Shown: positions 1 to 64,000 of the stretch, piece after piece
Position numbering within the stretch: position 1 is the first letter of the stretch
Layout: each line of letters begins with the position of its first letter
From: an uncultured Gammaproteobacteria bacterium
GTDB lineage: Bacteria > Patescibacteriota > Microgenomatia > Levybacterales > UBA12049
Direction of reading: 5' to 3'
Assembly: GCA_964414015.1 (NCBI GenBank)
Contig: CAYPUE010000001.1
Location: forward strand, 8,893 to 72,892
DNA length: 64,000 nt
The notes under the pieces: model-generated
Seen by the model: only the letters and a program-made list of their open reading frames with translations
Database searches by the model: none
What the model was told of the DNA's origin: nothing
Program-made: the position numbers and the translations under genes

Positions 1-1
1 T

Positions 2-1258
2 ATGAATTTAAAATACAGGTCAATGCTTAAGAAGAACAAAAAATGTATTGTTTGTAGTAATCCACGTCTTGTTAAATACTTGGATCTTGGTAAAATCGCG
101 CTTGCCAATTCTTGTCTAAATAAGGCTGATCTAAAACGGCCGGAGCTTAAATTCCCGCTACGGGTTTATTATTGCCCAAAGTGTCATCTGGCGCAACTTA
201 AAGATTGGGTCGATAGGAAATTGCTGTTTGAAGATTATGCCTATTTTACCGGAGCGTCACAACCGCTACATAAACATTTCAGAAAGTACGCTGAAGATGT
301 TTACAGAAGATTTCCTACCCAAACAAAACAGTTTATTCTGGATATTGGCAGCAATGACGGCATACTTCTTAAGCATTTTCAAAAATTAGGTGCAACGGTA
401 TTAGGCGTTGATCCGGCAAAAAATGTTGCTCGAATAGCCGAAAGAAATGGTATTGAAACCAAAGCCTTGTTTTTTAATCTAAACGTTGCCAAAAATATTT
501 TGAAAAAATACGGTCATGCCAGTATAATCACCGCCAATAATATTTTGGCCCATACAAATAACTTGCATGGAATAATTGCAGGCGTGAAAAAATTGCTTAG
601 CGAAAGAGGCATTTTTATATTCGAGGTGCAATATTTAGGTGATTTAATTAAAAAAAATGAATTCGACAACACTTACCATGAACATATCTGTTATTTTTCA
701 CTTTTCCCTTTGGTAAAGCTTTTGGATATCTGGGGATTACAAATATTTGATGTTGAACGTGTTGACACTCAAGGCGGATCTATACGCGTATTCGCCGGAC
801 ATAAACCCTTATTATTCCCTGTTAATAAAAGAGTCCGAAAAATGCAAAACTTCGAAGAAGAAAACGGCATCCATAATGTTAAGACATACAGGAAATTCGG
901 TACTGTTCCGCAAGAAATCAAGAAAAAACTATTGAAGCTGTTAATCGGTCTAAAAAAACAAAATAAAAAAATAGTAGGTTATGGCGCAGCTGCCAAGGGC
1001 AATACTTTACTTCAATATTGCGGGATTGGAACAGAAATAATTGATTATATTGCAGACACGACCGCATTTAAACAGGGAAAATTTACTCCAGGCACACACA
1101 TTCCTATATTACCGCCTGAACACATCAAAAAAAATCTTCCCGATTATGTTTTAATTTTGGCATGGAATTACGCCTCTTCAATTATGAAAAATGAGTCGTG
1201 GTTAAAAAACAAAAGCGTTAAATTTATAGTGCCGATTCCGAAGATAACAATTATATAG
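2..1258 (+). CDS. SAM-dependent sugar C-methyltransferase-like protein (NDP-hexose C-methyltransferase architecture)
   Basis: 418 aa ORF. N-terminal Cys4 zinc-ribbon (CIVC...CPKC). Central SAM-binding motif LDIGSNDGILL. C-terminal C-methyltransferase-like domain. This three-part layout is typical of TylCIII-type sugar C-methyltransferases. May be 5'-truncated at the window edge. Confidence 0.55.
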   Translation: MNLKYRSMLKKNKKCIVCSNPRLVKYLDLGKIALANSCLNKADLKRPELKFPLRVYYCPKCHLAQLKDWVDRKLLFEDYAYFTGASQPLHKHFRKYAEDVYRRFPTQTKQFILDIGSNDGILLKHFQKLGATVLGVDPAKNVARIAERNGIETKALFFNLNVAKNILKKYGHASIITANNILAHTNNLHGIIAGVKKLLSERGIFIFEVQYLGDLIKKNEFDNTYHEHICYFSLFPLVKLLDIWGLQIFDVERVDTQGGSIRVFAGHKPLLFPVNKRVRKMQNFEEENGIHNVKTYRKFGTVPQEIKKKLLKLLIGLKKQNKKIVGYGAAAKGNTLLQYCGIGTEIIDYIADTTAFKQGKFTPGTHIPILPPEHIKKNLPDYVLILAWNYASSIMKNESWLKNKSVKFIVPIPKITII

Positions 1259-2009
1259 AGTGTTTGTGGCGTTTAAAAAGCTTAGTCTCGAATCCCAAAC
1301 GAGTCCAAAGATATTGCGTTAAAACTCCAAAGGTCTGAAAGGTATATTTAACAGACTCCTTAATGCTAATCGAACTATGTTCGTGGGCATAATCACCCCT
1401 CACAGGAATCTCCCCTACTCTCAAATTATGGTATGCGGCAAGAGCGATTATCTGAAAACTAAATAAGTGATCATTGGACGTATGTTTTAAGTCAGCTTTA
1501 GTCAAAAGCCGCCGGCTATAAATGCGAAAGCCTGTGTGAAATTCGGAAAACGGCAACCGCAGGATTAGACGATCCAAAAAACTCAAGCCGATATTCGCCA
1601 GATACTTAAGAAGCGGCATTTTATCTTTTAAGGGAAGCTTTAAATCTGTAAATCTGGAACCTAAGATAAAATCATAACCTTTTTTAATTTTTTGAATTCC
1701 CGGGATGATACCCAAAGTGCCATACTGTCCGTCTCCGTGAATTTCCACCATGTATTCCCCACCCATTTCAAGAGCTTTTTGCAAGCCGTATTTTATATTA
1801 CCACCATATCCGAGACGCGGATGGGAAAAACATGGAATACCAAGCCTCTTAGCAATAACGCCAACGCTATCTCCACTTTCGTCATTGGAAATAATGATGC
1901 TATCAAAAACCCTTTCCGGCAAACTGCGATAGACGCTCTCCAAAAAAGATGCATGTTTGTACGTCAGGATAATCCCGATTACTTTTGGACTTTTAATGGT
2001 AGTCTTCAT
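1251..2009 (-). CDS. GT2-like glycosyltransferase (soluble, DPM1-like DxD: HGDGQY ... GSRF)
   Basis: 252 aa. N-terminal Rossmann-like beta strand IGIILTYK. Acidic D-x-D-like motif IHGDGQY followed by GSRF. Same pattern as ORF 4747..5529. Confidence 0.45.
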   Translation of the reverse strand: MKTTIKSPKVIGIILTYKHASFLESVYRSLPERVFDSIIISNDESGDSVGVIAKRLGIPCFSHPRLGYGGNIKYGLQKALEMGGEYMVEIHGDGQYGTLGIIPGIQKIKKGYDFILGSRFTDLKLPLKDKMPLLKYLANIGLSFLDRLILRLPFSEFHTGFRIYSRRLLTKADLKHTSNDHLFSFQIIALAAYHNLRVGEIPVRGDYAHEHSSISIKESVKYTFQTFGVLTQYLWTRLGFETKLFKRHKHSI

Positions 2010-2145
2010 TGCTTTAATTATACAACATTGTCCTTAGCAAGGTATCAAAGATTTTTGTTTCCCATTATTTGGAAGAAGCGGTTTTACTGCCCACTACATC
2101 TAATTAGACATAATATAACCACATATTATATAATTACTAAAGTAA

Positions 2146-3141
2146 ATGAAAAAACAACGTAGGGAATTAATGCTGCAAGATGCAATAGTTTCCGTAATTG
2201 TCGTCACTCAAAACGATGAGGATATTGCGGTAAACAGACTGAAAGAGATAAATAAAGAGCTTGTAAAGCTTAATGTAGATTACGAAATTTTGGTCGTTGA
2301 CAATAATTCTTCGGATAACACGATACAAGAAATAAGAAAAATAGGGAAAACTATTCCCTACATTAGAACATTAAGATTGTCTAAACAATACGATAAAGAA
2401 ATTGCGCTAACAGCCGGGCTTGATAACTGTATAGGAGATTATGCTATCTTATTTGATATATATTTGGATCCGCCGGAAATGCTTCAAGCCTTGGTAAATA
2501 AACTCTTAGAAAATTACGACGTTGTAATTGGAAAGCCGTCAAGAGATATAGTAAGGTATGGATTTCTAAGTAAAATTTTCTTATCGATCGTAAAAAAAAT
2601 CTCTTCCCACGAATTTTATTACAGTCCAAATTATTTAATTGCGTTAAATAGGAAAGCAATCAACTCAATCACCCGTACACGCAGAAAAAGCAGAAATTTC
2701 AGCTATATAAATTATTTAATAGGATTTAAAAAGTGCGCAGTTGAGTATAAACCTTTGAAAACTTTCCGTTACAAATTAAAGAAAGAAAGCTTTCCGGAGC
2801 TTCTTTTAAACGTAATTGACATAATCATTTCAAATTCATTTAGGCCAATTAGGGTGTTTAGTTTTCTAGGAATGTTCTTTAGCTTCCTTTTCATAATCTA
2901 TATCTTTATTATAGTTTTGCTTGAGGTAGTTTTCGGAAAGCATATTGCCCCACAGGGATGGATTAGTGTCGCTACGGTTCTAGGCACAATGTTTTTTCTA
3001 TTATTTTCTTTGTTAACTTTAATTTCTGAATACATTATAAGGATAATGAATGAATCCCGAAACGAACCGCTTTATTTTATAGCTGACGAGATAGACAAAT
3101 CAGTAATTCTTAGAAAAAAACGGAGCGTAAATGTGGTTTAG
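2146..3141 (+). CDS. GT2 glycosyltransferase with C-terminal transmembrane helices (GtrB/ArnC/DPM1-like polyprenyl-phosphate sugar synthase candidate)
   Basis: 331 aa. VSVIVVTQNDE ... YEILVVDNNSSDNT ... then two hydrophobic helices at the C-terminus (FSFLGMFFSFLFIIYIFIIVLL, ISVATVLGTMFFLLFSLLTLI). The true start may be the internal ATG near 2170 (MLQDAIVSVIVV). Confidence 0.6.
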   Translation: MKKQRRELMLQDAIVSVIVVTQNDEDIAVNRLKEINKELVKLNVDYEILVVDNNSSDNTIQEIRKIGKTIPYIRTLRLSKQYDKEIALTAGLDNCIGDYAILFDIYLDPPEMLQALVNKLLENYDVVIGKPSRDIVRYGFLSKIFLSIVKKISSHEFYYSPNYLIALNRKAINSITRTRRKSRNFSYINYLIGFKKCAVEYKPLKTFRYKLKKESFPELLLNVIDIIISNSFRPIRVFSFLGMFFSFLFIIYIFIIVLLEVVFGKHIAPQGWISVATVLGTMFFLLFSLLTLISEYIIRIMNESRNEPLYFIADEIDKSVILRKKRSVNVV

Positions 3142-3144
3142 TTT

Positions 3145-3912
3145 ATGTTATCTGCTCTAATAGGTTACACCGGTTTTATTGGCGGCAATCTCCTTAAGCA
3201 AACAAGATTTGACGATTTGTATAATTCCAAAAACATAAATAATATCAAAGGTAAAAAATACGATTTGATTGTCAGCGCGGGAACGACTAGCCTTCGCTGG
3301 AAAGCTGACCTTGAACCAAACGTTGACTGGCAAAATATACAAAAACTTATAAATTGTCTTAAGCAGGTGGAAGTCAAGCATTTTATTCTCATCTCAACGG
3401 TAGATGTTTATCCAAAACCTTTCGCCGTTGATGAAGATACCACAATCACTGAAGAGAGACAAAAGGGATATGGATTAAACCGTTACAAGCTTGAAATGTT
3501 CATTCGAAAAAACTTTAAAAGTTTCACCTGCGTACGTTTGCCGCAAACTTTTGGATATGGACTGAAAAAGAATTTTATTTTTGACTTAATTTACAATAAC
3601 GCTTTAGGCTTTACGCATAAGGACAGCTTATTTCAATGGTATAATTTAGAAAATCTTTGGAAGGATATCTCCATAGCACGCGAATACAACATTCCTATTA
3701 TTAATTTTACAGTTGAGCCGCTAAGCGCCAAAGAAGTAGCAGAATATACACTAAACATTTCTTTTAAAACCATAACCGACAAGCCTCCACTTCATTACGA
3801 TATGCGGACTAAATATAGTTCTTTGTATAATTCGCATGATCATTATATTTACCATCGTTCGGAAACACTCGAGACGCTAAAAACATTTATAGAGGAGGGG
3901 AATAAAATTTGA
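3145..3912 (+). CDS. NAD(P)-binding Rossmann-fold sugar epimerase/reductase-like protein (RmlD-like)
   Basis: 255 aa. N-terminal GYTGFIGGNL glycine-rich dinucleotide-binding motif. Size and context fit an NDP-sugar reductase/epimerase. No clear YxxxK. Confidence 0.4.
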   Translation: MLSALIGYTGFIGGNLLKQTRFDDLYNSKNINNIKGKKYDLIVSAGTTSLRWKADLEPNVDWQNIQKLINCLKQVEVKHFILISTVDVYPKPFAVDEDTTITEERQKGYGLNRYKLEMFIRKNFKSFTCVRLPQTFGYGLKKNFIFDLIYNNALGFTHKDSLFQWYNLENLWKDISIAREYNIPIINFTVEPLSAKEVAEYTLNISFKTITDKPPLHYDMRTKYSSLYNSHDHYIYHRSETLETLKTFIEEGNKI

Positions 3913-4727
3913 ATATAGCGATATCAAACATTGCCTGGAACAAAAAAGAAGATGGGGAAATTGCAAAAATATTGCAAAAGTATGACATTTCCGGAATAGA
4001 AATTGCGCCAACAAAAATCTGGGAAAATCCTCTTGAGGCAAAAGGGAAAGAAATAAGAGAATATAAAAAGTATTGGCTAAATAATGGCATCAATATTGTC
4101 GCTATGCAATCTCTTTTATACGGGCATCCGGAATTAACCATATTTGATTCCAAAGAAATAAGAGAAAAAACTAGAAGTTATATTTCCCGTATTATCGATT
4201 TATCCTTTTTATTGGGTTCTAAAATAATGGTGTTCGGATCGCCTAGAAATAGACTTATAAATGGATTGAATTATAATAAAGCTTTGGAAATCGCCTGCGA
4301 GTTTTTTTACAAAATTGCCGAAATTTGCAAACAATATGAGATATTTTTCTGCATTGAACCAAATCCTCCACAATACGGTGCAGATTTTATTCTCAATACC
4401 AATGACGCGATAAAATTAGTAAAAGCAGTTAATCATCCGCATTTTAGACTTCATCTTGATACAAGCACTATGGCGATAAATAAAGAATCCTACGACGATT
4501 CTATAAAAAATGGCTTAAGCCTCCTTAAGCATTTCCATATTAGCGAACCCTATCTTGAACCCGTAAGAAAAGAAGGAAAAGTGGATCATCAAACAATAGC
4601 TGGTATTTTAAAAAAACTTCATTATAATAATAAATGGGTTTCTATAGAAATGCGATCGCTTGATAATGTCTCCAATAAGGAACGCGTTAATAAAGCACTT
4701 GAATTAGTAACTAAAATTTACAGATAA
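3909..4727 (+). CDS. Sugar phosphate isomerase/epimerase (xylose isomerase-like TIM barrel)
   Basis: 272 aa. Starts with the TTG codon read as Met by the ORF track. IAISNIAWNKKEDGEI...GIEIAPTKIW and HLDT/HISE motifs are typical of AP-endonuclease-2/xylose-isomerase-like TIM-barrel enzymes. Confidence 0.5.
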   Translation: MNIAISNIAWNKKEDGEIAKILQKYDISGIEIAPTKIWENPLEAKGKEIREYKKYWLNNGINIVAMQSLLYGHPELTIFDSKEIREKTRSYISRIIDLSFLLGSKIMVFGSPRNRLINGLNYNKALEIACEFFYKIAEICKQYEIFFCIEPNPPQYGADFILNTNDAIKLVKAVNHPHFRLHLDTSTMAINKESYDDSIKNGLSLLKHFHISEPYLEPVRKEGKVDHQTIAGILKKLHYNNKWVSIEMRSLDNVSNKERVNKALELVTKIYR

Positions 4728-4746
4728 TACAGTTAAGTACAATAAT

Positions 4747-5529
4747 ATGTTAAGGCAAACTAATTGGGAAATACCGTCATATAGTTTATCTGAATTTAAA
4801 CCCAAAGAAACAAAATACTGCATCTGTATTCCTGTTATAAATGAAGGAGAAAAATTCAAACAGCAATTAATAGCAATGGAAAAATATGCTTCCCTTGCTG
4901 ATATCATCATCCTTGACAAAGGCAGTACCGATGGGTCAACAGACCCCAATTTTTTAAAAAAAAATAAAGTCAGAAGCCTATTGGTGCTAAAAGAAAAAGG
5001 AAGACAAGGCGCACAGCTTAGAATGGGATTTGCATACGCTTTAGAACAAGGATACGAAGGCGTGATTACCATAGATGGTAATGGTAAAGACGGTATAGAT
5101 GCCATACCAGATTTTGTTCGTGCTCTAGATGAAGGTTTTGACTACGTTCAAGGGTCCCGCTTTATTAAAGGCGGCGTATGGATAAACACCCCTCTTCTTC
5201 GAGCTGTTGGAATACGATTTCTCCATGCGCCCATCTTAAGCCTTGCAGCAGGCTATTGGTATACCGATACTACTAATGGCTTCAGAGCCTACAGTAAAAA
5301 ATATTTACTTCATCCGAAAGTTAAACCATTTAGAAACATTTTCGATAGATACGAATTAATATTTTATCTTACAGCCAGAGCCAACCAGCTTGGACTTAAA
5401 ACTAAAGAGATTCCTGTCAGCAGGATTTATCCGAAAGGAGAAATTCCTACAAAAATTACAGGATTAAAAGGAAATGCAGATTTGTTATTTACTGTCTTAA
5501 AAATTCTTGTCAATGTCTATAATCCCTAG
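4747..5529 (+). CDS. GT2-like glycosyltransferase (soluble; IDGNGKD ... GSRF)
   Basis: 260 aa. CICIPVINEGEKF, IIILDKGSTDGS, ITIDGNGKDGIDAIPDF, QGSRF. Paralogous in pattern to 1251..2009. Confidence 0.5.
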   Translation: MLRQTNWEIPSYSLSEFKPKETKYCICIPVINEGEKFKQQLIAMEKYASLADIIILDKGSTDGSTDPNFLKKNKVRSLLVLKEKGRQGAQLRMGFAYALEQGYEGVITIDGNGKDGIDAIPDFVRALDEGFDYVQGSRFIKGGVWINTPLLRAVGIRFLHAPILSLAAGYWYTDTTNGFRAYSKKYLLHPKVKPFRNIFDRYELIFYLTARANQLGLKTKEIPVSRIYPKGEIPTKITGLKGNADLLFTVLKILVNVYNP

Positions 5530-6653
5530 CTAAAATCTGGATTTTGTCTTTTAATCTCATCTATAGCATCGTAGATGTTGTCTATTTTCCCACCCATGAC
5601 GATATGAAAATTCTTTATTCCGTAATCCTTTCTGTATAAAATCGGCCTCCTGTCATTTGCCTCATTCTCAATCAGAAGAGTTTTTGTTTCCCAAATCGAG
5701 CCTAAACTCTTAAGGCCTTTCAGGGATGGTATATATCTTTGAGCATCTTTTATCATGAATGGAAAATGCGAATCTTTTTTAAAACTTGATAGCTCAATTC
5801 TTTTTTTATCTCTAGCTTGTTTACTTAAGTCTAACCACGCAAAACGAGGAGTATACCGAACATGATGCAGGGTGTGCAATTTTTTATCAGGAAAGGGCAT
5901 TAGAGAAAAAAATGGTCCATCCATTATCGTTACCCCAAAATTCTTTAATTCTTCTGGCATCTTAATTAAAGGCATCTCTGTAAATTCATGTTTAAAAGGA
6001 AGAAACGGTAAATCAGAATGGCCAAGAACCGTATTTATTTGCGAGTAAGTGCAATTAAAAACGTGCTCTCCTGTTATGCCATTGTCGCCTTTTGTGCTAA
6101 TGCTTATACTTCCGTCTTTTTGTTTATTTATCTTCGCGACTTCAGTATTGTATAGAATTTTTACGCCCGCCTTTTGCAGCTTATTTTTCAACAGCTTTCT
6201 TAATATTCCTGCATTATATACTGCTTCTTCAACAACAAAAACATCTTCTATCAATCTTCGATTAAATAATCTTCTTATTCTTTCGGGAGCCGGCTTAATG
6301 GGGGAACCTACTTGGTTGCAAAATTTTCGAAATTGAGCGCTTGTTACTTTTGAATTATTGGAAGCTATAGCATAAACCATGGTAAAATTATCTTTAATTG
6401 CTTCTTTAAAATCTTTAATAAATTGAGAGAAATTTACGTGAGATCTTAAAGCGGTTATAAAACTTCGGGGATAATGGTAACCATTATGGACACGGGCTTG
6501 ATTGCTGTAGGAAGCTTTTGTTAACAAATCCTTCTCTTTTTCAAGAATTAGGATTTTGTCAAACTTTTTCCGCAAATATAAAGCCAGCATGCAGCCATAA
6601 AATCCCCCTCCGATCACCACTACATCGAAATTTTTCTTTTTAAGAATGTTCAT
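5526..6653 (-). CDS. FAD/NAD(P)-binding oxidoreductase
   Basis: 375 aa. N-terminal dinucleotide-binding GxGxxG motif (DVVVIGGGFYGCMLALYL) followed by an acidic residue about 20 aa later (ILILEKE). The product could be an NDP-sugar oxidoreductase or mutase, but is not resolvable from sequence alone. Confidence 0.5.
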   Translation of the reverse strand: MNILKKKNFDVVVIGGGFYGCMLALYLRKKFDKILILEKEKDLLTKASYSNQARVHNGYHYPRSFITALRSHVNFSQFIKDFKEAIKDNFTMVYAIASNNSKVTSAQFRKFCNQVGSPIKPAPERIRRLFNRRLIEDVFVVEEAVYNAGILRKLLKNKLQKAGVKILYNTEVAKINKQKDGSISISTKGDNGITGEHVFNCTYSQINTVLGHSDLPFLPFKHEFTEMPLIKMPEELKNFGVTIMDGPFFSLMPFPDKKLHTLHHVRYTPRFAWLDLSKQARDKKRIELSSFKKDSHFPFMIKDAQRYIPSLKGLKSLGSIWETKTLLIENEANDRRPILYRKDYGIKNFHIVMGGKIDNIYDAIDEIKRQNPDFS

Positions 6654-6734
6654 TCAAAAATTAAGTAAAATTATAACATATTTTGTTGCTTATCATTTTA
6701 GAAATTATCTACATTTTCTGTTAAGATAAAGTGT

Positions 6735-8942
6735 GTGAATAAACTTATGGCATTTTTTATCTCAAACAAACTTCTCTCGATCATTCTTTTTATCGCCTTG
6801 TTTGTTCGGATACTTGGTCTTTACCCCAATTTTATAAATCATCCTGATGAAGGGTGGGTACAAACATATTCAGGAAAATTATTCTACAACATTATTACGA
6901 AAGGCGATTTTAATCCTTATACATATAAGTATGGATCATTTATTTTTTATCTTGCAGCTATTCCGTACTTCCCAATTACGTCTGTCTCGTATCTAGCGGA
7001 AAGAGTGCAAGACGCAATTTTACCTTTCTCCACATCTTATTCGATGCCTTCATTTATCGAATACCTTACGAGAGTTGGATACAGTCAGCATCAAACGCTG
7101 ATATTTTGGTCTCAAAGAGCATTGGTTGCTCTTTTGGGAGCAGCCAGTGTGATCATACTTTATTTAATAGCCAAAAAGCTTTTTAACAAACCCATTGCGC
7201 TTTTAGCTGCTTTTTCATTTGCTGTTTTTCCGTTTCACGTTCGCGATTCTCATTATGTCGCAACAGATGTACCCGCAACATTTTTTATTTTATTAGCTGT
7301 TCTTTTTATGGTCAATCTTTCCAAAACAAGCAAATTAAAATGGTATTTTCTTTCCGGTTTCATGATCGGACTCTCAACTGCTGTTAGATATTTTCCTGTT
7401 GCGTTATTTGTTTATCCCATTGCAATTCTTCTTGATAAACAAAAAAATAAAATGTGGCTGCTGAAAATTATCCTTGGTTTTATCGCAATGCCTATTGGAA
7501 TCTTCGTAGGCTTACCTTACCTTTTCCTGAACCCCCAAAGCCACATTATCTTTCAGCAGGATATGGAAAAATGGGTTCTACCATGGTATAGCACGACAAT
7601 ATCAACGTATGTCTCATCTCTTGTGTCTTTTGTTCTGTCAAACGGACAAGGGATATTGCCAAACATTACAACTCTTATACCAAATACGTTCTCCCCCTAT
7701 TATGCGCGTTTTATTTTCTTTAGTGGTCTAGGACAAATATCGACAATTGCTTCCTTGATCGGCTTAGCAATAATTCTACTGAAGTTCCCAAAACAATTTA
7801 TATTTTTATCAATAATCCCATTTATTACTTTTATCTACATTAGCTTCTATATGCACGCGCAATACGAAAGGCTGGCGATACCCATTACGCCATTTTTATC
7901 CCTATATATTGGCGTTTTCATCTATACTTTTTGGAGTTGGATAAAACAGTTAAATGCGGTTAAAGCAAAAGTCATTTTCGGAATAGTTTGTTTTTCTGTT
8001 TTTTATTATCCCTTTACTCAATCTTTCAGTTCCAGTTGGGCTTGCGGACAAAAAACCGTATATCAGCAAAGTCAGGAATGGATTGCAGATAATATGCCTG
8101 ATAATCCAAAGGTTGCATATAAAACATATATTTCTTTTCCTTCGAAACCTTTTGATAAGCTGACAGAGATTAAGCCTACTGAAAATTTTTCTCTTGAAGA
8201 AGTACGCAATACGGACTCTGACTACGCATTTATAAATACCAGTAACGCATTGGGATATTACGCTTATAGATTTGACACTGATTTTTTTATTCCCCCAAAT
8301 GATATCTATCAAAACAATTTTGTTCTCTTGTCTCTATATGAATATAAAACAAGGGGAACACTACTAAAAAAACTGTCAAAACCAGATATGTGCGCTCAAG
8401 ATAATCTTTTATTTTATAAACTTCCCTCTCTGTTGCCCGAATCTAAAAACTTAATTAAAAATTTTTCATTTGAGACTACAAACGACATGAAGTTTTGGAG
8501 TCTTCAAAATTACTCATTGAGATCTAAAAAAGCAGAGATGCTTTATTCTGAAAAAGAAGGCATTGAAAAAGGATCATTAGGGTATAAATGGGAGAATATT
8601 TCTTTTACGCCGCCAAGAATAATTTCTCAAAAAATTAAAGTCACGGGTGGAAAAATATATACATTTTCGGGTTGGATAAAATCCAGCCAAATTCTTAAAT
8701 CAAATGAAAGAGATGGATTTTTAAGAATAGACTTTTATAAAGACCCAAAAAACAAAATTATTTTACCAGGCGACGCAGTTGCTCTTTCCCCAAGAGTTTA
8801 TGGTGACCCGGAATGGAAAAAAGTATCAATTTCCGCAATCGCTCCAAATGGCTCAAGCTTCGCTATTATCTCCCTAAACGTTACTGCGACAAAATCATCA
8901 GGGTCATTTTATTTTGATAATCTTCAATTCCTTGAACCTTGA
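6735..8942 (+). CDS. Large polytopic membrane protein, GT-C-like glycosyltransferase with C-terminal CBM-like beta-sandwich domain
   Basis: 735 aa. About 12 predicted TM helices in the N-terminal 430 aa, with an acidic first-loop motif NHPDEGW. The soluble C-terminal about 300 aa ends GSFYFDNLQFLEP, resembling CBM4/9-type carbohydrate-binding modules. The ORF begins at GTG, and an ATG at 6747 is an alternative start. Confidence 0.5.
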   Translation: MNKLMAFFISNKLLSIILFIALFVRILGLYPNFINHPDEGWVQTYSGKLFYNIITKGDFNPYTYKYGSFIFYLAAIPYFPITSVSYLAERVQDAILPFSTSYSMPSFIEYLTRVGYSQHQTLIFWSQRALVALLGAASVIILYLIAKKLFNKPIALLAAFSFAVFPFHVRDSHYVATDVPATFFILLAVLFMVNLSKTSKLKWYFLSGFMIGLSTAVRYFPVALFVYPIAILLDKQKNKMWLLKIILGFIAMPIGIFVGLPYLFLNPQSHIIFQQDMEKWVLPWYSTTISTYVSSLVSFVLSNGQGILPNITTLIPNTFSPYYARFIFFSGLGQISTIASLIGLAIILLKFPKQFIFLSIIPFITFIYISFYMHAQYERLAIPITPFLSLYIGVFIYTFWSWIKQLNAVKAKVIFGIVCFSVFYYPFTQSFSSSWACGQKTVYQQSQEWIADNMPDNPKVAYKTYISFPSKPFDKLTEIKPTENFSLEEVRNTDSDYAFINTSNALGYYAYRFDTDFFIPPNDIYQNNFVLLSLYEYKTRGTLLKKLSKPDMCAQDNLLFYKLPSLLPESKNLIKNFSFETTNDMKFWSLQNYSLRSKKAEMLYSEKEGIEKGSLGYKWENISFTPPRIISQKIKVTGGKIYTFSGWIKSSQILKSNERDGFLRIDFYKDPKNKIILPGDAVALSPRVYGDPEWKKVSISAIAPNGSSFAIISLNVTATKSSGSFYFDNLQFLEP

Positions 8943-8989
8943 CAATAATATTGCTTAAACTTATAATAAACAATATTAATATTACTCGA

Positions 8990-9526
8990 ATGAAGAAAAG
9001 TACATTATATATATCTATAATATTATTGTCGTTGTTTATTTTCCCTCCTGTTCAGGCTTCATTCGCAGAAGAATCAACCCAATCTGCTATAATTAAATAT
9101 GACCTTGCTTATCCGGGTATTCTTCCAGATAATCCTTTATACAAATTGAAAGTTGTTAGAGATAGAATAGTTGCATCCCTCATATCTGATCCCTATAAGA
9201 AAATCGAATTTTATCTACTCCAAACAGATAAAGGAATTTTAGCGACAGCAATGCTTATTGACAATAATAAGGTTGACCTTGCCCTACAAACAGCTTTAAA
9301 AGCAGAAAATAACTACACTTTGTTAACTCAACAATTATATAAGTTTCGCCAAAAACCAAATGCTAATTTTTTTAAAAAATTGAAAACAGCTTCGTTAAAA
9401 CACCAGGAAGTGCTCGCATCGTTAATTAAAAGAGTTCCTGAAAAAAATAAACAAGCCTTTGCGAACATTATTTATTTCTCACAAAGAAATCTTGAAACAA
9501 TAGAGGAATACAGGATAAAACGATAG
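8990..9526 (+). CDS. Secreted hypothetical protein (signal peptide), paralog of 26927..27460
   Basis: The ORF track gives 8939..9526. The likely start is the internal ATG at 8990 (MKKSTLYISIILLSLFIFPPVQASFA, a classic signal peptide). Shares motifs with the other paralog: YPG/LP...LYKLK near the N-terminus and LKHxEVLxxLxxxVPEK near the C-terminus. Confidence 0.5.
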   Translation: MKKSTLYISIILLSLFIFPPVQASFAEESTQSAIIKYDLAYPGILPDNPLYKLKVVRDRIVASLISDPYKKIEFYLLQTDKGILATAMLIDNNKVDLALQTALKAENNYTLLTQQLYKFRQKPNANFFKKLKTASLKHQEVLASLIKRVPEKNKQAFANIIYFSQRNLETIEEYRIKR

Positions 9527-9544
9527 AATCTTCCGTAAGCTTGA

Positions 9545-10597
9545 TCAAGCCTTATTTTCAAACTTTGATCCTTTTCTAAATTTAATCACTAATTTAGAAA
9601 CACACTCTATATCTTTTTTAGACAAAAGGGGATGAAGAGGAAGAGTTACGACTCGATCTCCGATGTACTCTGTGTTAGGCAAATTTGCTTTATAGTTTTT
9701 GTAGGCTGTCATTGTATGAACCGGAATGAAATGCACGGAACATTGAACTTTATGTTCTGCCATGTATTCAATGAATCTATCTCTATTTTCAACCAAAATT
9801 GGATAAAGGTGATTCCCCATATTGTTCAATCCCAAAATCTTGTTATAGTAATGAACCAAATCTGTTCTTTCTTTCTGCAGAACTGGAAGTCTTTTAAGCT
9901 GTACTCTCCCAAGGGAAGAATTTAAATCCGTGGTGTTAAACTTATAACCAGGAAATTCTATATCGTATCTCCACTTGCTTTGGTTATCGTATCTTTTCCA
10001 TGCATCTTTCGACATACCGTGAAGTCTGGCTTTCCTAAGCCAAATAGCCAACTTCTCATCGTCTGTTGTTATCATGCCACCCTCTCCCGTTGTCATATTC
10101 TTTGTCGCATAAAATGAGTAAGCCGTTAGATTTTTTGAAGCCCCGCTTTTTGGAATAAGATGGGCACTGTCTTCAACTACGGGTAATTCGTAATTTACAA
10201 AAGCTTTCCTTCCGGCATAATGAACAGGCATAATTGCTTTAGTTTTTTTTGTGATTTTTTTTTCAACGCTTTTTGGATCTAGCGTAAAATCATTTTTATT
10301 AATATCAGCAAAGACAGGAGTTGCTCCTGTATGTACGACTACATTAGCTGTAGCTGCAAATGTAAAAGAAGGCACAATTACTTCATCTCCTATCCCAATG
10401 CCTAAAGCTTTGAGGCTTAAAAAAAGTCCCGCTGTGCAACTATTCAAAGCGACAGCAAATCTAGCTCCAACATAATCTGCAAATTCTTCTTCAAAAGCTA
10501 AGGTTTCTTCTCCCATAGTCAACCATCCGCTTTTAAGAACTTTTATAACGCTTTCTATGTCTTCTTTCCCGATTACGGTTTTTGAAAACGAAATCAT
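9545..10597 (-). CDS. DegT/DnrJ/EryC1/StrS-family PLP-dependent NDP-sugar aminotransferase
   Basis: 350 aa. GWLTMGEETLAFEEEFADYVGARFAVALNSCTAGL, VIVPSFTFAATAN, and the PLP-lysine region SFYATKNMTTGEGG are hallmark DegT motifs. Confidence 0.8.
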   Translation of the reverse strand: MISFSKTVIGKEDIESVIKVLKSGWLTMGEETLAFEEEFADYVGARFAVALNSCTAGLFLSLKALGIGIGDEVIVPSFTFAATANVVVHTGATPVFADINKNDFTLDPKSVEKKITKKTKAIMPVHYAGRKAFVNYELPVVEDSAHLIPKSGASKNLTAYSFYATKNMTTGEGGMITTDDEKLAIWLRKARLHGMSKDAWKRYDNQSKWRYDIEFPGYKFNTTDLNSSLGRVQLKRLPVLQKERTDLVHYYNKILGLNNMGNHLYPILVENRDRFIEYMAEHKVQCSVHFIPVHTMTAYKNYKANLPNTEYIGDRVVTLPLHPLLSKKDIECVSKLVIKFRKGSKFENKA

Positions 10598-10600
10598 AAT

Positions 10601-12007
10601 TTAGTTTCTAAAGGATGTAAAAATTTTCGACAACTCTTTTCTTACCATTTCGTCACGAAAATGATCTGCATGCTGCACAAGCGTTTTGATTATTTTTTCA
10701 GAATCTTTCAATTCTAAATTCGAATTTTCTGCAATAAAAATCTTTTTATTTAAAGTTTTTGTCAGATTTTCTTTTTTTGTAAAAAGTTCCTCGCTAAGCT
10801 TTTCTCCGGGTCGCAATCCAGTATAAACTATTTTAATATCTTCTTGAGGAATAAGACCTGAAAGTTTTATTAAAAGTTTCGCTAGATCTACTATTCTTAT
10901 CGACTCCCCCATATCGAGTATGAAAATTTCTCCGCCTTTTCCAAATACGGTTGCCTGAAAAATAAGCTGTACAGCCTCAGGTATAGACATAAAGAATCTT
11001 TTCATGTCTTTATGGGTAATAGTTACGGGACCACCTTCGCTTATTTGTTTTTTAAACAAAGGCAAAACGCTGCCAAAACTATCTAGAACATTACCAAAAC
11101 GAACAGATATGAATTTCGTAAAAGATTTTTTTGAAAATTCAGATACGATGCTTTCCGCAATTCGTTTCGTAGCGCCCATGACACTTTTGGGATAAACTGC
11201 TTTATCTGTAGATATCAAGACAAAATGCGATGATCTATATTTTTTGGCAATTTTTGCTAGAACTATCGTTCCAAATACGTTATTTTTAACCGCCTCGCTT
11301 GGATTATCTTCCATTAATGGCACATGTTTATACGCAGCAGCATGAAAAACTATATCGGGTTTTTCTTCTTTAAAAACCCTATCCACTTTAGCTTCATTCT
11401 TTATGTCTCCTATTATGCTTTTTGTGCTTATATTCGTAAATTTTGATTTAAATTCTAAATCCAGATCGAACATTCCATTTTCCCACCAATCATAAAAAAT
11501 AAGTTTTTTTGGAGAAAAAAGCGCTAATTGCCTACAGATTTCGTGACCAATTGATCCGCATGCTCCTGTAATAAGAATCTTTTTCCCCTTAAAAAAATTT
11601 ATTAAGGTATTTTGCTCCATTTGAACTATTTCTCTGCCTATCAAATCAGAAACATCTACGTCTCTAATCTGATTTATCGCCACTTTTCCTTGTATGATAT
11701 CTAGAGTTCTTGGTATAACCTTAAAAGCTATATTTAGGTTTTTGCATCTTTCTATAATTTTTCTGATTATTCCTCCTCTCGCAGAAGGAATGGCGATAAA
11801 TATCTCACTAATCTTATATTTTTTTATCAGCATATGAAGATCATTTATTTGCCCCAAAACTTGCAAGCCTAAAACTCTTTTACCAATCTTTTCCAAATCA
11901 TCATCTACGAATCCAATAATCTCAATCTTAATGCTTTTATGCTTTCTAAACTCTTTTAGAAGCTCTTTTCCTGCCACTCCAGCTCCAATTATTAATGCTT
12001 TAATCAT
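10601..12007 (-). CDS. NDP-sugar 4,6-dehydratase / polysaccharide biosynthesis protein CapD (PglF/WbpM-like, soluble form)
   Basis: 468 aa. N-terminal Rossmann IIGAGVAGKELLKEF and a second KILITGACGSIGHEICRQL (extended SDR). Sits adjacent to the DegT aminotransferase, as in 4-amino-4,6-dideoxyhexose pathways. Confidence 0.75.
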   Translation of the reverse strand: MIKALIIGAGVAGKELLKEFRKHKSIKIEIIGFVDDDLEKIGKRVLGLQVLGQINDLHMLIKKYKISEIFIAIPSARGGIIRKIIERCKNLNIAFKVIPRTLDIIQGKVAINQIRDVDVSDLIGREIVQMEQNTLINFFKGKKILITGACGSIGHEICRQLALFSPKKLIFYDWWENGMFDLDLEFKSKFTNISTKSIIGDIKNEAKVDRVFKEEKPDIVFHAAAYKHVPLMEDNPSEAVKNNVFGTIVLAKIAKKYRSSHFVLISTDKAVYPKSVMGATKRIAESIVSEFSKKSFTKFISVRFGNVLDSFGSVLPLFKKQISEGGPVTITHKDMKRFFMSIPEAVQLIFQATVFGKGGEIFILDMGESIRIVDLAKLLIKLSGLIPQEDIKIVYTGLRPGEKLSEELFTKKENLTKTLNKKIFIAENSNLELKDSEKIIKTLVQHADHFRDEMVRKELSKIFTSFRN

Positions 12008-12008
12008 G

Positions 12009-13166
12009 TCAATTTTTAAATAATTCTATTTTTTTTATTAAATTTGCCGCTATTTGCGATACGTTAAAGTCCTTTGCGAAAACTTTTAGATTATTTTTGA
12101 AACTTTTTCTTTTATCTTTTCCGTTCTTAACGAATGTTTCCAACATCGCTGATAGCTTTTTAATATCTCCTGATGGGAATGTATATCCTATTTTGTATTT
12201 TTTTACTAATTTAGGCATATCTCCAGCATCCGAAACAATAACGGGAATTCCTGCCTTCGCGCCCTCTGTCAAAGTCAAAGGGATACTATCGCTTCTCGAT
12301 GGGATAACTAATAAATCTGATTTTGCAAGATATGAAAATATAATATTTTTATCATCTACATTTCCCAAAAATGAAACTTTTCCCCTTAGACCATATTCTA
12401 CACTTTTTTGGATTAGTTTCTCAAGCAACACTCCTCCACCCAAAAAATAAGCATGATAATTCATTTGCTTTGGTAACGCCGAAAGCGAAGACAAAAGTAT
12501 ATCAGGACCTTTCACCTTCTCAAGACGTCCCAAAAAAATAAAATTTACTAATCTTTCATCTATAGCTACTTTTATTCTTTTTATATTCCTAAATGCTGTT
12601 GCTGAAGGGAGAAATGTGCAAATCTTGTTGCTAAACTTAGTAATTTTATTGGCTAAATCAATACCGTCTGCAAGAAGAAAATTTGAATTATCAACAGATT
12701 TTTTAATCCAATATCCTACAATGGGCAACTTTTGATAAATATATATGTCTGAACCAAGAGCCCATATGCCATATGGAACTTTCAAGGCTCTATTGATCTG
12801 GTATGCCAATATACCAGCCGGAATTGCCCAAAACGCCAAACATAAATCAACCGGGTCTTTCTTAATGATTGCTTCTATATCATTTTTTGACTGAATAAAT
12901 AATATACAAAGTTTGATCAGATCGAATATATTGTAGAATTTAACTTCGCCGAGACTTTTCCCAAGACTTCCTTTGCTCAAAAAGTAAATCTTAAGTCTGC
13001 CATCTAAACAAACTGTTGTTTTTGCAACTGATGCGTTGACAACGAAAATCTGAATACTGTGACCTCTTTCTGCGAGTTCTTGCGCCATATCTGAAACGAA
13101 AATTCCGGCATTGCCTCTCTCTTTTGAAGACAAAGGATAGTTGTGAGTTATAAATGCTATTTTCAT
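12009..13166 (-). CDS. GT4 family glycosyltransferase
   Basis: 385 aa. N-terminal MKIAFITHNYPLSS...GNAGIFVSD. C-terminal GT-B half with a GT4-like E-x7-E region (LTEGAKAGIPVIVSDAGDMPKLV). Confidence 0.7.
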   Translation of the reverse strand: MKIAFITHNYPLSSKERGNAGIFVSDMAQELAERGHSIQIFVVNASVAKTTVCLDGRLKIYFLSKGSLGKSLGEVKFYNIFDLIKLCILFIQSKNDIEAIIKKDPVDLCLAFWAIPAGILAYQINRALKVPYGIWALGSDIYIYQKLPIVGYWIKKSVDNSNFLLADGIDLANKITKFSNKICTFLPSATAFRNIKRIKVAIDERLVNFIFLGRLEKVKGPDILLSSLSALPKQMNYHAYFLGGGVLLEKLIQKSVEYGLRGKVSFLGNVDDKNIIFSYLAKSDLLVIPSRSDSIPLTLTEGAKAGIPVIVSDAGDMPKLVKKYKIGYTFPSGDIKKLSAMLETFVKNGKDKRKSFKNNLKVFAKDFNVSQIAANLIKKIELFKN

Positions 13167-15304
13167 GGCGTAATATCTGATAATTTAGAGATGATAATTC
13201 TTTCTACATTAAATATACAGGAGTTATTAGAATCCGGATAAATTATAATAGACTTTGCGGGCTTTGCTGCAAAGAAATAGACCAAACGTCTATCTTTTGG
13301 TTCTATATCTGTAGTAACCTGCAAAATGGGAACATTATCCGCTTGCCTCTGCCAAACTTCCCCATCCTTAGAAATATGAACCGTTCCTTCCTTTAGCGGA
13401 TCACAATTTGAATTATCATAATAGAGGTCAAGTTTAGTTAGAAAAATGTTCTTATTGAAAACAATTCTAAGTCCACTGTCTTCATCTTTCTCTGCTGATA
13501 CGATATCCACATTATTGTCTTCGTTTAAAAAATCTTTCTTCGTATGTTCTATGTCGTTTTTCCATATTTTTAAAATTGTTACTCCATCTATTTTTTTATC
13601 ATAAACCGGATTAAGGTAGGTTTCCAAATATTCATACTGATATCCTTGCAAAGGGAAACCTTGGGCGATCATGTCCATTAGGTATTCACCCTTCCGTTCA
13701 GTACCGCTCCAATAGTTGTTCCACAAAGCAATATCTGTCCTTAGCCGGGGTCGTGGTATATTTCCAAGCGTTGCAGAAACAAGAGCTAATTGTGCACTTC
13801 CAGGTGCATTTTTATTCATCCACTCGACCCCCTGAAGATATACATTACCATAACTATTACCCCAACCCGAAATATTTTTCTCTTTTGCTCCTTTCAATCC
13901 GCCAATAAAACTATTAAAATAAACATTTTCATTTGGATGAAGGCGTATTATATTTATTGCTGCCGGAATAAACATTATTATAATTAAACTCATTACAAAA
14001 AGATTAACCATGTAAAGTTTGTTTTTAGCAAATATCTTATTTTGAATAAGAAAATTTGAAATGGATTTTCTTATCATTAATGCCCCTAATCCAGCTAAAA
14101 GAGCCATCGCCGGAATAAATTCCATTATTTGCCTATCTCCGCCATAAATAGATGCACCAGGAACGCTTACTCTCAATATTGGGATAACAAACCACAAGAG
14201 AAATAAAAACGATGTCTTTTTATTTTCTTTTTTAAATAAAGACATGGAGCTCAATATGCCTAATCCTGATAAGAAAATTATTATTGGCGGAGTTGTATAG
14301 AAAATCCATTGTATTGCATACGTATTCCATCCGAATAATAAATACCCTGACTGGTAAATTGCGCCGGTACCAATACCTTTGTAATAAAGCACTACAGACA
14401 ATAAATTACGATAGGGATCTTGCCATAAGTAAGGCCATGTACCAAAGAATATGGCAAATACTATAAATGGATAAAATATTAAATAGAATAAGAGTGTTCT
14501 ATTTTTTTTAGTAAACGCTATTAACTTAGGCCATTTAAACTTACCCCAAATGTAAGCAATAAACCACGGAAGAATTATAAAAGGCAAAAATACAATATTA
14601 AATTTTGTACCCAACGCAAATCCACAAGAAATACTTGAAGCTAAAATCCATCTCCAACTTTTTCTTGTTATCCCTTCAAAAAAAGCAAAAATTGTAAAGG
14701 TAAAAAATGCAGCTTCAGGAGGATCTTTTATGTTGAAATGCACTTCGCCAAAAAATAAAGGGTAAAGAAAGAGAGAAAGAGAGGAAATAATTCCTGCAAA
14801 AATTCCGTAATACCTGGCAGAAAAAATATAAACCACAAAAAGCATTAATCCTCCAGTTAAAATTTCAAATAGATGGTATGAATTTAAGTCATCCATTACG
14901 CCTAGCTTTCTATAAAAAATGTAATTTGTGGTAGCTGCTAGAATATCGCTAAGAGGAGGATGTCCGCTATCATTCTTAAGGAAATATTCTGGAGTCCACC
15001 CTTCATATTGATATCCGCTTGCTCTTAAGTCTGACGTTAATTTTCTTTGTTTTTCCTTATATTCCTGCAAAGCTTTTTTTATATCGGGATATCCTGGGTT
15101 TCCCGCATGGGGTTTATCTTGAGATAAACCGGAAAAATCTTTTTTGCCAGTAAGAAAATAGTGAAGGTATGCAAAACCTCTTGAAAAATGCAGAGGCTCG
15201 TCCCAATTGATCCCATAATCTGACATTGTCAAAAAAAGAGCAGAAAAATAGAAAGATACCAACATTAATCCTACAATAATGTATTTTTTCTTGAATAAAT
15301 TCAT
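13163..15304 (-). CDS. Large polytopic membrane protein, GT-C-like glycosyltransferase with C-terminal soluble domain
   Basis: 713 aa. First periplasmic loop with GINWDEPLHFSRGFAY. More than 10 TM helices. Soluble about 250 aa C-terminal domain. Confidence 0.45.
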   Translation of the reverse strand: MNLFKKKYIIVGLMLVSFYFSALFLTMSDYGINWDEPLHFSRGFAYLHYFLTGKKDFSGLSQDKPHAGNPGYPDIKKALQEYKEKQRKLTSDLRASGYQYEGWTPEYFLKNDSGHPPLSDILAATTNYIFYRKLGVMDDLNSYHLFEILTGGLMLFVVYIFSARYYGIFAGIISSLSLFLYPLFFGEVHFNIKDPPEAAFFTFTIFAFFEGITRKSWRWILASSISCGFALGTKFNIVFLPFIILPWFIAYIWGKFKWPKLIAFTKKNRTLLFYLIFYPFIVFAIFFGTWPYLWQDPYRNLLSVVLYYKGIGTGAIYQSGYLLFGWNTYAIQWIFYTTPPIIIFLSGLGILSSMSLFKKENKKTSFLFLLWFVIPILRVSVPGASIYGGDRQIMEFIPAMALLAGLGALMIRKSISNFLIQNKIFAKNKLYMVNLFVMSLIIIMFIPAAINIIRLHPNENVYFNSFIGGLKGAKEKNISGWGNSYGNVYLQGVEWMNKNAPGSAQLALVSATLGNIPRPRLRTDIALWNNYWSGTERKGEYLMDMIAQGFPLQGYQYEYLETYLNPVYDKKIDGVTILKIWKNDIEHTKKDFLNEDNNVDIVSAEKDEDSGLRIVFNKNIFLTKLDLYYDNSNCDPLKEGTVHISKDGEVWQRQADNVPILQVTTDIEPKDRRLVYFFAAKPAKSIIIYPDSNNSCIFNVERIIISKLSDITP

Positions 15305-16419
15305 AAATCCTTAATTATTTTCATAAAATAATTTGCAGTTTTTTGCCAATCATATTGCTTGCTTTGCTTAATTGCTCCATCTCTTAAAATCTTATATAGA
15401 TTTTTATTTTCAAAAAGCTTAACCAGATTTCTAAATAATTCTTCCGTGGTATTTTTATTACAAACTAACCCAGTTTTGTAGTTTATGGCTACTTCCGAAA
15501 GCCCAGGAGAATTATAAACAACAGCCGGAGTCCCTACCATTCCTGCCTCCGGAATAGTTAAGCCGAATCCTTCCTTAAATGATGGGGAAACCAATATGTG
15601 CGCTTTTGACATTAGCTCAAATTTCTTGTTCTCATCCACGAAGCCGAAAAAAGTAACTGCATCTTCAAGACTAAGTTTTCTGATCATGTCTCGTAAATGT
15701 TGTTCGTATTCGTTATTTCCTCTGCCAATGATCCATAACTTAACATCATTATTCCACCTTTTTAATTTAGATAGAGTAAGCAAAGCGTCTTCCGCCCCTT
15801 TAGTTTTGGCCAAACGTCCTACGAAAATTATGGTGGGATCGCTTGCTTTTTTCAAAACTTTGATATTTTTTGGCTTGCTTATCCCCATTGGCAAAACTTT
15901 TATATTTTTATGATCCACTCCGTTCTTAACCAAATCAATTTTTGTAGAATTGGAGATTGTGACAAAATTGATTTTTTTATAAACGAGCCTAAGATAAAAA
16001 ATCTCAGCAATTCTTCCGATATAACCGAAAAATCCTCCGAACATTTTTATCCAAATATCACCTGCAACTTCACAAACCAAAACGATCTTTTTCTCTTTTA
16101 CGTAAAAAGGCGTAAAGAAAGGAAGACCATGCACCTCGTCGATAACAATATCTATTCTTCCTATAAGCTTAGTTAAGTAGTAATAAAATGCTAGGAAATG
16201 AACTGACCTAAATAGATACCTTGCATCAGGATGACCCATTCTGATTACTCGAACGCCGTCTATAACTTCTTTGTTTTTACAACCAGGAAACGAGGACGAG
16301 AATAGAATTACCTTATTCCCTTTCTTAACCCATCTTTTAGCAATTTCGTGAGTTAATATTTCTGCCCCGCCCGAAGAAGGATTCTTAATATCACGCCAAT
16401 TAAATATTAATATTCTCAT
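15301..16419 (-). CDS. GT4 family glycosyltransferase
   Basis: 372 aa. MRILIFNWRDIKNPSSGGAEILTHE at the N-terminus. C-terminal EGFGLTIPEAGMVGTPAVVYNSPG (GT4 E-x7-E motif). Confidence 0.7.
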   Translation of the reverse strand: MRILIFNWRDIKNPSSGGAEILTHEIAKRWVKKGNKVILFSSSFPGCKNKEVIDGVRVIRMGHPDARYLFRSVHFLAFYYYLTKLIGRIDIVIDEVHGLPFFTPFYVKEKKIVLVCEVAGDIWIKMFGGFFGYIGRIAEIFYLRLVYKKINFVTISNSTKIDLVKNGVDHKNIKVLPMGISKPKNIKVLKKASDPTIIFVGRLAKTKGAEDALLTLSKLKRWNNDVKLWIIGRGNNEYEQHLRDMIRKLSLEDAVTFFGFVDENKKFELMSKAHILVSPSFKEGFGLTIPEAGMVGTPAVVYNSPGLSEVAINYKTGLVCNKNTTEELFRNLVKLFENKNLYKILRDGAIKQSKQYDWQKTANYFMKIIKDL

Positions 16420-17225
16420 CCTATATTAACTCTAAAATTTAATTCCGGATCGTATCTCCATTTTCTTTTATTGTTGTTATCATAATATTTTAAGATTTTC
16501 AGCCTGTAAAAAATAGCAAGCGAATCCCAAAAGGTCTTAAATAATGCCGACATTAAGCTTTGAGAAACCAAACTTTTTTTAAAATTATATTTTATTTCAA
16601 CGGGAGCCTCGAATATTTTTTTATAACCCAGATGGTAAGCTACTGCCAAAATTTCTATATCGAAAGCAAATTCCTTAACTAATAGTCTAGGGAAAACATC
16701 TTCTATAACTTTCCTTTTGAAAAATTTCATCCCAACTTGTGTATCTCGCACATTAAGACCAAAAAGTACTCTTATGAAAATTTGAGACAGAAGACTTATT
16801 ATTTTTCTACTTAAGGGATATTTAACCTTAGATGATGGATGACGCTTGCTCCCAATCATTACGTCTGCATCATGCCACTCGAACTGCTCAATCAAGATCG
16901 ATAATCCATTTGGATTAAGGTCCATTCCCGAGTCAATAAAACCAACTATATCCCCTTTCGATCTAACCATGCCATACCTAACAGCATAACCTTTCCCATG
17001 ATTATGCTCATAACCCACAACTATGACTTTATTAGAACTTGCTTTTTTTGCATTCTTAAATGTCTCATCAGCTTGACCATCTACCACAACGATAATTTCA
17101 TAATCATACCGTAATTCTTCCATGACATTTTTGATGCGCAATATATCTTCACGAATCGTTTTTTCTTGCTTGAACGCGGGAATAATAACGGATACCAAAT
17201 GTTGTCTTTTATTTTGTTTCGCCAT
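16416..17225 (-). CDS. GT2 family glycosyltransferase
   Basis: 269 aa. VSVIIPAFKQEKTI ... YEIIVVVDGQADET ... FIDSGMD (DxD-type). Confidence 0.7.
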   Translation of the reverse strand: MAKQNKRQHLVSVIIPAFKQEKTIREDILRIKNVMEELRYDYEIIVVVDGQADETFKNAKKASSNKVIVVGYEHNHGKGYAVRYGMVRSKGDIVGFIDSGMDLNPNGLSILIEQFEWHDADVMIGSKRHPSSKVKYPLSRKIISLLSQIFIRVLFGLNVRDTQVGMKFFKRKVIEDVFPRLLVKEFAFDIEILAVAYHLGYKKIFEAPVEIKYNFKKSLVSQSLMSALFKTFWDSLAIFYRLKILKYYDNNNKRKWRYDPELNFRVNIG

Positions 17226-18471
17226 AAAGCTTTAGGTAATATAGCAAAAGCAAAATCAGAAGTAAACCTGTAATGCCAAACGAAATAGCGATTATGTGAA
17301 AAAAAGTTTCGTGGAAAAACCATATTAATATTCCCTGGAGAATAGCACCAAAAAGTACAGGGATGAACACTTTTGTTTTTTTAATAGATAGGTAAAAATT
17401 AGTACATATAAAAAGCATTGAATATATAGTTATGTACATTCCAAAAAAACCAACAAGCGGAGCAGCAAAAACTGCTTCTTCTTTTTTGCTAAAAACATTT
17501 AACATGAACTCCGGAAATAAAAAATAGAAAATTGTTAAAGCTGCCGAAGCAGCAAAAACCAACAGTAAAGACAAGATAAATATTGAATGGTAACTTTCTT
17601 TTTTTGTATGTTTCTGCACAATAAGAGGAAACATAACCGTTCCAATAGGAGCCGAGAAAAAGAAAATAACTCTTCCAATTAGAGAGAGTGTCGCATACAC
17701 TCCTGCTTGCGTCGGATCAAAAAAGTGCTTTACTAATATAATGTCTGTTGAGATAAATGAAGTAAGCCCTAAAAGCGCCAATGTTGCAGGACCCGCATAT
17801 TTGAACATCGTTGCGAAATTAATAATAGTTTTTTTTTCGCTTCGATGAAGCAAAAAGGGCAAGCGCAGAAATGTTAAACCATAAGGAATCAGACCTGCGA
17901 CAAAAAATGCCAACATTGCGCCACCCACTGCAAATCCAGTAAAAACAAGCGAAACCCCAACAACAAACTTTAAAAAAGCTCCTATAAAAATTACTATTGA
18001 AAGAAAAATAAAATCCAGCTTTGCCTGAAGCAATGCTTGATTTATGACAAAAATAAAACCCGCGAAAACATTCAGCCCCACAAGAATAATTAAAAACTCA
18101 TCACTAATCCTAAAAAACTCTCCTATATTATGACTATATAAGACAAAAATGGCGAAAATTATTGCTCCAACCAGAAAAAGTATTTTGTTCATTCTTAAGA
18201 ACAATCCCCTTACTAAGGCTACATCTCCTTTAGCGAAATACGATCCTGCAAACCGAACAATTGTTGGAACAATTCCTGCCGCCGAAAAACCAAAAAGCGT
18301 AATAATCGATATAAGACTGGCCAATGCTCCATAATCGGAAAACGTAAGATTCCTGCTCATGAAAATGTTAAAAAGAAAATTAAATATATTTGCTGATAAT
18401 GAACCAAGAAAAACTATTATGCTTCCTGAAATAAGGGGGTGTTCTATAACCTGACGGATTTTTTTTCTCAT
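17209..18471 (-). CDS. Wzx/MOP-superfamily polysaccharide (oligosaccharide-lipid) flippase
   Basis: 420 aa. About 12 TM helices. N-terminal pattern LISGSIIVFLGSLSANIFNFLFNIFMSRNLTFSDYG is typical of PST/Wzx family transporters. Confidence 0.6.
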   Translation of the reverse strand: MRKKIRQVIEHPLISGSIIVFLGSLSANIFNFLFNIFMSRNLTFSDYGALASLISIITLFGFSAAGIVPTIVRFAGSYFAKGDVALVRGLFLRMNKILFLVGAIIFAIFVLYSHNIGEFFRISDEFLIILVGLNVFAGFIFVINQALLQAKLDFIFLSIVIFIGAFLKFVVGVSLVFTGFAVGGAMLAFFVAGLIPYGLTFLRLPFLLHRSEKKTIINFATMFKYAGPATLALLGLTSFISTDIILVKHFFDPTQAGVYATLSLIGRVIFFFSAPIGTVMFPLIVQKHTKKESYHSIFILSLLLVFAASAALTIFYFLFPEFMLNVFSKKEEAVFAAPLVGFFGMYITIYSMLFICTNFYLSIKKTKVFIPVLFGAILQGILIWFFHETFFHIIAISFGITGLLLILLLLYYLKLYGETK

Positions 18472-19025
18472 AGAGCTTTTCGCACGCTATCCCACGAGAA
18501 CAAGGATCCATCAGTAAGCTTTACTTGAGCTTCTTCGTAGGAAATTCTGCCTTCCTCTTTTGGGTTGTAAAGCGCAGTTGGAAAATTAAGAAGGATAGCT
18601 GGCTCTTTCGAGACCACCATAAAACCATGAAGGGTTTTTTTGGGAATCAATAGAACGTAGGGATTATCATCAGCTTTCATATTGAAAAGGTTTAGTAATC
18701 CAAAAGTTGGAGAATCTTCACGATTATCTGCTATGGCCACAACTATTGATCCCTGGATAACCAAAAATCTGTCTTCCTGCACTGTAGGATGATAATGCCA
18801 GACTTTTTCATCCCTTGCGATTCCGCTTGGAGTAATAGAGTAATACTGCATTGCAAACTCTTTACTCTTACCGTAAATATCAGGCCAGTCTGTCCTAAGG
18901 GTCTCAACCAATATTCCCGATTTATCCCTATTAATTTTTAAAGGATGCATAATAACATCCTTTACAAGCGTAAAATTGTTTTTATTTGAAATGTTAATAA
19001 ACTCCATTACAAGATATGATATCAA
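18468..19025 (-). CDS. Cupin-fold NDP-sugar epimerase/isomerase (RmlC/dTDP-4-dehydrorhamnose 3,5-epimerase-like)
   Basis: 185 aa. DEKVWHYHPTVQEDRFLVIQGSIVVAIADNREDSPTFG matches the RmlC-family core (R/HxH..Q..k.v.v..G.v.dV.vD.R..SpTfG). Confidence 0.5.
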   Translation of the reverse strand: MISYLVMEFINISNKNNFTLVKDVIMHPLKINRDKSGILVETLRTDWPDIYGKSKEFAMQYYSITPSGIARDEKVWHYHPTVQEDRFLVIQGSIVVAIADNREDSPTFGLLNLFNMKADDNPYVLLIPKKTLHGFMVVSKEPAILLNFPTALYNPKEEGRISYEEAQVKLTDGSLFSWDSVRKAL

Positions 19026-20092
19026 ATTGTCGTATCTATTGCTATCTTTTTATATACATTAAATGTTTCTTCTGCAGTTTTTTTCCAAGAGAATTTTTTT
19101 GCCTGAATTAAACCTTTTTTAGAATATTCTTCCCTAAGCTTTTTGTTTTCGTACATTGTCCTAATGCCTTCGCCAATACTGTCAGGATCGTAAGCATTAA
19201 CATAGAAAACCGTATTGCTTGCAATTTCCGGTATTGACCCCTCTTTCGTAGTAACTACCGGACAACCGCAACTCATTGCCTCAAGAATCGGAAGACCAAA
19301 TCCTTCGTATAGAGAGGGCATTACAAAAACTGTAGCTAAATTGTAAATCATAACCAAATCGCTAGTAGGTATAAATCCTAAACGTAGAATATTTTTATCT
19401 TTTTCTACCAACTTCTCTACTCTAGTGCGATCTTGATTCCATAAATTATCTTTGTCAAAATCAAAATTCGTAAGAGCTTTTCCAACCATAACAAGAGGCA
19501 CCTTAATCCTCTTAACCGCTTCTATTAACCTTGGTAAATTTTTATTCCAAGTTACATCTCCCACATAGAGCAAAAAATTCTCCGGAAGGGAATATTTTTT
19601 GCTAATTTTTAATTTTAAATTTTCAATTTTCAATCGCTTGAACGCCTCGCCCGCGGCTAAGTAGATAACGTGAATTTTGCGTTCCGGAATCCCAACGTAT
19701 TTAACAATGTCTTTTTTCGAAGAAAAAGAATCAGTTATTACTGCATCTGCGCTGCTCAAGGCGGCTTTTTGCAATTGCCATTTTAGCTCTCCTTTTATGC
19801 CTCTTGGAAAAAATTTCGGAAAAGCTAAAGGCGTTAAGTCATGAACTGTCACTATTGTTTTATATTTTTTGTAAATTGGCAGTGTTAGAAAAAACGGCTC
19901 AAAATAAGGATAATGGACTAAATCCGTATCTTTGGGTAAATTTTCACCTCGAGTAAAAAAAGTATACTGATTGTCCGGATAATATTGCAATAAGGATTTT
20001 TTAAGATTTTCTATATAAAATCCTGTACCCCGAACTCTATGTGCAAGATTACGAGCGTCAATCAGCGGGGATACATCAACAGCTATGTTCAT
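19022..20092 (-). CDS. GT4 family glycosyltransferase
   Basis: 356 aa. C-terminal half FVMPSLYEGFGLPILEAMSCGCPVVTT is the canonical GT4 motif. Confidence 0.75.
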   Translation of the reverse strand: MNIAVDVSPLIDARNLAHRVRGTGFYIENLKKSLLQYYPDNQYTFFTRGENLPKDTDLVHYPYFEPFFLTLPIYKKYKTIVTVHDLTPLAFPKFFPRGIKGELKWQLQKAALSSADAVITDSFSSKKDIVKYVGIPERKIHVIYLAAGEAFKRLKIENLKLKISKKYSLPENFLLYVGDVTWNKNLPRLIEAVKRIKVPLVMVGKALTNFDFDKDNLWNQDRTRVEKLVEKDKNILRLGFIPTSDLVMIYNLATVFVMPSLYEGFGLPILEAMSCGCPVVTTKEGSIPEIASNTVFYVNAYDPDSIGEGIRTMYENKKLREEYSKKGLIQAKKFSWKKTAEETFNVYKKIAIDTTI

Positions 20093-20119
20093 ATCTTTAT
20101 TCTAGCAAAGCAGGATTGC

Positions 20120-21025
20120 TTAAGCAAAATTGCTTTTTTGCGCAATAATTCCTATGTTGCCCCCGAATAGGGGAATAGCAAAATCAAAAAAGCTTAGCTT
20201 ACTAAAGCTATCGTGCAATATGTTTTTAATTCCCTTAGGTAAAGGGGCCATTTTTGCATAATAAGATAGGGGGTAAGTATTTTTCACATTAAATATCTCA
20301 ATATTTTTAAATTTATGTTTTGAGAACAATAAGCTTAGTGTATGTTTGTTAAAAAGATATATATGCTCTATATCGAATATTGGCCATTTTTCTCCAAAAA
20401 GTTTTACAAATATATTGTCCGTATTGTGTACGGCAAAAAGAATAAATCCTCCAGGTTTAAGAATCCCTCGCGCTAATTTGATAAATCTATTCGGATCTAC
20501 TACATGATCTAGTGTATGGAAACATAAAACAGCATCAAAATTATTATCCGGAAATTGTTTTTGCTTAAAAATATCTGTAGTAATCCTCTTTTTAAGATAC
20601 GGCGGTGCCTCGGAAACCATTTTCAAACTTGCTTCTACTCCAAACAAATCTTTTATCCCCTTTTTCTTTAATGCTTCAAGAAAAAATCCGTTTCCGCACC
20701 CGATCTCTAAAATTTTTGGATTTTGGGATAAAAAAGGTTCTATCCGCTGAAATTCTTTCATATACGCCTTAGTAAGATAAGGAACCTGCTTGTCGTAACT
20801 GCAAACGCTTTCTCTATAAAATTCTGTTATTTTTGAAGGCTCAAGGATAGGAGATGAGAAAATTAATCCGCACTTCTGGCATTTAAGTATTCTATAATGA
20901 ATTCTGTCTGGAGATCTGCGTGCCGAGTAGGTAATGCTCGTTATATTTCTTTTGTTGAACGTAGATTTGTATAAAACTTCTGTACGTTGATTTTTACCGC
21001 ACAATGCACATATAATATCAACCAT
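20120..21025 (-). CDS. Class I SAM-dependent methyltransferase with N-terminal zinc-ribbon
   Basis: 301 aa. CALCGKN...CQKCGLIF Cys4 ribbon. SAM motif I ILEIGCGNGFFLEAL. Acidic motif II AVLCFHTLDHV. Confidence 0.7.
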   Translation of the reverse strand: MVDIICALCGKNQRTEVLYKSTFNKRNITSITYSARRSPDRIHYRILKCQKCGLIFSSPILEPSKITEFYRESVCSYDKQVPYLTKAYMKEFQRIEPFLSQNPKILEIGCGNGFFLEALKKKGIKDLFGVEASLKMVSEAPPYLKKRITTDIFKQKQFPDNNFDAVLCFHTLDHVVDPNRFIKLARGILKPGGFILFAVHNTDNIFVKLFGEKWPIFDIEHIYLFNKHTLSLLFSKHKFKNIEIFNVKNTYPLSYYAKMAPLPKGIKNILHDSFSKLSFFDFAIPLFGGNIGIIAQKSNFA

Positions 21026-21971
21026 GAAAAGTATTATAACAAATAAAACGGTTCTTATTACGGGAGGAGCTGGTTTTATAGGATCAAACTTGACTAGGCG
21101 GCTTTTGAAAATGGGTTATAGTATTAATCTTATCGTAAAAAAAAATACAGATCTTTGGAGATTAAAAGACATAGTTTCTAAAATTAGAATACATAAAGTA
21201 GATCTTCTTGATAGCCTGAAACTTTCCCAAACAGTAAGCAAAATTAAACCGGAAATAATAATTCATCTGGCAACATATAGTAATTACAGAGATCAACGGG
21301 CAATAAAACAAATGATTGACCTTAACATCCAAGGAACTTTTAATCTTCTTCTGGCAAGTAAAGATATTAATTATGATATTTTTATAAATACAGGCTCCTC
21401 TTCTGAATACGGATTAAAAAGCAAACCGATGAAAGAAAATGATTTATTAGAACCTGTAAGCTTTTATGCTGCTACAAAGGCATCCGCTACGCTTTTGTGC
21501 CAGGTATTTGCAAAAGAATTTAAGAAGCCGATCGTAACTTTTAGACCGTTCTCTGTTTATGGACCTTATGAAGAAAAAAGTAGATTTATGCCAACCATCG
21601 TCAAAGCCCTCATCAAAGGCAAATCAATAAATCTTACCCCCGGAAAACAACGCAGGGATTTTATCTATATAGACGATGTCGTTGATATATACATAAAAGC
21701 TATGAGGACTAGAAAAAATCTTGCAGGACAAATCCTAAATATCGGAACAGGGAAGCAGTATTCCAATGATGAAACGGTAAAAATTCTTTTCAAAGCAGTT
21801 GGGCAAAAAGTTTCAGTCAAAAAAGGCGCTTTCCCTAAACGGTTATGGGACACGCCTTATTGGGTAGCTGACATCTCCAAGACAACTAAATTGCTTAAAT
21901 GGAAACCCCGATTTGGCTTAAAGGAAGGATTGAGAAAAACTTATTTTTGGGCTAAAAATGAAAAAATTTAA
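21024..21971 (+). CDS. NAD-dependent NDP-sugar epimerase/dehydratase (extended SDR)
   Basis: 315 aa. VLITGGAGFIGSNLTRRLLKMGY, catalytic YAATKAS (YxxxK), GSSSEYG. Confidence 0.75.
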   Translation: MKSIITNKTVLITGGAGFIGSNLTRRLLKMGYSINLIVKKNTDLWRLKDIVSKIRIHKVDLLDSLKLSQTVSKIKPEIIIHLATYSNYRDQRAIKQMIDLNIQGTFNLLLASKDINYDIFINTGSSSEYGLKSKPMKENDLLEPVSFYAATKASATLLCQVFAKEFKKPIVTFRPFSVYGPYEEKSRFMPTIVKALIKGKSINLTPGKQRRDFIYIDDVVDIYIKAMRTRKNLAGQILNIGTGKQYSNDETVKILFKAVGQKVSVKKGAFPKRLWDTPYWVADISKTTKLLKWKPRFGLKEGLRKTYFWAKNEKI

Positions 21972-22692
21972 TATAAAATTATTAGACTGGGATCAAAAAA
22001 ATACAAGACGCAGAATTATTGAGATAAGCTATGGCAAAGGCTTGTCTCATTTAGGATCTTGTCTGTCTGTTGTAGATATTATCGATATAATTTATAAAAT
22101 AAAACATAAGGATGATAAATTTGTCTTATCTAATGGCCATGCAGGAATTGCTTTGTATGCAATACTTGAAAAGAATAAACTTATTAAAAATCCTAAAACT
22201 TCGGAAAAACTACACATCCATCCCGACAGAAATCCGAAAATCGGGATAGATGTTTCCACAGGCAGCCTTGGACAAGGCCTGCCTATAGCCTTGGGATTAG
22301 CTTTTTCCAACCGGCAGAAGAATGTTTATTGCATAATTTCGGATGGGGAATGCACAGAAGGCAGTATATGGGAATCTTTAAGAATTGCAATTGATTATAG
22401 AATAGGGAATTTAAAAATCATTGTAAATGCAAATGGATGGGGAGCTTATGGATCAATTTCAACGAAAATCTTGCTTAAAAGGTTAAAAGCTTTTGGTTGC
22501 ATGGCAATAACCGTAGACGGACACAATAAAACTGATCTTCTTAAAACTTTAAAAAGGAAATCAATAAATAAACCGATTATAATATTTGCAAAAACCGAGG
22601 TTGAACAATTTGAATTCCTTAAAGGACAAGATGCTCATTATTACAAAATGAACAAAAACGACTATAATAATGCTCTTAAAGCATTGCAATGA
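21958..22692 (+). CDS. Transketolase, N-terminal (ThDP-binding PP) subunit
   Basis: 244 aa. GHAGIALYAILEKNKLI, GSLGQGLPIALGLAF, IISDGECTEGSIWES are characteristic of split transketolase subunit A. Confidence 0.7.
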   Translation: MKKFNIKLLDWDQKNTRRRIIEISYGKGLSHLGSCLSVVDIIDIIYKIKHKDDKFVLSNGHAGIALYAILEKNKLIKNPKTSEKLHIHPDRNPKIGIDVSTGSLGQGLPIALGLAFSNRQKNVYCIISDGECTEGSIWESLRIAIDYRIGNLKIIVNANGWGAYGSISTKILLKRLKAFGCMAITVDGHNKTDLLKTLKRKSINKPIIIFAKTEVEQFEFLKGQDAHYYKMNKNDYNNALKALQ

Positions 22693-23189
22693 AAAAACAA
22701 AATTCTCTAATGATGCGAGCTATTTTCGCGCAAGAAATACGCAAAAAAATGGCAAAAAACAAAAAGGTCTTCGTACTTGTAAATGACCTTGGATATAAAA
22801 TGTGGGATAAGATAAGAAAAGATTACCCTGAAAGATTTATCAATGCAGGAGCTGCGGAACAATCCCTAATAGGAATTGCCGTGGGACTTGCTATTTCTGG
22901 TAAAATACCCATTGTATATTCAATAACAACATTTCTTTTATATAGACCATTTGAAACAATAAGAAACTATATAAATCATGAAAAGATACCTGTTAAACTA
23001 ATAGGGAGCGGCAGAAATAAAGACTATATTAACGACGGGTTCTCTCACTGGGCAGAAGAAGACAAAAAAGTAATGAAAGTTTTTGGGAATATAATATCAA
23101 AATGGCCAAAAACTTTACAAGAAATTCCCAAGCTGGTTAGCCAAATGACAGAAAGTAAAGACCCGTGGTATATTAATTTAAGAAAATAA
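22689..23189 (+). CDS. Transketolase C-terminal-section subunit, truncated to the pyrimidine-binding domain
   Basis: 166 aa. MRAIFAQEIRKKM...VLVNDLGYKM...FINAGAAEQSLIGIAVGLAISGKIPIVYSITTFLLYRPFETIRN matches the transketolase Pyr domain. The usual C-terminal domain is absent. Confidence 0.6.
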   Translation: MKKQNSLMMRAIFAQEIRKKMAKNKKVFVLVNDLGYKMWDKIRKDYPERFINAGAAEQSLIGIAVGLAISGKIPIVYSITTFLLYRPFETIRNYINHEKIPVKLIGSGRNKDYINDGFSHWAEEDKKVMKVFGNIISKWPKTLQEIPKLVSQMTESKDPWYINLRK

Positions 23190-23192
23190 AAT

Positions 23193-23223
23193 TATGACCC
23201 TGAGTATTAATCGAAGGGTCATA
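23193..23223 (+). terminator. Hairpin (9-bp stem tatgaccct/agggtcata, 13-nt loop) in the 51-bp spacer between the transketolase subunit and the GT2 gene
   Basis: Perfect inverted repeat read directly from the sequence. Followed by the T-containing tract ctgagtttatcg. May be a weak intrinsic terminator/attenuator or a protein-binding site. Confidence 0.3.
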
Positions 23224-23240
23224 CTGAGTTTATCGAATGT

Positions 23241-24182
23241 ATGAAAAAGAAAATATCTGCAATTATCGCCTGCTATAAAGATGAACAGGCAATTCCTATT
23301 ATGCATAAAAGGCTATCTTTTGTATTCACAAAAATAGGAGTGGATTACGAAATAATTTTCGTAAATGATGGTAGTCCGGATAATACAGAAAAAGCGCTAA
23401 GTCTACTGGTAAAAAAAGATAAACACGTAATTGGGGTAAATCACTCAAGAAATTTCAGCTCTCAAATGGCATTTACAAGCGGTATGGAGATTGCAACCGG
23501 GGATGCGGTTGTCCTTCTTGACGGAGATTTACAAGATCCTCCCGAAATTATAGAAAAATTTTATAAAAAATGGCAGGAAGGATATGACGTTGTGTATGGC
23601 GTAAGAACGAAAAGAGACGCGCCTCTTTATATGGCAATTTTATATAAGTTGTTCTACAGGATATTTCATATGATGTCTTACATTCGTATTCCTCTTGACG
23701 CCGGAGATTTCTCCCTGATCGATAAAAAAGTGGTAAAGATAATTAAAACGTTTCCTGAAAGAGACAGATTTCTAAGAGGGATACGCGCATGGGTGGGATT
23801 TAAACAGATAGGCGTTCCTTATGTGCGTCCCGAAAGAATGTTTGGAAAAACTACCAATAACCTATTTAAAAATCTTAATTGGGCATCAAAAGGAATTTTT
23901 TCTTTTTCCTATGTACCTCTACAAATTATAACTCTTGTCTCGTTCGTTGTTTTTATTATCGCTCTTGTCGCAATGATGGTACAAATAATTTTAAGATTTT
24001 TACTGCCAAATACGCCTCAAGGAGCAACTACTATTCTCGTTATCTTCTTATTCATCGGCGCAATTCAACTTCTGGGAATTAGTGTTCTTGGGCAATATAT
24101 AGGTAAGATATTTGAAGAAGTAAAACAAAGACCAAAATATATTATAAAAAGTATTGTTAAGTATAATTCGAAACAGATCTGA
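23241..24182 (+). CDS. GtrB/DPM1/ArnC-like polyprenyl-phosphate hexose synthase (GT2 with C-terminal 2-TM anchor)
   Basis: 313 aa. ISAIIACYKDEQAIP, YEIIFVNDGSPDNT, DGDLQDPPE (DxD). C-terminal hydrophobic helices (LQIITLVSFVVFIIALVAMMV, TTILVIFLFIGAIQLLGISVLG) and QYIGKIFEE, as in GtrB/DPM1. Confidence 0.75.
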   Translation: MKKKISAIIACYKDEQAIPIMHKRLSFVFTKIGVDYEIIFVNDGSPDNTEKALSLLVKKDKHVIGVNHSRNFSSQMAFTSGMEIATGDAVVLLDGDLQDPPEIIEKFYKKWQEGYDVVYGVRTKRDAPLYMAILYKLFYRIFHMMSYIRIPLDAGDFSLIDKKVVKIIKTFPERDRFLRGIRAWVGFKQIGVPYVRPERMFGKTTNNLFKNLNWASKGIFSFSYVPLQIITLVSFVVFIIALVAMMVQIILRFLLPNTPQGATTILVIFLFIGAIQLLGISVLGQYIGKIFEEVKQRPKYIIKSIVKYNSKQI

Positions 24183-24183
24183 T

Positions 24184-25818
24184 TTATTGGTTTTTAACCA
24201 AAAGACTTTTGATTAATAAAAACAAACTTAATAATATAAAAATAAAGGATGAAATTGTACCAATCGTCCTTGGGCTCGTAGCTCCTAACTCTATTTTTAT
24301 ATCATGATTTCCTGCATTAAGATGGAAAGAAAAAAGCCCATTAGGAGTTACATTTATCTTAACTTTTTTGCCATCTACAAATACTGACCATCCTGGAAAA
24401 TATGCTGTATTTACTCCAATTTCCGAATCATCCTTAGCTTCGATCTTAAAATCATAAAAACTGCTAATAATTCTTTTGGGTGTTATAACGCCATCTCCTT
24501 TTAGAAAAAATGCTTTATCTTTTTGTTTCTTTAAATCTCCATTAAAAAATATTGTATTGAATGCATTTCCCGGGCTATTGGTTCCATCTATAAAATTCGA
24601 TCGCGTTATGTAGTAAGAATCTTCTCTATAAAGGTAGTAAGCTGGTTTTGAATATTCAATCCCCAAAAGAAAAGTAAAAGTAATCATAATGATTGCCAAA
24701 ACCCATGACTTCCAATAAAAAATAATACTCCCTGCCAGAAATGAAGTGATTAATATAACAAGACTTAAGAGTCTCCATGGAAACTGAAAATAATTTACAA
24801 GCGGAATATTAACCCAAATCGGATAGGAAATTTTTTGCATTAAAAATAAAAGAATTAGAAGGGATATTATAAAAAAGAAAATTATCCTGCATTCTGTTTT
24901 TTTCTTTATAAAAAATATACAACCTACACAAAAACTTATAAATGTTGCGAAAATATTAGCTATCCCTATTTGGACAGACATCTCCGTAGCTATATTGGTT
25001 CCAAAAAATCCGGATCCCCATGAAGGAATAATTAATTGATATAAATCCGGAAAATTAACATTCAAACTGAAAACTTCCAATCCAACGACATATTGCCTCT
25101 CAAATAGAGCAGGTATCCAAAAAATTGAAGATAATCCAAGACTAATTAGTATTACGTAGAAAGTATTAAGTATTAAGTATCTGCGATTATTGCTTATGCA
25201 TATTAGAAAAATAATGTAAGAAATAGAAAAAGCAAAAAACATTAAAGCTAAGATATTATGAGAAAATATAATTAACGCCAAAAATATACTTGAAATTGCA
25301 ATATATTTACTTTGTCTTTCTTTAAAGAATTTCGTAATCGACCAGAGAAAAGCCGGAAAAAAAGCAAGAGCCCACACCTCTCCCACAGAACCCCTAATGT
25401 ATGCATCCACGAAATGGTAAGGCGAAAATGAATAAAATACTGAAGATACTATGCCTCCTAATGTACCCCAAAATTCTTTGCTCCAAAGATAAAAAAATAC
25501 TCCGCCGATTATGAAGGCTAAGAACATCTCAAGCTTAAAAGAGTCTATGAAGCTTATACCAAAAATGTGAAAAAAGGAAGCGATGTAGTTTGGTAAGGGA
25601 TAAACGTAGTTAAAAAGCGGCACCCCATATCCATTATTTAAGTCCGGAGCCCAACGGGGATACCAATTGCCATCTCTTAGAACCTTATCGAATTCATAAA
25701 ATCTTACAATATGGTATTCTCCATCATGCGTAGGAGATAATCCCTTATGGATAAGTGAAAAACCAGCAATAATGGAAAATATAATAACTAAAAGTATTGG
25801 AAGAAATTTTTTCGCCAT
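24184..25818 (-). CDS. Polytopic membrane protein of the HDG-PRW-GYGYP family (YfhO-related GT-C-like) with C-terminal YFPGW beta-domain plus TM anchor
   Basis: 544 aa. N-terminal loop SPTHDGEYHIVRF...NWYPRWAPDLNNGYGVPLFNYVYPLPNY. More than 10 TM. C-terminus NTAYFPGWSVFVDGKKV...AGNHDIKIE then a terminal TM helix. Paralogs at 29242, 55651, 57144, 62826. Confidence 0.55.
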   Translation of the reverse strand: MAKKFLPILLVIIFSIIAGFSLIHKGLSPTHDGEYHIVRFYEFDKVLRDGNWYPRWAPDLNNGYGVPLFNYVYPLPNYIASFFHIFGISFIDSFKLEMFLAFIIGGVFFYLWSKEFWGTLGGIVSSVFYSFSPYHFVDAYIRGSVGEVWALAFFPAFLWSITKFFKERQSKYIAISSIFLALIIFSHNILALMFFAFSISYIIFLICISNNRRYLILNTFYVILISLGLSSIFWIPALFERQYVVGLEVFSLNVNFPDLYQLIIPSWGSGFFGTNIATEMSVQIGIANIFATFISFCVGCIFFIKKKTECRIIFFFIISLLILLFLMQKISYPIWVNIPLVNYFQFPWRLLSLVILITSFLAGSIIFYWKSWVLAIIMITFTFLLGIEYSKPAYYLYREDSYYITRSNFIDGTNSPGNAFNTIFFNGDLKKQKDKAFFLKGDGVITPKRIISSFYDFKIEAKDDSEIGVNTAYFPGWSVFVDGKKVKINVTPNGLFSFHLNAGNHDIKIELGATSPRTIGTISSFIFILLSLFLLIKSLLVKNQ

Positions 25819-26930
25819 AATTTTTCTTTTATGGATAAGTACAAAAGAGCCGCAATGGATGGAATAAAGGTTACCAAAGCTTTAATCAAAGGCGTAGGTC
25901 CGAAATAAGTACCAAGAAGCATGAATGGAATATAACGTAATAATAAACCAAAAGAGCAGGAGATGGAAAGATATAATAAAATTTTATTTTTTGGAACAAG
26001 AAATGAAAATGGAAGAAACCATATGGCATACCATGGGTAAATTTCTTCCCTAATTGGCGACAGTAAAAACGCCATTATCATTAATATTGCCGAATAAGAA
26101 AATACATTGTCCCAATTAATCTCCATTTTCCTTACTCTCCTTATGACAACATATATAAAAATAGGAAGTAAAAATAAAGTTGCATATTTTATAAGCATAG
26201 ATAATATTATAAAAATAATTGCCCAAAATATTCTCTTTTTCATTAATAAATAAAAAGCCAAGAGCGCAAAAAACATCATAACTATATCATTATGTCCGCT
26301 AATTAAAGTTTCTATAATTACTAAAGGATTTAGAACGAATAGCAGAAGAGTAGCAAAATTTTTTGATATTTTCCAAATGATAGATATTGTACCTAGATAA
26401 AAAAGGAGTATAAAAAGTTTAAAATTTAAAAGCGTTAGCAGAAAATTCCCAAAACCCAATACATAAGGTATTCCTGTTAATAATATCCAAACCGGACCGT
26501 ATAAAGCGGTTTTATTAGCAGCGTGCATAAAGAAAAGTAATGGATCTTTTGTAAACTCAATAGGCATAATTATATAAGGGTTTTCGTGGTAAAAAAATAA
26601 AACCTTTGAAGTTGCAACATAGTTAAAAATATCATAGGAAAGCATTGCTGGATAAGACAGAAGTAATAATGCAATTGTAAGAATTAAGTATAATTTAAGA
26701 TCTTTAAAACCAAATAATCCCATTTTGCTTAATCTAACTATCAAAAAATAAAATATAAAAAATATTAAAATGAGCAATATATATAAAACGGTTGTTAATT
26801 GGCGGTTACTAAAAGCAAAACCAGAATAAAGCCTATGAAGATATAAAAAATTTGGGTCTATAAATAAATATGAGAAAATTAAAAAACAAAATAAAAAAAA
26901 CGCATAAAGAAAGATAAAAACGGATTTCAT
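25788..26930 (-). CDS. Integral membrane protein (about 11 TM), putative GT-C-like glycosyltransferase
   Basis: 380 aa, highly hydrophobic throughout. Sits in a glycosylation context. No specific family assigned. Confidence 0.35.
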   Translation of the reverse strand: MKSVFIFLYAFFLFCFLIFSYLFIDPNFLYLHRLYSGFAFSNRQLTTVLYILLILIFFIFYFLIVRLSKMGLFGFKDLKLYLILTIALLLLSYPAMLSYDIFNYVATSKVLFFYHENPYIIMPIEFTKDPLLFFMHAANKTALYGPVWILLTGIPYVLGFGNFLLTLLNFKLFILLFYLGTISIIWKISKNFATLLLFVLNPLVIIETLISGHNDIVMMFFALLAFYLLMKKRIFWAIIFIILSMLIKYATLFLLPIFIYVVIRRVRKMEINWDNVFSYSAILMIMAFLLSPIREEIYPWYAIWFLPFSFLVPKNKILLYLSISCSFGLLLRYIPFMLLGTYFGPTPLIKALVTFIPSIAALLYLSIKEKLWRKNFFQYF

Positions 26931-27460
26931 AAATTGTTTTTCCTAATCTCAATCGATTTTAAAATTGCTTCTTTTAAATTTAATATTGTCGGAGGAGATT
27001 TTTCAGGCTTCCATTCAAACTTTTCCGGAACTTCACTTTTTAAAAGTTCGAGAACTTCTATGTGTTTTAATGCTGCATTTTGAAGAATATTCTTTTTATT
27101 CGCAATATTTTTATCTTCTCTCTCTGCTAACTTCAGATATAAAGGGGCTTGTGAAAAGTAGCTATCTGATTTAATTAATGCCTTATAACCCAACAAAAAC
27201 TGCTTGTATTCAAAGAGGGTTTTTGCTTCTACCAGATATTTATTTGATTGTTTTAGGTTATATTCAAACTGTCCGAAACTACCAAAGTGCCAATATCTCA
27301 TCATTTTCTCCCATACAAGGTGAAGTTTATACGAAGCACTTCCGGGCATTGAGGATGGATAAGGCAAAACGTAATTAGACTGCGCAAAAATAGCTGGAGG
27401 AAAAACTACGATCAACAAATAAATAATTATTGCGAATGCAAAAAGCTTTCCATTCGTCAT
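26927..27460 (-). CDS. Secreted hypothetical protein (signal peptide), paralog of 8990..9526
   Basis: The ORF track extends to 27502. The likely start is the ATG at 27460 (MTNGKLFAFAIIIYLLIVVFPPAIFA signal peptide), which overlaps the galE TGA stop as ATGA. Shared motifs LPYP...YKLHLV and LKHIEVLELLKSEVPEK. Confidence 0.5.
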   Translation of the reverse strand: MTNGKLFAFAIIIYLLIVVFPPAIFAQSNYVLPYPSSMPGSASYKLHLVWEKMMRYWHFGSFGQFEYNLKQSNKYLVEAKTLFEYKQFLLGYKALIKSDSYFSQAPLYLKLAEREDKNIANKKNILQNAALKHIEVLELLKSEVPEKFEWKPEKSPPTILNLKEAILKSIEIRKNNL

Positions 27461-28455
27461 TTTGAGTTTTGAGTTTTGAGATTTGAGATTTGTTTGTGCC
27501 ATTTAAAGGCTGTCTTAACAATTGTTTCAATATCTGAATATTGAGGCTTAAATCCTAATTCCGTATTAATTGCCGTAGGGTCAGCTACTAATCTTTCTGC
27601 ATCTCCGGGTCTTCTTGGTGCAATTTTCATTTTAAAATCAATGCCGCTTACTTTTTTTACCATATCTATAACCTCTTTATTAGAATATCCTTTTCCCGTA
27701 CCTGCATTATAGAAAAATCCTCCTTTATTTTTTTGTAATTTCTCAAGAGCCAACACGTGTGCTTCTGCTAAATCCAACACGTGAATATAATCCCTAATGC
27801 AGGTACCATCCTTAGTTTTGTAATCATCCCCATATAATATAAATTCTGATTTATCTATTGCAGATATTATTGCATTTGGAATTATATGAGTCTCGGGATT
27901 ATGATTTTCCCCCATTTTACCGTCCAAAGAGGCACCTGCGGCATTAAAATAGCGAAGACTGACAAAGCTTAATCCATAAATTTCTCTATACCAAGAAAGG
28001 GTTTTTTCAACCATTAGCTTACTTTCTCCGTATGGATTTGTAGGATTTTTTGGATGAATTTCCGGAATTGGAACCTGTATTGGGTTTCCGTATACTCCGG
28101 CTGTTGATGAAAAAATGATTGGAATGGGATTCTTGCTTTTTGACGCCTCATCTATCATGTTTAATGCTGCTAATAAATTATTCTGAAAGTAAATGTAAGG
28201 ATTTTCCATGGACTCTGCCATTGAGATATAACCTGCAAAATGAATAATTCCCTCAAATTCATTTTTCAAAAATAGGCTGGAAACAAAATCTCTTTTATTC
28301 AAATCGCCAATAATAAATTCTGCTCTGCTATCAACTGAATCTTTGCGGCCCCTGGAAAGATTATCAACGACCACGACTTGATAGCCTTTTTCCAAAAGTA
28401 GAGTCGTCATGAAACTGCCAATATAGCCTGCCCCTCCCGTTACTAAAATCTTCAT
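27457..28455 (-). CDS. galE: UDP-glucose 4-epimerase
   Basis: 332 aa. MKILVTGGAGYIGSFMTTLLLEKGYQVVVVDNLSRG. YGESKLMVE (YxxxK). Full-length GalE-like extended SDR. Confidence 0.7.
   Translation of the reverse strand: MKILVTGGAGYIGSFMTTLLLEKGYQVVVVDNLSRGRKDSVDSRAEFIIGDLNKRDFVSSLFLKNEFEGIIHFAGYISMAESMENPYIYFQNNLLAALNMIDEASKSKNPIPIIFSSTAGVYGNPIQVPIPEIHPKNPTNPYGESKLMVEKTLSWYREIYGLSFVSLRYFNAAGASLDGKMGENHNPETHIIPNAIISAIDKSEFILYGDDYKTKDGTCIRDYIHVLDLAEAHVLALEKLQKNKGGFFYNAGTGKGYSNKEVIDMVKKVSGIDFKMKIAPRRPGDAERLVADPTAINTELGFKPQYSDIETIVKTAFKWHKQISNLKTQNSK
27460..27494 (-). repeat. Heptanucleotide tandem repeat (ttttgag x4 plus one degenerate copy) at the galE 3' end and the downstream gene start
   Basis: Direct reading: ttttgag ttttgag ttttgag atttgag atttgtt. 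It encodes the galE C-terminal tail QISNLKTQNSK and precedes the ATGA start/stop overlap. Confidence 0.7.
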
Positions 28456-28464
28456 AGGCTAATT

Positions 28465-29229
28465 TTATTCTTTGATGTATTTTAGATATGAAACCGGAAA
28501 TCTTAAAGCCGAGAAAAAAGCAAATACGAATCCTTGCCAACTGTCCATAAACCCCTTATGCCGTATATATGATGTAAAAAACCACCATGCTGGAAGTATC
28601 AAGATATATTTTAGCATAGTTAAGGAGTCTTTCCCTAGTTTTTTGTCTTCATATTGTTTAGAGATGAAATCCGTATATCTTTTGAATCGCGTTAAATAAC
28701 GAGAGAAAGTTGGGTCAGCCACATGAATAAGCGGATTAGCTAGATACCCTATCTTTCCTTCGACAACCGCTTGTTCATGAACGTCTTTTTGGGGAAGTTT
28801 TCCTTTCCCTCTCTTATATAGCCTTAAAGTGTAATCGGGATACGCCCCTCCTTTCATTAAAAATCTTCCTAAAAACCAATTTTTTCTAGGAATCCAATAG
28901 CCATTCACATCGTCATTTTTGCTATTTGAGATTTGATTTTTGATTTCACTGCGAAGCGATGGCGTAACTCGTTCATCCGCATCAAGCTGCAAAACCCAAT
29001 CTTTAGATGCCATATCTATTGCTTTCTGTTTATTAATATGAAAATTAGGCTTATTAGTAGTTATTTTTACTTTAGCGCCAAATTTTCTGGCAATTTCCAC
29101 AGTTTTATCAGCAGAAGTTCCATCAACTACGATAATTTCATCCGCTATATCTTTTACGCTTTCTAAAGCAGCTCCAAGGTTTTCCTCCTCGTTAAAAGTA
29201 GCCAGAACAACAGAAAGAGTTTTACTCAT
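28465..29229 (-). CDS. GT2 family glycosyltransferase with conserved C-terminal GYWIPRKN domain
   Basis: 254 aa. LSVVLATFNEEENL, IIVVDGTSADKT, QLDADE. Low-complexity linker, then NGYWIPRKNWFLGRF...YPDYTLRLYKRGKG...VHEQ. Paralogs at 50886 and 52576. Confidence 0.7.
   Translation of the reverse strand: MSKTLSVVLATFNEEENLGAALESVKDIADEIIVVDGTSADKTVEIARKFGAKVKITTNKPNFHINKQKAIDMASKDWVLQLDADERVTPSLRSEIKNQISNSKNDDVNGYWIPRKNWFLGRFLMKGGAYPDYTLRLYKRGKGKLPQKDVHEQAVVEGKIGYLANPLIHVADPTFSRYLTRFKRYTDFISKQYEDKKLGKDSLTMLKYILILPAWWFFTSYIRHKGFMDSWQGFVFAFFSALRFPVSYLKYIKE
28917..28944 (-). repeat. Heptanucleotide tandem repeat (ttttgct atttgag atttgat ttttgat) inside the GT2 linker
   Basis: Read directly from the sequence. 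Encodes SEIKNQISNSKNDD on the minus strand. Same 7-mer family as 27460..27494 and 51356..51383. Confidence 0.6.
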
Positions 29230-29241
29230 AAGATGATAATA

Positions 29242-30894
29242 CTAGGAAAGCTTTGGTTTTACAAACTTAAAAACCAAAAGAGAAACGGTAACAAAAAGCG
29301 CAGCGAAAGAAATAATGTCTGATATCAATCTTAGCTTAGTTTCTTTATATTCTGCTTCAACCAGATAATTTCCTTTAGTTAAGTTAAAAGTCATAATCCC
29401 TCTATACTGCATATTCTGAAATTCTAGATAAAGAGGCTTTCCATTTGCTTTTATTTCCCAGCCTGGAAAATACAGGGTATTTTCTCCAAACAGAGCATTC
29501 TTATTAACTTGTACTTGATATTTATGATAAGTTGATTTCCTATCAAGTTCTTTTATTTTTGCGTCTCCGTCAATTACTTCAAGGTATGCTTTTGGCCTTT
29601 TTTCCATAAATCTTACAGACCATATGGGAGCGCTCTCCCCTGTATCCGTAGTGCTATCGTAGATGCCGCTATAAAAACTCTCTTCTTTTTGCAAAAATCC
29701 ATTTGCATGCCAATAATCTTTATTTACAAATAATAGAACTGCAACAAATATTAATAACGCTGCCTTTTTATATTTACTTGAAACTACGGATAATAAAATT
29801 CCTCCCATCAATGCGCTTAAAAAGACTGTAACGGAAAGAAACCTCCAGGGAAACTGAAACTTTTGAAGAGTTGTAATTGTCTGCCAAATTGGATTGGAAG
29901 AAGAGGTCATTAGGAATAGTGTTGCCCAAAAAATAATAAAGCTTCCCAAACATATAATCCATAGCTTATTTCTTTTTTTATATAAATAATACGCTGCAAT
30001 AATACTACCAACTACACCTATCCAGTGAATAATTCCTATTTGCTTGCTAAGAGCTATTGTCCCTCCATAACTCCATGGTGAAAGGAAAAAATCCTTCCAC
30101 GCTACAAAACTCCTTGTGTATTCCCCTCCTCCCGTAACAATGTCCCTAAGGGTATACTTTCCTTCTATCAATGCTGGTATCCAGAAGAAAGCGGATAACC
30201 CAAACCCAAGAAGTATTAAGTAAAAAGAGTTAAGTATAAAGTATTTTTTATTGGAGTACTGAAAAATTAGATAAAAAATGTATATCAGTATCAAGGGCAG
30301 AAACATAAGTGTTATTGCATTATGAGACAGGATAAGACCGGCCAATGAAAGCGATCCTCCCAATATCTGCCAATAGGAAAAATTTTTCGCAAGTTTAGTC
30401 AGGAAATAAAAGATAAGGGGCGGGAAAATAAATGCAACATGCTCACCAATAGCCCCACGGACATATAAATCAACAAATCTATAGGGAGCAATTATATAAA
30501 GCGCGCTTGCAAAAAATGCTGCTTTATCATCATTTAGTAATTCTTTAATAAAAAGGTACATTACTAGACCGCTTAGAACAAATGATGTACCAAAAACCAA
30601 CTTTACACTATCAACTAATGTAAATCCAAAAAAATGAAATAATGAAGCTAAATATGAGGGTAAAGGATAAAGAAATTCCAATATGGGGTGCCCGTATCCC
30701 CAGTTAAGATTACCCGCCCACCTTGGAATAATATTTCCTTCTTTTAGATTTTGATAAAAATTGGCAATTCTTGCAACATGATCTTGTCCATCATGAGTAA
30801 TCGGCAATCCCGAATAGAAAAAATCCAAAAGAGGAATAACTGATAATATGGTGAGTAAAAATAAAATTACTAATTTAGATTTAAAAATTTTCAC
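29242..30894 (-). CDS. HDG-PRW-GYGYP family polytopic membrane protein (YfhO-related GT-C-like) with C-terminal YFPGW domain
   Basis: 550 aa. PITHDGQDHVARI...NIIPRWAGNLNWGYGHPILEFLYPLPSY. C-terminus NTLYFPGWEIKANGKPL...KGNYLVEAEY plus a terminal TM. Confidence 0.55.
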   Translation of the reverse strand: MKIFKSKLVILFLLTILSVIPLLDFFYSGLPITHDGQDHVARIANFYQNLKEGNIIPRWAGNLNWGYGHPILEFLYPLPSYLASLFHFFGFTLVDSVKLVFGTSFVLSGLVMYLFIKELLNDDKAAFFASALYIIAPYRFVDLYVRGAIGEHVAFIFPPLIFYFLTKLAKNFSYWQILGGSLSLAGLILSHNAITLMFLPLILIYIFYLIFQYSNKKYFILNSFYLILLGFGLSAFFWIPALIEGKYTLRDIVTGGGEYTRSFVAWKDFFLSPWSYGGTIALSKQIGIIHWIGVVGSIIAAYYLYKKRNKLWIICLGSFIIFWATLFLMTSSSNPIWQTITTLQKFQFPWRFLSVTVFLSALMGGILLSVVSSKYKKAALLIFVAVLLFVNKDYWHANGFLQKEESFYSGIYDSTTDTGESAPIWSVRFMEKRPKAYLEVIDGDAKIKELDRKSTYHKYQVQVNKNALFGENTLYFPGWEIKANGKPLYLEFQNMQYRGIMTFNLTKGNYLVEAEYKETKLRLISDIISFAALFVTVSLLVFKFVKPKLS

Positions 30895-30902
30895 ATTTTA
30901 TA

Positions 30903-32567
30903 TTATAGTCCATTAACAACTCTTATTCCTGTTTCATTATTTAAATATCTGCCGATAAAAAGAGTTTTTATATTCCGTGGAAAATCATCGGGATTACCAA
31001 CATAAAGCGTTGTTTTGTTCTTCTGTTCTTTGCTCCAATTTATCGGCCTAAACTCAAATTTGGAAAATGCGTGCTCTTCTGCAAATCCTCCTGATTTTGT
31101 CCCGCCCTGCATCTGATAAACAGACGAGTCATACTTAGAATAGAAAAGGAAAAACATATACGACTGGTATAAATTATCTTTGTTGGAAAAAATAATTTTA
31201 TCGTAGGCATTTTGATTCTTTACGACGAAAGGGATAGTTTTGGATAAAGCATATTGAAAAGACTGCGATTGATTTTTGGAAAAAACAAAAAAATATTGCT
31301 GATAAAAATATCGTAATGATAAAATACCAACAATAAACAGTAAAAGGTAAAAAATAGATAAAATGTAAGCTTTAAATCTCACCTTTGCGATAAATTGGAC
31401 AGTAGCAAAAATTCCTAAAGAGGAAAGTATCTGCGGAACAGGCAATGTGTTGTATGCACGCATAGCATGTGGGGCCCCTGTAGTTAAAGAAGGAGCAACG
31501 AAAGAAGCAGTAAGCCATAGTATAATAATAGTCTTAATCTTTTTATCAAACTTCCCCAAAAGCAAAAAAATTACTCCTAAGAGCATAAAAGGGAACTCCC
31601 ACCAGTATAAAAGTCCTATTCCCGGAGCCTTAAAGCTTTCATTGCCGCTATTGCCAAAAATAAACTGTGGGTTTAGATGAGAGAAATAATTCCCAAGAAA
31701 TATTCTAATTGGAACTAAACGTCTGTTGTAAAAAATCTCTCCAACGATATTGCCTTCTTTTTTATATTGCAATACTTTATCAGCACTAATCCCATATGCC
31801 TTACTATTGTTAAATGCTGATGTGCCCTTAAAACGTAAAAGCCCTTGAGGAGTTAAAGTAACTAAAAATATTGGCAAAATAAATAAAATCCCTAAAATTA
31901 ATGATGTAAATACTTTTTGTTTCATTTTTAAAAAATGTTTTCTGAAGATATATAAAAAAACAAGTAAAATTAACGGGGCAAATATTTTTTCACTTTGATA
32001 AGTATAAAAAGATAATCCGAAAAATAAAGTTGAGATTAATAAGAAAAATTTATTTGGGGGATTATTGATTGCTTTGAGCAGGAATAAAACGGCAAGGACA
32101 ACAGAGGTCAAACCTGCATTTACCTCATGTCCAAGCCGTGAAATATAAATGTGCCACGGGGAAATTGCCAGAAGAAACGAAGAAAGCATAGCGATTGTTT
32201 CATTGCTAAATTGTTTAATTGTTGAATTCTTGAATAGCTCTTTTACCAAAAAATATGTAGATACAACTGTTAAAACTGACAGTATAACCGAAGGCAAACG
32301 AACTGCCAGCACATTAAGGCCAAATAGCTTTATAAATGGAATTACCAAATACACATATAAAGCAGGTCGCCAATCATCGTATGCACGAAGAAGTATTGGA
32401 AATTTCGTCCCATATTCATCAGCGCCCGTCTTTAAAATAGAATAAGCATTATAGCCAATCGATGCTTCATCAAGTGAAGCGGTGGGCGGAACATTGGTTA
32501 ATTGATAAAACCGTAAAAAAATCGCTAATAAAATAATTCCTAAAAAAATAATTTTCTTGCTATTCAT
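30903..32567 (-). CDS. PMT_2/ArnT-like GT-C glycosyltransferase (paralog 1 of 5)
   Basis: 554 aa. First loop LDEASIGYNAYSILKTGADEYG (GT-C DE motif). SPWHIYISR motif. More than 11 TM. About 55% identical N-terminal region to 32568..34196. Confidence 0.65.
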   Translation of the reverse strand: MNSKKIIFLGIILLAIFLRFYQLTNVPPTASLDEASIGYNAYSILKTGADEYGTKFPILLRAYDDWRPALYVYLVIPFIKLFGLNVLAVRLPSVILSVLTVVSTYFLVKELFKNSTIKQFSNETIAMLSSFLLAISPWHIYISRLGHEVNAGLTSVVLAVLFLLKAINNPPNKFFLLISTLFFGLSFYTYQSEKIFAPLILLVFLYIFRKHFLKMKQKVFTSLILGILFILPIFLVTLTPQGLLRFKGTSAFNNSKAYGISADKVLQYKKEGNIVGEIFYNRRLVPIRIFLGNYFSHLNPQFIFGNSGNESFKAPGIGLLYWWEFPFMLLGVIFLLLGKFDKKIKTIIILWLTASFVAPSLTTGAPHAMRAYNTLPVPQILSSLGIFATVQFIAKVRFKAYILSIFYLLLFIVGILSLRYFYQQYFFVFSKNQSQSFQYALSKTIPFVVKNQNAYDKIIFSNKDNLYQSYMFFLFYSKYDSSVYQMQGGTKSGGFAEEHAFSKFEFRPINWSKEQKNKTTLYVGNPDDFPRNIKTLFIGRYLNNETGIRVVNGL

Positions 32568-34196
32568 CTACTTGACTAATTCTATTGCCGTATTCCCGTC
32601 TGGATAATTTACCCTAGATAAAACATTAGCTGAAACTGGAAAATCGCTTGGCCTACCTATATACAGGGTATCTCCATTTTTATTTTCTTTATTCCAATCA
32701 ATAGGACGAAATTCAAATTTTCCAAATGTATGGTTTTCCCTAAAACCCCCGGATGCATATTGCGCTTCTTTCTGGTATAAGGCAGGAGGATATTGAAGAT
32801 AAAAAAGAAAAAATATATAAGATTGGTCCATTGGGGGCTGATTAGAAACAACTATTTTTTTATAATTACTTTCAATTTTTTTTACCGTCGTAATTGATTT
32901 TTCATAACCATATTGCCATTCTTTTGCATTAAAATAATTCTGTTGCGTAAAATACTGATTAAGATAATATGCAAAGTTAAAAATTAAAGATAAGAAGAGG
33001 ATAATGTATATGGAATATTTAATTCTTGAATTTGAAATTTTTTGTGCAGCGAAAAGCACTCCGATTGCAGTAAATATTTGAAATATCGGTAAGAAATTTA
33101 AAGTCCGTACCGCATGAGGAACTCCGCTTGTTATGGAAGCAGGTATTGGCGCCGCCAGAAACCAAAAGAACAACAGAAGCTTTACCTTTTTATCTAATTT
33201 ACCAAACAATAAAACAAATATACCCACAAAAAGAAAAGGTAAATCCCACAAATATAAAAGGCCCATATTCGGGGCATGATGACGGGCCAAATCACCTGTT
33301 ATAAAAAGCCAATTCAAATCAAAATGTGAGATATAGCCCGATACAACAGCTTTGGCAAAAACTATTCTTCTGTTATCCAAAACAAGGCCTATTAAATCAT
33401 TGTTTTTTTTATCTTCAAGCATCTTTTGCGCATTCTCTTTAAGAAGAGGGGTTGAATCCGCGAACACGCTTACGCCTTTTGCTCTTGCCAATGCCTCTTT
33501 ATTGTCAAAAGTAAAATTAATCATCGGCAAGGAAATTATTGCACCAATAATCAATGCTGCCGCTAAATATTTTTTAGAGATGGAGAAAAGTTGTTGTCTG
33601 AAAACAACAATAAGAATTACAGCTAAAATAGGAGTAAAGACCTTTTCGCTCTGATAAATATAAAAGTTTAAACCCATTAAGGCAGAAGACAATAAAAGAT
33701 AAAACGGCTTTTTAAGACCTTTAAGGAAAAAAAACACAGAAAATATATTAAATGCCATACCAACGCCTGATTCAAAGGCAATTCTTGAAAACTGCAAATG
33801 CCATGGGGAAATTGCCATCAGAAATGATGCAAGAAGAGCTGTTTTTGCGTTGGCGAATAGTTCTTTCACCAAGAAAAAAGTGGCCAAAACAGCCAGGATG
33901 CCAAAAATTACAGCCGGTAAGCGCACTGCATAAATATCAAGTCCTACTAATTTTATAAACGGGATTACGAAATAGGCATATAAAGCCGGCTTGTAATCAT
34001 CAAACGATCTTAAAACTACAGGTGAAAATTTGCCGTATTCGTCCTTACCCGTTTGCATTATCGAATAAGCATTATAACCTAAAGATACTTCGTCCCAATC
34101 GGGAGATAAAGGTACTTTACCTAATTGCCACAATCTTAATGTTGAAGCCAAAACTACAACACCTATAAGCAATATTAATGTAAAATTTTTACTCAT
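32568..34196 (-). CDS. PMT_2/ArnT-like GT-C glycosyltransferase (paralog 2 of 5)
   Basis: 542 aa. WDEVSLGYNAYSIMQTGKDEYG. SPWHLQFSR. Confidence 0.65.
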   Translation of the reverse strand: MSKNFTLILLIGVVVLASTLRLWQLGKVPLSPDWDEVSLGYNAYSIMQTGKDEYGKFSPVVLRSFDDYKPALYAYFVIPFIKLVGLDIYAVRLPAVIFGILAVLATFFLVKELFANAKTALLASFLMAISPWHLQFSRIAFESGVGMAFNIFSVFFFLKGLKKPFYLLLSSALMGLNFYIYQSEKVFTPILAVILIVVFRQQLFSISKKYLAAALIIGAIISLPMINFTFDNKEALARAKGVSVFADSTPLLKENAQKMLEDKKNNDLIGLVLDNRRIVFAKAVVSGYISHFDLNWLFITGDLARHHAPNMGLLYLWDLPFLFVGIFVLLFGKLDKKVKLLLFFWFLAAPIPASITSGVPHAVRTLNFLPIFQIFTAIGVLFAAQKISNSRIKYSIYIILFLSLIFNFAYYLNQYFTQQNYFNAKEWQYGYEKSITTVKKIESNYKKIVVSNQPPMDQSYIFFLFYLQYPPALYQKEAQYASGGFRENHTFGKFEFRPIDWNKENKNGDTLYIGRPSDFPVSANVLSRVNYPDGNTAIELVK

Positions 34197-35833
34197 AACG
34201 TATATGCTACGAGAGCCTTATCTCCATTTAGCAAATAAAAGGTTTTAAGCACATTTGCTTTGTTAGAAACTCCATTCGGGATATCGATGTAAAGAACTTT
34301 CTTGTTTTTGTTGTTGATATCGGACAGGTTCTTTGCAAATCTGTATTTATCAAAACCATTGATGTTAACAAATCCAAAAACTTCTCTCTGTATACTAGCC
34401 TCTTGCCTGTAATCTTTCGGATTCTTCTTTGTATAAAATACATAATAGATATAAGGCCTGCCTAACGCCATCGTAATGTTAATCTGATCAAAATTATCTT
34501 TTTGGTTTTCTGCATAACTTATGGAATCTTTATATCCGTACTGCCACTCACCGGAAAATTCCCTAGGATAATGAACCAGATAATCACGGTAGAAATACAT
34601 AAAATTTATAAATAAAACAACTGCTAGTATAGATATTGCAAATTTTTTGTATTTCTTAAGTAAATTTATGGCTGTTAAAAATCCTATTGCTATAAAAATT
34701 TGAAATGTAGGCAGTACCGTCTCTATCCTAAGGGCATGCGGAGTTTCCCGTGCCGTAGCAGCAGGCACTATTCCCAACATTAGCCATAATGGCACAATCC
34801 ACCAGTACCCTTCTCTCTTCTTAAGCAAAAATAAAATACCTATTATAAAAAAGGGCAGATCCCATAAGTACATCTCTCCAACTATTTGTGTCGAAAATTT
34901 AGGATTACCGTCTCCTTTAATAAACAAAAAGTTGGGATTTAGATTATCAAAATAATGCCGCAGATATTCAGCGCCGTAAGCCAAACGCCTATTGTGAATT
35001 ATTTTTGACCAAAGAGAATTATTGTCATTGGCTATTTGCTGATTTGCGGATACAACAACTCCAATTTCGGAAAAAATATTTACTTCTTTAAAGCGTAAGC
35101 TTGCTTGCGGAGACAGTAAAAATTTCAAAGTAGGAAGCAGCATCAACACTCCTATGATTATCGCCATTAAAACCTGCATCTTTTCCTTAAAGAGCGTTTT
35201 CCAAAATCCTATACCCAACATTAAAACAATAAGAGGAACAACAACTCTTGCCGTATTAAATGTATATATTGATAAGGCAAAAGATGTTGCAGAAAATAAT
35301 AGATACCATTTTTTTTCTTGGACTCCTCCTAAAAATAGCCATATTCCTGTAATTATAAAAAACGTAGCAATATTTGCTTCAAATGCAGCGCGTGAAAGCA
35401 TAATGTGCCATGGGGAAATTGCCAGGATAAATGAGGTTAAAATAGCGTAAATATTAGCATTGTTAGATTTATAAAATATTCTTTTAACCAAAAAGTAGGT
35501 TATAAAAACCGTTAAGACGCCAAAAAGCGCTGATGGGAATCTCGTAGCAAATTCCGTAAGTCCAAAAATTTTAACAGGGATTATATCTAGATATGCATAA
35601 ACTGGAGGCTTGAAGTCCCCAAAAGATTCCAGATAATCAAGAGGCAAAAATCTGCCAAATTCATCTTTGCCGTCAATCCCAAGCGAATAAGCATTATATC
35701 CCCACGCGGCTTCATCCCAAGTTAAAGACGGAGGATTACTTCCAAGCTGATAAAACCTTAAAAAGAAAGCAATAATTAATATGAAAAATAGATACGCTGT
35801 ATTTCTAAAGTTTAGCATTAATTCACCAACCAA
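34193..35833 (-). CDS. PMT_2/ArnT-like GT-C glycosyltransferase (paralog 3 of 5)
   Basis: 546 aa. WDEAAWGYNAYSLGIDGKDEFG. SPWHIMLSR. Confidence 0.65.
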   Translation of the reverse strand: MVGELMLNFRNTAYLFFILIIAFFLRFYQLGSNPPSLTWDEAAWGYNAYSLGIDGKDEFGRFLPLDYLESFGDFKPPVYAYLDIIPVKIFGLTEFATRFPSALFGVLTVFITYFLVKRIFYKSNNANIYAILTSFILAISPWHIMLSRAAFEANIATFFIITGIWLFLGGVQEKKWYLLFSATSFALSIYTFNTARVVVPLIVLMLGIGFWKTLFKEKMQVLMAIIIGVLMLLPTLKFLLSPQASLRFKEVNIFSEIGVVVSANQQIANDNNSLWSKIIHNRRLAYGAEYLRHYFDNLNPNFLFIKGDGNPKFSTQIVGEMYLWDLPFFIIGILFLLKKREGYWWIVPLWLMLGIVPAATARETPHALRIETVLPTFQIFIAIGFLTAINLLKKYKKFAISILAVVLFINFMYFYRDYLVHYPREFSGEWQYGYKDSISYAENQKDNFDQINITMALGRPYIYYVFYTKKNPKDYRQEASIQREVFGFVNINGFDKYRFAKNLSDINNKNKKVLYIDIPNGVSNKANVLKTFYLLNGDKALVAYTL

Positions 35834-35874
35834 TATTAATTATAACGCAAAATGTATATACTATACCAGTAAGT

Positions 35875-37419
35875 ATGGTTTTATCTAAAATCAAACCGTT
35901 CTATCTTTTTCTTTTGGTCGTTTTCTTGTCTTTAATTTTTCGAATAACTAATCTTGATCTTATAGAATTTAAGATTGACGAAGCGAGTAACTTACTTTTG
36001 GCAACCAGACTAATGTTTGGGCATCCTTTGCCGTATGGAGGAATTACCTCAAGCGTAGGCATTCTCAATCCTCCTTTATTCAACTACCTTTTAATCCCGC
36101 TTACTCTAATTTCCTTGGACCCTAAAGTAATCGTAGCCATTATCGCACTTATAAACTCTTTAACAATTGGATTATTATTCTTAATAATCAAAAGATACTA
36201 CACGACAGTTCTTGCTTTCATTACGAGCCTTATTTTGGCATTCTCACCGTGGTTAATTATTTTTTCAAGAAAAATCTGGCCTCCTGATTTAATCCTTCCT
36301 TTTTCCGTATTGCTTTTTCTAAGCATCCATAAAATAATTATTGAGAAAAAAACAGTTTTCTGGATTCCTTTTGTTTTGCTTTCTTTATTTTTTATACAGC
36401 TAGATTTATCATCTGTATTTTTTGTATTTTTAATATCTGTGTTGCTAGTTGCTCAAAAGCCTAAAATTAATTGGAAATATATATTCATTGGGTTCTTATT
36501 GGGAATACTTCCTGCAATTCCTTATTTTATCTATGAGATCAAAAATAATTGTCCGGATTGCATTCTTCTAGTAACTATTAATAAACAACTTGGATCAAGT
36601 AATTTCGAAGTTCTATTGAAACCTTTACAAATAATAAGCCAAGGAAATTTTAACTTTCTTTTAGGGAATGATATTATTACTTTCTCCAAACAGTTCCCTA
36701 TCGTATTTAAGCTAAAGGCATTATTCTATATAGAATATCTCTTTATACCAATAGGTGCATTTTTGTTTTGGAAAAAATATAAAACATTAAGTTTTTTAGC
36801 TTATGCCGCAGTCGGATTACCCTTATTGTATTTCATTTTTCGTCTCCGGCCATACATGCATTATTTTATAATTCTGGTTCCCTTTTTATCCATTTTTCTG
36901 TCAACCACACTTGATTATTTAATGCAATCTAAGAACCGTGCGTTACGTTACACAACAATAATTGTATTTATATCTTTAATTGCTTATTCTATAGTCTTTA
37001 ATCTATCTTTTTTTCAAATTATAAGAAAACAGAACGGACTTAGTGGAGATTATGGAGCATCATTCAATAAAACTTTACCTTACGTAGAACAGCAAATTAC
37101 AAAATATAAAAATCAAAAAGATTATCAGGAAATATTATTATCTTCCTACATTGATGTCTCTGCAATGCGCGGCGTATCTCCTTTTGCCGTAATGATTTAT
37201 CCGCCGAAGGAAACAGCAAGAAATTTAAAAGCTATAGAAGAAAAGCTAAAAAATGATTCCAATGATCCAAGAATATTCCAGGAGCTTATGGTGTATTACA
37301 CTTCGCAAAAAATAACCAGACCTTATGTTGATTATATTAAGAAGAAAATTACCATATCCCCTGTTTATGAAATAATCTACAACGAAGTAAACCATTTATA
37401 TAACGCTAGCCGGTACTAA
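35875..37419 (+). CDS. Polytopic membrane protein, GT-C-like glycosyltransferase
   Basis: 514 aa. First loop FKIDEASNLLLATRLMFGHPLPYGG (DE motif). About 11 TM. The only large + strand gene inside the minus-strand array. Confidence 0.45.
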   Translation: MVLSKIKPFYLFLLVVFLSLIFRITNLDLIEFKIDEASNLLLATRLMFGHPLPYGGITSSVGILNPPLFNYLLIPLTLISLDPKVIVAIIALINSLTIGLLFLIIKRYYTTVLAFITSLILAFSPWLIIFSRKIWPPDLILPFSVLLFLSIHKIIIEKKTVFWIPFVLLSLFFIQLDLSSVFFVFLISVLLVAQKPKINWKYIFIGFLLGILPAIPYFIYEIKNNCPDCILLVTINKQLGSSNFEVLLKPLQIISQGNFNFLLGNDIITFSKQFPIVFKLKALFYIEYLFIPIGAFLFWKKYKTLSFLAYAAVGLPLLYFIFRLRPYMHYFIILVPFLSIFLSTTLDYLMQSKNRALRYTTIIVFISLIAYSIVFNLSFFQIIRKQNGLSGDYGASFNKTLPYVEQQITKYKNQKDYQEILLSSYIDVSAMRGVSPFAVMIYPPKETARNLKAIEEKLKNDSNDPRIFQELMVYYTSQKITRPYVDYIKKKITISPVYEIIYNEVNHLYNASRY

Positions 37420-37440
37420 CTAAATAAAAAAAGGCAAACA

Positions 37441-39108
37441 CTACCTTGTATCTAGAATACGAAATACGATTGAGTTATCTTCTCTGCTTACAGCCCCTAA
37501 TTCTCTACCTTGAGGAATAGGTTTACACAAACCACTATTAATATAGAGAGTGTTTTTATTCCCAATAGGTAATCCATTCTTATCAACCTTCAGAGGACAC
37601 TCTTCTTGGGAAAATTCAAATTTACCAAAATTTATCCTATCGAAGTCTTGCATGGTTGTATTTTTGGTTTCTTCTTGAAAAATTTTAGGGCTATATTTGT
37701 TATAAAAAAGAAAAAATATTGTCGGAGCAGATTCTCTATTGGTTATGACCACCTTTTCGTAAGAGGATATAATCCTATTAACGTTTCTTGCCAGTTTTTC
37801 ATATCCGTCGTTTCTATACCATGGCCTATATTTATTAACGTGCACATAATACTGATGTAGGTATGATAAAAAGCTAAATATGCTAGTTATGCAAAGTAAA
37901 CCAACTGCAATTTTTCCAAAAAGTTTATTTTCATTAACCTTCGATAAAACATACAGCAATCCTAAAGCCGATATGATAGATAGTGCTGGAAAAACAATAA
38001 GTGTTCTTTGTAAATTTGGGACATCATCAAAAGTTAAGGAACTTCCTATGGGAGAAAGCAATATCCATCCAATCAAAAAAAATGAATTCTTCTTATCTAT
38101 ACCCAATAAATACCAGACTCCTAAAATAAGTAAGGGTAATTCAAATACATACAAAAGTCCAAAAAGAGGAACACGATAGCGGTCTGGCAATCCTTGGTCT
38201 GTAAAAAGAAAATTGTATGAGAAATGCTTAAAATAATTACTTAAAATTTCATTAGAATAACCTATTAATTTATTATGAAAAATTCTAGTAATCGTATTAT
38301 TTGTTTTTCCTACCCCATCTTCTCTTATTTGTTCGTCGAGCACCAGTTGGGTTTCTGAACCAGATAAAATACTTACCGTTCTTATCCTTAAAGACAAATT
38401 TTTAGATGAAAGTATTAAAAATAATGGCATTACTATTGTAAATAAAAACGTAACAATAATTAAGGCTATTCTTTTTTTTGTTATTCGTGGTACCAAAAAA
38501 CTAATAATTAAAAGAAGTATGAGAAAAGGAAGAAATGCTCTAGGAGCTTGATAGATAAAAAGTGTTAAGCCAAATAAAATAAATGACAGAAATAAAAGAT
38601 ATAGAGAGTTTTTGCGTATCCAGATTAAATAGAGCAGCGTAGCCAGTGATATGAAAAATACTACAATCGTATTCTCCGTTGCAGTACGCGATAAATTAAT
38701 ATGCCATGGGGAAACTGCAAGAAATAATGAACTTAGTAAAGAAAGCCATATTTTGTTTTTAAATTTACAAAAAAGCTCCATTGTCAGCCAAAACGTTGAA
38801 ATAATGGTTAAGCTGCCAAAAAATGCAGAAGCAAATCTAACAGAGAATTCATTCAGATCAAACAAAAATATAAATGGGATAGAAAAATAAGAATAACCTG
38901 CAGGACTGTATATGAATGATCCTAAATGTAAGGGAAAATATTTACCGCTCATGTCTTTTCCCGTTTCAAGAATTGAGTAGGCATTGTAGCCTAGAAATGC
39001 TTCGTCCCTATGAAGCGTTACGGGCACTTGTCCGAGATTATAAAATCTAAGAAAAAATCCAAGAAGTAATATAAATAAAATAATTAATAACGTTAATCGT
39101 TTGCTCAT
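37441..39108 (-). CDS. PMT_2/ArnT-like GT-C glycosyltransferase (paralog 4 of 5)
   Basis: 555 aa. HRDEAFLGYNAYSILETGKDMSG. SPWHINLSR. Confidence 0.65.
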   Translation of the reverse strand: MSKRLTLLIILFILLLGFFLRFYNLGQVPVTLHRDEAFLGYNAYSILETGKDMSGKYFPLHLGSFIYSPAGYSYFSIPFIFLFDLNEFSVRFASAFFGSLTIISTFWLTMELFCKFKNKIWLSLLSSLFLAVSPWHINLSRTATENTIVVFFISLATLLYLIWIRKNSLYLLFLSFILFGLTLFIYQAPRAFLPFLILLLIISFLVPRITKKRIALIIVTFLFTIVMPLFLILSSKNLSLRIRTVSILSGSETQLVLDEQIREDGVGKTNNTITRIFHNKLIGYSNEILSNYFKHFSYNFLFTDQGLPDRYRVPLFGLLYVFELPLLILGVWYLLGIDKKNSFFLIGWILLSPIGSSLTFDDVPNLQRTLIVFPALSIISALGLLYVLSKVNENKLFGKIAVGLLCITSIFSFLSYLHQYYVHVNKYRPWYRNDGYEKLARNVNRIISSYEKVVITNRESAPTIFFLFYNKYSPKIFQEETKNTTMQDFDRINFGKFEFSQEECPLKVDKNGLPIGNKNTLYINSGLCKPIPQGRELGAVSREDNSIVFRILDTR

Positions 39109-40334
39109 TAATTATTGTCTTTAGGCCAGAAATATGCAGCTATAAATACTAAAGACAAGTACCCTAAATGGCTATTGTTAAAATATCTGGATAAATACCA
39201 AAAAATAAACAGAAAAACTCCATAGGTTAATATTAATCTGCTTACGCTTGGAGATTTTTTAAGATAAAAAATAAGTCCTGCTGCTAAGGGAATTCCAACT
39301 ATCGCCTGCCATAATATGAATGGGTAGTATTGGTGTAAATCTTTAATAACGCCCATTTGATTTAGTAGCATCCCTAATCCATATCCGGAAATAGGATAAC
39401 TGCGAAACGTAGCACCCGATAGGTAAAGTACCGTACTATCCAGGAAAGCCTTTTGATTCCAAAGTAAGAAGGGGAAAATTATTGCAAGAAAAGTAATTAC
39501 AAAAGGAGCTAAATCTCGCAAAGTCTTTAATATATTTTTATTTTTAAAATATATGAAAGCGAAGTAAAAGGGTAAAATCGGCCACGCTGATTGTTTAACG
39601 GCAAATGCCAACCCCATAGGAATACCTGAAAAAAGATACTTTTTTCTGTGAAGAAAAAATAATCCTACAAATAAAAATGCAAACATAAAAATATCTGATC
39701 TTCCCTCAAGAGTATAGCCAAGAATTGACGGGTTGAACGTAAGCATTGTCAGAAAAAGTAATTTTTTGTCTTTGTCTTTAGTCAAAATATCGGCAAATAC
39801 CAACAACATAAAAAACAAGAATAGGAGGGGCATCCTTCCGTCAAAAAATCCCCATAAACTATTGCTTACCGCATAGAAAGGCAAAGCAAATAGAAGATAA
39901 AATGGCTGCATAACAAAATGGTACAAAGCAGGATTTTCTTCGGCTGCAGAATAATTCCATTGTTCAAGCGGCGTCCCAAAATACGTTACGGCATAAGGAT
40001 TTTTTCCGTCCAGAAAAAATCTAATCGCTGCTTCCTGCTGGAGAATAATGTCGTGAATCATATAAACGGGTGCTGTTTTATGCCGTACGACAATTGCGGA
40101 AAAGAATGCGCTCCCTATTACAATCACTATGATTAACCATAAAACAATATGTTTCAATCCAAAATATAAATTATCTTTTATCTTTATTGTGTCTAAAACG
40201 ATGTATAGAAAAAGCCCTAAAAAGATTATTCCAAAAAGCCAGAAAGGGGTATTTCCCGGACTTATTCTGTAAGCCATAATGAACGGTATTGCAAGGGCAA
40301 AAAGCAAAATAGAATCAAGTTTAATATTTTTCAT
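39108..40334 (-). CDS. Integral membrane protein (about 11 TM), putative GT-C-like/GT87-like glycosyltransferase
   Basis: 408 aa hydrophobic protein. Loop with FFLDGKNPYAVTYFGTPLEQW. No confident family assignment. Confidence 0.35.
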   Translation of the reverse strand: MKNIKLDSILLFALAIPFIMAYRISPGNTPFWLFGIIFLGLFLYIVLDTIKIKDNLYFGLKHIVLWLIIVIVIGSAFFSAIVVRHKTAPVYMIHDIILQQEAAIRFFLDGKNPYAVTYFGTPLEQWNYSAAEENPALYHFVMQPFYLLFALPFYAVSNSLWGFFDGRMPLLFLFFMLLVFADILTKDKDKKLLFLTMLTFNPSILGYTLEGRSDIFMFAFLFVGLFFLHRKKYLFSGIPMGLAFAVKQSAWPILPFYFAFIYFKNKNILKTLRDLAPFVITFLAIIFPFLLWNQKAFLDSTVLYLSGATFRSYPISGYGLGMLLNQMGVIKDLHQYYPFILWQAIVGIPLAAGLIFYLKKSPSVSRLILTYGVFLFIFWYLSRYFNNSHLGYLSLVFIAAYFWPKDNN

Positions 40335-40339
40335 ATCCT

Positions 40340-41830
40340 TTATTTTTTATACCACAGAACTGTCGATTTGTATATTTGGCTCGGATTAATGAATGCCCAT
40401 CCTTCTTTAGATAATTCAGCGCTATTTGAACTATTGAGATTAAAAATTTCATACCCGCCTCTATCTCCCCCAATTACGGAATGAAAAGCAGTCATTTTAC
40501 TCATTTTAGATGTCCTAACTACTAATCCTACCTTTATTCCTTTATCATCTATAAGACGGCTATTTTCTAAATATAAAACTAGCGGAAAACTTTTATTCCC
40601 TAATTTATAACCATAATCATACACTGCAAATTTACTATTAGGAAATTTTTGCATCAGCAATTTCTGCCAATCTGCCGCTTGAACCCTTGTAAAATTTCCG
40701 CTATTTTTAATTAGATCTAAGTCTTTTGCTATAGTAAAAGAAACAATTAAAAATATTAGGATGAAACCGATAACGCGATTTAATTTGAGCGCCTGTGACA
40801 GCATCCACCCTGTTAAAATAAGCACTAGGGGATGTAAAAAAACCAGATAGCTATCAAATCTTTCTCCTCTGTAATACCTAAGTATTAAGAATATAAAGAA
40901 GAAACTTAAAAATATCGCAACGATATTTTTTGTCAACTTTTTATTAATAAACGCATAAATCGCGAATGCAATTAATAAAACTATAATGCCATATCCAACA
41001 TACGACTCACCTCCTATAATTCTTGACCACGCACCAGGCCAATATGTTCCCGCATAAGTCAGCCAACGGTTTGGAATAAATATCTGATATTGGCCGTAAG
41101 TCAAATACTCAATCCAATTTCTGCTTTCGAAGAATTTATTTGTTATATCAAAAAAAATAAGCGGAATAAAAGGGATAAATATACCAAGCGATAAATAAAT
41201 AAATTTTCTGAAACTTCTAGCATTATCTAGAATGAAAGCTATGGGAATGAGTAAGAAGAGCCCCATTGCCTGAAAATGAATATTAAAAGATGTAGCGACC
41301 ATGAAAGACATCCAGAAGGCGCTAGCTATCGACCCCGCTTTAATATATTTCACAAAGAAATATAGAGAAATAACTGCAACAATTCCAACCATAGAGGGAG
41401 ACGTAAGGTTGGTGGACTGACCAAGCTGCGCAGTAGATATTGCTGTAAGAATCCCAATAATAAGCCCTAATCGTTTATCTTCTATCTCTCTGCCAATAAG
41501 CACCATAAGCCAAACTATACCAACATATAGAATTGTTTGAATAATCCATGGAGTCATAACTGCATACGGATATACACCCGCCATGTACATTAATATCCAG
41601 AACCATTGCGGGCCGTAAACAAATTGCCCTGCAGAAGCAAATGGGCCAATTAAAGGCAAAGAAAATGTTTTTAGAGCTTCTCTTGCGACTAAGACGTCTC
41701 TAGCCTGATCATAAGCTAATCCCCACCTTTCTTCGTAATTACTAAAACGAAGAACAGCTGCAACAAGAAGTATGATAGCCACAGAAATACCGAACCAGTG
41801 ATGGTATATAAATTTTTTGTACTTATCCAT
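40340..41830 (-). CDS. Polytopic membrane protein, GT-C-like glycosyltransferase
   Basis: 496 aa. N-terminal TM then FSNYEERWGLAYDQARDVLVAREAL, an ArnT-like acidic first loop. About 12 TM. C-terminal about 100 aa soluble. Confidence 0.4.
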   Translation of the reverse strand: MDKYKKFIYHHWFGISVAIILLVAAVLRFSNYEERWGLAYDQARDVLVAREALKTFSLPLIGPFASAGQFVYGPQWFWILMYMAGVYPYAVMTPWIIQTILYVGIVWLMVLIGREIEDKRLGLIIGILTAISTAQLGQSTNLTSPSMVGIVAVISLYFFVKYIKAGSIASAFWMSFMVATSFNIHFQAMGLFLLIPIAFILDNARSFRKFIYLSLGIFIPFIPLIFFDITNKFFESRNWIEYLTYGQYQIFIPNRWLTYAGTYWPGAWSRIIGGESYVGYGIIVLLIAFAIYAFINKKLTKNIVAIFLSFFFIFLILRYYRGERFDSYLVFLHPLVLILTGWMLSQALKLNRVIGFILIFLIVSFTIAKDLDLIKNSGNFTRVQAADWQKLLMQKFPNSKFAVYDYGYKLGNKSFPLVLYLENSRLIDDKGIKVGLVVRTSKMSKMTAFHSVIGGDRGGYEIFNLNSSNSAELSKEGWAFINPSQIYKSTVLWYKK

Positions 41831-41831
41831 T

Positions 41832-42548
41832 TTAATCGCGAAATCTATATTTTAAGAGTGTATATAACGCAATTGTACCATCCCTAATCGTATTCAGCTT
41901 TTTTCCCTCGTTGTACCCCCGAGGATTAGTTGTAATCGGTACCTCAATTATATGAATTCCTTTCTTTAAAATTTTTGCCGTTATTTCCGGTTCAAGATCG
42001 AATCCTTTAGAATTAAGTTTTATATCCTTAGCTACACTCCTAGGAAAAAGTTTATATCCTGTTTCCATATCCGTAATCCACTGTCCATATAGTATGCTAG
42101 TTAGAAAACTTAAAAACTTATTGCCCAGATAGTGCAGCAGAAAACCCAAAGTCCTTTCATCTCTATTAAAATTAGGTAAACGTTTAAGTCTTGTGCCGTA
42201 AACAACCACTAAATTATTATTTTTAGCTAATCCTACCAGTTGCTTTATGTCATTTGGATTATATTCTAAGTCTGCGTCCTGAATAACAATATATTTACCT
42301 GTAGCATTGATAATTCCTGTTCTCACAGCCGCACCTTTTCCCTGATTTTCCCGATGTCGTATCGTCTTTAAATTTAGCCCCGCTTTGCAGGATAAAATTG
42401 CAGATGGAGTGTTGTCAGTAGAACCATCGTCAACAACGATAATTTCTTTTTCAACACCGGGAATATTAACATTATTAACTTTGTTTAATACTTTACTAAT
42501 TGTCTTATCTTCGTTAAAGACAGGGATAATAATTGATAATTTCATCAT
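41832..42548 (-). CDS. GT2 glycosyltransferase, dolichyl/polyprenyl-phosphate sugar synthase-like (no TM)
   Basis: 238 aa. LSIIIPVFNEDKTI, EIIVVDDGSTDNT, VIQDADLEYNP (DxD). DPM1-like. Confidence 0.65.
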   Translation of the reverse strand: MMKLSIIIPVFNEDKTISKVLNKVNNVNIPGVEKEIIVVDDGSTDNTPSAILSCKAGLNLKTIRHRENQGKGAAVRTGIINATGKYIVIQDADLEYNPNDIKQLVGLAKNNNLVVVYGTRLKRLPNFNRDERTLGFLLHYLGNKFLSFLTSILYGQWITDMETGYKLFPRSVAKDIKLNSKGFDLEPEITAKILKKGIHIIEVPITTNPRGYNEGKKLNTIRDGTIALYTLLKYRFRD

Positions 42549-43966
42549 GTTATTTTTCTGTGAAAGATAAACTGCTCTTTGGTTTGATATATTAACTCAT
42601 ACCTCGAGTCTTTTCGCAATAATTCCATAATTGCTGAAATATCTTTTGTTCCAAAAAAATCATTCGGGTTTTGTCCTTTTCTTAAATCTAAGATGATATA
42701 TTCCGGCTTATAATTACCATAATCCCTTCTTAAGATAAACACTTTTTGATGGGTGAACCGTGATGCTAAATTATTTTGCGTCATAACTGAAACATTATTG
42801 GGAATTCTTTTTACAAGATCGTTTAGAAATATAAAATCTTTGGTATGTGCATAAAATGCTGCGTTATATGCTAAAGCAAAAGGGCCACGAAGTATAAATC
42901 GATAAAGAAACAATGAATTTATTACAATAAGTATTATTAGTAAAGATAAAAATTTAGCAATAAATCTTACGTGCTGTAAGCGTCTTAAAGTAAAAATGCT
43001 TGAAATGCTTAAAAGAACAGCGCTTTGCGCATTATAATGCAAACCTAAATCCCATCGGGTACAGCAAGAATTACCGATAAACCTTGTCCCATAATCTTGC
43101 AAAAATAAAAACCAAAATTCTGGACTTAAAAGCGGAAGAAAACCAAAGCTGAAAAAACTATAGAATAAAGTTCTTTGCTTAAGGGGATGGCTAAAAAAAG
43201 AGAAGATGTTGTCAGAAATATTTGAACTGAATATGGGAAAATATGCATAAGAGCCATTGGAAAATGACGGTATAATTACTTTTATACTGATATATCCCCA
43301 TATAAGCGATAGTGCTATTGTAATTAACCCAATTTTAAACCATTCTCTCCGTAGGAAAAAAATTGATATTCCTATACCTATTCCCAAAAGAAAGTTCGAT
43401 TCTTTAAATCCTAACGTAATAAATAAAAATAGAAAATACAGCCATTTTTTTTTATAGACAATCGCCCAAAATGTAAGCATAAGGGGTAACGTCATAACGG
43501 TAAGTTCATGAAAATCAGTAATAACTGCATTCTGTAAGCCGACGAAAAACAAATAACAAATCGAGACACCCAAAGCTAGGAAATTATTCTTTAAGATATA
43601 CTTACCTATGTTGTAGAGAACTAGCCCGCTTAACCCAACAATAATTGCCTGCACAACAAGAAGCATTTCGCTTTTTGTAGTCAACCAATAAAAAGGTGAC
43701 AGCAAAAAGATGCTAGGGCTAAAATGATCTGCGAATATCCACTTTCCGCCAACAATAAAATGTTCAATTATGGGAGGTTTAAAACGAGATACATTCCAAA
43801 TCGCCTGATCAAAAATTCCAAAATCATAATAAAATACTTCATATTGCCAAAACCTATGTAGGGATACCAAAATTCCCGCAATCGTAAACAAGACACATAA
43901 TATATAAAAAATTACATCTATATATCTATCTTTTGCTTCTGTTAAACTCCAAACGATTCTCATCAA
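42545..43966 (-). CDS. Integral membrane protein (about 12 TM), hypothetical (possible GT-C-like)
   Basis: 473 aa. FYYDFGIFDQAIWNVSRFKPP motif loop after TM1. Strongly hydrophobic. Confidence 0.35.
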   Translation of the reverse strand: MMRIVWSLTEAKDRYIDVIFYILCVLFTIAGILVSLHRFWQYEVFYYDFGIFDQAIWNVSRFKPPIIEHFIVGGKWIFADHFSPSIFLLSPFYWLTTKSEMLLVVQAIIVGLSGLVLYNIGKYILKNNFLALGVSICYLFFVGLQNAVITDFHELTVMTLPLMLTFWAIVYKKKWLYFLFLFITLGFKESNFLLGIGIGISIFFLRREWFKIGLITIALSLIWGYISIKVIIPSFSNGSYAYFPIFSSNISDNIFSFFSHPLKQRTLFYSFFSFGFLPLLSPEFWFLFLQDYGTRFIGNSCCTRWDLGLHYNAQSAVLLSISSIFTLRRLQHVRFIAKFLSLLIILIVINSLFLYRFILRGPFALAYNAAFYAHTKDFIFLNDLVKRIPNNVSVMTQNNLASRFTHQKVFILRRDYGNYKPEYIILDLRKGQNPNDFFGTKDISAIMELLRKDSRYELIYQTKEQFIFHRKIT

Positions 43967-44910
43967 AATTCTTTCATTATCTCTCTATCTTTTTTTATAA
44001 ATAATTTCTGGTTTTTAAAACCGGAGATTATAATTTTTGGCAATAACATCAAAGCCTTAGAGAACCCAACAAAAAAAGCCAAATCCACATTGATTAACGA
44101 TTTTAAAAAATGGTATGGAAGCCATACGATATGCGAAATCTTCAAATCAAGATCGGTTATATTTTTCCAGACGAAAATAAATTGATTTCTATACGCAATA
44201 GTCTTTATATAAAAACTGGAATAACGCATTTTTATTGCACCTTTTTCATGCTCATGGATAACAATGCTTTTTGGTTCGAATATCAGCTTGTATCCAGATT
44301 TTAACGCGTTATAAGACAAATCAATATCTTCCCAGTAAAAAGGACTATATAGTTCATTAAATCCTCCGAGTTTCTCCCAAACACTTTTTCTAAATGCGCC
44401 GCTTCCTCCGTTAACCCAAAGAGTGTTTTCCTTATCAACCTCTCCTCGGGCATGAGCAAGAAAACCTCTTTTCCAAGAGCCTATTCCTCTCCCCCGCAAA
44501 ATCGTTTTCCCCTCTTCTTTGCTTTCATCCATACATCCTACTGCGAAAATATTTGGATCCGAAAAACGCCTCAACAGGGGACCCAAGAAATCTTTCTGGG
44601 GAATAACATCCGAATTTAATAAAATTACAATATCTCCTTTTGCGTTTTTCACTCCTCTATCGATACTTGAAGAGAAACCAAGATTTTTGTCGTTTTCAAT
44701 AATTTTAAATATTATATCCGGATACGCTGATTCCATTTTGGGCTTAAGCTCTTGAAGAACATTGATGGAATTATCAAGAGAACAATCATCCGTAACAATA
44801 ATTTCTTTTTCGCCATTCGCATAAACATTTATCGCTTCAAAAACCTTTGGTAGATTTTTTTTAAGAAGTTCTTCTCCGTTGTAATTTGGGATAATTACAC
44901 TTATGGTCAT
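43963..44910 (-). CDS. GT2 family glycosyltransferase
   Basis: 315 aa. ISVIIPNYNGEELLKKNL, EIIVTDDCSLDNS, LLNSDV. Confidence 0.7.
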   Translation of the reverse strand: MTISVIIPNYNGEELLKKNLPKVFEAINVYANGEKEIIVTDDCSLDNSINVLQELKPKMESAYPDIIFKIIENDKNLGFSSSIDRGVKNAKGDIVILLNSDVIPQKDFLGPLLRRFSDPNIFAVGCMDESKEEGKTILRGRGIGSWKRGFLAHARGEVDKENTLWVNGGSGAFRKSVWEKLGGFNELYSPFYWEDIDLSYNALKSGYKLIFEPKSIVIHEHEKGAIKMRYSSFYIKTIAYRNQFIFVWKNITDLDLKISHIVWLPYHFLKSLINVDLAFFVGFSKALMLLPKIIISGFKNQKLFIKKDREIMKEF

Positions 44911-47186
44911 AATAATGTATCGTAAAACAAAATTGTATGTTTGCCTTTTGGCACAATTACACCACGTAGGGTAAAATTCGTTAAGTAAATTTTTTGTTCA
45001 GTATTTATTGCGTTTCCATTAACGCCAATCTTTACGTGCCATGTTGGGTAAAAATTATCAGCCAGAACCAGAAATCCTTCCTTTTGATTATCTGTATCTA
45101 TGATAATTTTGTTTGGAGAATAATAAGTAATTTCTGCCTTGCCAATTCCCCAATCGCTCCTCCCTTTTGCATACGGAAAGCTTGAGTCTTCAACTATCGC
45201 CATATTTATCGGATCAAAATTATCGTCAAACATAAATTTTATTGTTGTACTTTTGCTTGCAGAAAATATAGTTTTCCCTACAAAAAATACTCTTGGTAGA
45301 ACATCTTTATTTTCATACACCCTTGTTTCTCCTTCTTGGAATACTTTCTTAAGCTTTGGAGAATCCAGATCTAAAAGGCTTAAAATATACTTAACGCCCA
45401 ATAAATCTATTATTTTTGAGTCATAGTTATGAGGAGTAATAATCCTATTGAATCCAAACGGAGGATTGATATCTGCTTTTTTTCTTTCGGATGCCGCAAT
45501 TAGCTCGCCATACCTTAAAAGATATAAAGGATCATAGCCGTCTACGCTTTGGAGTCTATAAATAGCAGAAAAATTAGGAGGAAGAATGCGCGAGTCAGTT
45601 GTCATTATTCTAAATTCCCCTTTTTGTTTTTTAAGAAAATTTATAGATGATGTATCCGGAAACAGATAAGACTTTTGAGTGAATGGATTAAATTTCCAGG
45701 AAAATCTAAATAAATCAAAAACCACTAATGCCACTATAATAATACGTATTATTATAGTACTTCTAGATTTAGTCGATAATTTTATTAAAATAAAAATTAA
45801 AGCAGCTGAAGCAATAAAAAGCAATGTAGGCAAATAAAGATTTTGTTTCGCAACTAAAAGATTTGCTAAATCTATATCTTTAAACGTTTTGTTACTAATA
45901 AAAATAAATAGCCATATTAGAATAATTGCTCCTCCGACAAAAATTATCGAAGAGAATATTTTTTTATTTCTATTTCTGGATAGATAATCAAAACCTAATG
46001 CTGATAAAATGGCTAAAGAAAAATCTGTTATGAATAAAAGCCGAGTCGGTTGAGAAGTGCTAATGAGAGGTATATTCAGCATAAAAGGAATTTTAGCGAA
46101 TATCGTTGGTAAGGCAAAAATCAGCGAAAGAAAAAACATTGTTCCGAAGAAAAGCGTTTTTTTATCATGACGAAAAAATATAGCGTATATCGCCATTATT
46201 AACGGCAATATTCCCGCATAGGCAACAAATTCTCCATAATTCCATATACCCCAATAGTTAAGCGTAGATGGGTTACCGAAAAAATCAGGCGCTATAAATT
46301 GTATAAGGTTTTGCCAAGGAACAAACCACCCGGGATCGTTAAAACTAACTTGGTCAATATTTCTGGCAGATAAAAGAATAAATTGAATTGTTGGAAACCA
46401 CTGGATAGCAGTAAGAATCATGGATAATGAATTAAGAAGAATGAATAATAAAAAGGTATTTTTCTTCCTTCCAAACTGGAACCAACGGGCAAAAAAATAT
46501 ATTACCGAAACTATAAAAACATAGAAAAAGACCTGTAAATGTCCTGCAAAAAAAGATGAAGCTAAGGAGAAAATAAATAGTGCGTTCCAAATTAAAAATT
46601 TCTTTCCTTTAGAAAGAACTATTTTATCTATAGATAATAGTATTAAAGGTAACCATAGTCCTACATGTATTACCGTTCCCCATTCAAACCAAGATGTAAA
46701 AAATCCTGAAAATGCAAAGACTATTGAGCCAATGACGCTGGCCCACATGTCAATTTTCAAGTTTCTAAGATACATGTAGAGAAATATACCTGCCAATAAG
46801 GGCTGGAAAAAAATTAAGAGACTCCAAGCTATACTAAAAGGTAAAATAAGAAATAGAATATTCAATGGATAAAATGCAGCAGATTGCATATTCGCCAAAA
46901 GAGGTGTTCCGGAAAAGCTGTATGGATTCCAAAGGGGAAGTTCTATTTTCTTCTCGGACCAAATTGTCAATTCTCTCCATGGATATTGCTGCCGAACAGG
47001 ATCTGTAATTAAAAAGTTTTTAAATGGAATGCCATTCGAATAATCCTTCGCATATAAGTCTCGAAAGGGATGGTAAAGACCAATTATCGTATCCGAAGGA
47101 ATAGGAAGAAAACCTTTTAAAAAAAACTGCCAAAAAAATATAATAACTATTATTAGAATAAAGCCAATAGGCATCAACTTTCTCAT
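44907..47186 (-). CDS. YfhO-family membrane protein (GT-C-like glycosyltransferase), paralog 1 of 3
   Basis: 759 aa. N-terminal conserved block DPVRQQYPWRELTIWSEKKIELPLWNPYSFSGTPLLANMQSAAFYPLNILF matches the YfhO signature (PLWNPY...G.P.LAN.QS). C-terminus FYPTW...PKGKHTILFY. Confidence 0.65.
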   Translation of the reverse strand: MRKLMPIGFILIIVIIFFWQFFLKGFLPIPSDTIIGLYHPFRDLYAKDYSNGIPFKNFLITDPVRQQYPWRELTIWSEKKIELPLWNPYSFSGTPLLANMQSAAFYPLNILFLILPFSIAWSLLIFFQPLLAGIFLYMYLRNLKIDMWASVIGSIVFAFSGFFTSWFEWGTVIHVGLWLPLILLSIDKIVLSKGKKFLIWNALFIFSLASSFFAGHLQVFFYVFIVSVIYFFARWFQFGRKKNTFLLFILLNSLSMILTAIQWFPTIQFILLSARNIDQVSFNDPGWFVPWQNLIQFIAPDFFGNPSTLNYWGIWNYGEFVAYAGILPLIMAIYAIFFRHDKKTLFFGTMFFLSLIFALPTIFAKIPFMLNIPLISTSQPTRLLFITDFSLAILSALGFDYLSRNRNKKIFSSIIFVGGAIILIWLFIFISNKTFKDIDLANLLVAKQNLYLPTLLFIASAALIFILIKLSTKSRSTIIIRIIIVALVVFDLFRFSWKFNPFTQKSYLFPDTSSINFLKKQKGEFRIMTTDSRILPPNFSAIYRLQSVDGYDPLYLLRYGELIAASERKKADINPPFGFNRIITPHNYDSKIIDLLGVKYILSLLDLDSPKLKKVFQEGETRVYENKDVLPRVFFVGKTIFSASKSTTIKFMFDDNFDPINMAIVEDSSFPYAKGRSDWGIGKAEITYYSPNKIIIDTDNQKEGFLVLADNFYPTWHVKIGVNGNAINTEQKIYLTNFTLRGVIVPKGKHTILFYDTLL

Positions 47187-48256
47187 CTTTTTATAATCAT
47201 TTCTAATTCCTCCTTAAATCTATTTCCGCTAAATTTACCAGCTCTTTTAACTGATTCTCTCGACATTGCTTCCCACAATTTTGAGTCTTTGGATAAAAGT
47301 TCTGTTTTCGTAAGCAATTCATCGCTTGTCTCCCACAAAAAACCATTTTTCCCGTTCTCAACTATTTCCGTTTGTCCTCCGGCATTTACTACAACCGGCA
47401 CTGCTCCTGCACCCATGGCTTCAACCGTTGATATGCCAAAATGCTCTGCTTGTTCAGGGTGCTTCTCTAAATCTTCTCCAAAACCCGTAGCATGCCAATA
47501 TATCTTAGCTTTTGCATAATTTTCCCACAAAATCGAATTTGGAGGATTATCTATAATAGAAATGGGATAGCTTTTGATCTCTTCTTTTAAAAGACTTAAT
47601 CTTCCTGCATCATTTTTACTTACTCCAATTATTAATCTAAATTCCCATCCTTTTAAACCCCGGTTAATTAATTTTTTAAACATTTCTATCATAAAATCCT
47701 GCTTCTTGAAGTTAGATCCTTCCTTATCTACGCCAAATCTCCCAACATGCAAAATGATATTTTCCTTAACAGCCTTTTTATCTTTAATAAAAATTGGCGG
47801 ATACAATACGTTACTTTTAACATTAAACTTTTTATCGATATATTTTTTTGTGAAAAAAGAGTTGCAGATAATTTTGTTAACCCTTAAAAGTTTTATTTTC
47901 GTCAATAAAGAATTTCCGTTAACCCATTCCACGGGAAATTGGAAATGAAGATATAATTTAGACAGCACAAAGGGGATGCCGCCGTCGCTTAAATATATTA
48001 TAAGGTCGTATTCCCTTGAAGAATTCAATCTCTCCAAAAAAGTAACATCTTTTGAGAATATATTTTTGGAAAAAAATACCGAAGAAAGGTTTATATCTAA
48101 CTTTTCCAAAGATTTCTTTCTTATTTCTTTTTCTTCAGAAAGATTCCAAAAAACAAAAACCTCATGACGAGAAGACAACTCTTTGGCTATCGTCAATATG
48201 TATTTCTCGCCTCCGCTTAACGAATCCAGGTACGGATCGAAAATCCCAATCTTCAT
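47183..48256 (-). CDS. GT4 family glycosyltransferase
   Basis: 357 aa. EHFGISTVEAMGAGAVPVVVNAGGQTEIV is the canonical GT4 E-x7-E motif. Confidence 0.75.
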   Translation of the reverse strand: MKIGIFDPYLDSLSGGEKYILTIAKELSSRHEVFVFWNLSEEKEIRKKSLEKLDINLSSVFFSKNIFSKDVTFLERLNSSREYDLIIYLSDGGIPFVLSKLYLHFQFPVEWVNGNSLLTKIKLLRVNKIICNSFFTKKYIDKKFNVKSNVLYPPIFIKDKKAVKENIILHVGRFGVDKEGSNFKKQDFMIEMFKKLINRGLKGWEFRLIIGVSKNDAGRLSLLKEEIKSYPISIIDNPPNSILWENYAKAKIYWHATGFGEDLEKHPEQAEHFGISTVEAMGAGAVPVVVNAGGQTEIVENGKNGFLWETSDELLTKTELLSKDSKLWEAMSRESVKRAGKFSGNRFKEELEMIIKR

Positions 48257-48298
48257 GTATCCATTCTATCAATTTCCATCCCCCTTGCAAATGCCATA

Positions 48299-48559
48299 TT
48301 GCTATGTTATTATCATTTTATGGATTATTTAACAAATTTTCCGGCCGTTCCTCCCATAGCATCTTTTATCCTCGTTTTATGGGGTATCGCATGGAAAGGA
48401 CTAGCCTTGTGGAAAGCAGCAAAACAAGATCAAAGAAATTGGTTTATAGCGATTCTTGTTCTTAATACTCTTGGGATTTTGGAAATTGTATACCTATTCA
48501 AATTCGCAAAAAAGAAAATGGAGCTTCAAGAGCTTAAATTTTGGCAACCAAAATCTTAA
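48299..48559 (+). CDS. Small two-TM membrane protein (hypothetical)
   Basis: 86 aa ORF. The probable start is the internal ATG at 48320 (MDYLTNF...). Two hydrophobic helices flank WKGLALWKAAKQDQRNWF. It is the only + strand ORF in this block and fills a 300-bp gap between minus-strand genes. Codon-like composition, Trp-rich. Confidence 0.4.
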   Translation: MLCYYHFMDYLTNFPAVPPIASFILVLWGIAWKGLALWKAAKQDQRNWFIAILVLNTLGILEIVYLFKFAKKKMELQELKFWQPKS

Positions 48560-50883
48560 TTTTTCTTCTTCGTTAATATTGCCTGCAGTACGATAATAGT
48601 TAAAAGCCCAATTACTGCTCCGTAAATTCCCAGCCTAAAACTTAACGGATCATATATGAATTCTACATTGTGTTTTCCTTTTGGCAGAATTATGGCTTTA
48701 AAAGCGTAATTGGCTCTGTAAATCGGAGTATTGACTCCATCAACTAAAGCCTTCCATCCCGGATAAAAAGGATCCGAAAGAAATAATATAGAAGTAGACT
48801 TTGATAAAGTCGAGATACTTACTGTATTAAATTTATAGTTCAAAATTTTAGCCTCTGATAAATTGTCAAAATTATTAAAAGATAAAGGAGCATTGGGGTT
48901 GCTCTCTAAAACTACTTCTTGTTCCGAATTAAATTTATCATCGTAAATGGTATCAATAATCTCTTGGGGGTCTTTAACTACTTTGTATTTACCGACCAAG
49001 AAGGCACGAGGCAAAACCTTTGTGTTTTCGTAAAATTCGTATTTATCATCACTATAAATTAATTTAAATTGTCCGGTTGGATAAGTCCAAAATGGAAATG
49101 TCCAACCCATGTTATCATCTGCTCGTTTGTGAACAATGTACTTAACGTTTAAAATATTTATCGTCTTCGATGTATAAGTTCCGCTTTTTGCAAATACCAC
49201 AACCGATCTGCCAAGATCCCTAATCCTACTATCCTGCACCGAACTTATGAATTCCCCGTATCTTTTTACATACAAAGCATCGTAACCCTCCAAGGAAGGC
49301 AGATGATAATAAACAGCATCTTCTGCGCCAAAATTACCTATAACCCTTTCGTATCCGGCTATTTTGGAAAATGCAATATTGGTTGGGGTATTAAAAAAAA
49401 CCAGATTTTTGGGATCAAACGGCTGCCACTTCTTTGCAAACCGCAACATATCAAAAGACACAATAAGTATCAGCAATAAAGCAGCCACATTCACTAATTT
49501 TTTCTTTGCAAAAGATAAGACAAAAACTAGCGTAGTCCCTATGAAAATTAAAGAAGGCAGGATGAGATTGCTTCTTGCTATAAAAATTTTGTCTTGCGGA
49601 ATAAATTGTTTAGAAATAATAATTATCCATAACGCAACAAATATGCCGGCAAAACTTGCAATCCAAATCAATATTTTTCTGTATTTTTTATCTGCAATAT
49701 CAAAGAATAATTGGTCGAAACCGAACGCCGCAAGTAATGCAAATATAAAAGCGTAAAGCGATACAATTCTACTCGCAGAGCTTGTAGCAAGTACTGGAAT
49801 ACGAAGACCAATTAAAAGATCTAAAAGAGGACTATTTAAAGCCAATAGAAAAGCTAATACTCCAGATATGAACAAAAAAACTGCTTGAGTCTTTTTCTTA
49901 CTTGAAATACTATATAAAGCGAGAAATAACGGTAAAATACCTATGTATGCATTCCATTCCGCGTAATGCCCATACCAATCGTTTCGAGTAACCGGATTTC
50001 CGAAAAAGTCAGGCGCTAGCAACGTTGGAATATAAGCCCAAGGTATCGCTTCTCCTTTTTGAAAAACAGCGCTTCTAAAAGACTGTGAATGAAATTCTAT
50101 TGATGGTAATAATTGGGGTAAAGACAAAAGTATTCCGCACAACGTAAAAATGCCTAAATATAATAGGCCTCCTACATTTCTTGTTGATATAAATTTATAG
50201 ATAATATATGCGAAAACAAAGAGAAAAAAGTATAGGCTTATCTGAAAATGCCCGCTAAAAAAAGACAAAGGTATGGTTAACGAAAATAATAAGAGAAATC
50301 CAGGCCTGTTTGTTTGATAATATTTTTCTATGCCAAATATGGCAAGAGGTAAGAATAATATTGCGTATCCTAATGTCGCATAACCCATCCACGTGGTCAA
50401 AAATCCGCAAAACATAAAAGAAATTGCAGAAATAATGCTGGCGAATTTACTCCTATATAATGTTCTGGCTAAAAGATACATAAATATTCCAGCCATTAGA
50501 GGCTGCAACAGTACGAAAATACTCCATGCGTCAACAAAGGGAAGAATAAAAAATAGCAGATTAAAAGGTGAAAATACGCCAGATTGGTAATTTGCCAAAA
50601 GGGGCGTTCCGGAAAAACTATATGGATTCCAAAGAGGAATTTGCTTACTTTTCCAAGCTTCTATAGTTAAATGTTTCCACGGATATATTTGAGTGATAAC
50701 ATCCGGCATTGCTCCATTTTTAACCGGCCCCCAAAATTTTTCGTATGCATCCCATGGGGCAAAATTATTCATTTGATAGGTAGATGCATAAGGAGCTTTA
50801 CTATTTAGGAAATAAGGCGATGCAAAAATAAACCATACTCCAAAAATAAATAATATTGGCCAAAATCTACTTAGTATCTTCAT
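48556..50883 (-). CDS. YfhO-family membrane protein (GT-C-like glycosyltransferase), paralog 2 of 3
   Basis: 775 aa. ITQIYPWKHLTIEAWKSKQIPLWNPYSFSGTPLLANYQSGVFSPFNLLF. C-terminus FYPGWKALVDGVNTPIYRANYAFKAIILPKGKHNVEFIY plus a terminal TM. Confidence 0.65.
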   Translation of the reverse strand: MKILSRFWPILFIFGVWFIFASPYFLNSKAPYASTYQMNNFAPWDAYEKFWGPVKNGAMPDVITQIYPWKHLTIEAWKSKQIPLWNPYSFSGTPLLANYQSGVFSPFNLLFFILPFVDAWSIFVLLQPLMAGIFMYLLARTLYRSKFASIISAISFMFCGFLTTWMGYATLGYAILFLPLAIFGIEKYYQTNRPGFLLLFSLTIPLSFFSGHFQISLYFFLFVFAYIIYKFISTRNVGGLLYLGIFTLCGILLSLPQLLPSIEFHSQSFRSAVFQKGEAIPWAYIPTLLAPDFFGNPVTRNDWYGHYAEWNAYIGILPLFLALYSISSKKKTQAVFLFISGVLAFLLALNSPLLDLLIGLRIPVLATSSASRIVSLYAFIFALLAAFGFDQLFFDIADKKYRKILIWIASFAGIFVALWIIIISKQFIPQDKIFIARSNLILPSLIFIGTTLVFVLSFAKKKLVNVAALLLILIVSFDMLRFAKKWQPFDPKNLVFFNTPTNIAFSKIAGYERVIGNFGAEDAVYYHLPSLEGYDALYVKRYGEFISSVQDSRIRDLGRSVVVFAKSGTYTSKTINILNVKYIVHKRADDNMGWTFPFWTYPTGQFKLIYSDDKYEFYENTKVLPRAFLVGKYKVVKDPQEIIDTIYDDKFNSEQEVVLESNPNAPLSFNNFDNLSEAKILNYKFNTVSISTLSKSTSILFLSDPFYPGWKALVDGVNTPIYRANYAFKAIILPKGKHNVEFIYDPLSFRLGIYGAVIGLLTIIVLQAILTKKKN

Positions 50884-50885
50884 TT

Positions 50886-51659
50886 TTATTTCCTATCTCT
50901 TATTTCTTTCTGTTGTAGTTCCCACAATCTCGCATAGGTAATAAAGATGCTGAAAGATTGATATATACTCTCTATAATCCCCACAGTTCCTGCCTTCCAT
51001 CCTCCTTGCTTAACATAGGAATCAAAAAATGCAGTTGACATCACGCGCGGAAACCTCCACCATGAGATCTTGGGATGGTTAGCGGCTAATCGAAGCTTCG
51101 CTTCAACTTCTGACCACTCAATGGTTTTATTAAGCATCGCCGTAAGATCTCTATGTGAGTAATGCAACAGGGATCCATCCAATATTCCAACTTTGCCCTC
51201 AAAAATTGGGCTTTCATGAAGTTTGCCTTTCCAGCCTTTCAATTTATCTTTTCTAAAAAGCCTTTCTATTTTTTCTATAAAAGGCCACTCATTCTTTCTT
51301 GAAGAACCCAAATAAAAATTTTTCCTTTTAATTTTAAACGCAACTGCATCGTCATATTTGATATTTGATATTTTATATTTGATATTGCGAACAAGCTCGC
51401 TTGTGACGCGTTCATCTACATCTACATACAACACCCATTCGCTAGTTGATTTTTCTAAACCAAAATTTCTAAGAGCAGAAAAATTATCGGATTCCAATAT
51501 GTAAACTTTTGCACCCATATTTTTTGCTATATCCAAAGTTTTGTCCTTAGAACCTGCGTCAATCACGATAATTTCATCACAGAACGCAATCGAATTTAAG
51601 CAATCTTTAATTAAATTTTCTCCGTCTTTAACTATTACAATCGCAGAAATTTTACTCAT
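50886..51659 (-). CDS. GT2 family glycosyltransferase with conserved C-terminal domain (paralog of 28465 and 52576)
   Basis: 257 aa. ISAIVIVKDGENL, IIVIDAGSKDKT, VDVDE. Linker RNIKYKISNIKYDD encoded by heptanucleotide repeats. Confidence 0.7.
   Translation of the reverse strand: MSKISAIVIVKDGENLIKDCLNSIAFCDEIIVIDAGSKDKTLDIAKNMGAKVYILESDNFSALRNFGLEKSTSEWVLYVDVDERVTSELVRNIKYKISNIKYDDAVAFKIKRKNFYLGSSRKNEWPFIEKIERLFRKDKLKGWKGKLHESPIFEGKVGILDGSLLHYSHRDLTAMLNKTIEWSEVEAKLRLAANHPKISWWRFPRVMSTAFFDSYVKQGGWKAGTVGIIESIYQSFSIFITYARLWELQQKEIRDRK
51356..51383 (-). repeat. Heptanucleotide tandem repeat (atttgat atttgat attttat atttgat) inside the GT2 linker
   Basis: Read directly. Four copies with one mismatch. 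Encodes KYKISNIKY on the minus strand. Homologous position to 28917..28944. Confidence 0.7.
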
Positions 51660-52573
51660 ACCCTAAAACTTCCTTTCCCGAACTTACCCGTATAAAAGTC
51701 CCAAATTCCTCTTTTCTGCCAATATCTTCCTTTTAAAAACAATGATAATGATTCCTTGATAAGAGCTAGTTTTGATTTAAATGGAGCGTATTTTATTCCA
51801 AAGAGCATTCTATTGCGGGTTATATAATAATCCTGCAAATTTGACCCAGAGCCACCAGCTGACGCTGCATTTTTATGCCAAATTATTGCTTTTGGTGAAT
51901 AAATAATTTTGTAGCCTGCTTTCTTGGCTTTTTGACTAAAATCATTGTCTTCGTAATATAAAAAATATTTTTCATTAAACAGACCTATCTTTTTAAATAC
52001 TTCGCTTTTAACTAACATGCAGCAACCGGTAGCAAATTCCGTTTCTTCTTCTTTGTCGTATTGTCCTTTATCAACCTCATCAACACCTTTATGACGACCG
52101 ATTATATTTGCCCAATCCATTGTTCCGCCGGCATACCAAAAAACTTTTCCTTGATCTTCTTTTTTATACCTGTTTTTATGGAATTCATATCCCTTCGCGA
52201 AATAAATCTTTGGAACTACAATGCCGATATTTTCGTCTTTTTCCGCTGATTTTAAAAATTCTGCGATTAAATTCTTATCAACAATCGTATCGTTATTCAT
52301 AATAACAATAAAGCCTGCTCCATTTTCCAACGCATATTTTATCCCCATATTATTACCCTTAGAATAACCCAGATTTTCTTTATTGGCTATGATGGCAGCA
52401 TTTGGAAATTGTTTTTTAACAGCTGCTAATGAGCCATCTGTTGAGGCATTATCCACTACTATAATCTCAATCCTTGTATCTTTAGGAAGTAAGATATTTC
52501 CTATCGATTCTAGACACTCTAACGTATCTTCTTTGCCGTTATAGTTTAATATAACAAATGAAACTTTTTGCAT
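51656..52573 (-). CDS. GT2 family glycosyltransferase (rhamnosyl/hexosyltransferase-like)
   Basis: 305 aa. VSFVILNYNGKEDTLECL, IEIIVVDNASTDGS, IMNNDTIVD. Confidence 0.7.
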   Translation of the reverse strand: MQKVSFVILNYNGKEDTLECLESIGNILLPKDTRIEIIVVDNASTDGSLAAVKKQFPNAAIIANKENLGYSKGNNMGIKYALENGAGFIVIMNNDTIVDKNLIAEFLKSAEKDENIGIVVPKIYFAKGYEFHKNRYKKEDQGKVFWYAGGTMDWANIIGRHKGVDEVDKGQYDKEEETEFATGCCMLVKSEVFKKIGLFNEKYFLYYEDNDFSQKAKKAGYKIIYSPKAIIWHKNAASAGGSGSNLQDYYITRNRMLFGIKYAPFKSKLALIKESLSLFLKGRYWQKRGIWDFYTGKFGKGSFRV

Positions 52574-52575
52574 CT

Positions 52576-53514
52576 TTACCAGCCAAACCTATCAATGAGG
52601 ATAACTAATATTTTCTTAAACGGATTCTTAACTTGTTTTATGCGCTCTTTTGATGACCAAAATTGTATTTGTTGATGTGATTTGTCAAGTTCACTTCTTA
52701 CCTCATCCAAAAGCTTATCACTTGTAGGATCGCTGAATTTCTGCATCTCCCATATATTTGCAAAAACGATAAAATGATAAAAAGCCATTAGGATTGAAAG
52801 CATTAAACCATGAAAACCATCCTTATAGCCTTCTCTTGCGAAAAACCTGCTTAAAAATTCTCCAAGAGGAAACCTTATGGCATCACGCCAGTTAAAAACG
52901 TATCCGTTAGCAATCCTTTGTTCTGCTTCATTTGGCGCGTAAATATTTGCCATTTTAGATAAAAATTGCCTAATTGAATCATAGTTATAATGAACGATAT
53001 TATTATTTAAATAAGCTGTTTCCCCTTCTACTTTTATCATCTCGTGAACATGTTTTTCTTCAAATCTGCCTTTACTGTTTTTGAACAATCTAAGCTGATG
53101 GTCCGGATACCAACCCGTATGCTGCATCCATTTGCCGAAAATTATATTTTTTCTAGGAATCCAGTAGCCATTGATTGGTCTTTGGCCGTTGGTCTTTGGC
53201 CGTTGGTCTAGAATACTGACGATTTCTTTTTGTAGCTCGGGGGTCGCTCTTTCATCCGAATCCAAGTTTAAAATCCAATCATTCTTGGTTTTTGAAAAAC
53301 CAAAATTTTTGTTTATATTGAGCATTCTGTTATTTGGCCTAACAAAAACTTTCGATGTATATTTCTTTGCGATGTCTAAAGTTCTATCTGTTGATGAGTT
53401 ATCAACGAAAATAATCTCCTGTGCCCATTTAACAGATTCTAAGCAGTCCTTTATTTTATCTTCGCTATTGAAGGCTGATATAACAACCGAAAGTTTAACC
53501 ATATTATTTCGCAA
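52576..53514 (-). CDS. GT2 family glycosyltransferase with conserved C-terminal GYWIPRKN domain
   Basis: 312 aa. LSVVISAFNSEDKI, IIFVDNSSTDRT, NLDSDE. Linker DQRPKTNGQRPING then GYWIPRKNIIFGKWMQHTGWYPDHQLRLFKNSKGRFEEKHVHE. Confidence 0.7.
   Translation of the reverse strand: MRNNMVKLSVVISAFNSEDKIKDCLESVKWAQEIIFVDNSSTDRTLDIAKKYTSKVFVRPNNRMLNINKNFGFSKTKNDWILNLDSDERATPELQKEIVSILDQRPKTNGQRPINGYWIPRKNIIFGKWMQHTGWYPDHQLRLFKNSKGRFEEKHVHEMIKVEGETAYLNNNIVHYNYDSIRQFLSKMANIYAPNEAEQRIANGYVFNWRDAIRFPLGEFLSRFFAREGYKDGFHGLMLSILMAFYHFIVFANIWEMQKFSDPTSDKLLDEVRSELDKSHQQIQFWSSKERIKQVKNPFKKILVILIDRFGW
53177..53209 (-). repeat. 14-nt tandem repeat (ggtctttggccgtt x2.4) in the GT2 linker
   Basis: Read directly: ggtctttggccgtt ggtctttggccgtt ggtcta. 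It encodes QRPKTNGQRPIN, with the unit read in two different frames. The unit length is not a multiple of 3. Confidence 0.7.
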
Positions 53515-54958
53515 TATTCTTTTTAATAAGAGCTATATCTGAAAGAATTTGGCGCTTTCCTATTAAAAAAGCTATACCAAAATATAGTATAGCACCAAAA
53601 ATAATTATGGCTATGAGCGAAGAAATATTCAGCATAATGTTTTTGCTTAAAAAATAAATGATTAATCCCATAATTGAAGAAGCAACAACAGGCTGCTGTA
53701 TTGAGGCAAGCACATTGAAATCTACATCTCTTTTTACTATATAGACAACTAAGATTACCGAAAAAGCTATTAATGCCGAAGCTACGGAAACACCGTTAAA
53801 GCCTAAGAAAAATATCAGAACAGGAGTCAGCATCCATGTAGCCACTGTCCAAAATATCATTAAATAAAGGGTGATTTTTATTTTACCTATCGCATTTAAG
53901 GCATTCGTAAGAGGAGTCGAGATAGACGAAAACAAAGCATTCAAGGCGAAAAAAGAAATAGAAAAAATAGCCGGTTCCCATTTCACATATTTTGGTATGA
54001 TGTGGATAAAATAAGGAGCTAGAATTACCAAACCAACGAGAGAAGGAAAAATAAAAAACGATGCCGCGAAGATTGATTTCTCAATCGCTTTCTTCAAAAT
54101 CTCTTTTTCCGTCTGCAGTCTGGAAAAAGAAGGAAAAGTAACCCTGATAATATTGTCCATTACCAATCGGAGCGGCATAAATGCCCATTTCTGCGCAAAC
54201 CCTATGTATCCGACTTGAGCAAGAGGCAAAACTTTACCAAGATAAGCTATCAGCAAATCGTCTTTTATTAACGCCAAAAAACTGTTGGTTTGGAAAGGCA
54301 CACCAAAAGATAAAAGTTTCTTTGCTATCTGTCTGGAAAATCCAAGTTCTATTTTCCAAGGTCTAATAATATAAATGGCGATAAGACCCGATATTCCCCT
54401 TGCCAAAACTGCTATTGTAAAAGTTGTAATCCCAAATCCTTTAATTGCCAGCACAACTGCCGTCAGACTAAAAAACAAGGTTTCGACGATTTGCGGTATG
54501 ACTAATTTTTCAAAACGCAGTTCTCTTTCCAGTAAAATCGAGGGTATGGTTTTAAGGGACGATAGGAAAAAAGCTATTATTAAAGCTTGAAACAATAACG
54601 TTCCTTCTCTATTTAAATTGTAAAAAGAAGAAAGACTGCTCGTTAAAAGCAACGCAATCACGGAAATTATTATGACTAATGCCTGCTGAATGGTAAATGT
54701 TGTACGCAGATCGTCTTGGGTAATAGGCTCTTTTTTCTGAATAAGCGCTGCTGCTAAACCGATGTCGGAAAAGTAGGCAAGAAACGCGATGGCTGCGGAA
54801 ACTACGAAAAACACCCCAAAGACTGAAGGTGATAAATAAATTGTCAATAGCAAATTAGACGAAAAATTTATTAGCTGTATGACAAAAGATCTGGAAGACA
54901 AAGCCAAAATCCCCTTAATTGATCTTTTTGTAACTGACGCTATGTCAATTTCTTCCAT
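53504..54958 (-). CDS. Wzx/MOP-superfamily polysaccharide flippase
   Basis: 484 aa. About 12-14 TM. N-terminus RSIKGILALSSRSFVIQLINFSSNLLLTIYLSPSVFGVFFVV..AAALIQKKE is typical of the PST/Wzx family. Confidence 0.65.
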   Translation of the reverse strand: MEEIDIASVTKRSIKGILALSSRSFVIQLINFSSNLLLTIYLSPSVFGVFFVVSAAIAFLAYFSDIGLAAALIQKKEPITQDDLRTTFTIQQALVIIISVIALLLTSSLSSFYNLNREGTLLFQALIIAFFLSSLKTIPSILLERELRFEKLVIPQIVETLFFSLTAVVLAIKGFGITTFTIAVLARGISGLIAIYIIRPWKIELGFSRQIAKKLLSFGVPFQTNSFLALIKDDLLIAYLGKVLPLAQVGYIGFAQKWAFMPLRLVMDNIIRVTFPSFSRLQTEKEILKKAIEKSIFAASFFIFPSLVGLVILAPYFIHIIPKYVKWEPAIFSISFFALNALFSSISTPLTNALNAIGKIKITLYLMIFWTVATWMLTPVLIFFLGFNGVSVASALIAFSVILVVYIVKRDVDFNVLASIQQPVVASSIMGLIIYFLSKNIMLNISSLIAIIIFGAILYFGIAFLIGKRQILSDIALIKKNIAK

Positions 54959-55679
54959 AATTTATATCTCTCCATAAGGCAAAACTTTCCCGTATTGCTC
55001 TAATTATAACTCTTAAATTCCCCCCGCTTTGATTACCATATTGACGCTTGTAATGATTAACCTCAACTTGTGTAATTTTCAAATTTTTCTTCTTAGCTTT
55101 GGCAAAAATCTCCGTGGTTATCATCGCCCCTTCTGATTTAAAAGGCATAATCTTACGAAGAGCGCTTTTCTTGAACATTTTAAACCCACAATCAATATCC
55201 CTGTAATAAAAACCGAAAAAGATGAAATCCCAAATTTTCAAAAGATTCATTAACAGATGTCTAAAAGGATGATCTAGACGTTTTTTCCTGTATCCAACCA
55301 CCATATCTGAATTGCTGATTTTATCTATAAATTTTGACACTTCTCTAAAATCAAATTGGCCGTCTCCATCATTAAAAACAACCAAACTGTATCTTGCGTT
55401 GTTAAATCCTTCTTTTAATGCCGCTCCATATCCTCTATTTGGCTTGTGGGACACGACTCTAAGCCTTGGGTCTTCTTTTGTGAGTCTTTTTGCGATTGCC
55501 AAAGTGCTATCCGATGAACCGTCATCCACCATGATTATCTCCCATTTATCAGCTACTTTTTGAGCCACAGGAATTACATTCTTTACAACCTTTTCTATAT
55601 TCTTTTCTTCATTCCAAAAAGGAAAAAAAATTGACAGCGCGGGAACTTTTTTACTCATATCGTAATTTTCTATTCGCAA
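54945..55679 (-). CDS. GT2 glycosyltransferase, DPM1/GtrB-like (no TM)
   Basis: 244 aa. LSIFFPFWNEEKNI, WEIIMVDDGSSDST, VVFNDGDGQFD (DxD). The start may be the internal ATG (MSKKVPALSIFF). Confidence 0.65.
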   Translation of the reverse strand: MRIENYDMSKKVPALSIFFPFWNEEKNIEKVVKNVIPVAQKVADKWEIIMVDDGSSDSTLAIAKRLTKEDPRLRVVSHKPNRGYGAALKEGFNNARYSLVVFNDGDGQFDFREVSKFIDKISNSDMVVGYRKKRLDHPFRHLLMNLLKIWDFIFFGFYYRDIDCGFKMFKKSALRKIMPFKSEGAMITTEIFAKAKKKNLKITQVEVNHYKRQYGNQSGGNLRVIIRAIRESFALWRDINYGRN

Positions 55680-57147
55680 AAGAGATTATACCAATAATCA
55701 AAGCTAAAATGCCAATAAAAGAAGCTATATTTGAAGTCTTTTCCAGCGTAGTTTCTTTAAACGGAATAGGGTCTTTCGAGACTTCTTTTTCCGATTTGGG
55801 TTTTGTAAAATTAGAAGGTAAATATTCGTCCGAAATTTTGGACGCTGTCCATTTAAGAGCTTTCTCATTTGTAAAATCGCTTGCAGTTGACGGAAAAATT
55901 GTTTGAGGAACGAAAAACTTGAGATTAAAAAATAAAAGAAAAAATACCAGCAGAAATGCTACGAGATAAGGTTTTATTTTGAATTCAGATGAAAGAGGAA
56001 TAATTGCTCCGGAAAGTATCGAAGAAAAAAATGAAGCCATGATTAAAAATCTCCACGGATATTGAAAAAAAGACATAACTGAAATTGTTTCCCATAAAAA
56101 TTTCGAGATGTTAAGCATTAGAAAAACAGCAATAATAAAACCCGCAAGGCTGAAAATAGTTAAATAATATATACCCGCCTTGCGGCGAGGCAGGTTATTG
56201 AAGTATTTGCGTTTGGCTCTTAGATAAATCAAAATGGGAATTATGGATAATACAGAAAGAATGTGCAACTTGCCTATCATAAAAGACATTCCGTCAATAC
56301 AGTTTTTTGCGGAACCGCCAAATCCCCAAGGACTTGTCCAGAGTTGCTCAAAACAAACAAAATGATCTCGGAAATCCGCTCCTCCGCCGATTTGCGATAA
56401 AACATTAGTATATTTCATTTCCGAAAGCGCCGGCAGCCAATAGAAAGCGGAAAGAACTAAACCCAAGATGACAGTAAGTAGCAAGTAGCATGTAGTACGT
56501 AGACGAGTTTCTTTTCTTGATAAAATAATAAACAACAAGCAGACAATAAGCAAAAACGGCGTTACCATCAGAGCAGTTAAATTGTGAGAAAGAATAACTC
56601 CGGCAAATCCCAAAGCGCCAACAGCTACATATTTCCATTTGGGATTTTTATAAACTTTGATTAATCCGTAAAAAGACAGAGGAATAAAAGCATAAGCCCA
56701 AAATTCTGCCACATCTCCACGTACATAGATATCAACAGCATGGTATGGAGCATAAGCGTAAAATAAACCTGAAACTATCCCGCCCAATTCTCCGAAAAAA
56801 TTCCTGGCTAAAAGATACATAAAAACCCCACTCAAAATAACTCCCAATGCCATCATTATTTTTGTAGCTAAAAGTGCATCAAATCCCAATAATGTAAATA
56901 TTCCGCCAGCGTAATAAGCTAAAGGAGCGTAAAAATTAAAAATCGGATATCCATATCCATAACCTAAGTCCGGAACCCACCTAACGGGAAACATTCCGCT
57001 TTGGAGCATTTTTCCCATCTCAAAAACTCTGGCAACTTGAGTATTGTCATGCATTGGGAAAAACCCGGAAACAAATAAAGGCTTTATCGCCCAGAAAGAT
57101 AAAACCAAAACTAAAATCAATCTATAATGTTTTTTAAGAAAATTCAT
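55651..57147 (-). CDS. HDG-PRW-GYGYP family polytopic membrane protein (YfhO-related GT-C-like), C-terminal YFPGW domain absent
   Basis: 498 aa. FFPMHDNTQVARVFE...GMFPVRWVPDLGYGYGYPIFNFYAPLAYY. Ends with a TM anchor but lacks the YFPGW block. Confidence 0.5.
   Translation of the reverse strand: MNFLKKHYRLILVLVLSFWAIKPLFVSGFFPMHDNTQVARVFEMGKMLQSGMFPVRWVPDLGYGYGYPIFNFYAPLAYYAGGIFTLLGFDALLATKIMMALGVILSGVFMYLLARNFFGELGGIVSGLFYAYAPYHAVDIYVRGDVAEFWAYAFIPLSFYGLIKVYKNPKWKYVAVGALGFAGVILSHNLTALMVTPFLLIVCLLFIILSRKETRLRTTCYLLLTVILGLVLSAFYWLPALSEMKYTNVLSQIGGGADFRDHFVCFEQLWTSPWGFGGSAKNCIDGMSFMIGKLHILSVLSIIPILIYLRAKRKYFNNLPRRKAGIYYLTIFSLAGFIIAVFLMLNISKFLWETISVMSFFQYPWRFLIMASFFSSILSGAIIPLSSEFKIKPYLVAFLLVFFLLFFNLKFFVPQTIFPSTASDFTNEKALKWTASKISDEYLPSNFTKPKSEKEVSKDPIPFKETTLEKTSNIASFIGILALIIGIISFANRKLRYE
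56474..56501 (-). repeat. Degenerate heptanucleotide-period repeat (gtaagta gcaagta gcatgta gtacgta) inside the membrane-protein CDS
   Basis: Read directly. 7-nt period, g.a.gta consensus. Encodes LRTTCYLLL. Homologous position to 58038..58069 in the adjacent paralog. Confidence 0.4.
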
Positions 57148-58664
57148 ATCTTTTTTTTAATTACCGCAAACAAAAGCGCGCCAAAACTTATTATTGAAAT
57201 TAAATCCGCTGCCAATCTGATCGGTGTTTCCTCAAATGCAACCTTAACGTTATTCTGTCCCTTATCAAGATTTAATCTTATTAATCCCTGCTGATTATTA
57301 TAATCTATATTTGCTCTTTTCCTGTTGACAACCGCCATCCATCCCGGAAAATAAACCGTATTCACCTGAATTGTTCTTGGCGTTGGTAAATAAACATCAA
57401 ATGAGATTTGTTTCGGACTAATAATAGTTGTGTTAATTTTTTCCTGACCGTTTAAATTTTCAACTTTGGCGTTTGGTCTTGCAGATGGAAGAGCTTTAAC
57501 CCATTTTGGCATATATTCATTTTTTATTGTTGTTGTTGCCTCATTGGTTGCGTAAAATGTATCTCTTTTATCGAAAAACAAAGAAGGGCTGATAAATTGT
57601 CTGGCAGAAAAACCCAACAGCAATAATAGAATTACTGCCATAATAATTTTTAAATTTTTTGCCAATAATGAAAGCGACACTGCTGCCAAAAATGCCCCAC
57701 ATGAAATTGTCAAAGATAAAAAACGGAAAGGAAATTGAATAAAAGAAACCGGCAGAAAATTCCATAAAGGTTTACTTAATTCTACGGAAAAAAATAAAGA
57801 CAAAATACCGATAATAAAAAATAGAACTGTTAATCTGTGTTTGGCAAGCGCAATTTTATTAGTAAGAAAAAGAATTATTGTTAAAAAGAAAACAAAAATG
57901 ATCGGTATGCCAATTAAACTGCTATTTACGAAGTAATTGCTCCATTCTGAAACAGCAGTTTGGGAAAAAACCGTATATTGCAAATCCGCTATGGCCGGAA
58001 GCCAGAAAAAGGAGGAAACGCCTAAACCCAAAGTCACAGTAAATAGTAAATAGTAGATAGTAGATAGTTTTCTGAAAATAAAGTAAACAATAATAACAGG
58101 CAAAAACAAAACTGCCAGAGTATTGTGGGAAAGAATTAAAAGAGCAATGCCTATACTTGTCCAAAAAAGACTTTTACGCTCAATTTGCCAAAAGATAAAT
58201 GGGACGATTGCCAAAGCCAAGACTTCCCCGACAGATCCTCGTTTGTAAATATCATATAAGTGATATGGGACATAAAGATAAAAAAGTGCGCCGACAAATG
58301 ATTCAAGTTTTCCGAAAAACTTTCTTAGCCAAAGATATGCGAAAACCAAAGAGCCGGCCATGGACAAACCGAAAATTATTTTGATTGAATTGACAAAACC
58401 GAAACCCAAAAGTTTCGGTACCTCTGCCAAATACATGAAACCGGGATATAAAAAATTTGCCACCGGATAACCGTACTCGTAATTAAGTCTGGATAAAAAG
58501 CGCACTGGAAATTCTCCGGCTCTTAAAGCCTGATGAAAAGCAGAAAATCTGATAATCATCCATTCTCCGTCATCGCTTTGAAAAAATCCAGGATGAAAAA
58601 GAGAAGCAATAGATGGAATTGCAAAAATAATTAAGATAAAAATTAAAAATAAATTCTTCTTCAT
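57144..58664 (-). CDS. HDG-PRW-GYGYP family polytopic membrane protein (YfhO-related GT-C-like) with C-terminal YFPGW domain
   Basis: 506 aa. GFFQSDDGEWMIIRF...GEFPVRFLSRLNYEYGYPVANFLYPGFMY. C-terminus NTVYFPGWMAVVNRKRA...KGQNNVKVAF plus a TM. Confidence 0.55.
   Translation of the reverse strand: MKKNLFLIFILIIFAIPSIASLFHPGFFQSDDGEWMIIRFSAFHQALRAGEFPVRFLSRLNYEYGYPVANFLYPGFMYLAEVPKLLGFGFVNSIKIIFGLSMAGSLVFAYLWLRKFFGKLESFVGALFYLYVPYHLYDIYKRGSVGEVLALAIVPFIFWQIERKSLFWTSIGIALLILSHNTLAVLFLPVIIVYFIFRKLSTIYYLLFTVTLGLGVSSFFWLPAIADLQYTVFSQTAVSEWSNYFVNSSLIGIPIIFVFFLTIILFLTNKIALAKHRLTVLFFIIGILSLFFSVELSKPLWNFLPVSFIQFPFRFLSLTISCGAFLAAVSLSLLAKNLKIIMAVILLLLLGFSARQFISPSLFFDKRDTFYATNEATTTIKNEYMPKWVKALPSARPNAKVENLNGQEKINTTIISPKQISFDVYLPTPRTIQVNTVYFPGWMAVVNRKRANIDYNNQQGLIRLNLDKGQNNVKVAFEETPIRLAADLISIISFGALLFAVIKKKI
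58038..58069 (-). repeat. Heptanucleotide tandem repeat (agtaaat agtaaat agtagat agtagat) inside the membrane-protein CDS
   Basis: Read directly. Two perfect copies of each of two units. Encodes STIYYLLFT, which is TM-helix residues. Confidence 0.7.
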
Positions 58665-58671
58665 TTAAATT

Positions 58672-60309
58672 TTATTTGGTCTCTAAAATCGTAAACATGA
58701 ACTGATTGTTTGGCAAAATTACATCGTATCTTGGGTTATAATTCGACCGCAAAGACATCGGGACATCTGAAGACCAATCGATAAGCAATGTATTTTTTAA
58801 ATTTATATCTTTCTTCCAGTCAATCGGCCTAAATTCATATCTGCCAAAACTTTTGACATACACGAATTCATCTTCTGTCGGCGCATATCTGACAGCTTGT
58901 TTTTGATATAGAAAAGGATCGTATTTGCTGTAAAAAAGAAGATAAATATAAGGCTCGTATTGCGGTCTTGCCATAATTATTTTTTGGGAAGAAAACTGGG
59001 GTTCTGCCAGCAACAAATTTAATTCTTTATAACCCAAACCCCAATTTTGCGCCTCATTTCTTGGGAAATGTACATAATATCTATCCAGATATAAAGAAAA
59101 ATTTATAATAAACAAAAACGCAATTATAGAAACTGCAAATATTCTCCATTTTTTATTGATCAGGCCCGTGAACGACCACAAACCAAAAGCTGTAACCAAA
59201 GGCAGAATTGGAAAAATCGCAAACATTCTGTTGGCATGCGGCGCATCTTTGGTAATACTGGCTGCAATTGGAGAAATAAAAAACCACCACAAAACCAAAT
59301 ACTTTTCTTTGCCCTTTTTAAAAACGACTAAATAAACCAATCCTAAGAAAAGAAACGGCGCTTCAACTAAATACATATTGCCGAAATCAGCAATGTTGTG
59401 CGCTTTATTAGTTCCTCCGCTGACGAATAGAAACTGGCCGGAAAAAGCATTGATGTAATTTTGTCCGAATCTTTCCAAGCCAAAAACAACACGGTTATGC
59501 GTTAATCTAGTGAAAAAAGAATTAAGATTGCCATGTTCCAATCTTGGCAATTCGATTTGCGCGTGTACAACCGACGGATCGCCGAAAATACCAATTCCTG
59601 AAATCTTTGTTTTATCTGCGCCAAAAAGTGTTTGGGAAAAAATAAAACCGGACATTGCTAAAAAAATAACTATCGCAATTATGGTTGTTTTTGTTATTTT
59701 TATCTCTAAGCGATAAATAAGCAATAAACCCAAGACGATAAGGCTAGTAAAAACATGGTTTCCTGCGTAAGTAAAATAAGTCAAAGCGAAGAAAAAAGCT
59801 GCAGGAATTATCAGCCAATGTTTTTTCTTCAGACTGTTGAGAAAACAAATCATCCCCAAGACAACAAAGAGAACTGCGGTATTGGATTCTGACTCAACTC
59901 TGGATAAGTGCAGATGCCACGGTGAAATTCCAATTAAAAACATTGCTAAAAAAGCTAATAAATTATTTTTGAAAAGCAACTTTATCAAGAAAAATGCCAG
60001 ACCAACCGAAGCAATACCAACCAAAGCCGAAGGCAGCCGGACAGCCAATTCCGAAAGCCCCAGAACGCTAACAAACGGCACAACGCTATAAATATAGACC
60101 GGCAGTTTCCAATCGCCAAAAGACTGAAACGATAAAGGCATAAATCGGCCGTACTCATCACGCCCGGTATGTAGAATTGAATAAGCAGTATAGCCGATGG
60201 ATGCCTCGTCTTGATTTACTCCGGGAGGAACAGAGTCTAAATGATAAAGCCTTAGGAGGGCGGCGAGAAAAAGAATGATAAAAAAAACGAGCAGCAATTT
60301 CTTACTCAT
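58672..60309 (-). CDS. PMT_2/ArnT-like GT-C glycosyltransferase (paralog 5 of 5)
   Basis: 545 aa. VNQDEASIGYTAYSILHTGRDEYG. SPWHLHLSR. Confidence 0.65.
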   Translation of the reverse strand: MSKKLLLVFFIILFLAALLRLYHLDSVPPGVNQDEASIGYTAYSILHTGRDEYGRFMPLSFQSFGDWKLPVYIYSVVPFVSVLGLSELAVRLPSALVGIASVGLAFFLIKLLFKNNLLAFLAMFLIGISPWHLHLSRVESESNTAVLFVVLGMICFLNSLKKKHWLIIPAAFFFALTYFTYAGNHVFTSLIVLGLLLIYRLEIKITKTTIIAIVIFLAMSGFIFSQTLFGADKTKISGIGIFGDPSVVHAQIELPRLEHGNLNSFFTRLTHNRVVFGLERFGQNYINAFSGQFLFVSGGTNKAHNIADFGNMYLVEAPFLFLGLVYLVVFKKGKEKYLVLWWFFISPIAASITKDAPHANRMFAIFPILPLVTAFGLWSFTGLINKKWRIFAVSIIAFLFIINFSLYLDRYYVHFPRNEAQNWGLGYKELNLLLAEPQFSSQKIIMARPQYEPYIYLLFYSKYDPFLYQKQAVRYAPTEDEFVYVKSFGRYEFRPIDWKKDINLKNTLLIDWSSDVPMSLRSNYNPRYDVILPNNQFMFTILETK

Positions 60310-60450
60310 TACGTAGCTTTATTATAGTCAATATGAGTATAAAGCGCAAAATTACCTTGAAGCCAAATAAGAAAAGTTACCTTTCGTTATAGGAGATACA
60401 AGTTTAGCGTCACGCAATGTGCGTTGCGGGGAATGGGTATAGTGGGGTTG
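60310..60450 (-). promoter_or_regulatory. 141-bp intergenic region, the largest non-coding gap in the array, with candidate sigma70-like promoter for 58672..60309 and a G-tract island
   Basis: On the minus strand, ttgcgc -17 nt- tataat lies about 11 nt upstream of the ATG at 60309. The + strand carries GGGG/GGG/GGGG/GGGGG tracts and a small acgca-atg-tgcgt hairpin. GC content is clearly above the local background. Confidence 0.3.
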
Positions 60451-62829
60451 TTAGCTTGTTCGTTTGGGGGTGAAAAGAAAAATGACTAGAAGTAAAACGC
60501 TGACAATAGAAGTCCAGAGGCCGAGTTGAAAGGAGAAAGGATTGTAGATAAAATCTATTTTGTGCTCCCCTGCCGGAACGAAAACACTTCGGAAAGCATA
60601 ATCTGCTCTATATATAGTACTCTGCCTCCCATCAATGTAAGCTTTCCAGCCAGGATAATAAGTATCGGAGAGAAAAAGCAAATTGTTGTTAGTTGCATTT
60701 ACCTTAACTACGATTTTATTTGGTTTATATTGCAAGATGCTTACCGATTCGGGATTATTGTTAAATTGTCCGATTGCTAAATTGTTAGGACTTAAACCTT
60801 TAGGATTTTTTTCTAATAAAATTGTTTTGCCCGGATCAAAATCCTTGGCGAAAAATAATTTTTCAAACTCTTCTTTATTATTGAAAGTCTTATAATCCGA
60901 TACTAAAAATGCGCGGGGCAGGACCTTGGTATTCTCAAATATTTTCCAGCCGTTTTGTTCATAAATTAAATTAAATCTATCCGCAGGAAAATCATTTTGC
61001 GTACTGGCATTTTCCGCTCTGTCCAAAACATATTTAACTCCGAGCAAATCCAATATTTTCAACCGGTAAGGATTAGTACTAAGATTGCCTGTTTGATCTA
61101 TATTCGCATCCGACCGGGTTTGGCCGGTAAAATTAGTTTCAATCCTGCCGTTGGCTGCTGCCTGAATAAATTCTCCGTATCTTTTCGGGTACAAAGGATC
61201 ATAACCCTGGGGGGAAAAAAGCTGATATTCTGTGGCAAAATTAGCTTCAATATTACCGGCTTGATATCCCCAAAACCTGTTAATCCCTGCTTTTCCTTGC
61301 AGGAAATTTAAAACTTGGGCATTGGGAAAAACCAATTCTTTGGGAGAAAATGGATTAAATTTTTCAAATGAACGCCACAAGTCAAAAACATTAATCAGCA
61401 ATAAAATCATTAAAATGAAATATCTTAATTTTTTATTCCAAACCGCTATTAACAGTAAAACAGCAGAAATAAGAATAAGAGCCATGGAGTAAGAGAGATT
61501 GCGCAAAGAAATCTGCAGCTGGATGTTTAAACCGTAAGCATTAGTCTTTTGTAAAAATAAGGTAACAGCGTATAACAGTAAAAAGAATAAGATAACCGGC
61601 AGGACCAAGTAAAAATATTTTTTAAGTCTGATATTTTCTTTCTCCAAAAAGTCAATTCCCAGTCCTGCTAAGATACTGGCTGCAAAACAGAATAAAAATA
61701 CTGCGAGTGTAGGCGCGCTTCCTGAAATAAGCGGCAAATTTATTCTATAAAGAAGGGCTGTCAGCGGATTGTTGGTAACCAAAATTAAAACTATTACAGC
61801 TGTCCAAAGAAAAAACTTCTTGAAGGGATTTTTTTGGGAAAAAATGCCGAATAAAATAAAAATAACAGCTGTAATGCCAATGGAAGTAACTTTTCCGACA
61901 TAAGTATCGAAAAGCCAGTAATTTCTGGTTGCGGGATTACCAAAAAAATCAGGAACCAAAAACATTATCAGCTGATAAGGCTGGATCAAAATTTTATTGA
62001 TTAAAAAATCATACTGGTGAGGACTTCTGGCTGCTTCTCTAATTAATTCTATTCCCGGAATAAGCTGAACTGCTCCTAAACCTAAAGACAAAATGCTTAA
62101 AAGACCAAACCACACCGCCGATTTCCTGTTTCGAAAAATAAAATAGATGATTGAAAAACCGAAAAGATAAACAAAAATCTGAATATGTCCTGCCAAAAGC
62201 GAGGACACAAGTGAGAAAACAAAAATTAATATCCATTTCTTTTCTCTTTTTTCCAAAAGCTTTTCAATTGCCAAAAGAAGCAGAGGCAGCCACAGAATCA
62301 CTTGATCAATCGTGTTGTATTCAAACCAGACAGTCATAAATAAGGAAAAAGCAAAGGCACTCGCGGCAAAAATTGCTCCTAATTTTCCTAGGTTTATTTT
62401 TCTGGCATACAGATAGGTAAAAAGCCCTGCCAAAAGCGGCTGAAGCATAACCAGCATAATCCAAGCGCTAAGCTTTGCTGTTAATAAATAGGCAATATTT
62501 AAAGGATAAAAAACAGCCGACTGAAAATTGGCCAGAAGCGGTGCACCGGAAAAATTATAAGGATTCCACAAAGGCAATTGTAAATTTGTAAGCGCATCAA
62601 TCACAAGAGTTTTCCAGGGATATAGCTGGCGAAGAACATCAAAATATTGGGCTTTATTGGGAAATGATCCTGGAACATAACCCAAGTAAGAATAGGTTTT
62701 CCAGGGATTGTACTCTGCGACCAATAAATCTCCGGGAAAAGGAACAAGTCCGAAAAGAACAGTTTTATAAAAAAAGAAAGTCCCAAGCAATAATAACAAC
62801 AGAATAATTAAAAACCATTCTTTTTTCAT
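60451..62829 (-). CDS. YfhO-family membrane protein (GT-C-like glycosyltransferase), paralog 3 of 3
   Basis: 792 aa. LRQLYPWKTLVIDALTNLQLPLWNPYNFSGAPLLANFQSAVFYPLNIAY. C-terminus YYPGWKAYIDGRQSTIYRADYAFRSVFVPAGEHKIDFIY plus a TM. Confidence 0.65.
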   Translation of the reverse strand: MKKEWFLIILLLLLLGTFFFYKTVLFGLVPFPGDLLVAEYNPWKTYSYLGYVPGSFPNKAQYFDVLRQLYPWKTLVIDALTNLQLPLWNPYNFSGAPLLANFQSAVFYPLNIAYLLTAKLSAWIMLVMLQPLLAGLFTYLYARKINLGKLGAIFAASAFAFSLFMTVWFEYNTIDQVILWLPLLLLAIEKLLEKREKKWILIFVFSLVSSLLAGHIQIFVYLFGFSIIYFIFRNRKSAVWFGLLSILSLGLGAVQLIPGIELIREAARSPHQYDFLINKILIQPYQLIMFLVPDFFGNPATRNYWLFDTYVGKVTSIGITAVIFILFGIFSQKNPFKKFFLWTAVIVLILVTNNPLTALLYRINLPLISGSAPTLAVFLFCFAASILAGLGIDFLEKENIRLKKYFYLVLPVILFFLLLYAVTLFLQKTNAYGLNIQLQISLRNLSYSMALILISAVLLLIAVWNKKLRYFILMILLLINVFDLWRSFEKFNPFSPKELVFPNAQVLNFLQGKAGINRFWGYQAGNIEANFATEYQLFSPQGYDPLYPKRYGEFIQAAANGRIETNFTGQTRSDANIDQTGNLSTNPYRLKILDLLGVKYVLDRAENASTQNDFPADRFNLIYEQNGWKIFENTKVLPRAFLVSDYKTFNNKEEFEKLFFAKDFDPGKTILLEKNPKGLSPNNLAIGQFNNNPESVSILQYKPNKIVVKVNATNNNLLFLSDTYYPGWKAYIDGRQSTIYRADYAFRSVFVPAGEHKIDFIYNPFSFQLGLWTSIVSVLLLVIFLFTPKRTS

Positions 62830-64000
62830 AGCAATTTTCGTACAGGCTTAAAAATTCCAAAGACGAGTAAAACCGTAATTGCCAAAACCGTTAATAAATC
62901 CGCTGTCAATCTTAATTTATTTTCGCCGAAAGCAACTGTTATCTGGTGTTCTCCTTGCGGTACGTAAAAAGTAATCTGTCCCCGCCAATTTTGGTCCTGG
63001 AATTGGATAGGAACCGAAACGCCCTCCACAAGCACCCGCCAGCCGGGATAATACTGGGTATGGTTAACCAGCTGAATTTTGGTCTTGGCATTAACAGTAA
63101 AGGTCTGAAGATTTGATTTTTTCTTAAAGTTGGAAATTTCTCCTTGTCCGCCGATTAATTCTATTCTTTGCTTGGGATAACTTACTGCCGGGCCCTTAGA
63201 CCAAATCAGATCGGTTTCTCCGTAATAAGTGGTATTCAGAGGAAAATTCCAATAATAATCTTCATTGATTTTATCAAGGCCAAGCTGGGGCTTCCAATAA
63301 TACACGGTTGAAAAAATAACTAAAAAAAGTAACACAACATAAACTATTTTTTGGGAGAAAAATTTATAGCGGAAGACGAAAACCGATAAAAGCGATAACG
63401 CAAGCCCGCTGACTGATAGGAATCTCCAGGGAAATTGAAACTGCCTAAGCAAAGCTATGTTTGCCCAAATTGGTTTAGATACAGGCTGCATCATCAATAA
63501 TGAAATTGCGAAAATTAAAAGTGCGAAAATAAGTAACTTCTTTAATTTTGATTCCAGTTTTTTAAAATTAAATAGTGCAAAAATAGAAACTAGCAAAACT
63601 ATTGTGTGGAAAGTCCCCAATTGTACAGCTACTCCTCCTGTCTGAAACCCAACAGTATTAAAAAAATTAGGAATAAAGAAATTTTGAATTGGCGGAAAAT
63701 GGGAAAGATAAACATTCTTCATAAATAAATCTCCGTAGGTGTATTTATGTTCCAAAATTGCCGGCAGCCAATAAAAAGCCGAAAGCATTAGTCCTAAAAA
63801 AAGAGACATTAAACCCCAAAAATAATGCTTGCTATTTTTTCCAAAAACAAACACAAAAGCGAAAATCACGCCAAAGAAAACCAGACTAATTGCATTGTGG
63901 GAAAGCACAAGCAAACCTGTTGCCATAGATGTTAAAACCAAGTATTTGTAATTTAATTTGCTAAACAAAAGAGTAAGTCCCCACAAAACCAGAGGTAGAA
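62826..64000 (-). CDS. HDG-family polytopic membrane protein (YfhO-related), 5'-partial; N-terminus lies beyond the window end
   Basis: The ORF is open to the window edge. The visible part aligns with residues after about 170 of paralogs (LSHNAISLVFF...). C-terminus HTQYYPGWRVLVEGVSVPIQF...QGEHQITVAF plus a TM. Confidence 0.5.
   Translation of the reverse strand, partial: LPLVLWGLTLLFSKLNYKYLVLTSMATGLLVLSHNAISLVFFGVIFAFVFVFGKNSKHYFWGLMSLFLGLMLSAFYWLPAILEHKYTYGDLFMKNVYLSHFPPIQNFFIPNFFNTVGFQTGGVAVQLGTFHTIVLLVSIFALFNFKKLESKLKKLLIFALLIFAISLLMMQPVSKPIWANIALLRQFQFPWRFLSVSGLALSLLSVFVFRYKFFSQKIVYVVLLFLVIFSTVYYWKPQLGLDKINEDYYWNFPLNTTYYGETDLIWSKGPAVSYPKQRIELIGGQGEISNFKKKSNLQTFTVNAKTKIQLVNHTQYYPGWRVLVEGVSVPIQFQDQNWRGQITFYVPQGEHQITVAFGENKLRLTADLLTVLAITVLLVFGIFKPVRKLL

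Follow-up and report, generated by a model that had tools for sequence, protein, structure and literature searches.

In the synthesis of yersiniose A in Yersinia pseudotuberculosis, the ThDP enzyme YerE and then the reductase YerF act on a CDP-4-keto-3,6-dideoxyhexose. YerE is a single-chain member of the decarboxylase (acetolactate-synthase-like) ThDP superfamily and takes pyruvate as its donor (PMC12247030). Split transketolases, by contrast, occur in the sugar-modifying clusters for miharamycin and amipurimycin and in 13 other Streptomyces clusters for secondary metabolites, where transfer of a hydroxyacetyl unit to a keto sugar has been proposed (PMC12247030). An earlier, sequence-only reading of the locus described here stated that split pairs in polysaccharide loci are associated with ketol transfer; this was too strong, since such transfer is no more than a proposal, made for miharamycin and amipurimycin, and has never been reconstituted in vitro, and a ketone or keto sugar has never been demonstrated as the acceptor of any transketolase (PMC12247030). 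The split transketolase of Carboxydothermus hydrogenoformans (ChTK; 6yak/6yaj) forms an alpha2beta2 enzyme from separate PP and Pyr chains, and its C subunit, ChTK-C, comprises a Pyr domain (residues 1-162) and a C-terminal domain (residues 164-312) (PMC7661550).

A transketolase-like gene pair and its conserved module

Within the window, which is the whole 64-kb stretch of DNA analyzed, two adjacent genes encode transketolase-like PP and Pyr subunits (Table 1). They overlap by 4 nt, with a further overlap of 14 nt between the PP gene and an extended SDR gene; this SDR gene and a GtrB-type GT2 gene flank the pair. A promoter/terminator scan found no more sites than in shuffled sequence.

Table 1. 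Features of the window discussed in the text
Feature	Position	Strand	Length (aa)	Basis or remark
TylC3-type C-methyltransferase, genuine	2-1258			Elsewhere in the window
GT2	16416-17225	-		
Wzx-type flippase	17209-18471	-		
RmlC-like cupin	18468..19025	-	185	PF00908, 59 bits; TIGR01221, 48.8 bits, below cut-off
GT4	19022-20092	-		Pfam
Class I SAM methyltransferase, N-terminal CxxC...CxxC zinc ribbon	20120..21025	-	301	PF13489, 88.5 bits
Extended SDR	21024..21971	+	315	PF01370, 171 bits; translationally coupled to PP subunit
Transketolase-like PP (ThDP diphosphate-binding) subunit	21958..22692	+	244	PF00456
Transketolase-like Pyr subunit, Pyr domain alone	22689..23189	+	166	PF02779
GtrB-type polyprenyl-phosphate glycosyltransferase (GT2)	23241..24182	+	313	PF00535
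YfhO/PTPS-related GT-C membrane glycosyltransferase	24184..25818	-	544	PF10131, 55 bits
MptA/B-like GT-C mannosyltransferase-family membrane protein	25788..26930	-	380	TIGR03459, 38 bits, weak

Comparison with Pfam gave 54.5 bits for the PP protein against PF00456 (cut-off 22) and 55.2 bits for the Pyr protein against PF02779 (cut-off 27; profile positions 3-167 of 174), and no match to PF02780, the TKC domain. With a profile of the PP family, ChTK-N (6yak) scored 212 bits and the human transketolase 175 bits. The AlphaFold model of the PP subunit (pLDDT 90) matched ChTK-N (6yak_A) with a TM score of 0.87, and that of the Pyr subunit (pLDDT 78) matched 6yaj with a TM score of 0.85, covering just the Pyr half of the 6yaj chain; its end coincides with the border between the Pyr and C-terminal domains. 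Other split TK-N chains exceed the PP subunit by ~30-60 aa in length. When the 64-kb window was searched by tblastn, three C-terminal domains taken from full-length relatives revealed no transketolase C-terminal domain, and two full PP chains returned only the two ORFs themselves and no second transketolase. The coordinates, the domain calls and the missing C-terminal domain given in the sequence-only reading are all borne out by these results. That reading had also named what would mark the pair as remnants of a housekeeping tkt gene, namely a separate C-terminal domain ORF nearby or a frameshifted full-length tkt; neither is present, and the pair stands.

Homologues numbered 2427 for the Pyr subunit and 4074 for the PP subunit. 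The best 120 of the 2427 Pyr homologues are all 146-168 aa in length, and all but one are 158-168 aa. Similarly, in a library of representatives at 50% identity, ~45 of the ~50 best-scoring Pyr clusters are 150-180 aa (Pyr-only), and no gene fusions were found among the 150 best representatives. Matches in a phage collection were distant (26-30% identity, in unannotated records). The dN/dS ratio was 0.147 for the PP subunit, measured against a related locus (L006), and 0.091 for the Pyr subunit. The pair is real and under purifying selection, and a frameshifted full-length tkt is ruled out because the same two lengths recur across thousands of homologues under such selection.

Synteny was counted over 43 species-level loci, in which SDR, methyltransferase and GT2 genes were scored as nearby, within 4 kb of the transketolase pair for the GT2 and the methyltransferase. 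The PP gene adjoins the Pyr gene in 42 of the 43 loci. A GtrB-like GT2 lies near the pair in 34, a methyltransferase in 30 and an SDR in 37, with all of these genes together in 28. Gene orders within the module are shuffled, and the loci are spread over several phyla, with occurrences in Omnitrophota, Elusimicrobia, Sedimentisphaerales, Ratteibacteria and Bryobacteraceae.

The methyltransferase gene is divergent from the SDR gene. Invariant residues of its product are C6, C9, C49, R36-R37, P39-D40 and H43, and in structure it comes closest to generic methyltransferases (3cc8, UbiG). It was considered as a candidate C-methyltransferase of the TcaB9/TylC3 type: its profile scored 43 bits against the sugar C-methyltransferase TcaB9 versus 66 bits against a generic methyltransferase, and Pfam detected neither PF08421 nor PF08484 in it. 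The GT2 scored 250 bits against Synechocystis GtrB (5ekp), 240 bits against a PgfS model and 142 bits against ArnC, and carries three hydrophobic segments at its C terminus (residues 219-278), which agrees with its previous description as a GtrB-like polyprenyl-P-sugar synthase. Across phyla its identity is 70-89% in most module loci and ~50-55% in loci with a classical SDR.

The neighboring YfhO/PTPS-related GT-C, one of eight paralogues in the window, is the probable user of the polyprenyl-P-sugar. It scored 27.7 bits against PF09586, just under the cut-off of 28.5 bits, its matches to PgfM1/PgfM2 are weak, and homologues are adjacent in loci L001, L003-L008, L010 and L064. The MptA/B-like protein has 11 hydrophobic segments, and its homologue in L003 carries PF26314. 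In the closest relatives (L003-L006, L017 and L024), the RmlC-like cupin, the second GT2, the Wzx-type flippase and the GT4 are syntenic with the module; the cupin is a context gene from a family that acts on NDP-4-keto-6-deoxyhexoses. NDP-4-keto-sugar chemistry is represented in the window by this cupin and, farther from the pair, by the TylC3-type C-methyltransferase and a PglF-like dehydratase with a DegT aminotransferase. The window also contains at least 15 GT-C transferases, which need lipid-linked donors. Genes for a sugar-1-phosphate cytidylyltransferase, a CDP-glucose 4,6-dehydratase and RfbH were not found in the window.

Active-site residues of the PP and Pyr subunits

Inspection of the family alignment reveals that H31, H61, H88, the GSLG segment at 102-105, D129, E134, N159 and H227 of the PP subunit are invariant; by profile alignment, the invariant residues match H37, H77, H110, D155, N185 and H258 of the human enzyme. 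The GDG...N ThDP/metal-binding motif is kept, with D129-G130 and N159 invariant. The cofactor glutamate is E57 of the Pyr subunit, part of an AAEQ motif that is invariant; its counterparts are E366 in the human enzyme and E55 in ChTK-C. Donor-site histidines defined in yeast (H30, H69, H103, H263 and H481) are likewise kept as invariant H31, H61, H88 and H227 of the PP subunit and H120 of the Pyr subunit, the last aligning with yeast H481.

At the substrate-phosphate site (yeast R359, S386, H469 and R528), two of the four residues are retained, R10, which aligns with human R318, and a basic residue at 165/166. The position of yeast H469 is Gly108 in every member, with Arg109 beside it in most of the short family, and that of the phosphate-site Ser (yeast S386) is Lys or Gly. 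The canonical substrate-phosphate site of EC 2.2.1.1 transketolase is incomplete in the family. The Asp that reads the C2-hydroxyl of the acceptor (yeast D477, E. coli D469) is Asp116 in the window protein; over the family, column 116 varies among D, H, Q, L, A and M, whereas it is strictly Asp in housekeeping enzymes. A sugar-phosphate substrate may still be accepted, given R10, the basic residue at 165/166 and, in the window protein, Asp116.

Gly108, Gly35-Tyr/Phe36 and Tyr113 are common to the short family and to the ~300-aa split transketolases of glycan clusters, and the strict Asp116 is lost in both. The C. hydrogenoformans and human enzymes and the pair at locus L070 retain His and Asp at positions 108 and 116. 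As judged from these alignments, the family has a derived active site when compared with housekeeping transketolases.

Longer relatives and the probable SDR partner

In a crude neighbor-joining tree drawn without support values, the short family is nested inside a clade of ~300-aa glycan-cluster split transketolases. Members of that clade sit in CDP-glucose/CDP-glucose 4,6-dehydratase/RfbH clusters of Nostoc, a Thermoplasmatota archaeon and Paenibacillus cellulosilyticus. The Nostoc cluster encodes a glucose-1-phosphate cytidylyltransferase, a 4,6-dehydratase-like protein, RfbH, an SDR and the transketolase pair, and a second cluster (L081) has the same enzymes with a GT2 and Wzx in addition. 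The Thermoplasmatota locus (L080) combines a cytidylyltransferase, an SDR of the window type, the transketolase pair and a CDP-glucose 4,6-dehydratase at 463 bits, and locus L073 combines a window-type SDR, the pair and RfbH. A search of plasmids revealed, on one from Paenibacillus, rfbF, rfbG, a methyltransferase, an SDR fused to the transketolase PP domain, a TK-C subunit, an O-methyltransferase, a glycosyltransferase and a GT2/GtrA. These contexts point to CDP-4-keto-deoxyhexoses as candidate substrates for the clade. To our knowledge, characterized GtrB-type enzymes use UDP-sugars and not CDP-sugars, which counts against the CDP-sugar reading. Among the short-family loci, the module adjoins genes for a cytidylyltransferase and a 4,6-dehydratase-like protein in three (L024, L025 and L037), and one (L028) has an RfbH homologue; a cytidylyltransferase, CDP-glucose 4,6-dehydratase or RfbH gene is adjacent in only about 5 of the 43.

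The best matches of the extended SDR in the PDB are UDP-GlcA 4-epimerase (6zl6) and MoeE5. Its motif S126-S127-E128-Y129-G130 with Y148/K152 is at least 95% conserved in 48 orthologues, in which the Asp-Glu pair of RmlB-type 4,6-dehydratases was not found; Glu128, directly ahead of Tyr-Gly, is invariant. Orthologues adjoin full-length transketolase pairs in L073 (48% identity), L080 (37%) and L068 (37%), and the SDR fused to TK-PP in Paenibacillus is a more distant relative (22% identity, 81 bits). In seven loci the extended SDR is replaced by a classical short-chain SDR of 255 aa.

That this SDR is the 4,6-dehydratase which makes the keto sugar was dropped as the leading view, as the Asp-Glu pair is missing, the best structural relatives are epimerases and the L080 orthologue coexists with a separate, true CDP-glucose 4,6-dehydratase. 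The SDR probably works with the transketolase as its NAD(P)H-dependent reductase, and by analogy with YerF a role as branch ketoreductase probably fits it better than that of an epimerase/dehydratase making the keto sugar. As for the upstream NDP-sugar epimerase/dehydratase of the prior assignment, it is probably not the enzyme that forms the keto sugar, in view of L080 and of the loci with a classical SDR.

Candidate reaction, alternatives and comparison with known systems

In many uncultured bacteria the pair is found again next to genes for a reductase, a methyltransferase and a lipid-sugar synthase; most likely, therefore, it makes a surface sugar with a branched carbon skeleton instead of acting in central metabolism. 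More specifically, we give an even chance to the reading that the two ORFs form a minimal and functional alpha2beta2 ThDP enzyme of the transketolase family, dedicated to a cell-surface glycan pathway in which it ketol-branches an NDP-4-keto-deoxyhexose. Beyond the observed domain content, conservation, purifying selection, catalytic-residue retention, active-site signature, module synteny and contexts of the relatives, we infer the donor, acceptor, branch position, order of steps and nucleotide carrier according to the following scheme. Glu57 of the Pyr subunit would activate ThDP, which would accept two carbons as a ketol (dihydroxyethyl) unit; the donor would be hydroxylated, either a ketose phosphate or hydroxypyruvate. 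The resulting carbanion would attack the C4 carbonyl of an NDP-4-keto-6-deoxy- or 3,6-dideoxy-hexose made by enzymes encoded elsewhere, giving a 4-C-hydroxyacetyl tertiary alcohol in what would be the transketolase-family counterpart of the YerE step in yersiniose synthesis. The co-translated SDR would then reduce the branch carbonyl in a YerF-like manner, and the zinc-ribbon methyltransferase would methylate the product. The GtrB-type GT2 would load the finished sugar onto polyprenyl phosphate and, after flipping, a neighboring GT-C (YfhO/PTPS-related) would pass it to a surface polymer or protein. The idea of a branched or C2-extended sugar, already present in the sequence-only reading, gains strength from the conserved module, the derived signature and the SDR::TK-PP fusion, the chemistry itself being predicted. 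A literature search for a characterized member of the clade returned just proposals and unannotated mentions, with no biochemical data. Also weighing against the scheme are the 9 of 43 loci with no GtrB gene nearby, the small number of short-family loci with adjacent CDP-sugar genes and the lack of such genes in the window.

The ketol unit might instead be added to an aldehyde, a C6-aldehydo/dialdose NDP-sugar or lipid-linked sugar supplied by the SDR, to yield a C2-extended sugar such as an octulose. Aldehydes are all of the acceptors known for transketolases (PMC7661550, PMC12247030), the histidines on the donor side are all canonical, and the SDR found near the pair in 37 of 43 loci could in principle oxidize a primary alcohol. 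However, relatives of the pair adjoin makers of 4-keto sugars (4,6-dehydratase, RfbH) and not 6-oxidizing enzymes, and the family does not conserve the Asp with which transketolases read the alpha-hydroxyl of an aldose acceptor; such chain extension is considered unlikely.

A similarly small probability is assigned to modification at the lipid level, in which GtrB would make an ordinary polyprenyl-P-hexose for remodeling by the SDR, transketolase and methyltransferase, as DprE1/DprE2 act on decaprenyl-P-ribose. Full-length clade members lie in NDP-sugar clusters without GtrB, a GtrB gene is missing nearby in 9 of the 43 short-family loci, and the soluble proteins of the module have no hydrophobic segments and so no membrane anchor. 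Set against this, no other gene of the module is as well conserved as GtrB, which resembles a standard UDP-glucose enzyme, a nucleotidyltransferase is not part of the module conserved over the 43 loci, and the 255-aa classical SDR that replaces the extended one in seven loci is of the DprE2 size class.

Branching of the acetyl type, or decarboxylation, would employ a pyruvate donor, as in DXPS, YerE and the E1-like AviB/AlmD, and transfer either a hydroxyethyl or an acetyl group. Every ThDP enzyme with proven sugar-branching activity takes a 2-keto acid (PMC12247030), Pfam and NCBIfam also return weaker matches to DXPS and E1, and several members are named "DXP synthase N-terminal domain-containing protein" by NCBI. 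Yet His88 of the PP subunit, the equivalent of EcTK H100, is invariant, and pyruvate-using DXPS has Phe there (PMC7661550). Transketolase models also score far above DXPS models (146 versus 32 bits), and His31 and His227, which bind the C1-hydroxyl of the donor in transketolases, are invariant. A pyruvate-dependent reaction is thus quite improbable.

That the pair is the pentose-phosphate transketolase of reduced genomes, slimmed by streamlining and placed in a glycan island by chance, is very unlikely. Candidate-phyla bacteria have small genomes and often split transketolases, and the cofactor residues, the donor residues and the R10 and basic 165/166 phosphate-site residues are kept. Nonetheless, the same module occurs in the lineages listed above, linkage of the pair to SDR, methyltransferase and GT2 genes is tight, and an SDR is fused to TK-PP in Paenibacillus. 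In addition, every member has Gly in place of the phosphate-binding His, and the family does not conserve the stereo-determining Asp, whereas ChTK and human transketolase keep both. Decay of a tkt gene, to which a C subunit of half the usual length might point, has a negligible chance and is refuted by the conservation of both lengths in thousands of sequences, by dN/dS of ~0.1, by the cut exactly at the domain border and by the lack of any C-domain fragment in the window.

Returning to ketol branching, we tentatively propose, at somewhat less than even probability, a widespread and previously unrecognized class of two-domain "mini-transketolases" (244-aa PP and 166-aa Pyr), hosted by many candidate-phyla bacteria, Omnitrophota and others, that would transfer a ketol unit onto a keto sugar to give a new C-branched, methylated envelope sugar delivered on polyprenyl phosphate, as would full-length cousins in Nostoc, Paenibacillus, Actinoplanes and archaea. 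If true, this would be the first natural transketolase to make tertiary alcohols from ketones, an activity actively sought by biocatalysis groups (PMC12247030), in a compact format of ~410 aa per protomer. The family also shows that a large natural group of transketolase-like enzymes can dispense with the C-terminal domain, and the hypothesis predicts a branched surface sugar in uncultured, host-dependent bacteria with almost unstudied envelopes. The full-length version is carried by cultured, tractable organisms, Paenibacillus cellulosilyticus KACC 14175, Nostoc and Actinoplanes missouriensis, and the hypothesis is therefore directly testable.

Among known systems, the sulfopyruvate and phosphonopyruvate decarboxylases (ComDE, Ppd) are ThDP enzymes of Pyr and PP domains alone, sometimes as two small chains. 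They belong to another ThDP superfamily with the opposite domain order and decarboxylase chemistry, and the window pair matches them weakly (22 bits to the sulfopyruvate decarboxylase beta subunit). Known GtrB/PgfS three-component glycosylation systems (GT2, flippase, GT-C) load an ordinary UDP-sugar. The window likewise has a GtrB-like GT2 with an adjacent YfhO-like GT-C, but its GT2 gene is linked to genes for a ThDP enzyme, an SDR and a methyltransferase.

In both structure and sequence the C. hydrogenoformans split transketolase is the best match. Its ChTK-C subunit has the C-terminal domain (PMC7661550), which the window pair lacks, and keeps the canonical His and Asp of the substrate site, where the window family has Gly and a variable residue; the window PP chain is also shorter than ChTK-N, whose crystallized chain (6yak_AAA) has 309 residues including the His-tag. 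The pairs of P. cellulosilyticus (plasmid NZ_CP054609.1) and Nostoc sp. share the derived active-site signature of the window family. These pairs and that of A. missouriensis have methyltransferase and sugar-nucleotide genes alongside, as in the window (PMC13390465 for Actinoplanes), and the first two have SDR genes as well; the likeness of the Actinoplanes wps-2 pair (AMIS_56700-56720) is by gene context alone. Unlike the Pyr-only chain of the window, all three have a full-length C subunit, and SDR and PP domain form one fused protein in Paenibacillus, whereas these are separate genes in the window. The Streptomyces split transketolases, likened to the window pair by description and not by sequence, lie in secondary-metabolite clusters; the window family instead occupies glycan loci of uncultured phyla, has no C-terminal domain and is coupled to GtrB. 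Finally, the roles proposed here follow the order of YerE and YerF, and relatives of the window pair share the rfbF/rfbG/rfbH gene context of that system. In contrast to YerE, the window enzyme is of the transketolase family, consists of two chains and has residues for a hydroxylated ketol donor; CDP-sugar genes are not adjacent to it, and its product appears to go to GtrB.

Domain organization of the split transketolase

The sequence-only reading had placed a two-chain transketolase, its Pyr subunit lacking the C-terminal domain, between the genes for an SDR and a GtrB-like glycosyltransferase, and ORF calling confirmed the exact coordinates. HMM searches bore out its domain calls as well: the PP chain matched PF00456, and the Pyr chain matched PF02779 over nearly the full profile (positions 3-167 of 174), with no PF02780 match on the Pyr chain in Pfam. 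On a single NCBIfam transketolase model, NF004559 (627 positions), the PP and Pyr chains aligned to positions 23-279 and 315-473, respectively.

Features of the split transketolase locus and of related loci (window coordinates unless a locus is named)
Feature	Position	Strand	Remarks
TylC3/TcaB9-type NDP-hexose C-methyltransferase	2-1258	+	PF08421 zinc domain, PF13489, PF08484; cut by window start
PglF/CapD-type membrane-associated 4,6-dehydratase and DegT aminotransferase	9545-12007	-	PF02719, 371 bits
Overlapping start codons of methyltransferase (-) and SDR (+)	21023-21026		tetranucleotide CATG
Extended SDR	21024-21971	+	ORF call
PP chain, 244 aa	21958-22692	+	14-nt overlap with SDR gene; PF00456
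Pyr chain, 166 aa	22689-23189	+	4-nt overlap with PP gene; PF02779
Inverted repeat in Pyr-GT2 spacer	23194-23229		ATGACCC (N15) GGGTCAT; direct repeat CTGAGT after each arm
GT2, 313 aa	23241-24182	+	51-nt spacer after Pyr gene; GtrB homologue
Extreme GT-C paralogy (examples)	24184-25818, 29242-39108, 44907-50883, 55651-63986		
SDR::TK-PP fusion, 635 aa (WP_110042955.1)	7097-9004 of L083 (Paenibacillus cellulosilyticus plasmid NZ_CP054609.1)		SDR residues 17-358, TK PP domain 375-628
FAD-dependent amine-oxidase-type oxidoreductase, 421 aa	7451-8716 of L005 (homologous locus)		PRK07233 family, 419 bits

Both transketolase folds were confirmed at the level of AlphaFold models. The PP chain model (pLDDT 90) superposed on the TK-N chain of Carboxydothermus hydrogenoformans with a TM score of 0.87, and the Pyr chain model (pLDDT 78) on TK-C with a TM score of 0.85. 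This second match covers the Pyr half of TK-C only. With residues 1-162 of TK-C forming its Pyr domain (PMC7661550), the window protein ends exactly at the domain border. The earlier reading had named a nearby ORF for the missing domain as one sign of a gene remnant. When the C-terminal domains of three full-length relatives served as tblastn queries, no such ORF turned up in the 64-kb window, and the finding stands; no second transketolase was found there by tblastn either.

Word-indexed protein searches returned 2427 homologues of the Pyr chain and 4074 of the PP chain. The best 120 of the 2427 were 146-168 aa long, all but one of them 158-168 aa, and the best 120 of the 4074 were 237-257 aa. 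When 1.84 billion cluster representatives were searched exhaustively with a profile of the Pyr chain, 6860 hits were obtained. Here, ∼45 of the ∼50 top-scoring 50%-identity clusters were of 150-180 aa; chains of ∼300 aa first appeared at ∼137 bits and made up most of the hits scoring under roughly 125 bits. Comparison with the orthologues of the homologous locus L006 (81-88% identical) gave dN/dS values of 0.147 (PP chain), 0.091 (Pyr chain) and 0.145 (SDR). The possibility that the two ORFs are remnants of a tkt gene was ruled out by the lengths conserved across homologues and by these dN/dS values of 0.091-0.147.

The GT2 scored 250 bits against Synechocystis GtrB (5ekp), is also near the PgfS and ArnC families and ends in three hydrophobic segments. 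The inverted repeat preceding its gene is not a typical terminator, since there is no T-run. The overlap of the divergent methyltransferase and SDR start codons implies that each promoter lies inside the other gene or that one start is mis-called.

A recurrent gene module in glycan loci

With a single genome scanned for each species, 67 loci were obtained, and their ORFs were labelled by BLAST against the window proteins. Most belong to Patescibacteria of the Microgenomates type, the other hosts including Omnitrophota, Ratteibacteria, Elusimicrobia, Sedimentisphaerales, Eisenbacteria and Cloacimonas-like bins. Many TPA metagenome bins titled “uncultured Gammaproteobacteria” or “Pseudomonadales” contain loci (including L010, L014, L022, L027, L028, L030, L034, L046 and L048) that share synteny with Patescibacteria loci at 59-68% identity; the taxonomic labels of those bins are probably unreliable.

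A zinc-ribbon class I methyltransferase, an SDR, the PP and Pyr chains and a GtrB-like GT2 recur together in at least four gene orders. In the 43 loci whose flanks each extend 4 kb or more, the PP gene was adjacent in 42, and within 4 kb lay the GT2 in 34, the methyltransferase in 30 and an SDR of either type in 37 (extended in 30, classical 255-aa adh_short in 7); the full set was present in 28. The GT2 is the best-conserved member, at 70-89% identity in most loci and ∼50-55% where the SDR is classical. YfhO/PTPS-related GT-C genes often neighbour the module.

Further genes accompany it in subsets of loci. The PRK07233-family oxidoreductase gene directly follows the module, mostly in Levybacteria-type loci; in L003-L005 and L022 it comes behind GtrB, and in L024, which is without GtrB, behind the Pyr gene. 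B12-binding radical SAM genes recur beside the transketolase pair (L025, L035, L036, L052, L057 and L084); such a gene sits between the PP and Pyr genes in L036, and in L084 (Azospirillum argentinense Az39 p5) genes for a methyltransferase and two cobalamin or radical-SAM proteins lie around the pair. The presence of these neighbours hints that the same sugar undergoes additional C-methylation.

The window itself is a glycan island with ten GT2 genes, eight YfhO/PTPS-related GT-C genes and seven PMT_2-type GT-C paralogues; many of its transferases would therefore need lipid-linked sugar donors. The C-methyltransferase at its start is a second window enzyme needing an NDP-4-keto sugar. By its sequence, the dehydratase-aminotransferase pair is of a bacillosamine-like amino-sugar type, predicted also to yield a 4-keto-6-deoxy intermediate.

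Active site and full-length relatives

Residues were mapped by aligning family profiles to solved transketolases. The ThDP/metal ligands Asp129 and Asn159 and the cofactor-activating Glu57 are invariant across the family, as are the donor-site residues His31, His61, His88, His227 and His120, which correspond to yeast His30, His69, His103, His263 and His481. His88 is also the counterpart of E. coli His100, a position that governs preference for hydroxypyruvate over pyruvate and is Phe in the pyruvate-using DXP synthases (PMC7661550). Given that this His is kept, the enzyme seems adapted to a hydroxylated ketol as donor.

The acceptor/phosphate site departs in these alignments from that of canonical transketolases. 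In every member, Gly108 takes the place of the phosphate-binding His (yeast His469, human His416), and the next residue is Arg109 in most of the short, Pyr-only family; the yeast Ser386 position is Lys or Gly; and the Asp that reads the acceptor 2-hydroxyl (yeast Asp477) is variable, the window protein keeping it as Asp116. Arg10 (yeast Arg359) and a basic residue at 165/166 (yeast Arg528) are retained.

A neighbour-joining tree, crude and without support values, nested the short family inside a clade of ∼300-aa split TK-C chains and left the C. hydrogenoformans enzyme, the L070 chain and human transketolase outside it. The signature columns are more telling than this tree. Gly108, Gly35-Tyr/Phe36 and Tyr113 are common to the short family and the ∼300-aa clade, and the strict Asp116 is lost in both; the corresponding residues of housekeeping enzymes are His, Ser-Lys (Lys-Asn in human transketolase), Val or Ile, and Asp.

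Members of this clade reside in sugar-nucleotide clusters. In Nostoc sp., the transketolase pair comes after a glucose-1-phosphate cytidylyltransferase (362 bits, exceeding the cut-off), an SDR resembling CDP-glucose 4,6-dehydratase, RfbH (752 bits) and a further SDR; L081 adds an aminotransferase-acetyltransferase, a GT2 and Wzx to this same set. L080, from a Thermoplasmatota archaeon, has the order cytidylyltransferase, SDR (37% identical to the window SDR), transketolase pair and bona fide CDP-glucose 4,6-dehydratase (463 bits), and L073 has SDR (48% identical), pair and RfbH. On the plasmid of Paenibacillus cellulosilyticus KACC 14175, rfbF, rfbG and a methyltransferase gene precede an SDR::TK-PP fusion, annotated merely as “SDR family oxidoreductase,” and a 308-aa TK-C carrying the signature of the clade, followed by genes for a TylF-like O-methyltransferase, a glycosyltransferase and a GT2/GtrA fusion. 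Within the short family, a cytidylyltransferase and a 4,6-dehydratase-like gene adjoin the module in L024, L025 and L037, and L028 has an RfbH homologue. By gene context, the Actinoplanes missouriensis wps-2 exopolysaccharide cluster is a further candidate, with the order methyltransferase, TK-N, TK-C, DegT (PMC13390465). Neighbour genes of these kinds make CDP-4-keto-6-deoxy- and CDP-4-keto-3,6-dideoxy-glucose.

Proposed pathway and known sugar-branching enzymes

Whether the pair is a dedicated glycan-pathway carboligase that takes a keto or aldehydo sugar as substrate and is linked to a reductase and GtrB is close to evenly balanced in our estimation. Branching at C4 is the most likely single version on present sequence comparisons. 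The PP and Pyr chains would assemble as an α2β2 ThDP enzyme, by analogy with C. hydrogenoformans TK-N (6yak). With a ketol as donor, this enzyme would attach a dihydroxyethyl unit at the C4 carbonyl of an NDP-4-keto-deoxyhexose. Next, the SDR would reduce the side-chain ketone, the methyltransferase would methylate the product, GtrB would transfer the sugar onto polyprenyl phosphate, and a GT-C enzyme would use it outside the membrane.

Reduction of the new side-chain ketone is the favoured role for the SDR because its gene is translationally coupled to that of the PP chain, because in Paenibacillus an SDR and the PP domain form one protein, because a separate 4,6-dehydratase lies alongside it in L080 and because a classical SDR can stand in. 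Its SSxEYG motif has an invariant Glu right before Tyr-Gly in the window protein and 48 orthologues, a position that is Val or Leu in epimerases; the fused Paenibacillus SDR has AEYG.

Several points weigh against C4 branching. Characterised GtrB-type enzymes use UDP-sugars, and GtrB is not nearby in 9 of the 43 loci. The cytidylyltransferase, CDP-glucose dehydratase and RfbH are all absent from the 64-kb window, and two phosphate-binding Arg residues are still there. Acceptance of a ketone has never been shown for any transketolase (PMC12247030), and C2 extension of an aldehydo sugar is one alternative. The sugar may alternatively be remodelled while attached to its lipid carrier, much as DprE1/DprE2 act, or pyruvate may be the donor, against which stands the retained His88. 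A housekeeping transketolase role is disfavoured by the derived substrate site, the occurrence of the module across phyla and the SDR::TK-PP fusion.

The proposal that the pair branches a sugar at C4 is testable in cultured relatives. Its likeness to YerE/YerF lies in ThDP carboligation followed by reduction, with relatives in a CDP-4-keto-deoxyhexose gene context: YerE, a ThDP enzyme, adds the two-carbon branch of yersiniose to CDP-4-keto-3,6-dideoxy-glucose before the reductase YerF acts (PMC12247030). Established cases of sugar branching by ThDP enzymes are of the YerE and E1 types; with transketolases it is a proposal only, made for the clusters of miharamycin and amipurimycin and for 13 other Streptomyces clusters, all of them uncharacterised (PMC12247030). 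New here are a large clade of split transketolases from glycan loci that have an altered substrate site in common, a widespread two-domain form within it that has shed the C-terminal domain, and the tie of that form to an SDR, a methyltransferase and a lipid-sugar synthase of the GtrB type.

Follow-up and report, generated by a model that had tools for sequence, protein, structure and literature searches.

What does a stretch of DNA build in which 20 of 52 open reading frames, far beyond chance, encode polytopic membrane proteins of one fold superfamily? These 20 GT-C-type genes fill 33.9 kb (53% of bases) of the window, by which we mean the whole 64-kb stretch analysed. Eighteen of them lie, with one Wzx-like flippase, within 24184-64000, where GT-C genes account for 74% of the sequence; the remaining two are 6735-8942 and 13163-15304. 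The open reading frame coordinates agree with an earlier note on this DNA, which had counted about 17 large polytopic proteins at 24-64 kb and two upstream (about 20 in total), nearly all on one strand; between 24 and 64 kb the sole plus-strand exception is 35875-37419. A hydropathy scan gave 5-13 TM segments per candidate.

GT-C families of the window

Paralog families were delimited by all-vs-all BLAST, which recovered the three groups that the earlier note had described by motif: five PMT_2/GT39-like proteins (family A), five PTPS_related proteins (family B) and three YfhO proteins (family C). Outside them stand two long PMT_2, two divergent PMT_2-like, two GT87/MptA-like and one DUF2079 protein. 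The window holds at least six Pfam GT-C families rather than three.

Family A (30903, 32568, 34193, 37441 and 58672; 31-41% mutual identity) carries an invariant loop-1 D33-E34 and the SPWH...SR motif, and PMT_2 and/or PMT scored above the gathering threshold in all five members and in both long proteins (Pfam). Three members form a minus-strand triplet (30903-32567, 32568-34196 and 34193-35833; PMT_2 and PMT above threshold; 34-41% mutual identity) that belongs to a gene core conserved in Microgenomates. The other two, 37441-39108 (minus strand; PMT_2 8.7e-8) and 58672-60309 (minus strand; PMT 4.2e-8), also passed the gathering threshold and are 31-36% identical to other family A members.

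Family B (26-35% mutual identity) shares the motif HDG...(P)RW...GYG(Y)P and corresponds to PTPS_related, with PF10131 above threshold in four members, all on the minus strand: 24184-25818 (6e-15, plus a YfhO C-terminal match; 31-35% identity to the other full-length members), 29242-30894 in the conserved core (3.4e-14), and the adjacent pair 55651-57147 and 57144-58664, the former with PMT_2 also above threshold. The fifth, 62826-64000 (minus strand; 26-32% identity to the others), runs into the end of the window, which removes its N-terminus; its alignment starts at about residue 158 of the other members, and its frame is open to base 64000. Family C (33-35% mutual identity; motif PLWNPYxFSGxPLLANxQS) comprises 44907-47186, 48556-50883 and 60451-62829, all on the minus strand, with PF09586 above threshold in each (2.9e-19, 4.7e-28 and 4.8e-29, respectively); the C-terminus of 48556 resembles PgfM2 and PgfM1.

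The two long proteins are 6735-8942 (plus strand, 735 aa; PMT_2 1.2e-16, PMT 2.3e-12), whose C-terminal extracytoplasmic domain may be CBM-like (CBM_4_9 sub-threshold, 3.4e-3), and 13163-15304 (minus strand, 713 aa; PMT_2 1.6e-8, PMT 8.8e-7, both above gathering threshold). The DUF2079 protein of the GT-C clan is encoded at 42545-43966 (minus strand; PF09852 4.3e-45), and a GT87/PimE/ALG3-like protein of GT-C_B type at 39108-40334 (minus strand). The MptA/GT87-like protein at 25788-26930 (minus strand, 11 TM segments) and the divergent PMT_2-like protein at 35875-37419 (plus strand) gave sub-threshold HMM matches (GT87 2.5e-3 and TIGR03459 MptA 7.7e-10, below cut-off, for the former; PMT_2 2e-3 for the latter), which were backed by ortholog annotation or profile comparison: PF26314 is present in the orthologs of 25788 in loci L001 and L085, and 35875 matched the family A profile at 97.3% probability over 392 columns (hhalign). 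The latter also has an IDEAS loop-1 motif and SPW, and its inverted orientation is kept in relatives.

For the divergent ArnT/PMT_2-like protein at 40340-41830 (minus strand), PMT_2 reached only 7e-3 in the window protein itself; among its orthologs, many have PF13231 and go by the name GT39. This was one of 2 of the 20 proteins for which a fold was predicted. Its AF2 model (pLDDT 90.8) matched ArnT (5ezm) by Foldseek at E 6e-7 and TM 0.60 and resembles ArnT, AglB, PglB and Pmt4, and the top 43 matches were all GT-C folds (42 glycosyltransferases plus 2 chains of the GPI-transamidase subunit PIG-U).

Each of the 20 proteins is of GT-C type on the strength of an HMM match, a profile-profile comparison, the annotation of its orthologs or its predicted fold. 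The alternative that they are transporters or inactive structural membrane proteins resembling GT-C families was tested and found unsupported, and we regard it as extremely improbable. It could draw on the 4 of 20 proteins that have no above-threshold Pfam match of their own, on the name "PTPS related" of PF10131, which is misleading, and on the three family profiles, none of which matched any PDB chain at sequence level. Against it, 16 of 20 proteins passed curated GT-C family thresholds, and the genes are embedded among GT2/GT4 glycosyltransferases and sugar-nucleotide enzymes. An acidic residue follows TM1 in the first loop of 19 of 19 proteins with an intact N-terminus; these acidic positions are conserved, with no variation inside a family. 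Neither of the two observations that the earlier note named as fatal to its reading, placement in transporter or other non-GT families and a lack of the conserved acidic first-loop residues, was therefore made. Comparison of profiles also linked family B to family C at 97.6% probability (hhalign) and family A to family B at 84%.

Lipid-linked sugar synthases, flippases and tailoring genes

Around the GT-C genes are six GT2 genes of PgfS/ArnC or DPM1/PpgS-like type, as well as a pair of Wzx-like flippases and numerous sugar-nucleotide enzymes. Two GT2 proteins are full-length matches to GtrB/ArnC/PgfS-type polyprenyl-phosphate glycosyltransferases (NCBIfam): 23241-24182 (plus strand; PgfS 4.2e-71, ArnC 2e-45), whose C-terminal part contains two TM segments (residues 227 and 265), and 2146-3141 (plus strand; PgfS 1.8e-31, ArnC 1.8e-25), 26% identical to it over 308 aa. 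Candidate polyprenyl-phosphate sugar synthases of a DPM1/AglJ-like kind are the soluble 41832-42548 (minus strand; AglJ 1.3e-33, PpgS 4.2e-21, Dol-P-hexose transferase 6e-16, matches that are near full length and below equivalog cut-offs) and 54945-55679 (minus strand; AglJ 1.8e-19, ArnC 3.2e-19, PpgS 8e-13). These two resemble the AglJ/PpgS/DPM group, as do the GT2 at 4747 and the ArnC/PpgS-like GT2 at 16416-17225 (minus strand; ArnC 3.2e-14, PpgS 5.9e-13). The flippases are 53504-54958 (minus strand; Polysacc_synt_3 4.8e-47) and the Wzx/MATE-like 17209-18471 (minus strand; Polysacc_synt_3 4.3e-9 plus MatE), a homolog of which follows the core in other Microgenomates.

Both the interspersed GtrB/DPM1-like enzymes (23241, 41832, 54945 and 2146) and the two flippases of the earlier note are therefore borne out by these family matches. 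Its three-component logic of synthase, flippase and GT-C transferase holds in part: synthase candidates and transferases are present, but the flippases are of the Wzx type, which normally moves Und-PP-oligosaccharides, and the 64-kb window contains no flippase of GtrA, GtcA or ArnEF type. Nor did the window contain an initiating phosphoglycosyltransferase, a Wzy or a ligase, and the pathway as seen here is incomplete for these reasons.

Further genes surround the array. GalE (27457-28455; TIGR01179 388.9 bits, cut-off 262.3) and a small GT2 (28465-29229), both on the minus strand, are the most conserved non-GT-C core genes. A GT2 with one C-terminal TM segment (43963-44910, minus strand; Glycos_transf_2 1.2e-25) is paired with the YfhO gene 44907, and their orthologs adjoin in L024, L035 and L063. 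There follow, on the minus strand, a cytoplasmic GT4 of GT-B fold (47183-48256; Glycos_transf_1 3.3e-14) and three cytoplasmic GT2 genes (50886, 51656 and 52576, within 50886-53514; Glycos_transf_2 8e-15 to 4.6e-23), of which 51656 is rhamnosyltransferase-like. A tailoring block at 2-6653 (C-methyltransferase, GT2 genes, SDR, TIM-barrel epimerase, FAD oxidoreductase) sits upstream of GT-C gene 6735; also present are the minus-strand set at 9545-13166 (PseC/ArnB-like aminotransferase, PseB/PglF-like 4,6-dehydratase and a GT4), the GT4 at 15301-16419 (minus strand; Glycos_transf_1 6.2e-37), and the sugar-nucleotide tailoring block at 18468-23189 (RmlC-like cupin, GT4, methyltransferase, SDR dehydratase/epimerase and split transketolase). 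Two small DUF5667 proteins, 29% identical, were also found: the signal-anchored 26927-27502 in the conserved core (minus strand; 8.6e-4), with a small gene at the equivalent position in L001 and L085, and 8939-9526 (plus strand; 1.3e-8).

Conservation and age of the array

Relatives 85-88% identical are named Candidatus Levybacteria, and on sequence comparison we place the host as a Levybacteria-like member of Microgenomates (CPR/Patescibacteria). Genomes of relatives are about 1 Mb. The GTDB species representatives contain at least 596 relatives of family A; among the best 80 of these, nearly all named records are Microgenomates lineages, the exceptions being two short contigs titled Paceibacterota (L054) and Nanoarchaeota (L076).

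Neighbourhoods were surveyed in 50 loci from 50 other GTDB species, each of at least 20 kb and chosen for a family A gene, which gives cluster density rather than prevalence among genomes: median 8 and maximum 11 GT-C genes per 21.6 kb. The density that had seemed singular to this locus is therefore shared, and we found no paper describing this GT-C array. The core order (GT87, PMT_2 x3, PTPS_related, GT2, GalE, DUF5667, MptA-like, PTPS_related, GT4, Wzx) is common to Levy-, Gottesman-, Woese-, Roizman- and Curtissbacteria. Each gene of the family A triplet falls in its own ortholog clade spanning several Microgenomates orders, with the triplet order kept elsewhere; 29242 has an ortholog closer than any window paralog in 29 of 50 loci, and an ortholog of the small core GT2 occurs in 48 of 50.

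The "tandem expansion" of the earlier note suggested local or recent duplication and, by implication, a recent lineage-specific amplification whose product would be a hypervariable surface antigen of combinatorial make-up, serving for instance to evade phages or a host. Many paralogs are indeed adjacent on one strand, peripheral gene content differs among loci, and the DUF2079 gene 42545-43966 is accessory: it is absent at this position from the 85-88% identical GCA_030651475.1, where the flanking GT2 genes are directly adjacent. Yet family A paralogs in the window are only 31-41% identical, against 42-67% for orthologs in other Microgenomates orders, and in an NJ tree the sequences cluster with their orthologs and not with others of their own genome. 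Together with the shared core order, this largely refutes recent amplification, which we now consider very unlikely. Ortholog clades and gene order are conserved across these five lineages, and the duplications are accordingly older than the Microgenomates radiation.

A putative assembly line outside the membrane

The nearest parallels are the GT-C array that makes LM/LAM and arabinogalactan in mycobacteria and, in the ER lumen, the ALG3/9/12/6/8/10 series. The latter, with STT3, would compare on fold and logic only. The window system is bacterial, and at sequence level it gave no ortholog of STT3/PglB. In mycobacteria, whose genome is several times larger, the genes of the machinery lie dispersed, whereas here 20 GT-C genes stand in one 64-kb island of a ~1-Mb genome; the dominant families here are a PMT_2 subfamily, PTPS_related and YfhO, not Emb/Aft, and no PI-anchor (PimA/B) genes were seen in the window. 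The mycobacterial/corynebacterial machinery (PimE, MptA/B/C, EmbA-C and AftA-D, with Ppm1 and DPA donors) is alike in its serial outer-face GT-C enzymes, an array of which makes LAM (PMC3123699), and in polyprenyl-P-monosaccharide donors from cytoplasmic GT2 enzymes, LAM synthesis requiring polyprenyl-P-mannose from Ppm1 (PMC3485146). The window likewise has MptA-like and PimE/GT87-like members and DPM1/PpgS-like synthases, in a Gram-positive-type envelope context (PMC6744442).

Described multi-component transmembrane glycosylation systems, YfhO included (GtrA/GtrB/GtrC, CsbB/GtcA/YfhO, ArnC/ArnEF/ArnT and PgfS/PgfM1/PgfM2), also pair a GtrB/ArnC/PgfS-type enzyme with a GT-C (PMC5836110, PMC8035078, PMC11127046). 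They differ in having one of each component, against ~20 GT-C genes and ~6 synthase candidates here, and in their GtrA, GtcA or ArnEF-type flippase, in place of which the window has flippases of Und-PP-oligosaccharide logic. Bacterial Pmt (GT39) and ArnT (GT83) share PMT_2/PMT matches and the loop-1 DE motif with family A and the two long proteins, and NCBI names window orthologs "glycosyltransferase family 39 protein"; at sequence level, however, no solved Pmt or ArnT was matched, and where those systems normally have a single gene, the window has five deeply divergent paralogs and four outliers besides.

On balance we favour reading the window as a cell-envelope glycan biosynthesis island for stepwise assembly of a conserved surface glycoconjugate outside the membrane. 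The fold or family of the enzymes, their conservation and their synteny are shown by the analysis; donors, order of action, acceptor and product are inferred from them. Cytoplasmic enzymes (GalE, PseB/PglF-like dehydratase, PseC/ArnB-like aminotransferase, RmlC-like cupin, methyltransferases and split transketolase) would make and tailor nucleotide sugars, from which up to six GT2 enzymes of GtrB/ArnC/PgfS and DPM1/PpgS/AglJ types would load single sugars onto polyprenyl phosphate. These lipid-linked sugars would then be brought to the outer face. There the ~20 membrane glycosyltransferases, which come from at least six families and probably use lipid-linked sugars, would extend an extracellular acceptor, every enzyme being responsible for one particular residue or linkage. 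In parallel, the GT4 and GT2 enzymes and the two Wzx-like flippases could provide a lipid-linked oligosaccharide primer.

In other systems, PMT_2 and YfhO enzymes work one at a time, on proteins, teichoic acids or lipid A. A less probable arrangement than one assembly line is therefore a set of many Gtr/Pgf/Arn-like decoration systems, independent of one another. In that case the GT-C enzymes, singly or a few together, would transfer one sugar apiece to different acceptors (type IV pilins, sortase-anchored or S-layer proteins, teichoic-acid-like polymers, membrane lipids), and it is in acceptor specificity that the paralogs would differ. The YfhO/PgfM and PMT enzymes characterised so far modify LTA/WTA or proteins in a single step (PMC5836110, PMC8035078, PMC11092751), 23241 is PgfS-like, YfhO C-termini match PgfM1 and PgfM2, and several distinct synthase candidates adjoin particular GT-C genes (41832/40340, 54945/55651, 43963/44907). 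Against this, members resembling MptA, PimE and ALG3 typify pathways that build chains, a shared pathway is suggested by the tight operon and by an order of ~10 GT-C genes that is conserved between taxonomic orders, and the window encodes no acceptor proteins.

Returning to the assembly line, a separate ortholog for every paralog and a gene order shared between Microgenomates orders make it most likely that the product is a surface glycoconjugate of defined and conserved structure, such as a lipoglycan, a wall polymer or the glycan of a glycoprotein, not a hypervariable antigen or the "combinatorially complex" glycan once proposed. A tiny-genome CPR bacterium concentrates 20 membrane glycosyltransferases in one 64-kb sugar-biosynthesis island, and the conservation of this array across the whole class suggests a large, so far uncharacterised cell-surface glycan built outside the membrane.

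Composition of the GT-C gene block

GT-C-type glycosyltransferase genes (named here, like all genes below, by their start coordinate) number 20 and occupy 33.9 kb, or 53% of the window; 18 of them fill 74% of the interval 24184-64000. The ORFs, some of which overlap, add up to approximately 99% of the length of the window; the gaps that they leave are all 81-299 bp long. The earlier note had placed nearly all of the large membrane proteins back to back on one strand, and the ORF map agrees: between 24 and 64 kb, nearly all genes are on the minus strand, with stops and starts that overlap or abut. GC content is 31-37% across the window, and scanning it for tRNAs and Rfam families gave nothing. 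Promoter and terminator scanning of this AT-rich DNA gave a count of 75 against 57.5 +/- 7.7 in shuffled background; because this is not clearly above background, the scan was not used for operon definition.

Members of the GT-C superfamily are polytopic integral membrane proteins, typically with 8-13 TM segments, and a hydropathy scan found 5-13 in each of the 20 candidates. Thresholds of curated GT-C-clan HMMs (PMT_2/PMT, PTPS_related, YfhO, DUF2079) were passed by 16 of the 20. By Pfam, PMT_2 and/or PMT scored above the gathering threshold in 30903, 32568, 34193, 37441, 58672, 6735 and 13163, PTPS_related (PF10131) in 24184, 29242, 55651 and 57144 (55651 also passing the PMT_2 threshold), and YfhO (PF09586) over the full length of 44907, 48556 and 60451 (69-102 bits; gathering threshold: 28.5). 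The protein 42545 matched DUF2079 (4e-45), 35875 and 40340 matched PMT_2 below threshold, and 39108 and 62826 had no Pfam match. We take PF10131 and PF09852 to be members of the GT-C clan (Pfam clan CL0111).

All-vs-all BLAST recovered the three paralog families that had been proposed from the sequence alone: family A (PMT_2/GT39-like: 30903, 32568, 34193, 37441, 58672; n=5; 31-41% identity), family B (PTPS_related: 24184, 29242, 55651, 57144, 62826; n=5; 26-35%) and family C (YfhO: 44907, 48556, 60451; n=3; 33-35%). The family motifs quoted in the earlier note were all found in the proteins. Family B includes 62826-63986 by BLAST, aligning from approximately residue 158 of its paralogs; the frame remains open as far as base 64000, which puts its N-terminus beyond the window. 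In profile-profile comparison, families B and C were linked at 97.6% and families A and B at 84%, and hhalign matched 35875 to the family A profile with a probability of 97.3% over 392 columns. The same comparison of 40340, 39108, 25788 and 42545 with the three family profiles gave probabilities <10%, and these four proteins were assigned instead through orthologs, structure or Pfam. In orthologs of 40340, PMT_2 is a frequent match and GT39 the assigned name; those of 39108 (identity 60-87%) commonly have PF09594 (GT87) or PF26314 (MptA_B), some being named GT87 or DUF2029. Orthologs of 25788 carry MptA_B; 25788 itself scored 18.1 for GT87 (threshold: 25) and 38 for MptA (TIGR03459; threshold: 439; 7.7e-10).

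Searches of PDB by sequence with the family A, B and C profiles returned no matches, and evidence for the fold was therefore drawn from AF2 models, which were built for 39108 and 40340 from ortholog alignments. Both models are multi-helix bundles. The 40340 model (pLDDT 90.8) best matched ArnT (5ezm; E 6e-7, TM 0.60), followed by AglB, ALG12, Pmt4, STT3 and PglB; its top 43 structural matches were all GT-C folds, recorded as 42 glycosyltransferases and two chains of PIG-U, a GPI-transamidase subunit. The predicted fold of 39108 is PimE/ALG3-like. The models thus agree with solved GT-C structures, and a transporter or other non-GT identity is essentially excluded by the match of both to GT-C folds. 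An Asp or Glu was present in the first loop after TM1 in 19 of the 19 proteins with an N-terminus; these acidic residues do not vary within families (family A, D33/E34; family B, D35; family C, D61) or across orthologs of 40340 (D41/D45) and 39108 (D95/E101). Neither HMM nor structural searches placed the proteins in a non-GT family and the loop-1 acidic residues are in place, so the GT-C identity first read from the sequence stands.

Conservation across Microgenomates

The nearest named relatives are Candidatus Levybacteria MAGs, whose proteins are 85-88% identical, which assigns the window to Microgenomates (CPR/Patescibacteria). The genome is estimated at approximately 1 Mb from its relatives, among them one complete chromosome of 995 kb and contigs of 0.6-1.2 Mb. 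The family A profile, searched against GTDB species representatives, returned at least 596 relatives. Of the named records among the best 80, almost all either come from Levy-, Gottesman-, Roizman-, Woese- or Curtissbacteria or bear the label Microgenomates or Patescibacteria, and two short contigs have the titles Paceibacterota (locus L054) and Nanoarchaeota (locus L076). Many TPA MAG records with CAY/CAZ accessions (among loci L004-L080) are titled "uncultured Gammaproteobacteria" and carry the Microgenomates-type GT-C cluster and its synteny; these titles look like placeholder or wrong taxonomy. NCBI names many of the orthologs "glycosyltransferase family 39 protein".

Across 50 loci of at least 20 kb, all drawn from family A profile matches, BLAST to the GT-C set of the window counted a median of 8 GT-C genes per 21.6 kb, with 11 at most. 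These loci hold 0.3-0.5 GT-C genes per kb, against 0.45 at 24184-64000 (18 in 39.8 kb), and families A, B and C usually co-occur in them. Gene order is kept across orders, running GT87-like (39108), three PMT_2 genes (34193, 32568, 30903), PTPS_related (29242), GT2 (28465), GalE (27457), a small DUF5667 gene, MptA-like (25788), PTPS_related (24184), GT4 (19022) and Wzx (17209).

The earlier note had described an extreme tandem expansion. Recent tandem or hypervariable amplification as its origin is essentially excluded by this shared order together with the relationships of the proteins. Within Levybacteria, each tested GT-C shares 60-88% identity with its orthologs, far more than the paralogs share with one another (31-41%), and a neighbor-joining tree of family A resolves separate 30903-, 32568- and 34193-clades, each with Levy-, Gottesman-, Woese- and Roizmanbacteria. 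Because the clades form by ortholog and each spans these lineages, the duplications are older than the split between them. In the relative GCA_030651475.1 (85-88% protein identity), the same order extends over approximately 30 kb without the DUF2079 gene, and the GT2 genes that flank its position (42545-43966) abut (comparison of the window with loci L083 and L085). On this comparison of sequences, the locus is otherwise colinear and the DUF2079 gene was gained or lost recently; the periphery thus changes while the core is stable.

Donor supply and accessory genes

Within the island, six GtrB/ArnC/DPM1-like GT2 genes are candidates for the supply of polyprenyl-phosphate-sugar donors. Two are GtrB-type polyprenyl-phosphate glycosyltransferases, matched over their full length and ending in two C-terminal TM segments: 23241 (PgfS 4e-71, ArnC 2e-45) and 2146 (PgfS 1.8e-31, ArnC 1.8e-25). 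The other four (41832, 54945, 16416 and 4747) resemble AglJ, PpgS, DPM and ArnC with scores below the equivalog cut-offs. Four GT4 genes and further GT2 genes are also present. The three-component logic of synthase, flippase and GT-C transferase suggested in the earlier note held for the GtrB/ArnC-type synthases (23241, 2146) and failed for the small flippase, as no GtrA/GtcA or ArnE/F-type protein was matched among window ORFs of at least 150 aa. The two Wzx-like flippases suggested there were both recovered (53504, Polysacc_synt_3 4.8e-47; 17209, 4.3e-9). Window ORFs gave no Bac_transf, Glycos_transf_4, Wzy_C or O-antigen polymerase match, that is, no initiating phosphoglycosyltransferase, Wzy or ligase. 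The gaps between ORFs are too small to hide any of these or a flippase, and a small flippase for lipid-linked sugars may be encoded elsewhere in the genome. The sole sizeable intergenic gap holds an 86-aa ORF with two TM segments on the opposite strand (48299-48559, plus strand), which had no NCBIfam match; its counterpart in GCA_030651475.1 is a 79-aa gene annotated DUF5652, not GtrA.

Sugar-nucleotide genes comprise GalE (27457, above the equivalog cut-off), a PseB/PglF-like 4,6-dehydratase by HMM (10601-12007), and, elsewhere in the window, a PseC/ArnB-like aminotransferase, an RmlC-like cupin and a C-methyltransferase, together with the SDR, TIM-barrel epimerase, FAD oxidoreductase and split transketolase described below. 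The N-terminal CoA_binding_3 match of 10601 corresponds to the central, non-catalytic part of WcaJ-type phosphoglycosyltransferases, and the protein is without TM segments or a transferase domain. In the block 2146-8942, the PgfS/ArnC-like GT2 (2146) is followed by a short SDR (3145), a xylose-isomerase-like TIM-barrel epimerase (3909), the DPM-like GT2 (4747), an FAD-dependent oxidoreductase (5526) and a long PMT_2 protein (6735). By analogy, and speculatively, these redox and epimerase genes beside a lipid-sugar synthase and a GT-C resemble DprE1/E2-style lipid-linked sugar epimerisation. The C-terminal extracytoplasmic domain of 6735-8942 has a sub-threshold CBM_4_9 match (residues approximately 571-651; E 3.4e-3), which we liken to the C-terminal carbohydrate-binding modules of Emb and AftD and which, if real, would suggest a glycan acceptor.

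A split transketolase (21958-23189; TPP-binding N-terminal part of 244 aa and Pyr-binding part of 166 aa) lies between an SDR dehydratase/epimerase and the PgfS-like GT2, an arrangement kept in the 85%-identical relative; it may hint at a sugar that is branched or has an extended chain. Two small signal-anchored DUF5667 proteins (26927-27502, minus strand; 8939-9526, plus strand) are 29% identical to each other. The former sits within the GT-C core between GalE and the MptA-like gene, with small genes at the same position in relatives, and might act as an accessory factor, regulate chain length or serve as an acceptor.

Proposed pathway and biological meaning

In the pathway that we propose, nucleotide sugars would be synthesised and modified in the cytoplasm, as many as six GT2 enzymes would attach single sugars to polyprenyl phosphate, a flippase would move the lipid-linked sugars across the membrane, and the GT-C enzymes would transfer them stepwise to an extracytoplasmic acceptor, perhaps primed by a Wzx-flipped lipid-linked oligosaccharide from the GT4 and GT2 enzymes. 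We lean towards a product that would be a defined, conserved surface glycoconjugate built by such an assembly line, by analogy with mycobacterial LM/LAM synthesis (PMC3123699, PMC3485146) and, as a second analogue, the ER ALG series. The main rival is that the genes encode Gtr/Pgf/Arn-like systems, many in number and independent of one another, each decorating a protein or polymer in a single step. Systems of that kind are described (PMC5836110, PMC8035078, PMC11092751), and we consider this explanation less likely; the assembly line is favoured because chain-building types are present (MptA-, PimE- and ALG3-like) and the paralogs are conserved one to one.

Every protein of the array belongs to a known superfamily and most to known families. 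An array in which 10-20 genes of several GT-C families are kept in synteny across Microgenomates, with genomes of approximately 1 Mb, appears undescribed: full-text literature searches on CPR/Microgenomates glycosyltransferases found no description of one. The array is striking in scale but is made of known parts and is common in its lineage. CPR bacteria have a minimal metabolism, and to our knowledge their cell-surface chemistry is essentially unknown. For a 1-Mb genome, a conserved, class-wide block of 10-20 GT-C genes represents a very heavy commitment, which argues for a glycoconjugate central to the envelope or to presumed host contact. A CPR protein-family study lists 35 Microgenomates-enriched families, mostly hypothetical, of which 14 are membrane-localised (PMC6744442); no word starting "glycosyl" occurs in its main text, and overlap between those families and the GT-C families described here is plausible.

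Tentatively, and with some doubt, we suggest that Microgenomates, which are ultra-small and probably episymbiotic, may spend approximately 3-6% of a genome of approximately 1 Mb on an ancient syntenic line of 10-20 GT-C enzymes that assembles, wholly on the outer face of the membrane, a major surface heteroglycan or lipoglycan that defines the lineage. If so, the line would correspond, in these bacteria, to the ER ALG pathway or to LAM synthesis in mycobacteria, would give a function to some Microgenomates-enriched "hypothetical" membrane families (PMC6744442), and would make a surface glycan that could mediate host attachment. The orthologous GT-C clades and candidate donor synthases are targets for metatranscriptomics, cryo-ET, glycan analysis and heterologous reconstitution, and offer, in a small space, a natural collection of deeply diverged GT-C paralogs, PTPS_related included, in which to follow the evolution of acceptor and linkage specificity.

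Follow-up and report, generated by a model that had tools for sequence, protein, structure and literature searches.

neuO, the O-acetyltransferase gene of Escherichia coli K1 prophage CUS-3, carries at its 5′ end a heptanucleotide VNTR (5′-AAGACTC-3′) of 3–53 copies. The copy number varies within cultures, and 65.6% of genomes have the array out of frame. In Haemophilus influenzae, 7-bp promoter repeats of hmw1A and hmw2A, present in many copies, grade the transcription of a surface factor. C-terminal phase variation was described in Helicobacter canadensis, in which homopolymeric tracts lie near the 3′ end of the gene and tract-length variation is seen in reads.

Heptamers are the dominant unit of long simple sequence repeats (SSRs) in the survey of Mrazek et al. 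(2007). Several heptamer families have been described, namely the cyanobacterial STRR sequences, the GGGAATC-type repeats of Xanthomonas and Nostoc, and TAACTGA in Beggiatoaceae; they are described as mostly intergenic, as holding the same position in the gene order of related genomes while length and sequence vary, and as reusing one or a few unit sequences in each genome. Repeat units that are not multiples of 3 are reportedly uncommon in coding sequence.

Here we describe a heptanucleotide array at the 3′ end of galE in Candidatus Levybacteria, a lineage of the Candidate Phyla Radiation (CPR); the whole stretch of DNA analysed, 64,000 nt long, is called the window. This array resembles that of neuO in that a 7-nt unit lies in the coding frame of a surface-glycan gene, that AAGACTC is one base from the AAAACTC of the window, and that the full-length protein is made in only one residue class of the copy number modulo 3. 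It differs from neuO in its position at the 3′ end, in having 4 units that are identical in near-identical contigs, and in that no out-of-frame allele was seen. It shares with hmw1A/hmw2A the nature of a heptanucleotide SSR, but it is coding, sits at a translational-coupling junction and has 4 copies. As in H. canadensis, the repeat is 3′-proximal and a frame change alters the C-terminus without abolishing the protein; unlike there, the unit is 7 nt and a frame change would also hit an overlapping downstream gene. The arrays of the window recall the intergenic families by the dominance of heptamers and by recurring at the same gene junctions with varying length and sequence, but they lie nearly all in ORFs rather than mostly between genes, their units are specific to each site rather than the same at many loci, and their length stays in frame. 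We think it probable that the galE array is a microsatellite of the known heptanucleotide class, made by slippage and filtered by reading frame, and that it represents a lineage-wide behaviour.

The array at the end of galE

The galE gene (27457..28455, minus strand) encodes a UDP-glucose 4-epimerase of 332 aa, recognized by Pfam and by the NCBIfam equivalog model TIGR01179 with 388.9 bits (cutoff, 262.3) over residues 2–325, which bears out the gene name given in a preliminary description of this DNA. Its stop codon (TGA, 27459..27457) and the start codon of the next gene (ATG, 27460..27458) overlap in an ATGA (27457..27460, minus strand), and the identical overlap is present at 32 of the 59 distinct galE junctions of relatives. 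The downstream gene (26927..27460, minus strand), previously described as encoding a secreted protein, belongs to the DUF5667 family (Pfam) and gives from the ATGA start a protein of 177 aa with a hydrophobic, signal-peptide-like N-terminus (MTNGKLFAFAIIIYLLIVVFPPAIFAQS).

Tandem Repeats Finder placed the array at 27460..27492 (minus strand), with a period of 7, 4.7 copies, 96% matches and the consensus TTTTGAG, in agreement with the four to five copies claimed earlier and 2 nt short of the end given then (27494). The plus strand reads three TTTTGAG units, one ATTTGAG and a partial ATTTG; the minus strand reads two AAATCTC units, the first preceded by C, then two AAAACTC units and a degenerate fifth unit, AAAATGA, in which galE stops and the next gene starts. 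Read directly on the minus strand (27492..27460), the array encodes the last 11 of the 332 codons of GalE (residues 322–332, QISNLKTQNSK) beside the ATGA overlap, exactly as had been stated. The family model stops at residue 325, and the 7 residues added by the array fall outside it.

The lag-p self-match score of the galE array was 22. A score of 17 or more was reached by no array at any period in 30 third-order Markov simulations, in which the mean number of arrays per period was 0 to 0.07 at the lowest threshold and none appeared at higher thresholds. When the window itself was scanned for periods of 4–15, four arrays were found at period 7, one or two at period 14, and zero at the other periods. 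The repeat at the end of galE is a genuine, non-random microsatellite, with head-to-tail copies beyond those expected by chance. One could appeal to chance low complexity in AT-rich coding DNA, as the GC content of the window is 34% and Lys, Asn, and Ser codons abound in the GalE tail, but the simulations never reached the observed score, the enrichment is confined to period 7, the array differs from that of the relative L001 by whole units, and arrays occupy the same site in many relatives. Chance is ruled out by these observations, and we attach practically no probability to it.

An alternative ATG lies upstream (27500..27502, minus strand), within the K-W codons of GalE, and shares the frame of the downstream ORF solely at a copy number of 1, 4, or 7. 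A start at this codon corresponds to the 191-aa form under which the protein collection (NCBI source) lists the downstream protein, and the array would then be read as TNLKSQNSKLK. Many annotated homologs of the downstream protein also start there (MAQxKFKIQNSKFKI), and in the relatives L002 and L018 this ATG opens the sole long ORF reaching the downstream protein. In L003, L032, and L041 it is missing or closed, and the ATGA start is conserved. The downstream protein is probably the 177-aa form rather than the recorded 191-aa form. Exact-protein look-ups with GalE and both forms of the downstream protein matched no contig.

The galE junction in relatives

In L001, whose GalE is 87% identical to that of the window, the junction contains a single unit, AAAATTC, before the ATGA, which is kept, and the GalE tail is WHKQNSK*. 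The window exceeds it by three units, whose 21 nt add the 7 codons of ISNLKTQ, with the frame and the ATGA overlap unchanged; this 21-nt gap is the sole difference between the two at the array site. There are just three coding indels between the window and L001 in 11.6 kb, and two of them, including that of galE, are located at heptamer arrays. The gene pair also occurs without an array in L007, L008, L010, and L042.

Heptamer arrays were found in at least 14 of the 59 distinct junctions, all with 3.9–4.9 copies. L018 and L002 carry an array of equal length made of another unit (AAATTTA); L072–74 show an AABB arrangement of AAAACTT/AAAACTC, and L075 an ABAB arrangement; L003, L032/33, and L041 have AAATCTC or AAATTCA in 4.4–4.6 copies; and AAAATGA/AAAATTA arrays are present in eight loci. 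L031, with 4.9 copies, has one unit more than L027 and L034, with 3.9, and in these loci every unit contains ATG and TGA. The units are uniform inside each array and different between lineages. The preliminary description had allowed that relatives with the same protein tail and no nucleotide repeat would speak for chance; what we found are relatives that lack both the tail and the repeat, or that carry a repeat of another unit, which again argues against chance low complexity.

Among near-identical sequences the array is constant. Contig pairs of 98.7–100% identity have the same array in 7/7 comparisons, and they show no copy-number difference of the kind expected between close strains at a neuO-type locus. 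The protein clusters at 90% identity are tiny, their members are equal in length, without any strain-level length variant, and near-identical members share identical array-encoded loops.

Does the array serve the downstream gene? It may have been selected as an unstructured, A/C-rich spacer favouring termination-reinitiation at the ATGA or, through the upstream ATG whose first base lies at 27502, as the source of a signal-peptide n-region rich in lysine. This would suit the position of the arrays, as all 14 are situated at the stop or the start (that of L063 between the two), the A-rich composition of the junction arrays, which have no G outside the ATGA, and the signal-peptide-like N-terminus of the next gene product in every junction inspected downstream. 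The homologs annotated from the upstream ATG and its sole long ORF in L002 and L018 point the same way, but its absence or closure in three relatives does not. The 32-nt arrays of L032 and L041 are 100% identical amid flanks of only ~66% identity, which calls for repeated expansion of a conserved seed or for a constraint on the sequence. As for RNA, the array is wholly unpaired in both the MFE and centroid folds of the junction (z = −0.74), as a spacer would be, but this value reflects a mere lack of structure such as any A-rich sequence gives; a structured RNA element is rejected, because Rfam had no match in the whole window and the fold leaves the array unpaired. The array is dispensable, because the five relatives named above have the gene pair without it; moreover, lineages differ in unit sequence and like arrays lie inside genes, far from start codons. 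We therefore consider a selected cis- or coding element unlikely.

Heptamer arrays in other glycan genes

The galE array is not alone in the window. An array of AAATTGA-type units (19603..19634, minus strand) encodes part of the interdomain linker of a GT4 glycosyltransferase, the length of which equals that of array-poor orthologs. In a PTPS_related/GT-C membrane protein, AATACTT in three copies (25161..25180, minus strand) encodes part of a transmembrane segment (YLILNT), and a paralog of this protein has an ATCTACT/ATTTACT array (58038..58068, minus strand) at the homologous position. Three GT2 glycosyltransferases have arrays in homologous loops: the first a degenerate heptamer array (28908..28946, minus strand; IKNQISNSKNDD), which marks a hot spot of indels in comparison with L001 (9 nt) and L018 (12 nt), the second an AATATCA-type array (51354..51386, minus strand), and the third a 14-nt unit of two alternating heptamers, GACCAAC GGCCAAA, in 2.5 copies (53175..53209, minus strand). 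Window units vary by site (AAATCTC, AAATTGA, AATACTT, AATATCA, GACCAAC/GGCCAAA, and ATCTACT). A 41-nt insertion at 23199–23239 was considered as a dispersed element and dismissed, as it has no second copy in the window or in the loci of relatives.

In a scan of 594 kb, 31 arrays had period 7, against four of period 6 and one of period 9, the others being only the multiples 14 and 21; nearly all arrays were inside long ORFs. A 7-nt period had been called atypical of coding DNA, but in this lineage 7 is the only over-represented SSR period. The lag-7 identity of homologs peaks at the array sites (0.49 vs. a median of 0.27 in GT4, 0.43 vs. 0.28 in GT2, and 0.47 vs. 0.28 in GT-C), and no such peak was found in the GalE body across homologs. 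The periodicity is kept at the same protein positions in homologs down to roughly 30–47% identity, and the units at homologous GT2 loops are unrelated between genomes. The GT2 loop also varies by whole units: it is 72 nt in L001 and 51 nt in L018, a gain of 21 nt (1+3 units vs. 1), and the loops of L003, L025, and L047 are 15–33 nt longer than array-free loops (51–60 nt). The loci of relatives were all fetched via galE, and the window is wholly a glycan cluster in which every gene examined is glycan-related and no contrast class exists, so that these observations hold for the glycan loci covered.

The preliminary description had assigned the sequences at 28917 and 51356 to the same 7-mer family as the galE repeat. 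Heptamer arrays are indeed present in both GT2 loops, but they are independent arrays, and the units at the homologous loops of other genomes are unrelated. The 12-mer ATTTGAGATTTG recurs exactly at 28924 and with one mismatch at 51356; four 12-mer matches vs. 1.7 expected were reached in 8 of 100 shuffles and are not significant on their own. Such matches would be expected if similar A-rich arrays of one genome served as templates for one another over short stretches, through ectopic gene conversion or template switching, and did not arise by local slippage only. A non-repeat ATGACGA follows three of the window arrays (the galE junction and two GT2 loops), and in L001 and L018 the first GT2 has orthologs without it; the loops of the two GT2 paralogs share 86% of positions over 37 nt, against a protein identity of 29%; and the galE array has the 12-mer CAAATCTCAAAT in common with the GT2 loop that lies 1.4 kb from it. 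The resemblance of the galE array to the GT2 loops is suggestive, but short matches in low-complexity, A-rich sequence carry little significance, homologous sites in other genomes carry mutually unrelated units, and no longer shared flank was found. Templated copying seems to us very improbable.

Copy number, reading frame, and origin of the arrays

As the unit is not a multiple of 3, each slip changes the frame. In simulations, 2, 5, or 8 units produced a fusion of GalE with the downstream protein (504–518 aa), and 3 or 6 units extended GalE by 25 aa, ending 86 nt within the downstream gene; the earlier expectation that one unit more or less would alter both the GalE tail and the coupling was correct. 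The change would touch only the C-terminus of GalE, as residues 322–332 of 332 are concerned and the family model ends at 325, a placement such as C-terminal phase variation requires. Every allele observed is in frame. None of the 14 array-bearing junctions, among 59 distinct junctions examined, has an out-of-frame allele, no protein of GalE-DUF5667 fusion length figures among the best 120 of the 1184 hits to the downstream protein, and no frameshifted HSP was found at the array sites in 27–39 homologs per family (GT4, GT2, and GT-C), so that out-of-frame alleles are not common as in neuO. It appears that selection at the galE junction tolerates only copy numbers of 1 modulo 3, because with any other number GalE would be joined to the downstream secreted protein or would run on for 25 residues across the downstream start.

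These results bear on whether the junction is a phase-variable contingency locus, in which slipped-strand gain or loss of a unit would reversibly switch between normal GalE with a coupled downstream gene, the fusion, and the extended GalE with an occluded downstream start, thereby diversifying surface glycans within a population; the arrays of the GT2, GT4, and GT-C genes would then be ON/OFF switches. The three frame states do have distinct and substantial outcomes, surface-glycan genes are classic targets of phase variation, conserved positions with unit turnover are expected if mutability is maintained, and the neuO heptanucleotide reminds us that such a switch is proven elsewhere. In addition, both Logan runs that reach the galE array (2/2) hold contigs of a population with at least 99.9% identity to the window, and these contigs break inside the array, the breaks lying at 27462, 27485, and 27489; contig L082 starts at 27485, the position predicted for a co-occurring 3-unit allele. 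A near-identical population is present in the SRA runs SRR12113383, SRR12113384, SRR12113420, and SRR12113422. Of the three contig ends, however, that of L082 is the only one to fit a single-unit variant; L077 and L081 have 4 units, as in the window, their ends match no single-unit variant exactly, and further recurrent breakpoints are present. With 4–5 units, the array is also short compared with the 3–53 of neuO, which is OFF in about two-thirds of genomes, and the constancy of arrays and loops among near-identical sequences, together with the missing frameshifts and fusions, speaks against such a locus. Phase variation of the galE array is unproven, as is the copy-number switching implied by the preliminary description, because neither out-of-frame alleles nor strain-level changes were seen. 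We regard a reversible switch at this junction as unlikely, though somewhat less so than a selected element. The broader idea that Levybacteria, and perhaps other Microgenomates, maintain position-conserved, sequence-turning heptamer arrays in surface-glycan genes as low-copy contingency loci is likewise doubtful in our opinion; if true, the CPR would have its first phase-variation system based on SSRs.

According to the explanation that we favour, replication slippage would have expanded a 7-nt seed, seen as the single AAAATTC before the ATGA of L001, to four units, with a net gain of 21 nt and 7 codons in the C-terminal tail of GalE beyond the family model. This would be one case of a behaviour found across Levybacteria and their relatives, in which heptamers occupy fixed, permissive positions (the galE/DUF5667 junction, the GT2 loop, the GT4 interdomain linker, and the GT-C transmembrane segment). 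Units turn over inside the arrays while the total length is kept in frame, with the result that arrays look uniform in one genome and different between genomes. The slippage mechanism, the frame selection, and the lack of a required function are our inference. A register of ~7 nt has been proposed for polymerase slippage (Mrazek et al., 2007, as summarized in PMC4692102 and PMC4679880), and the 7-nt preference seen here matches this idea. Stepwise slippage through out-of-frame states is assumed here; the scan of relatives contained no intermediate with two full units, and it did contain 3-copy arrays (AATACTT ×3 and AGCCACG ×3.3). A single multi-unit event, or templated copying, may have taken the place of stepwise slippage. 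The persistence of the periodicity at the same protein positions is not easily accounted for as a purely neutral by-product.

Taken alone, the galE locus is of modest importance: the microsatellite explains the 7-residue tail of GalE and the ambiguous annotation of the downstream start (191 vs. 177 aa). What matters more is that, in a CPR lineage, heptamers, normally found between genes and shunned by coding sequence, occur in frame at fixed positions of many genes of glycan synthesis, one array even encoding a transmembrane segment. In-frame heptamers are a visible source of change in protein length and sequence in Candidatus Levybacteria, and the arrays are a candidate means, as yet unproven, of varying the surface of organisms that resist culture.

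The galE/DUF5667 junction and its heptanucleotide array

The ORF at 27457..28455 on the minus strand was identified as galE (TIGR01179 equivalog, 388.9 bits against a cutoff of 262.3; also Pfam). It is followed on the same strand by the ORF at 26927..27460, whose product has a hydrophobic, signal-peptide-like N-terminus and belongs to a family of 1184 homologs (170-194 aa), some of them annotated as DUF5667. The galE stop TGA (27459..27457) overlaps the ATG (27460..27458) of this ORF, and the final 11 codons (QISNLKTQNSK) of the 332-aa galE ORF are encoded by a heptanucleotide repeat. On the plus strand, 27460-27492 reads TTTTGAG TTTTGAG TTTTGAG ATTTGAG ATTTG (4.7 copies of period 7 with 96% matches in Tandem Repeats Finder); on the minus strand, with its flank, it reads cac aaa CAA ATC TCA AAT CTC AAA ACT CAA AAC TCA AAA TGA, i.e., two AAATCTC and two AAAACTC units followed by AAAATGA. 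The preliminary description, which placed the repeat at 27460-27494 and proposed a frameshift and a change of coupling upon gain or loss of a unit, was right about the repeat, the coding of the GalE tail and the ATGA overlap, but the array ends at 27492, and the interpretation as a whole is supported only in part. Because the TIGR01179 model spans only residues 2-325, the seven extra GalE residues lie outside the family.

Self-matches at lags 4-15 across the window were compared with thirty third-order Markov simulations. Four strong arrays were found at period 7 (19603, 27460, 51354, and 58038). Period 14 had one or two, of which 53175 alone persists at all thresholds, and the other periods had none. 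In the simulations the mean per period never exceeded 0.07 arrays at the lowest threshold and was zero at higher ones; the galE repeat is therefore significant, and period 7 stands apart in this genome.

The nearest genomes are Candidatus Levybacteria/Levyibacteriota MAGs. All window genes examined form one glycan-biosynthesis cluster encoding GT2 and GT4 glycosyltransferases, PMT and PTPS_related membrane transferases, sugar epimerases, aminotransferases, and methyltransferases, and in a mechanical ORF list ~17 adjacent-ORF junctions overlap by 4 nt. The five large ORFs tested matched PTPS_related or PMT membrane transferases, and several further ORFs of like size lie between 30 and 60 kb. 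A second DUF5667 gene (8939-9526; Pfam E 1.3e-8) follows a PMT_2 membrane glycosyltransferase gene (6735..8942) with a 4-nt overlap, mirroring the galE/DUF5667 arrangement. An Rfam search of positions 1-64000 returned no RNA families.

The same junction in relatives

Among the relatives fetched through galE, locus L001 (GalE 87% identical) carries a single unit at the junction, tggcacaaacaaa-attcaaa-ATGAcgaatgg, with the GalE tail WHKQNSK*, and shares the ATGA of the window. A global alignment with L001 (11.6 kb, 84.7% nucleotide identity) contains six indels, three of them coding; one is a 21-nt (3-unit) gap at the galE tail, and a second, of 9 nt, falls at the heptamer array of the GT2 loop. 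L002/L018 (GalE 88% identical) have a different unit (AAATTTA x4.7) in an array as long as that of the window, with no gap at this site. In L072-74, from three SRA runs, AAAACTT x2 precedes AAAACTC x2, and in L075 these two units alternate in a clear 4-unit array. Relatives with GalE 59-66% identical include L003 (AAATCTC x4.4), L032/33 and L041 (AAATTCA x4.6), and eight loci with AAAATGA/AAAATTA x3.9-4.9, in which the unit itself contains the stop/start ATGA. Since every AAAATGA unit supplies a stop as well as a start, the length difference of one whole unit between L031 and L027/L034 leaves the GalE tail and the downstream N-terminus intact. Arrays homogeneous inside a genome, divergent from one genome to the next and changing in length by whole units are, on the sequence comparison, the signature of slippage-driven turnover.

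A clear array was present in 14 of the 59 distinct galE junctions, always with 3.9-4.9 copies, a count that leaves out L035 (degenerate array), L063 (array after the stop), and L075. Wherever the sequence downstream of an array was inspected, the next gene was signal-peptide-like at its N-terminus; no array was found in the relatives examined at junctions where a different gene follows galE. Beyond the conserved WH, GalE tails with arrays have 9 or 12 residues, compared with 2-5 in close relatives that lack one. The 32-nt arrays of L032 and L041 are 100% identical within flanks only ~66% identical, an identity attributed to the conserved seed AAATTCAAAATGA (tail NSK*) having expanded more than once, while sequence constraint may instead be responsible. 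In L019 (about 985-1034), a short palindromic stretch, tcccgatacgatcggga, interrupts the array, and the GalE tail there reads KTNSKFIPIRSGQSSK*.

An upstream ATG (27500-27502), within the GalE codons K-W, shares the reading frame of the downstream ORF, and the NCBI-source protein record starts the DUF5667 gene there (191 aa, 46-nt galE overlap). Conservation among relatives favours the ATGA start (27458-27460; 177 aa). If the upstream ATG were used, the array would encode a Lys-rich n-region, a kind of start found in many annotated homologs. The array would also fit an unstructured spacer ahead of a reinitiation codon, being unpaired in predicted RNA folds and devoid of G. Against both readings, array-free relatives exist with the same two genes side by side, and in L003, L032, and L041 the upstream ATG is either absent or closed.

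Elsewhere in the window, a 41-nt intergenic segment (23199-23239; cctgagtattaatcgaagggtcatactgagtttatcgaatg) is absent in L001 and L018; it has an inverted repeat of 7 bp (tgaccct...agggtca) and, internally, an imperfect direct repeat, and no further copies were found in the window or the loci. At about 24177-24183, where the convergent genes 23241..24182(+) and 24184..25818(-) are 1 nt apart in the window, L001 and L018 have an additional 45-46 nt.

Copy number and the question of switching

In simulated alleles with 1, 4 or 7 units, GalE ends within the ATGA, and only then does the upstream ATG match the downstream frame. With 2, 5 or 8 units the whole downstream protein is joined in frame to GalE (504-518 aa), and with 3 or 6 units GalE gains 25 residues and stops 86 nt into the downstream gene, which offers a simple explanation for the restriction of observed alleles to 1 and 4 units.

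The comparisons at hand argue against fast switching. Arrays were identical in 7/7 comparisons of contigs 98.7-100% identical, and within 90% protein clusters member lengths were equal and the loops of near-identical members identical. No out-of-frame junction was found among the 59 distinct junctions, no fusion-length homolog among the best 120 of 1184 homologs of the downstream protein, and no frameshifted homolog of the GT4, GT2, and GT-C glycosyltransferases among 27-39 homologs per family. By comparison, copy numbers of the proven heptanucleotide switch neuO range over 3-53, and 65.6% of genomes carry it out of frame.

We find one hint of phase variation. Logan assemblies of four SRA runs contain a population that matches the window at 99.9% identity or more, and in 2/2 runs reaching the junction the contigs end inside the galE array. 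In a single run L077 stops at 27462 and L081 begins at 27489 (28-nt overlap). L082 begins at 27485. Other arrays are crossed unbroken. In a simple model of the contig ends, 27485 is the exact shared-path start if a 3-unit allele co-occurs, while the ends at 27462 and 27489 exactly fit no single-unit variant. Breakpoints unrelated to the array also recur across runs at 29821 and 28022 (L077, L078, L079), and the breaks as a whole suggest strain heterogeneity or systematic coverage drops. We regard phase variation at this array as possible but improbable.

Heptamer arrays in glycan genes of the lineage

A census of periods 2 to 24 in 60 non-redundant loci and the window (594 kb) found 31 arrays of period 7, four of period 6, one of 9, two of 14, one of 21, and none at the remaining periods; 13 of the 31 are galE-junction arrays, reflecting the fetch of loci through galE. 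The other 18 have unrelated units (e.g., GCCACAA, AGGGGTT, AAGAATC, AATCGTC, AATACTT). Nearly all census arrays lie within long ORFs at recurring relative positions. At L005 10776-10805, a G-rich, telomere- or G-quadruplex-like AGGGGTT x4.3 array lies outside every ORF of at least 90 aa.

In GT2 proteins the site is the loop between DADE..EIK and NGYWIPRKN, which is 51-60 nt long in array-free orthologs and 75-84 nt in L003 (GCCACAA x4), L025 (AGCCACG x3.3), and L047 (AATCGTC x4.6). The only directly comparable pair, L001 (1+3 AAATTAG units, 72 nt) and L018 (one unit, 51 nt), shows a gain of exactly 21 nt, and each of three GT2 paralogs in the window has its own loop array. The GT4 linker measures 117 nt whether or not a clear array is present, and its orthologs show heptamer periodicity of varying perfection with differing units. 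In PTPS_related/GT-C membrane proteins, the transmembrane motif KYLILNTLYLILL is encoded by (AATACTT)n in many orthologs and paralogs (window 25150-25200 and 30200-30250, L031 near 12623, L063 near 12673, and other loci); in one unit variant, T in place of A avoids an in-frame TAA. Lag-7 identity, computed with the window sequence left out, peaked at aa 150-154 of GT4 (0.49 vs. a median of 0.27), aa 94 of GT2 (0.43 vs. 0.28), and aa 208-212 of GT-C (0.47 vs. 0.28), coinciding exactly with the array sites; the GalE body gave no peak (maximum 0.34).

Short templated copying between window arrays may have occurred: the non-repeat motif ATGACGA follows three arrays (27454-27463, 28908-28944, and 51347-51383), and two GT2 paralogs with 29% protein identity have loops 86% identical over 37 nt, but these sequences are too simple for confidence.

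According to Mrazek (2007), as cited in PMC4692102 and PMC4679880, heptamers outnumber all other long-SSR units in many bacteria, a ~7-nt polymerase slippage register is the proposed cause, and units of a length not divisible by three are reportedly rare in coding DNA. The galE array belongs to this class. It resembles neuO as a coding, in-frame heptamer array and the 3'-proximal repeats of Helicobacter canadensis in that the effect is confined to the C-terminus, and differs from the dispersed intergenic families (STRR, GGGAATC, TAACTGA) in its coding location and site-specific units. Neither common out-of-frame alleles nor copy numbers differing among close strains, two marks of a contingency locus that were tested, were found. 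The array is best read as a heptanucleotide microsatellite generated by slippage and filtered by frame, two processes that we infer. More interesting than the array is its setting, position-conserved heptamer arrays kept in frame within CPR glycan genes.
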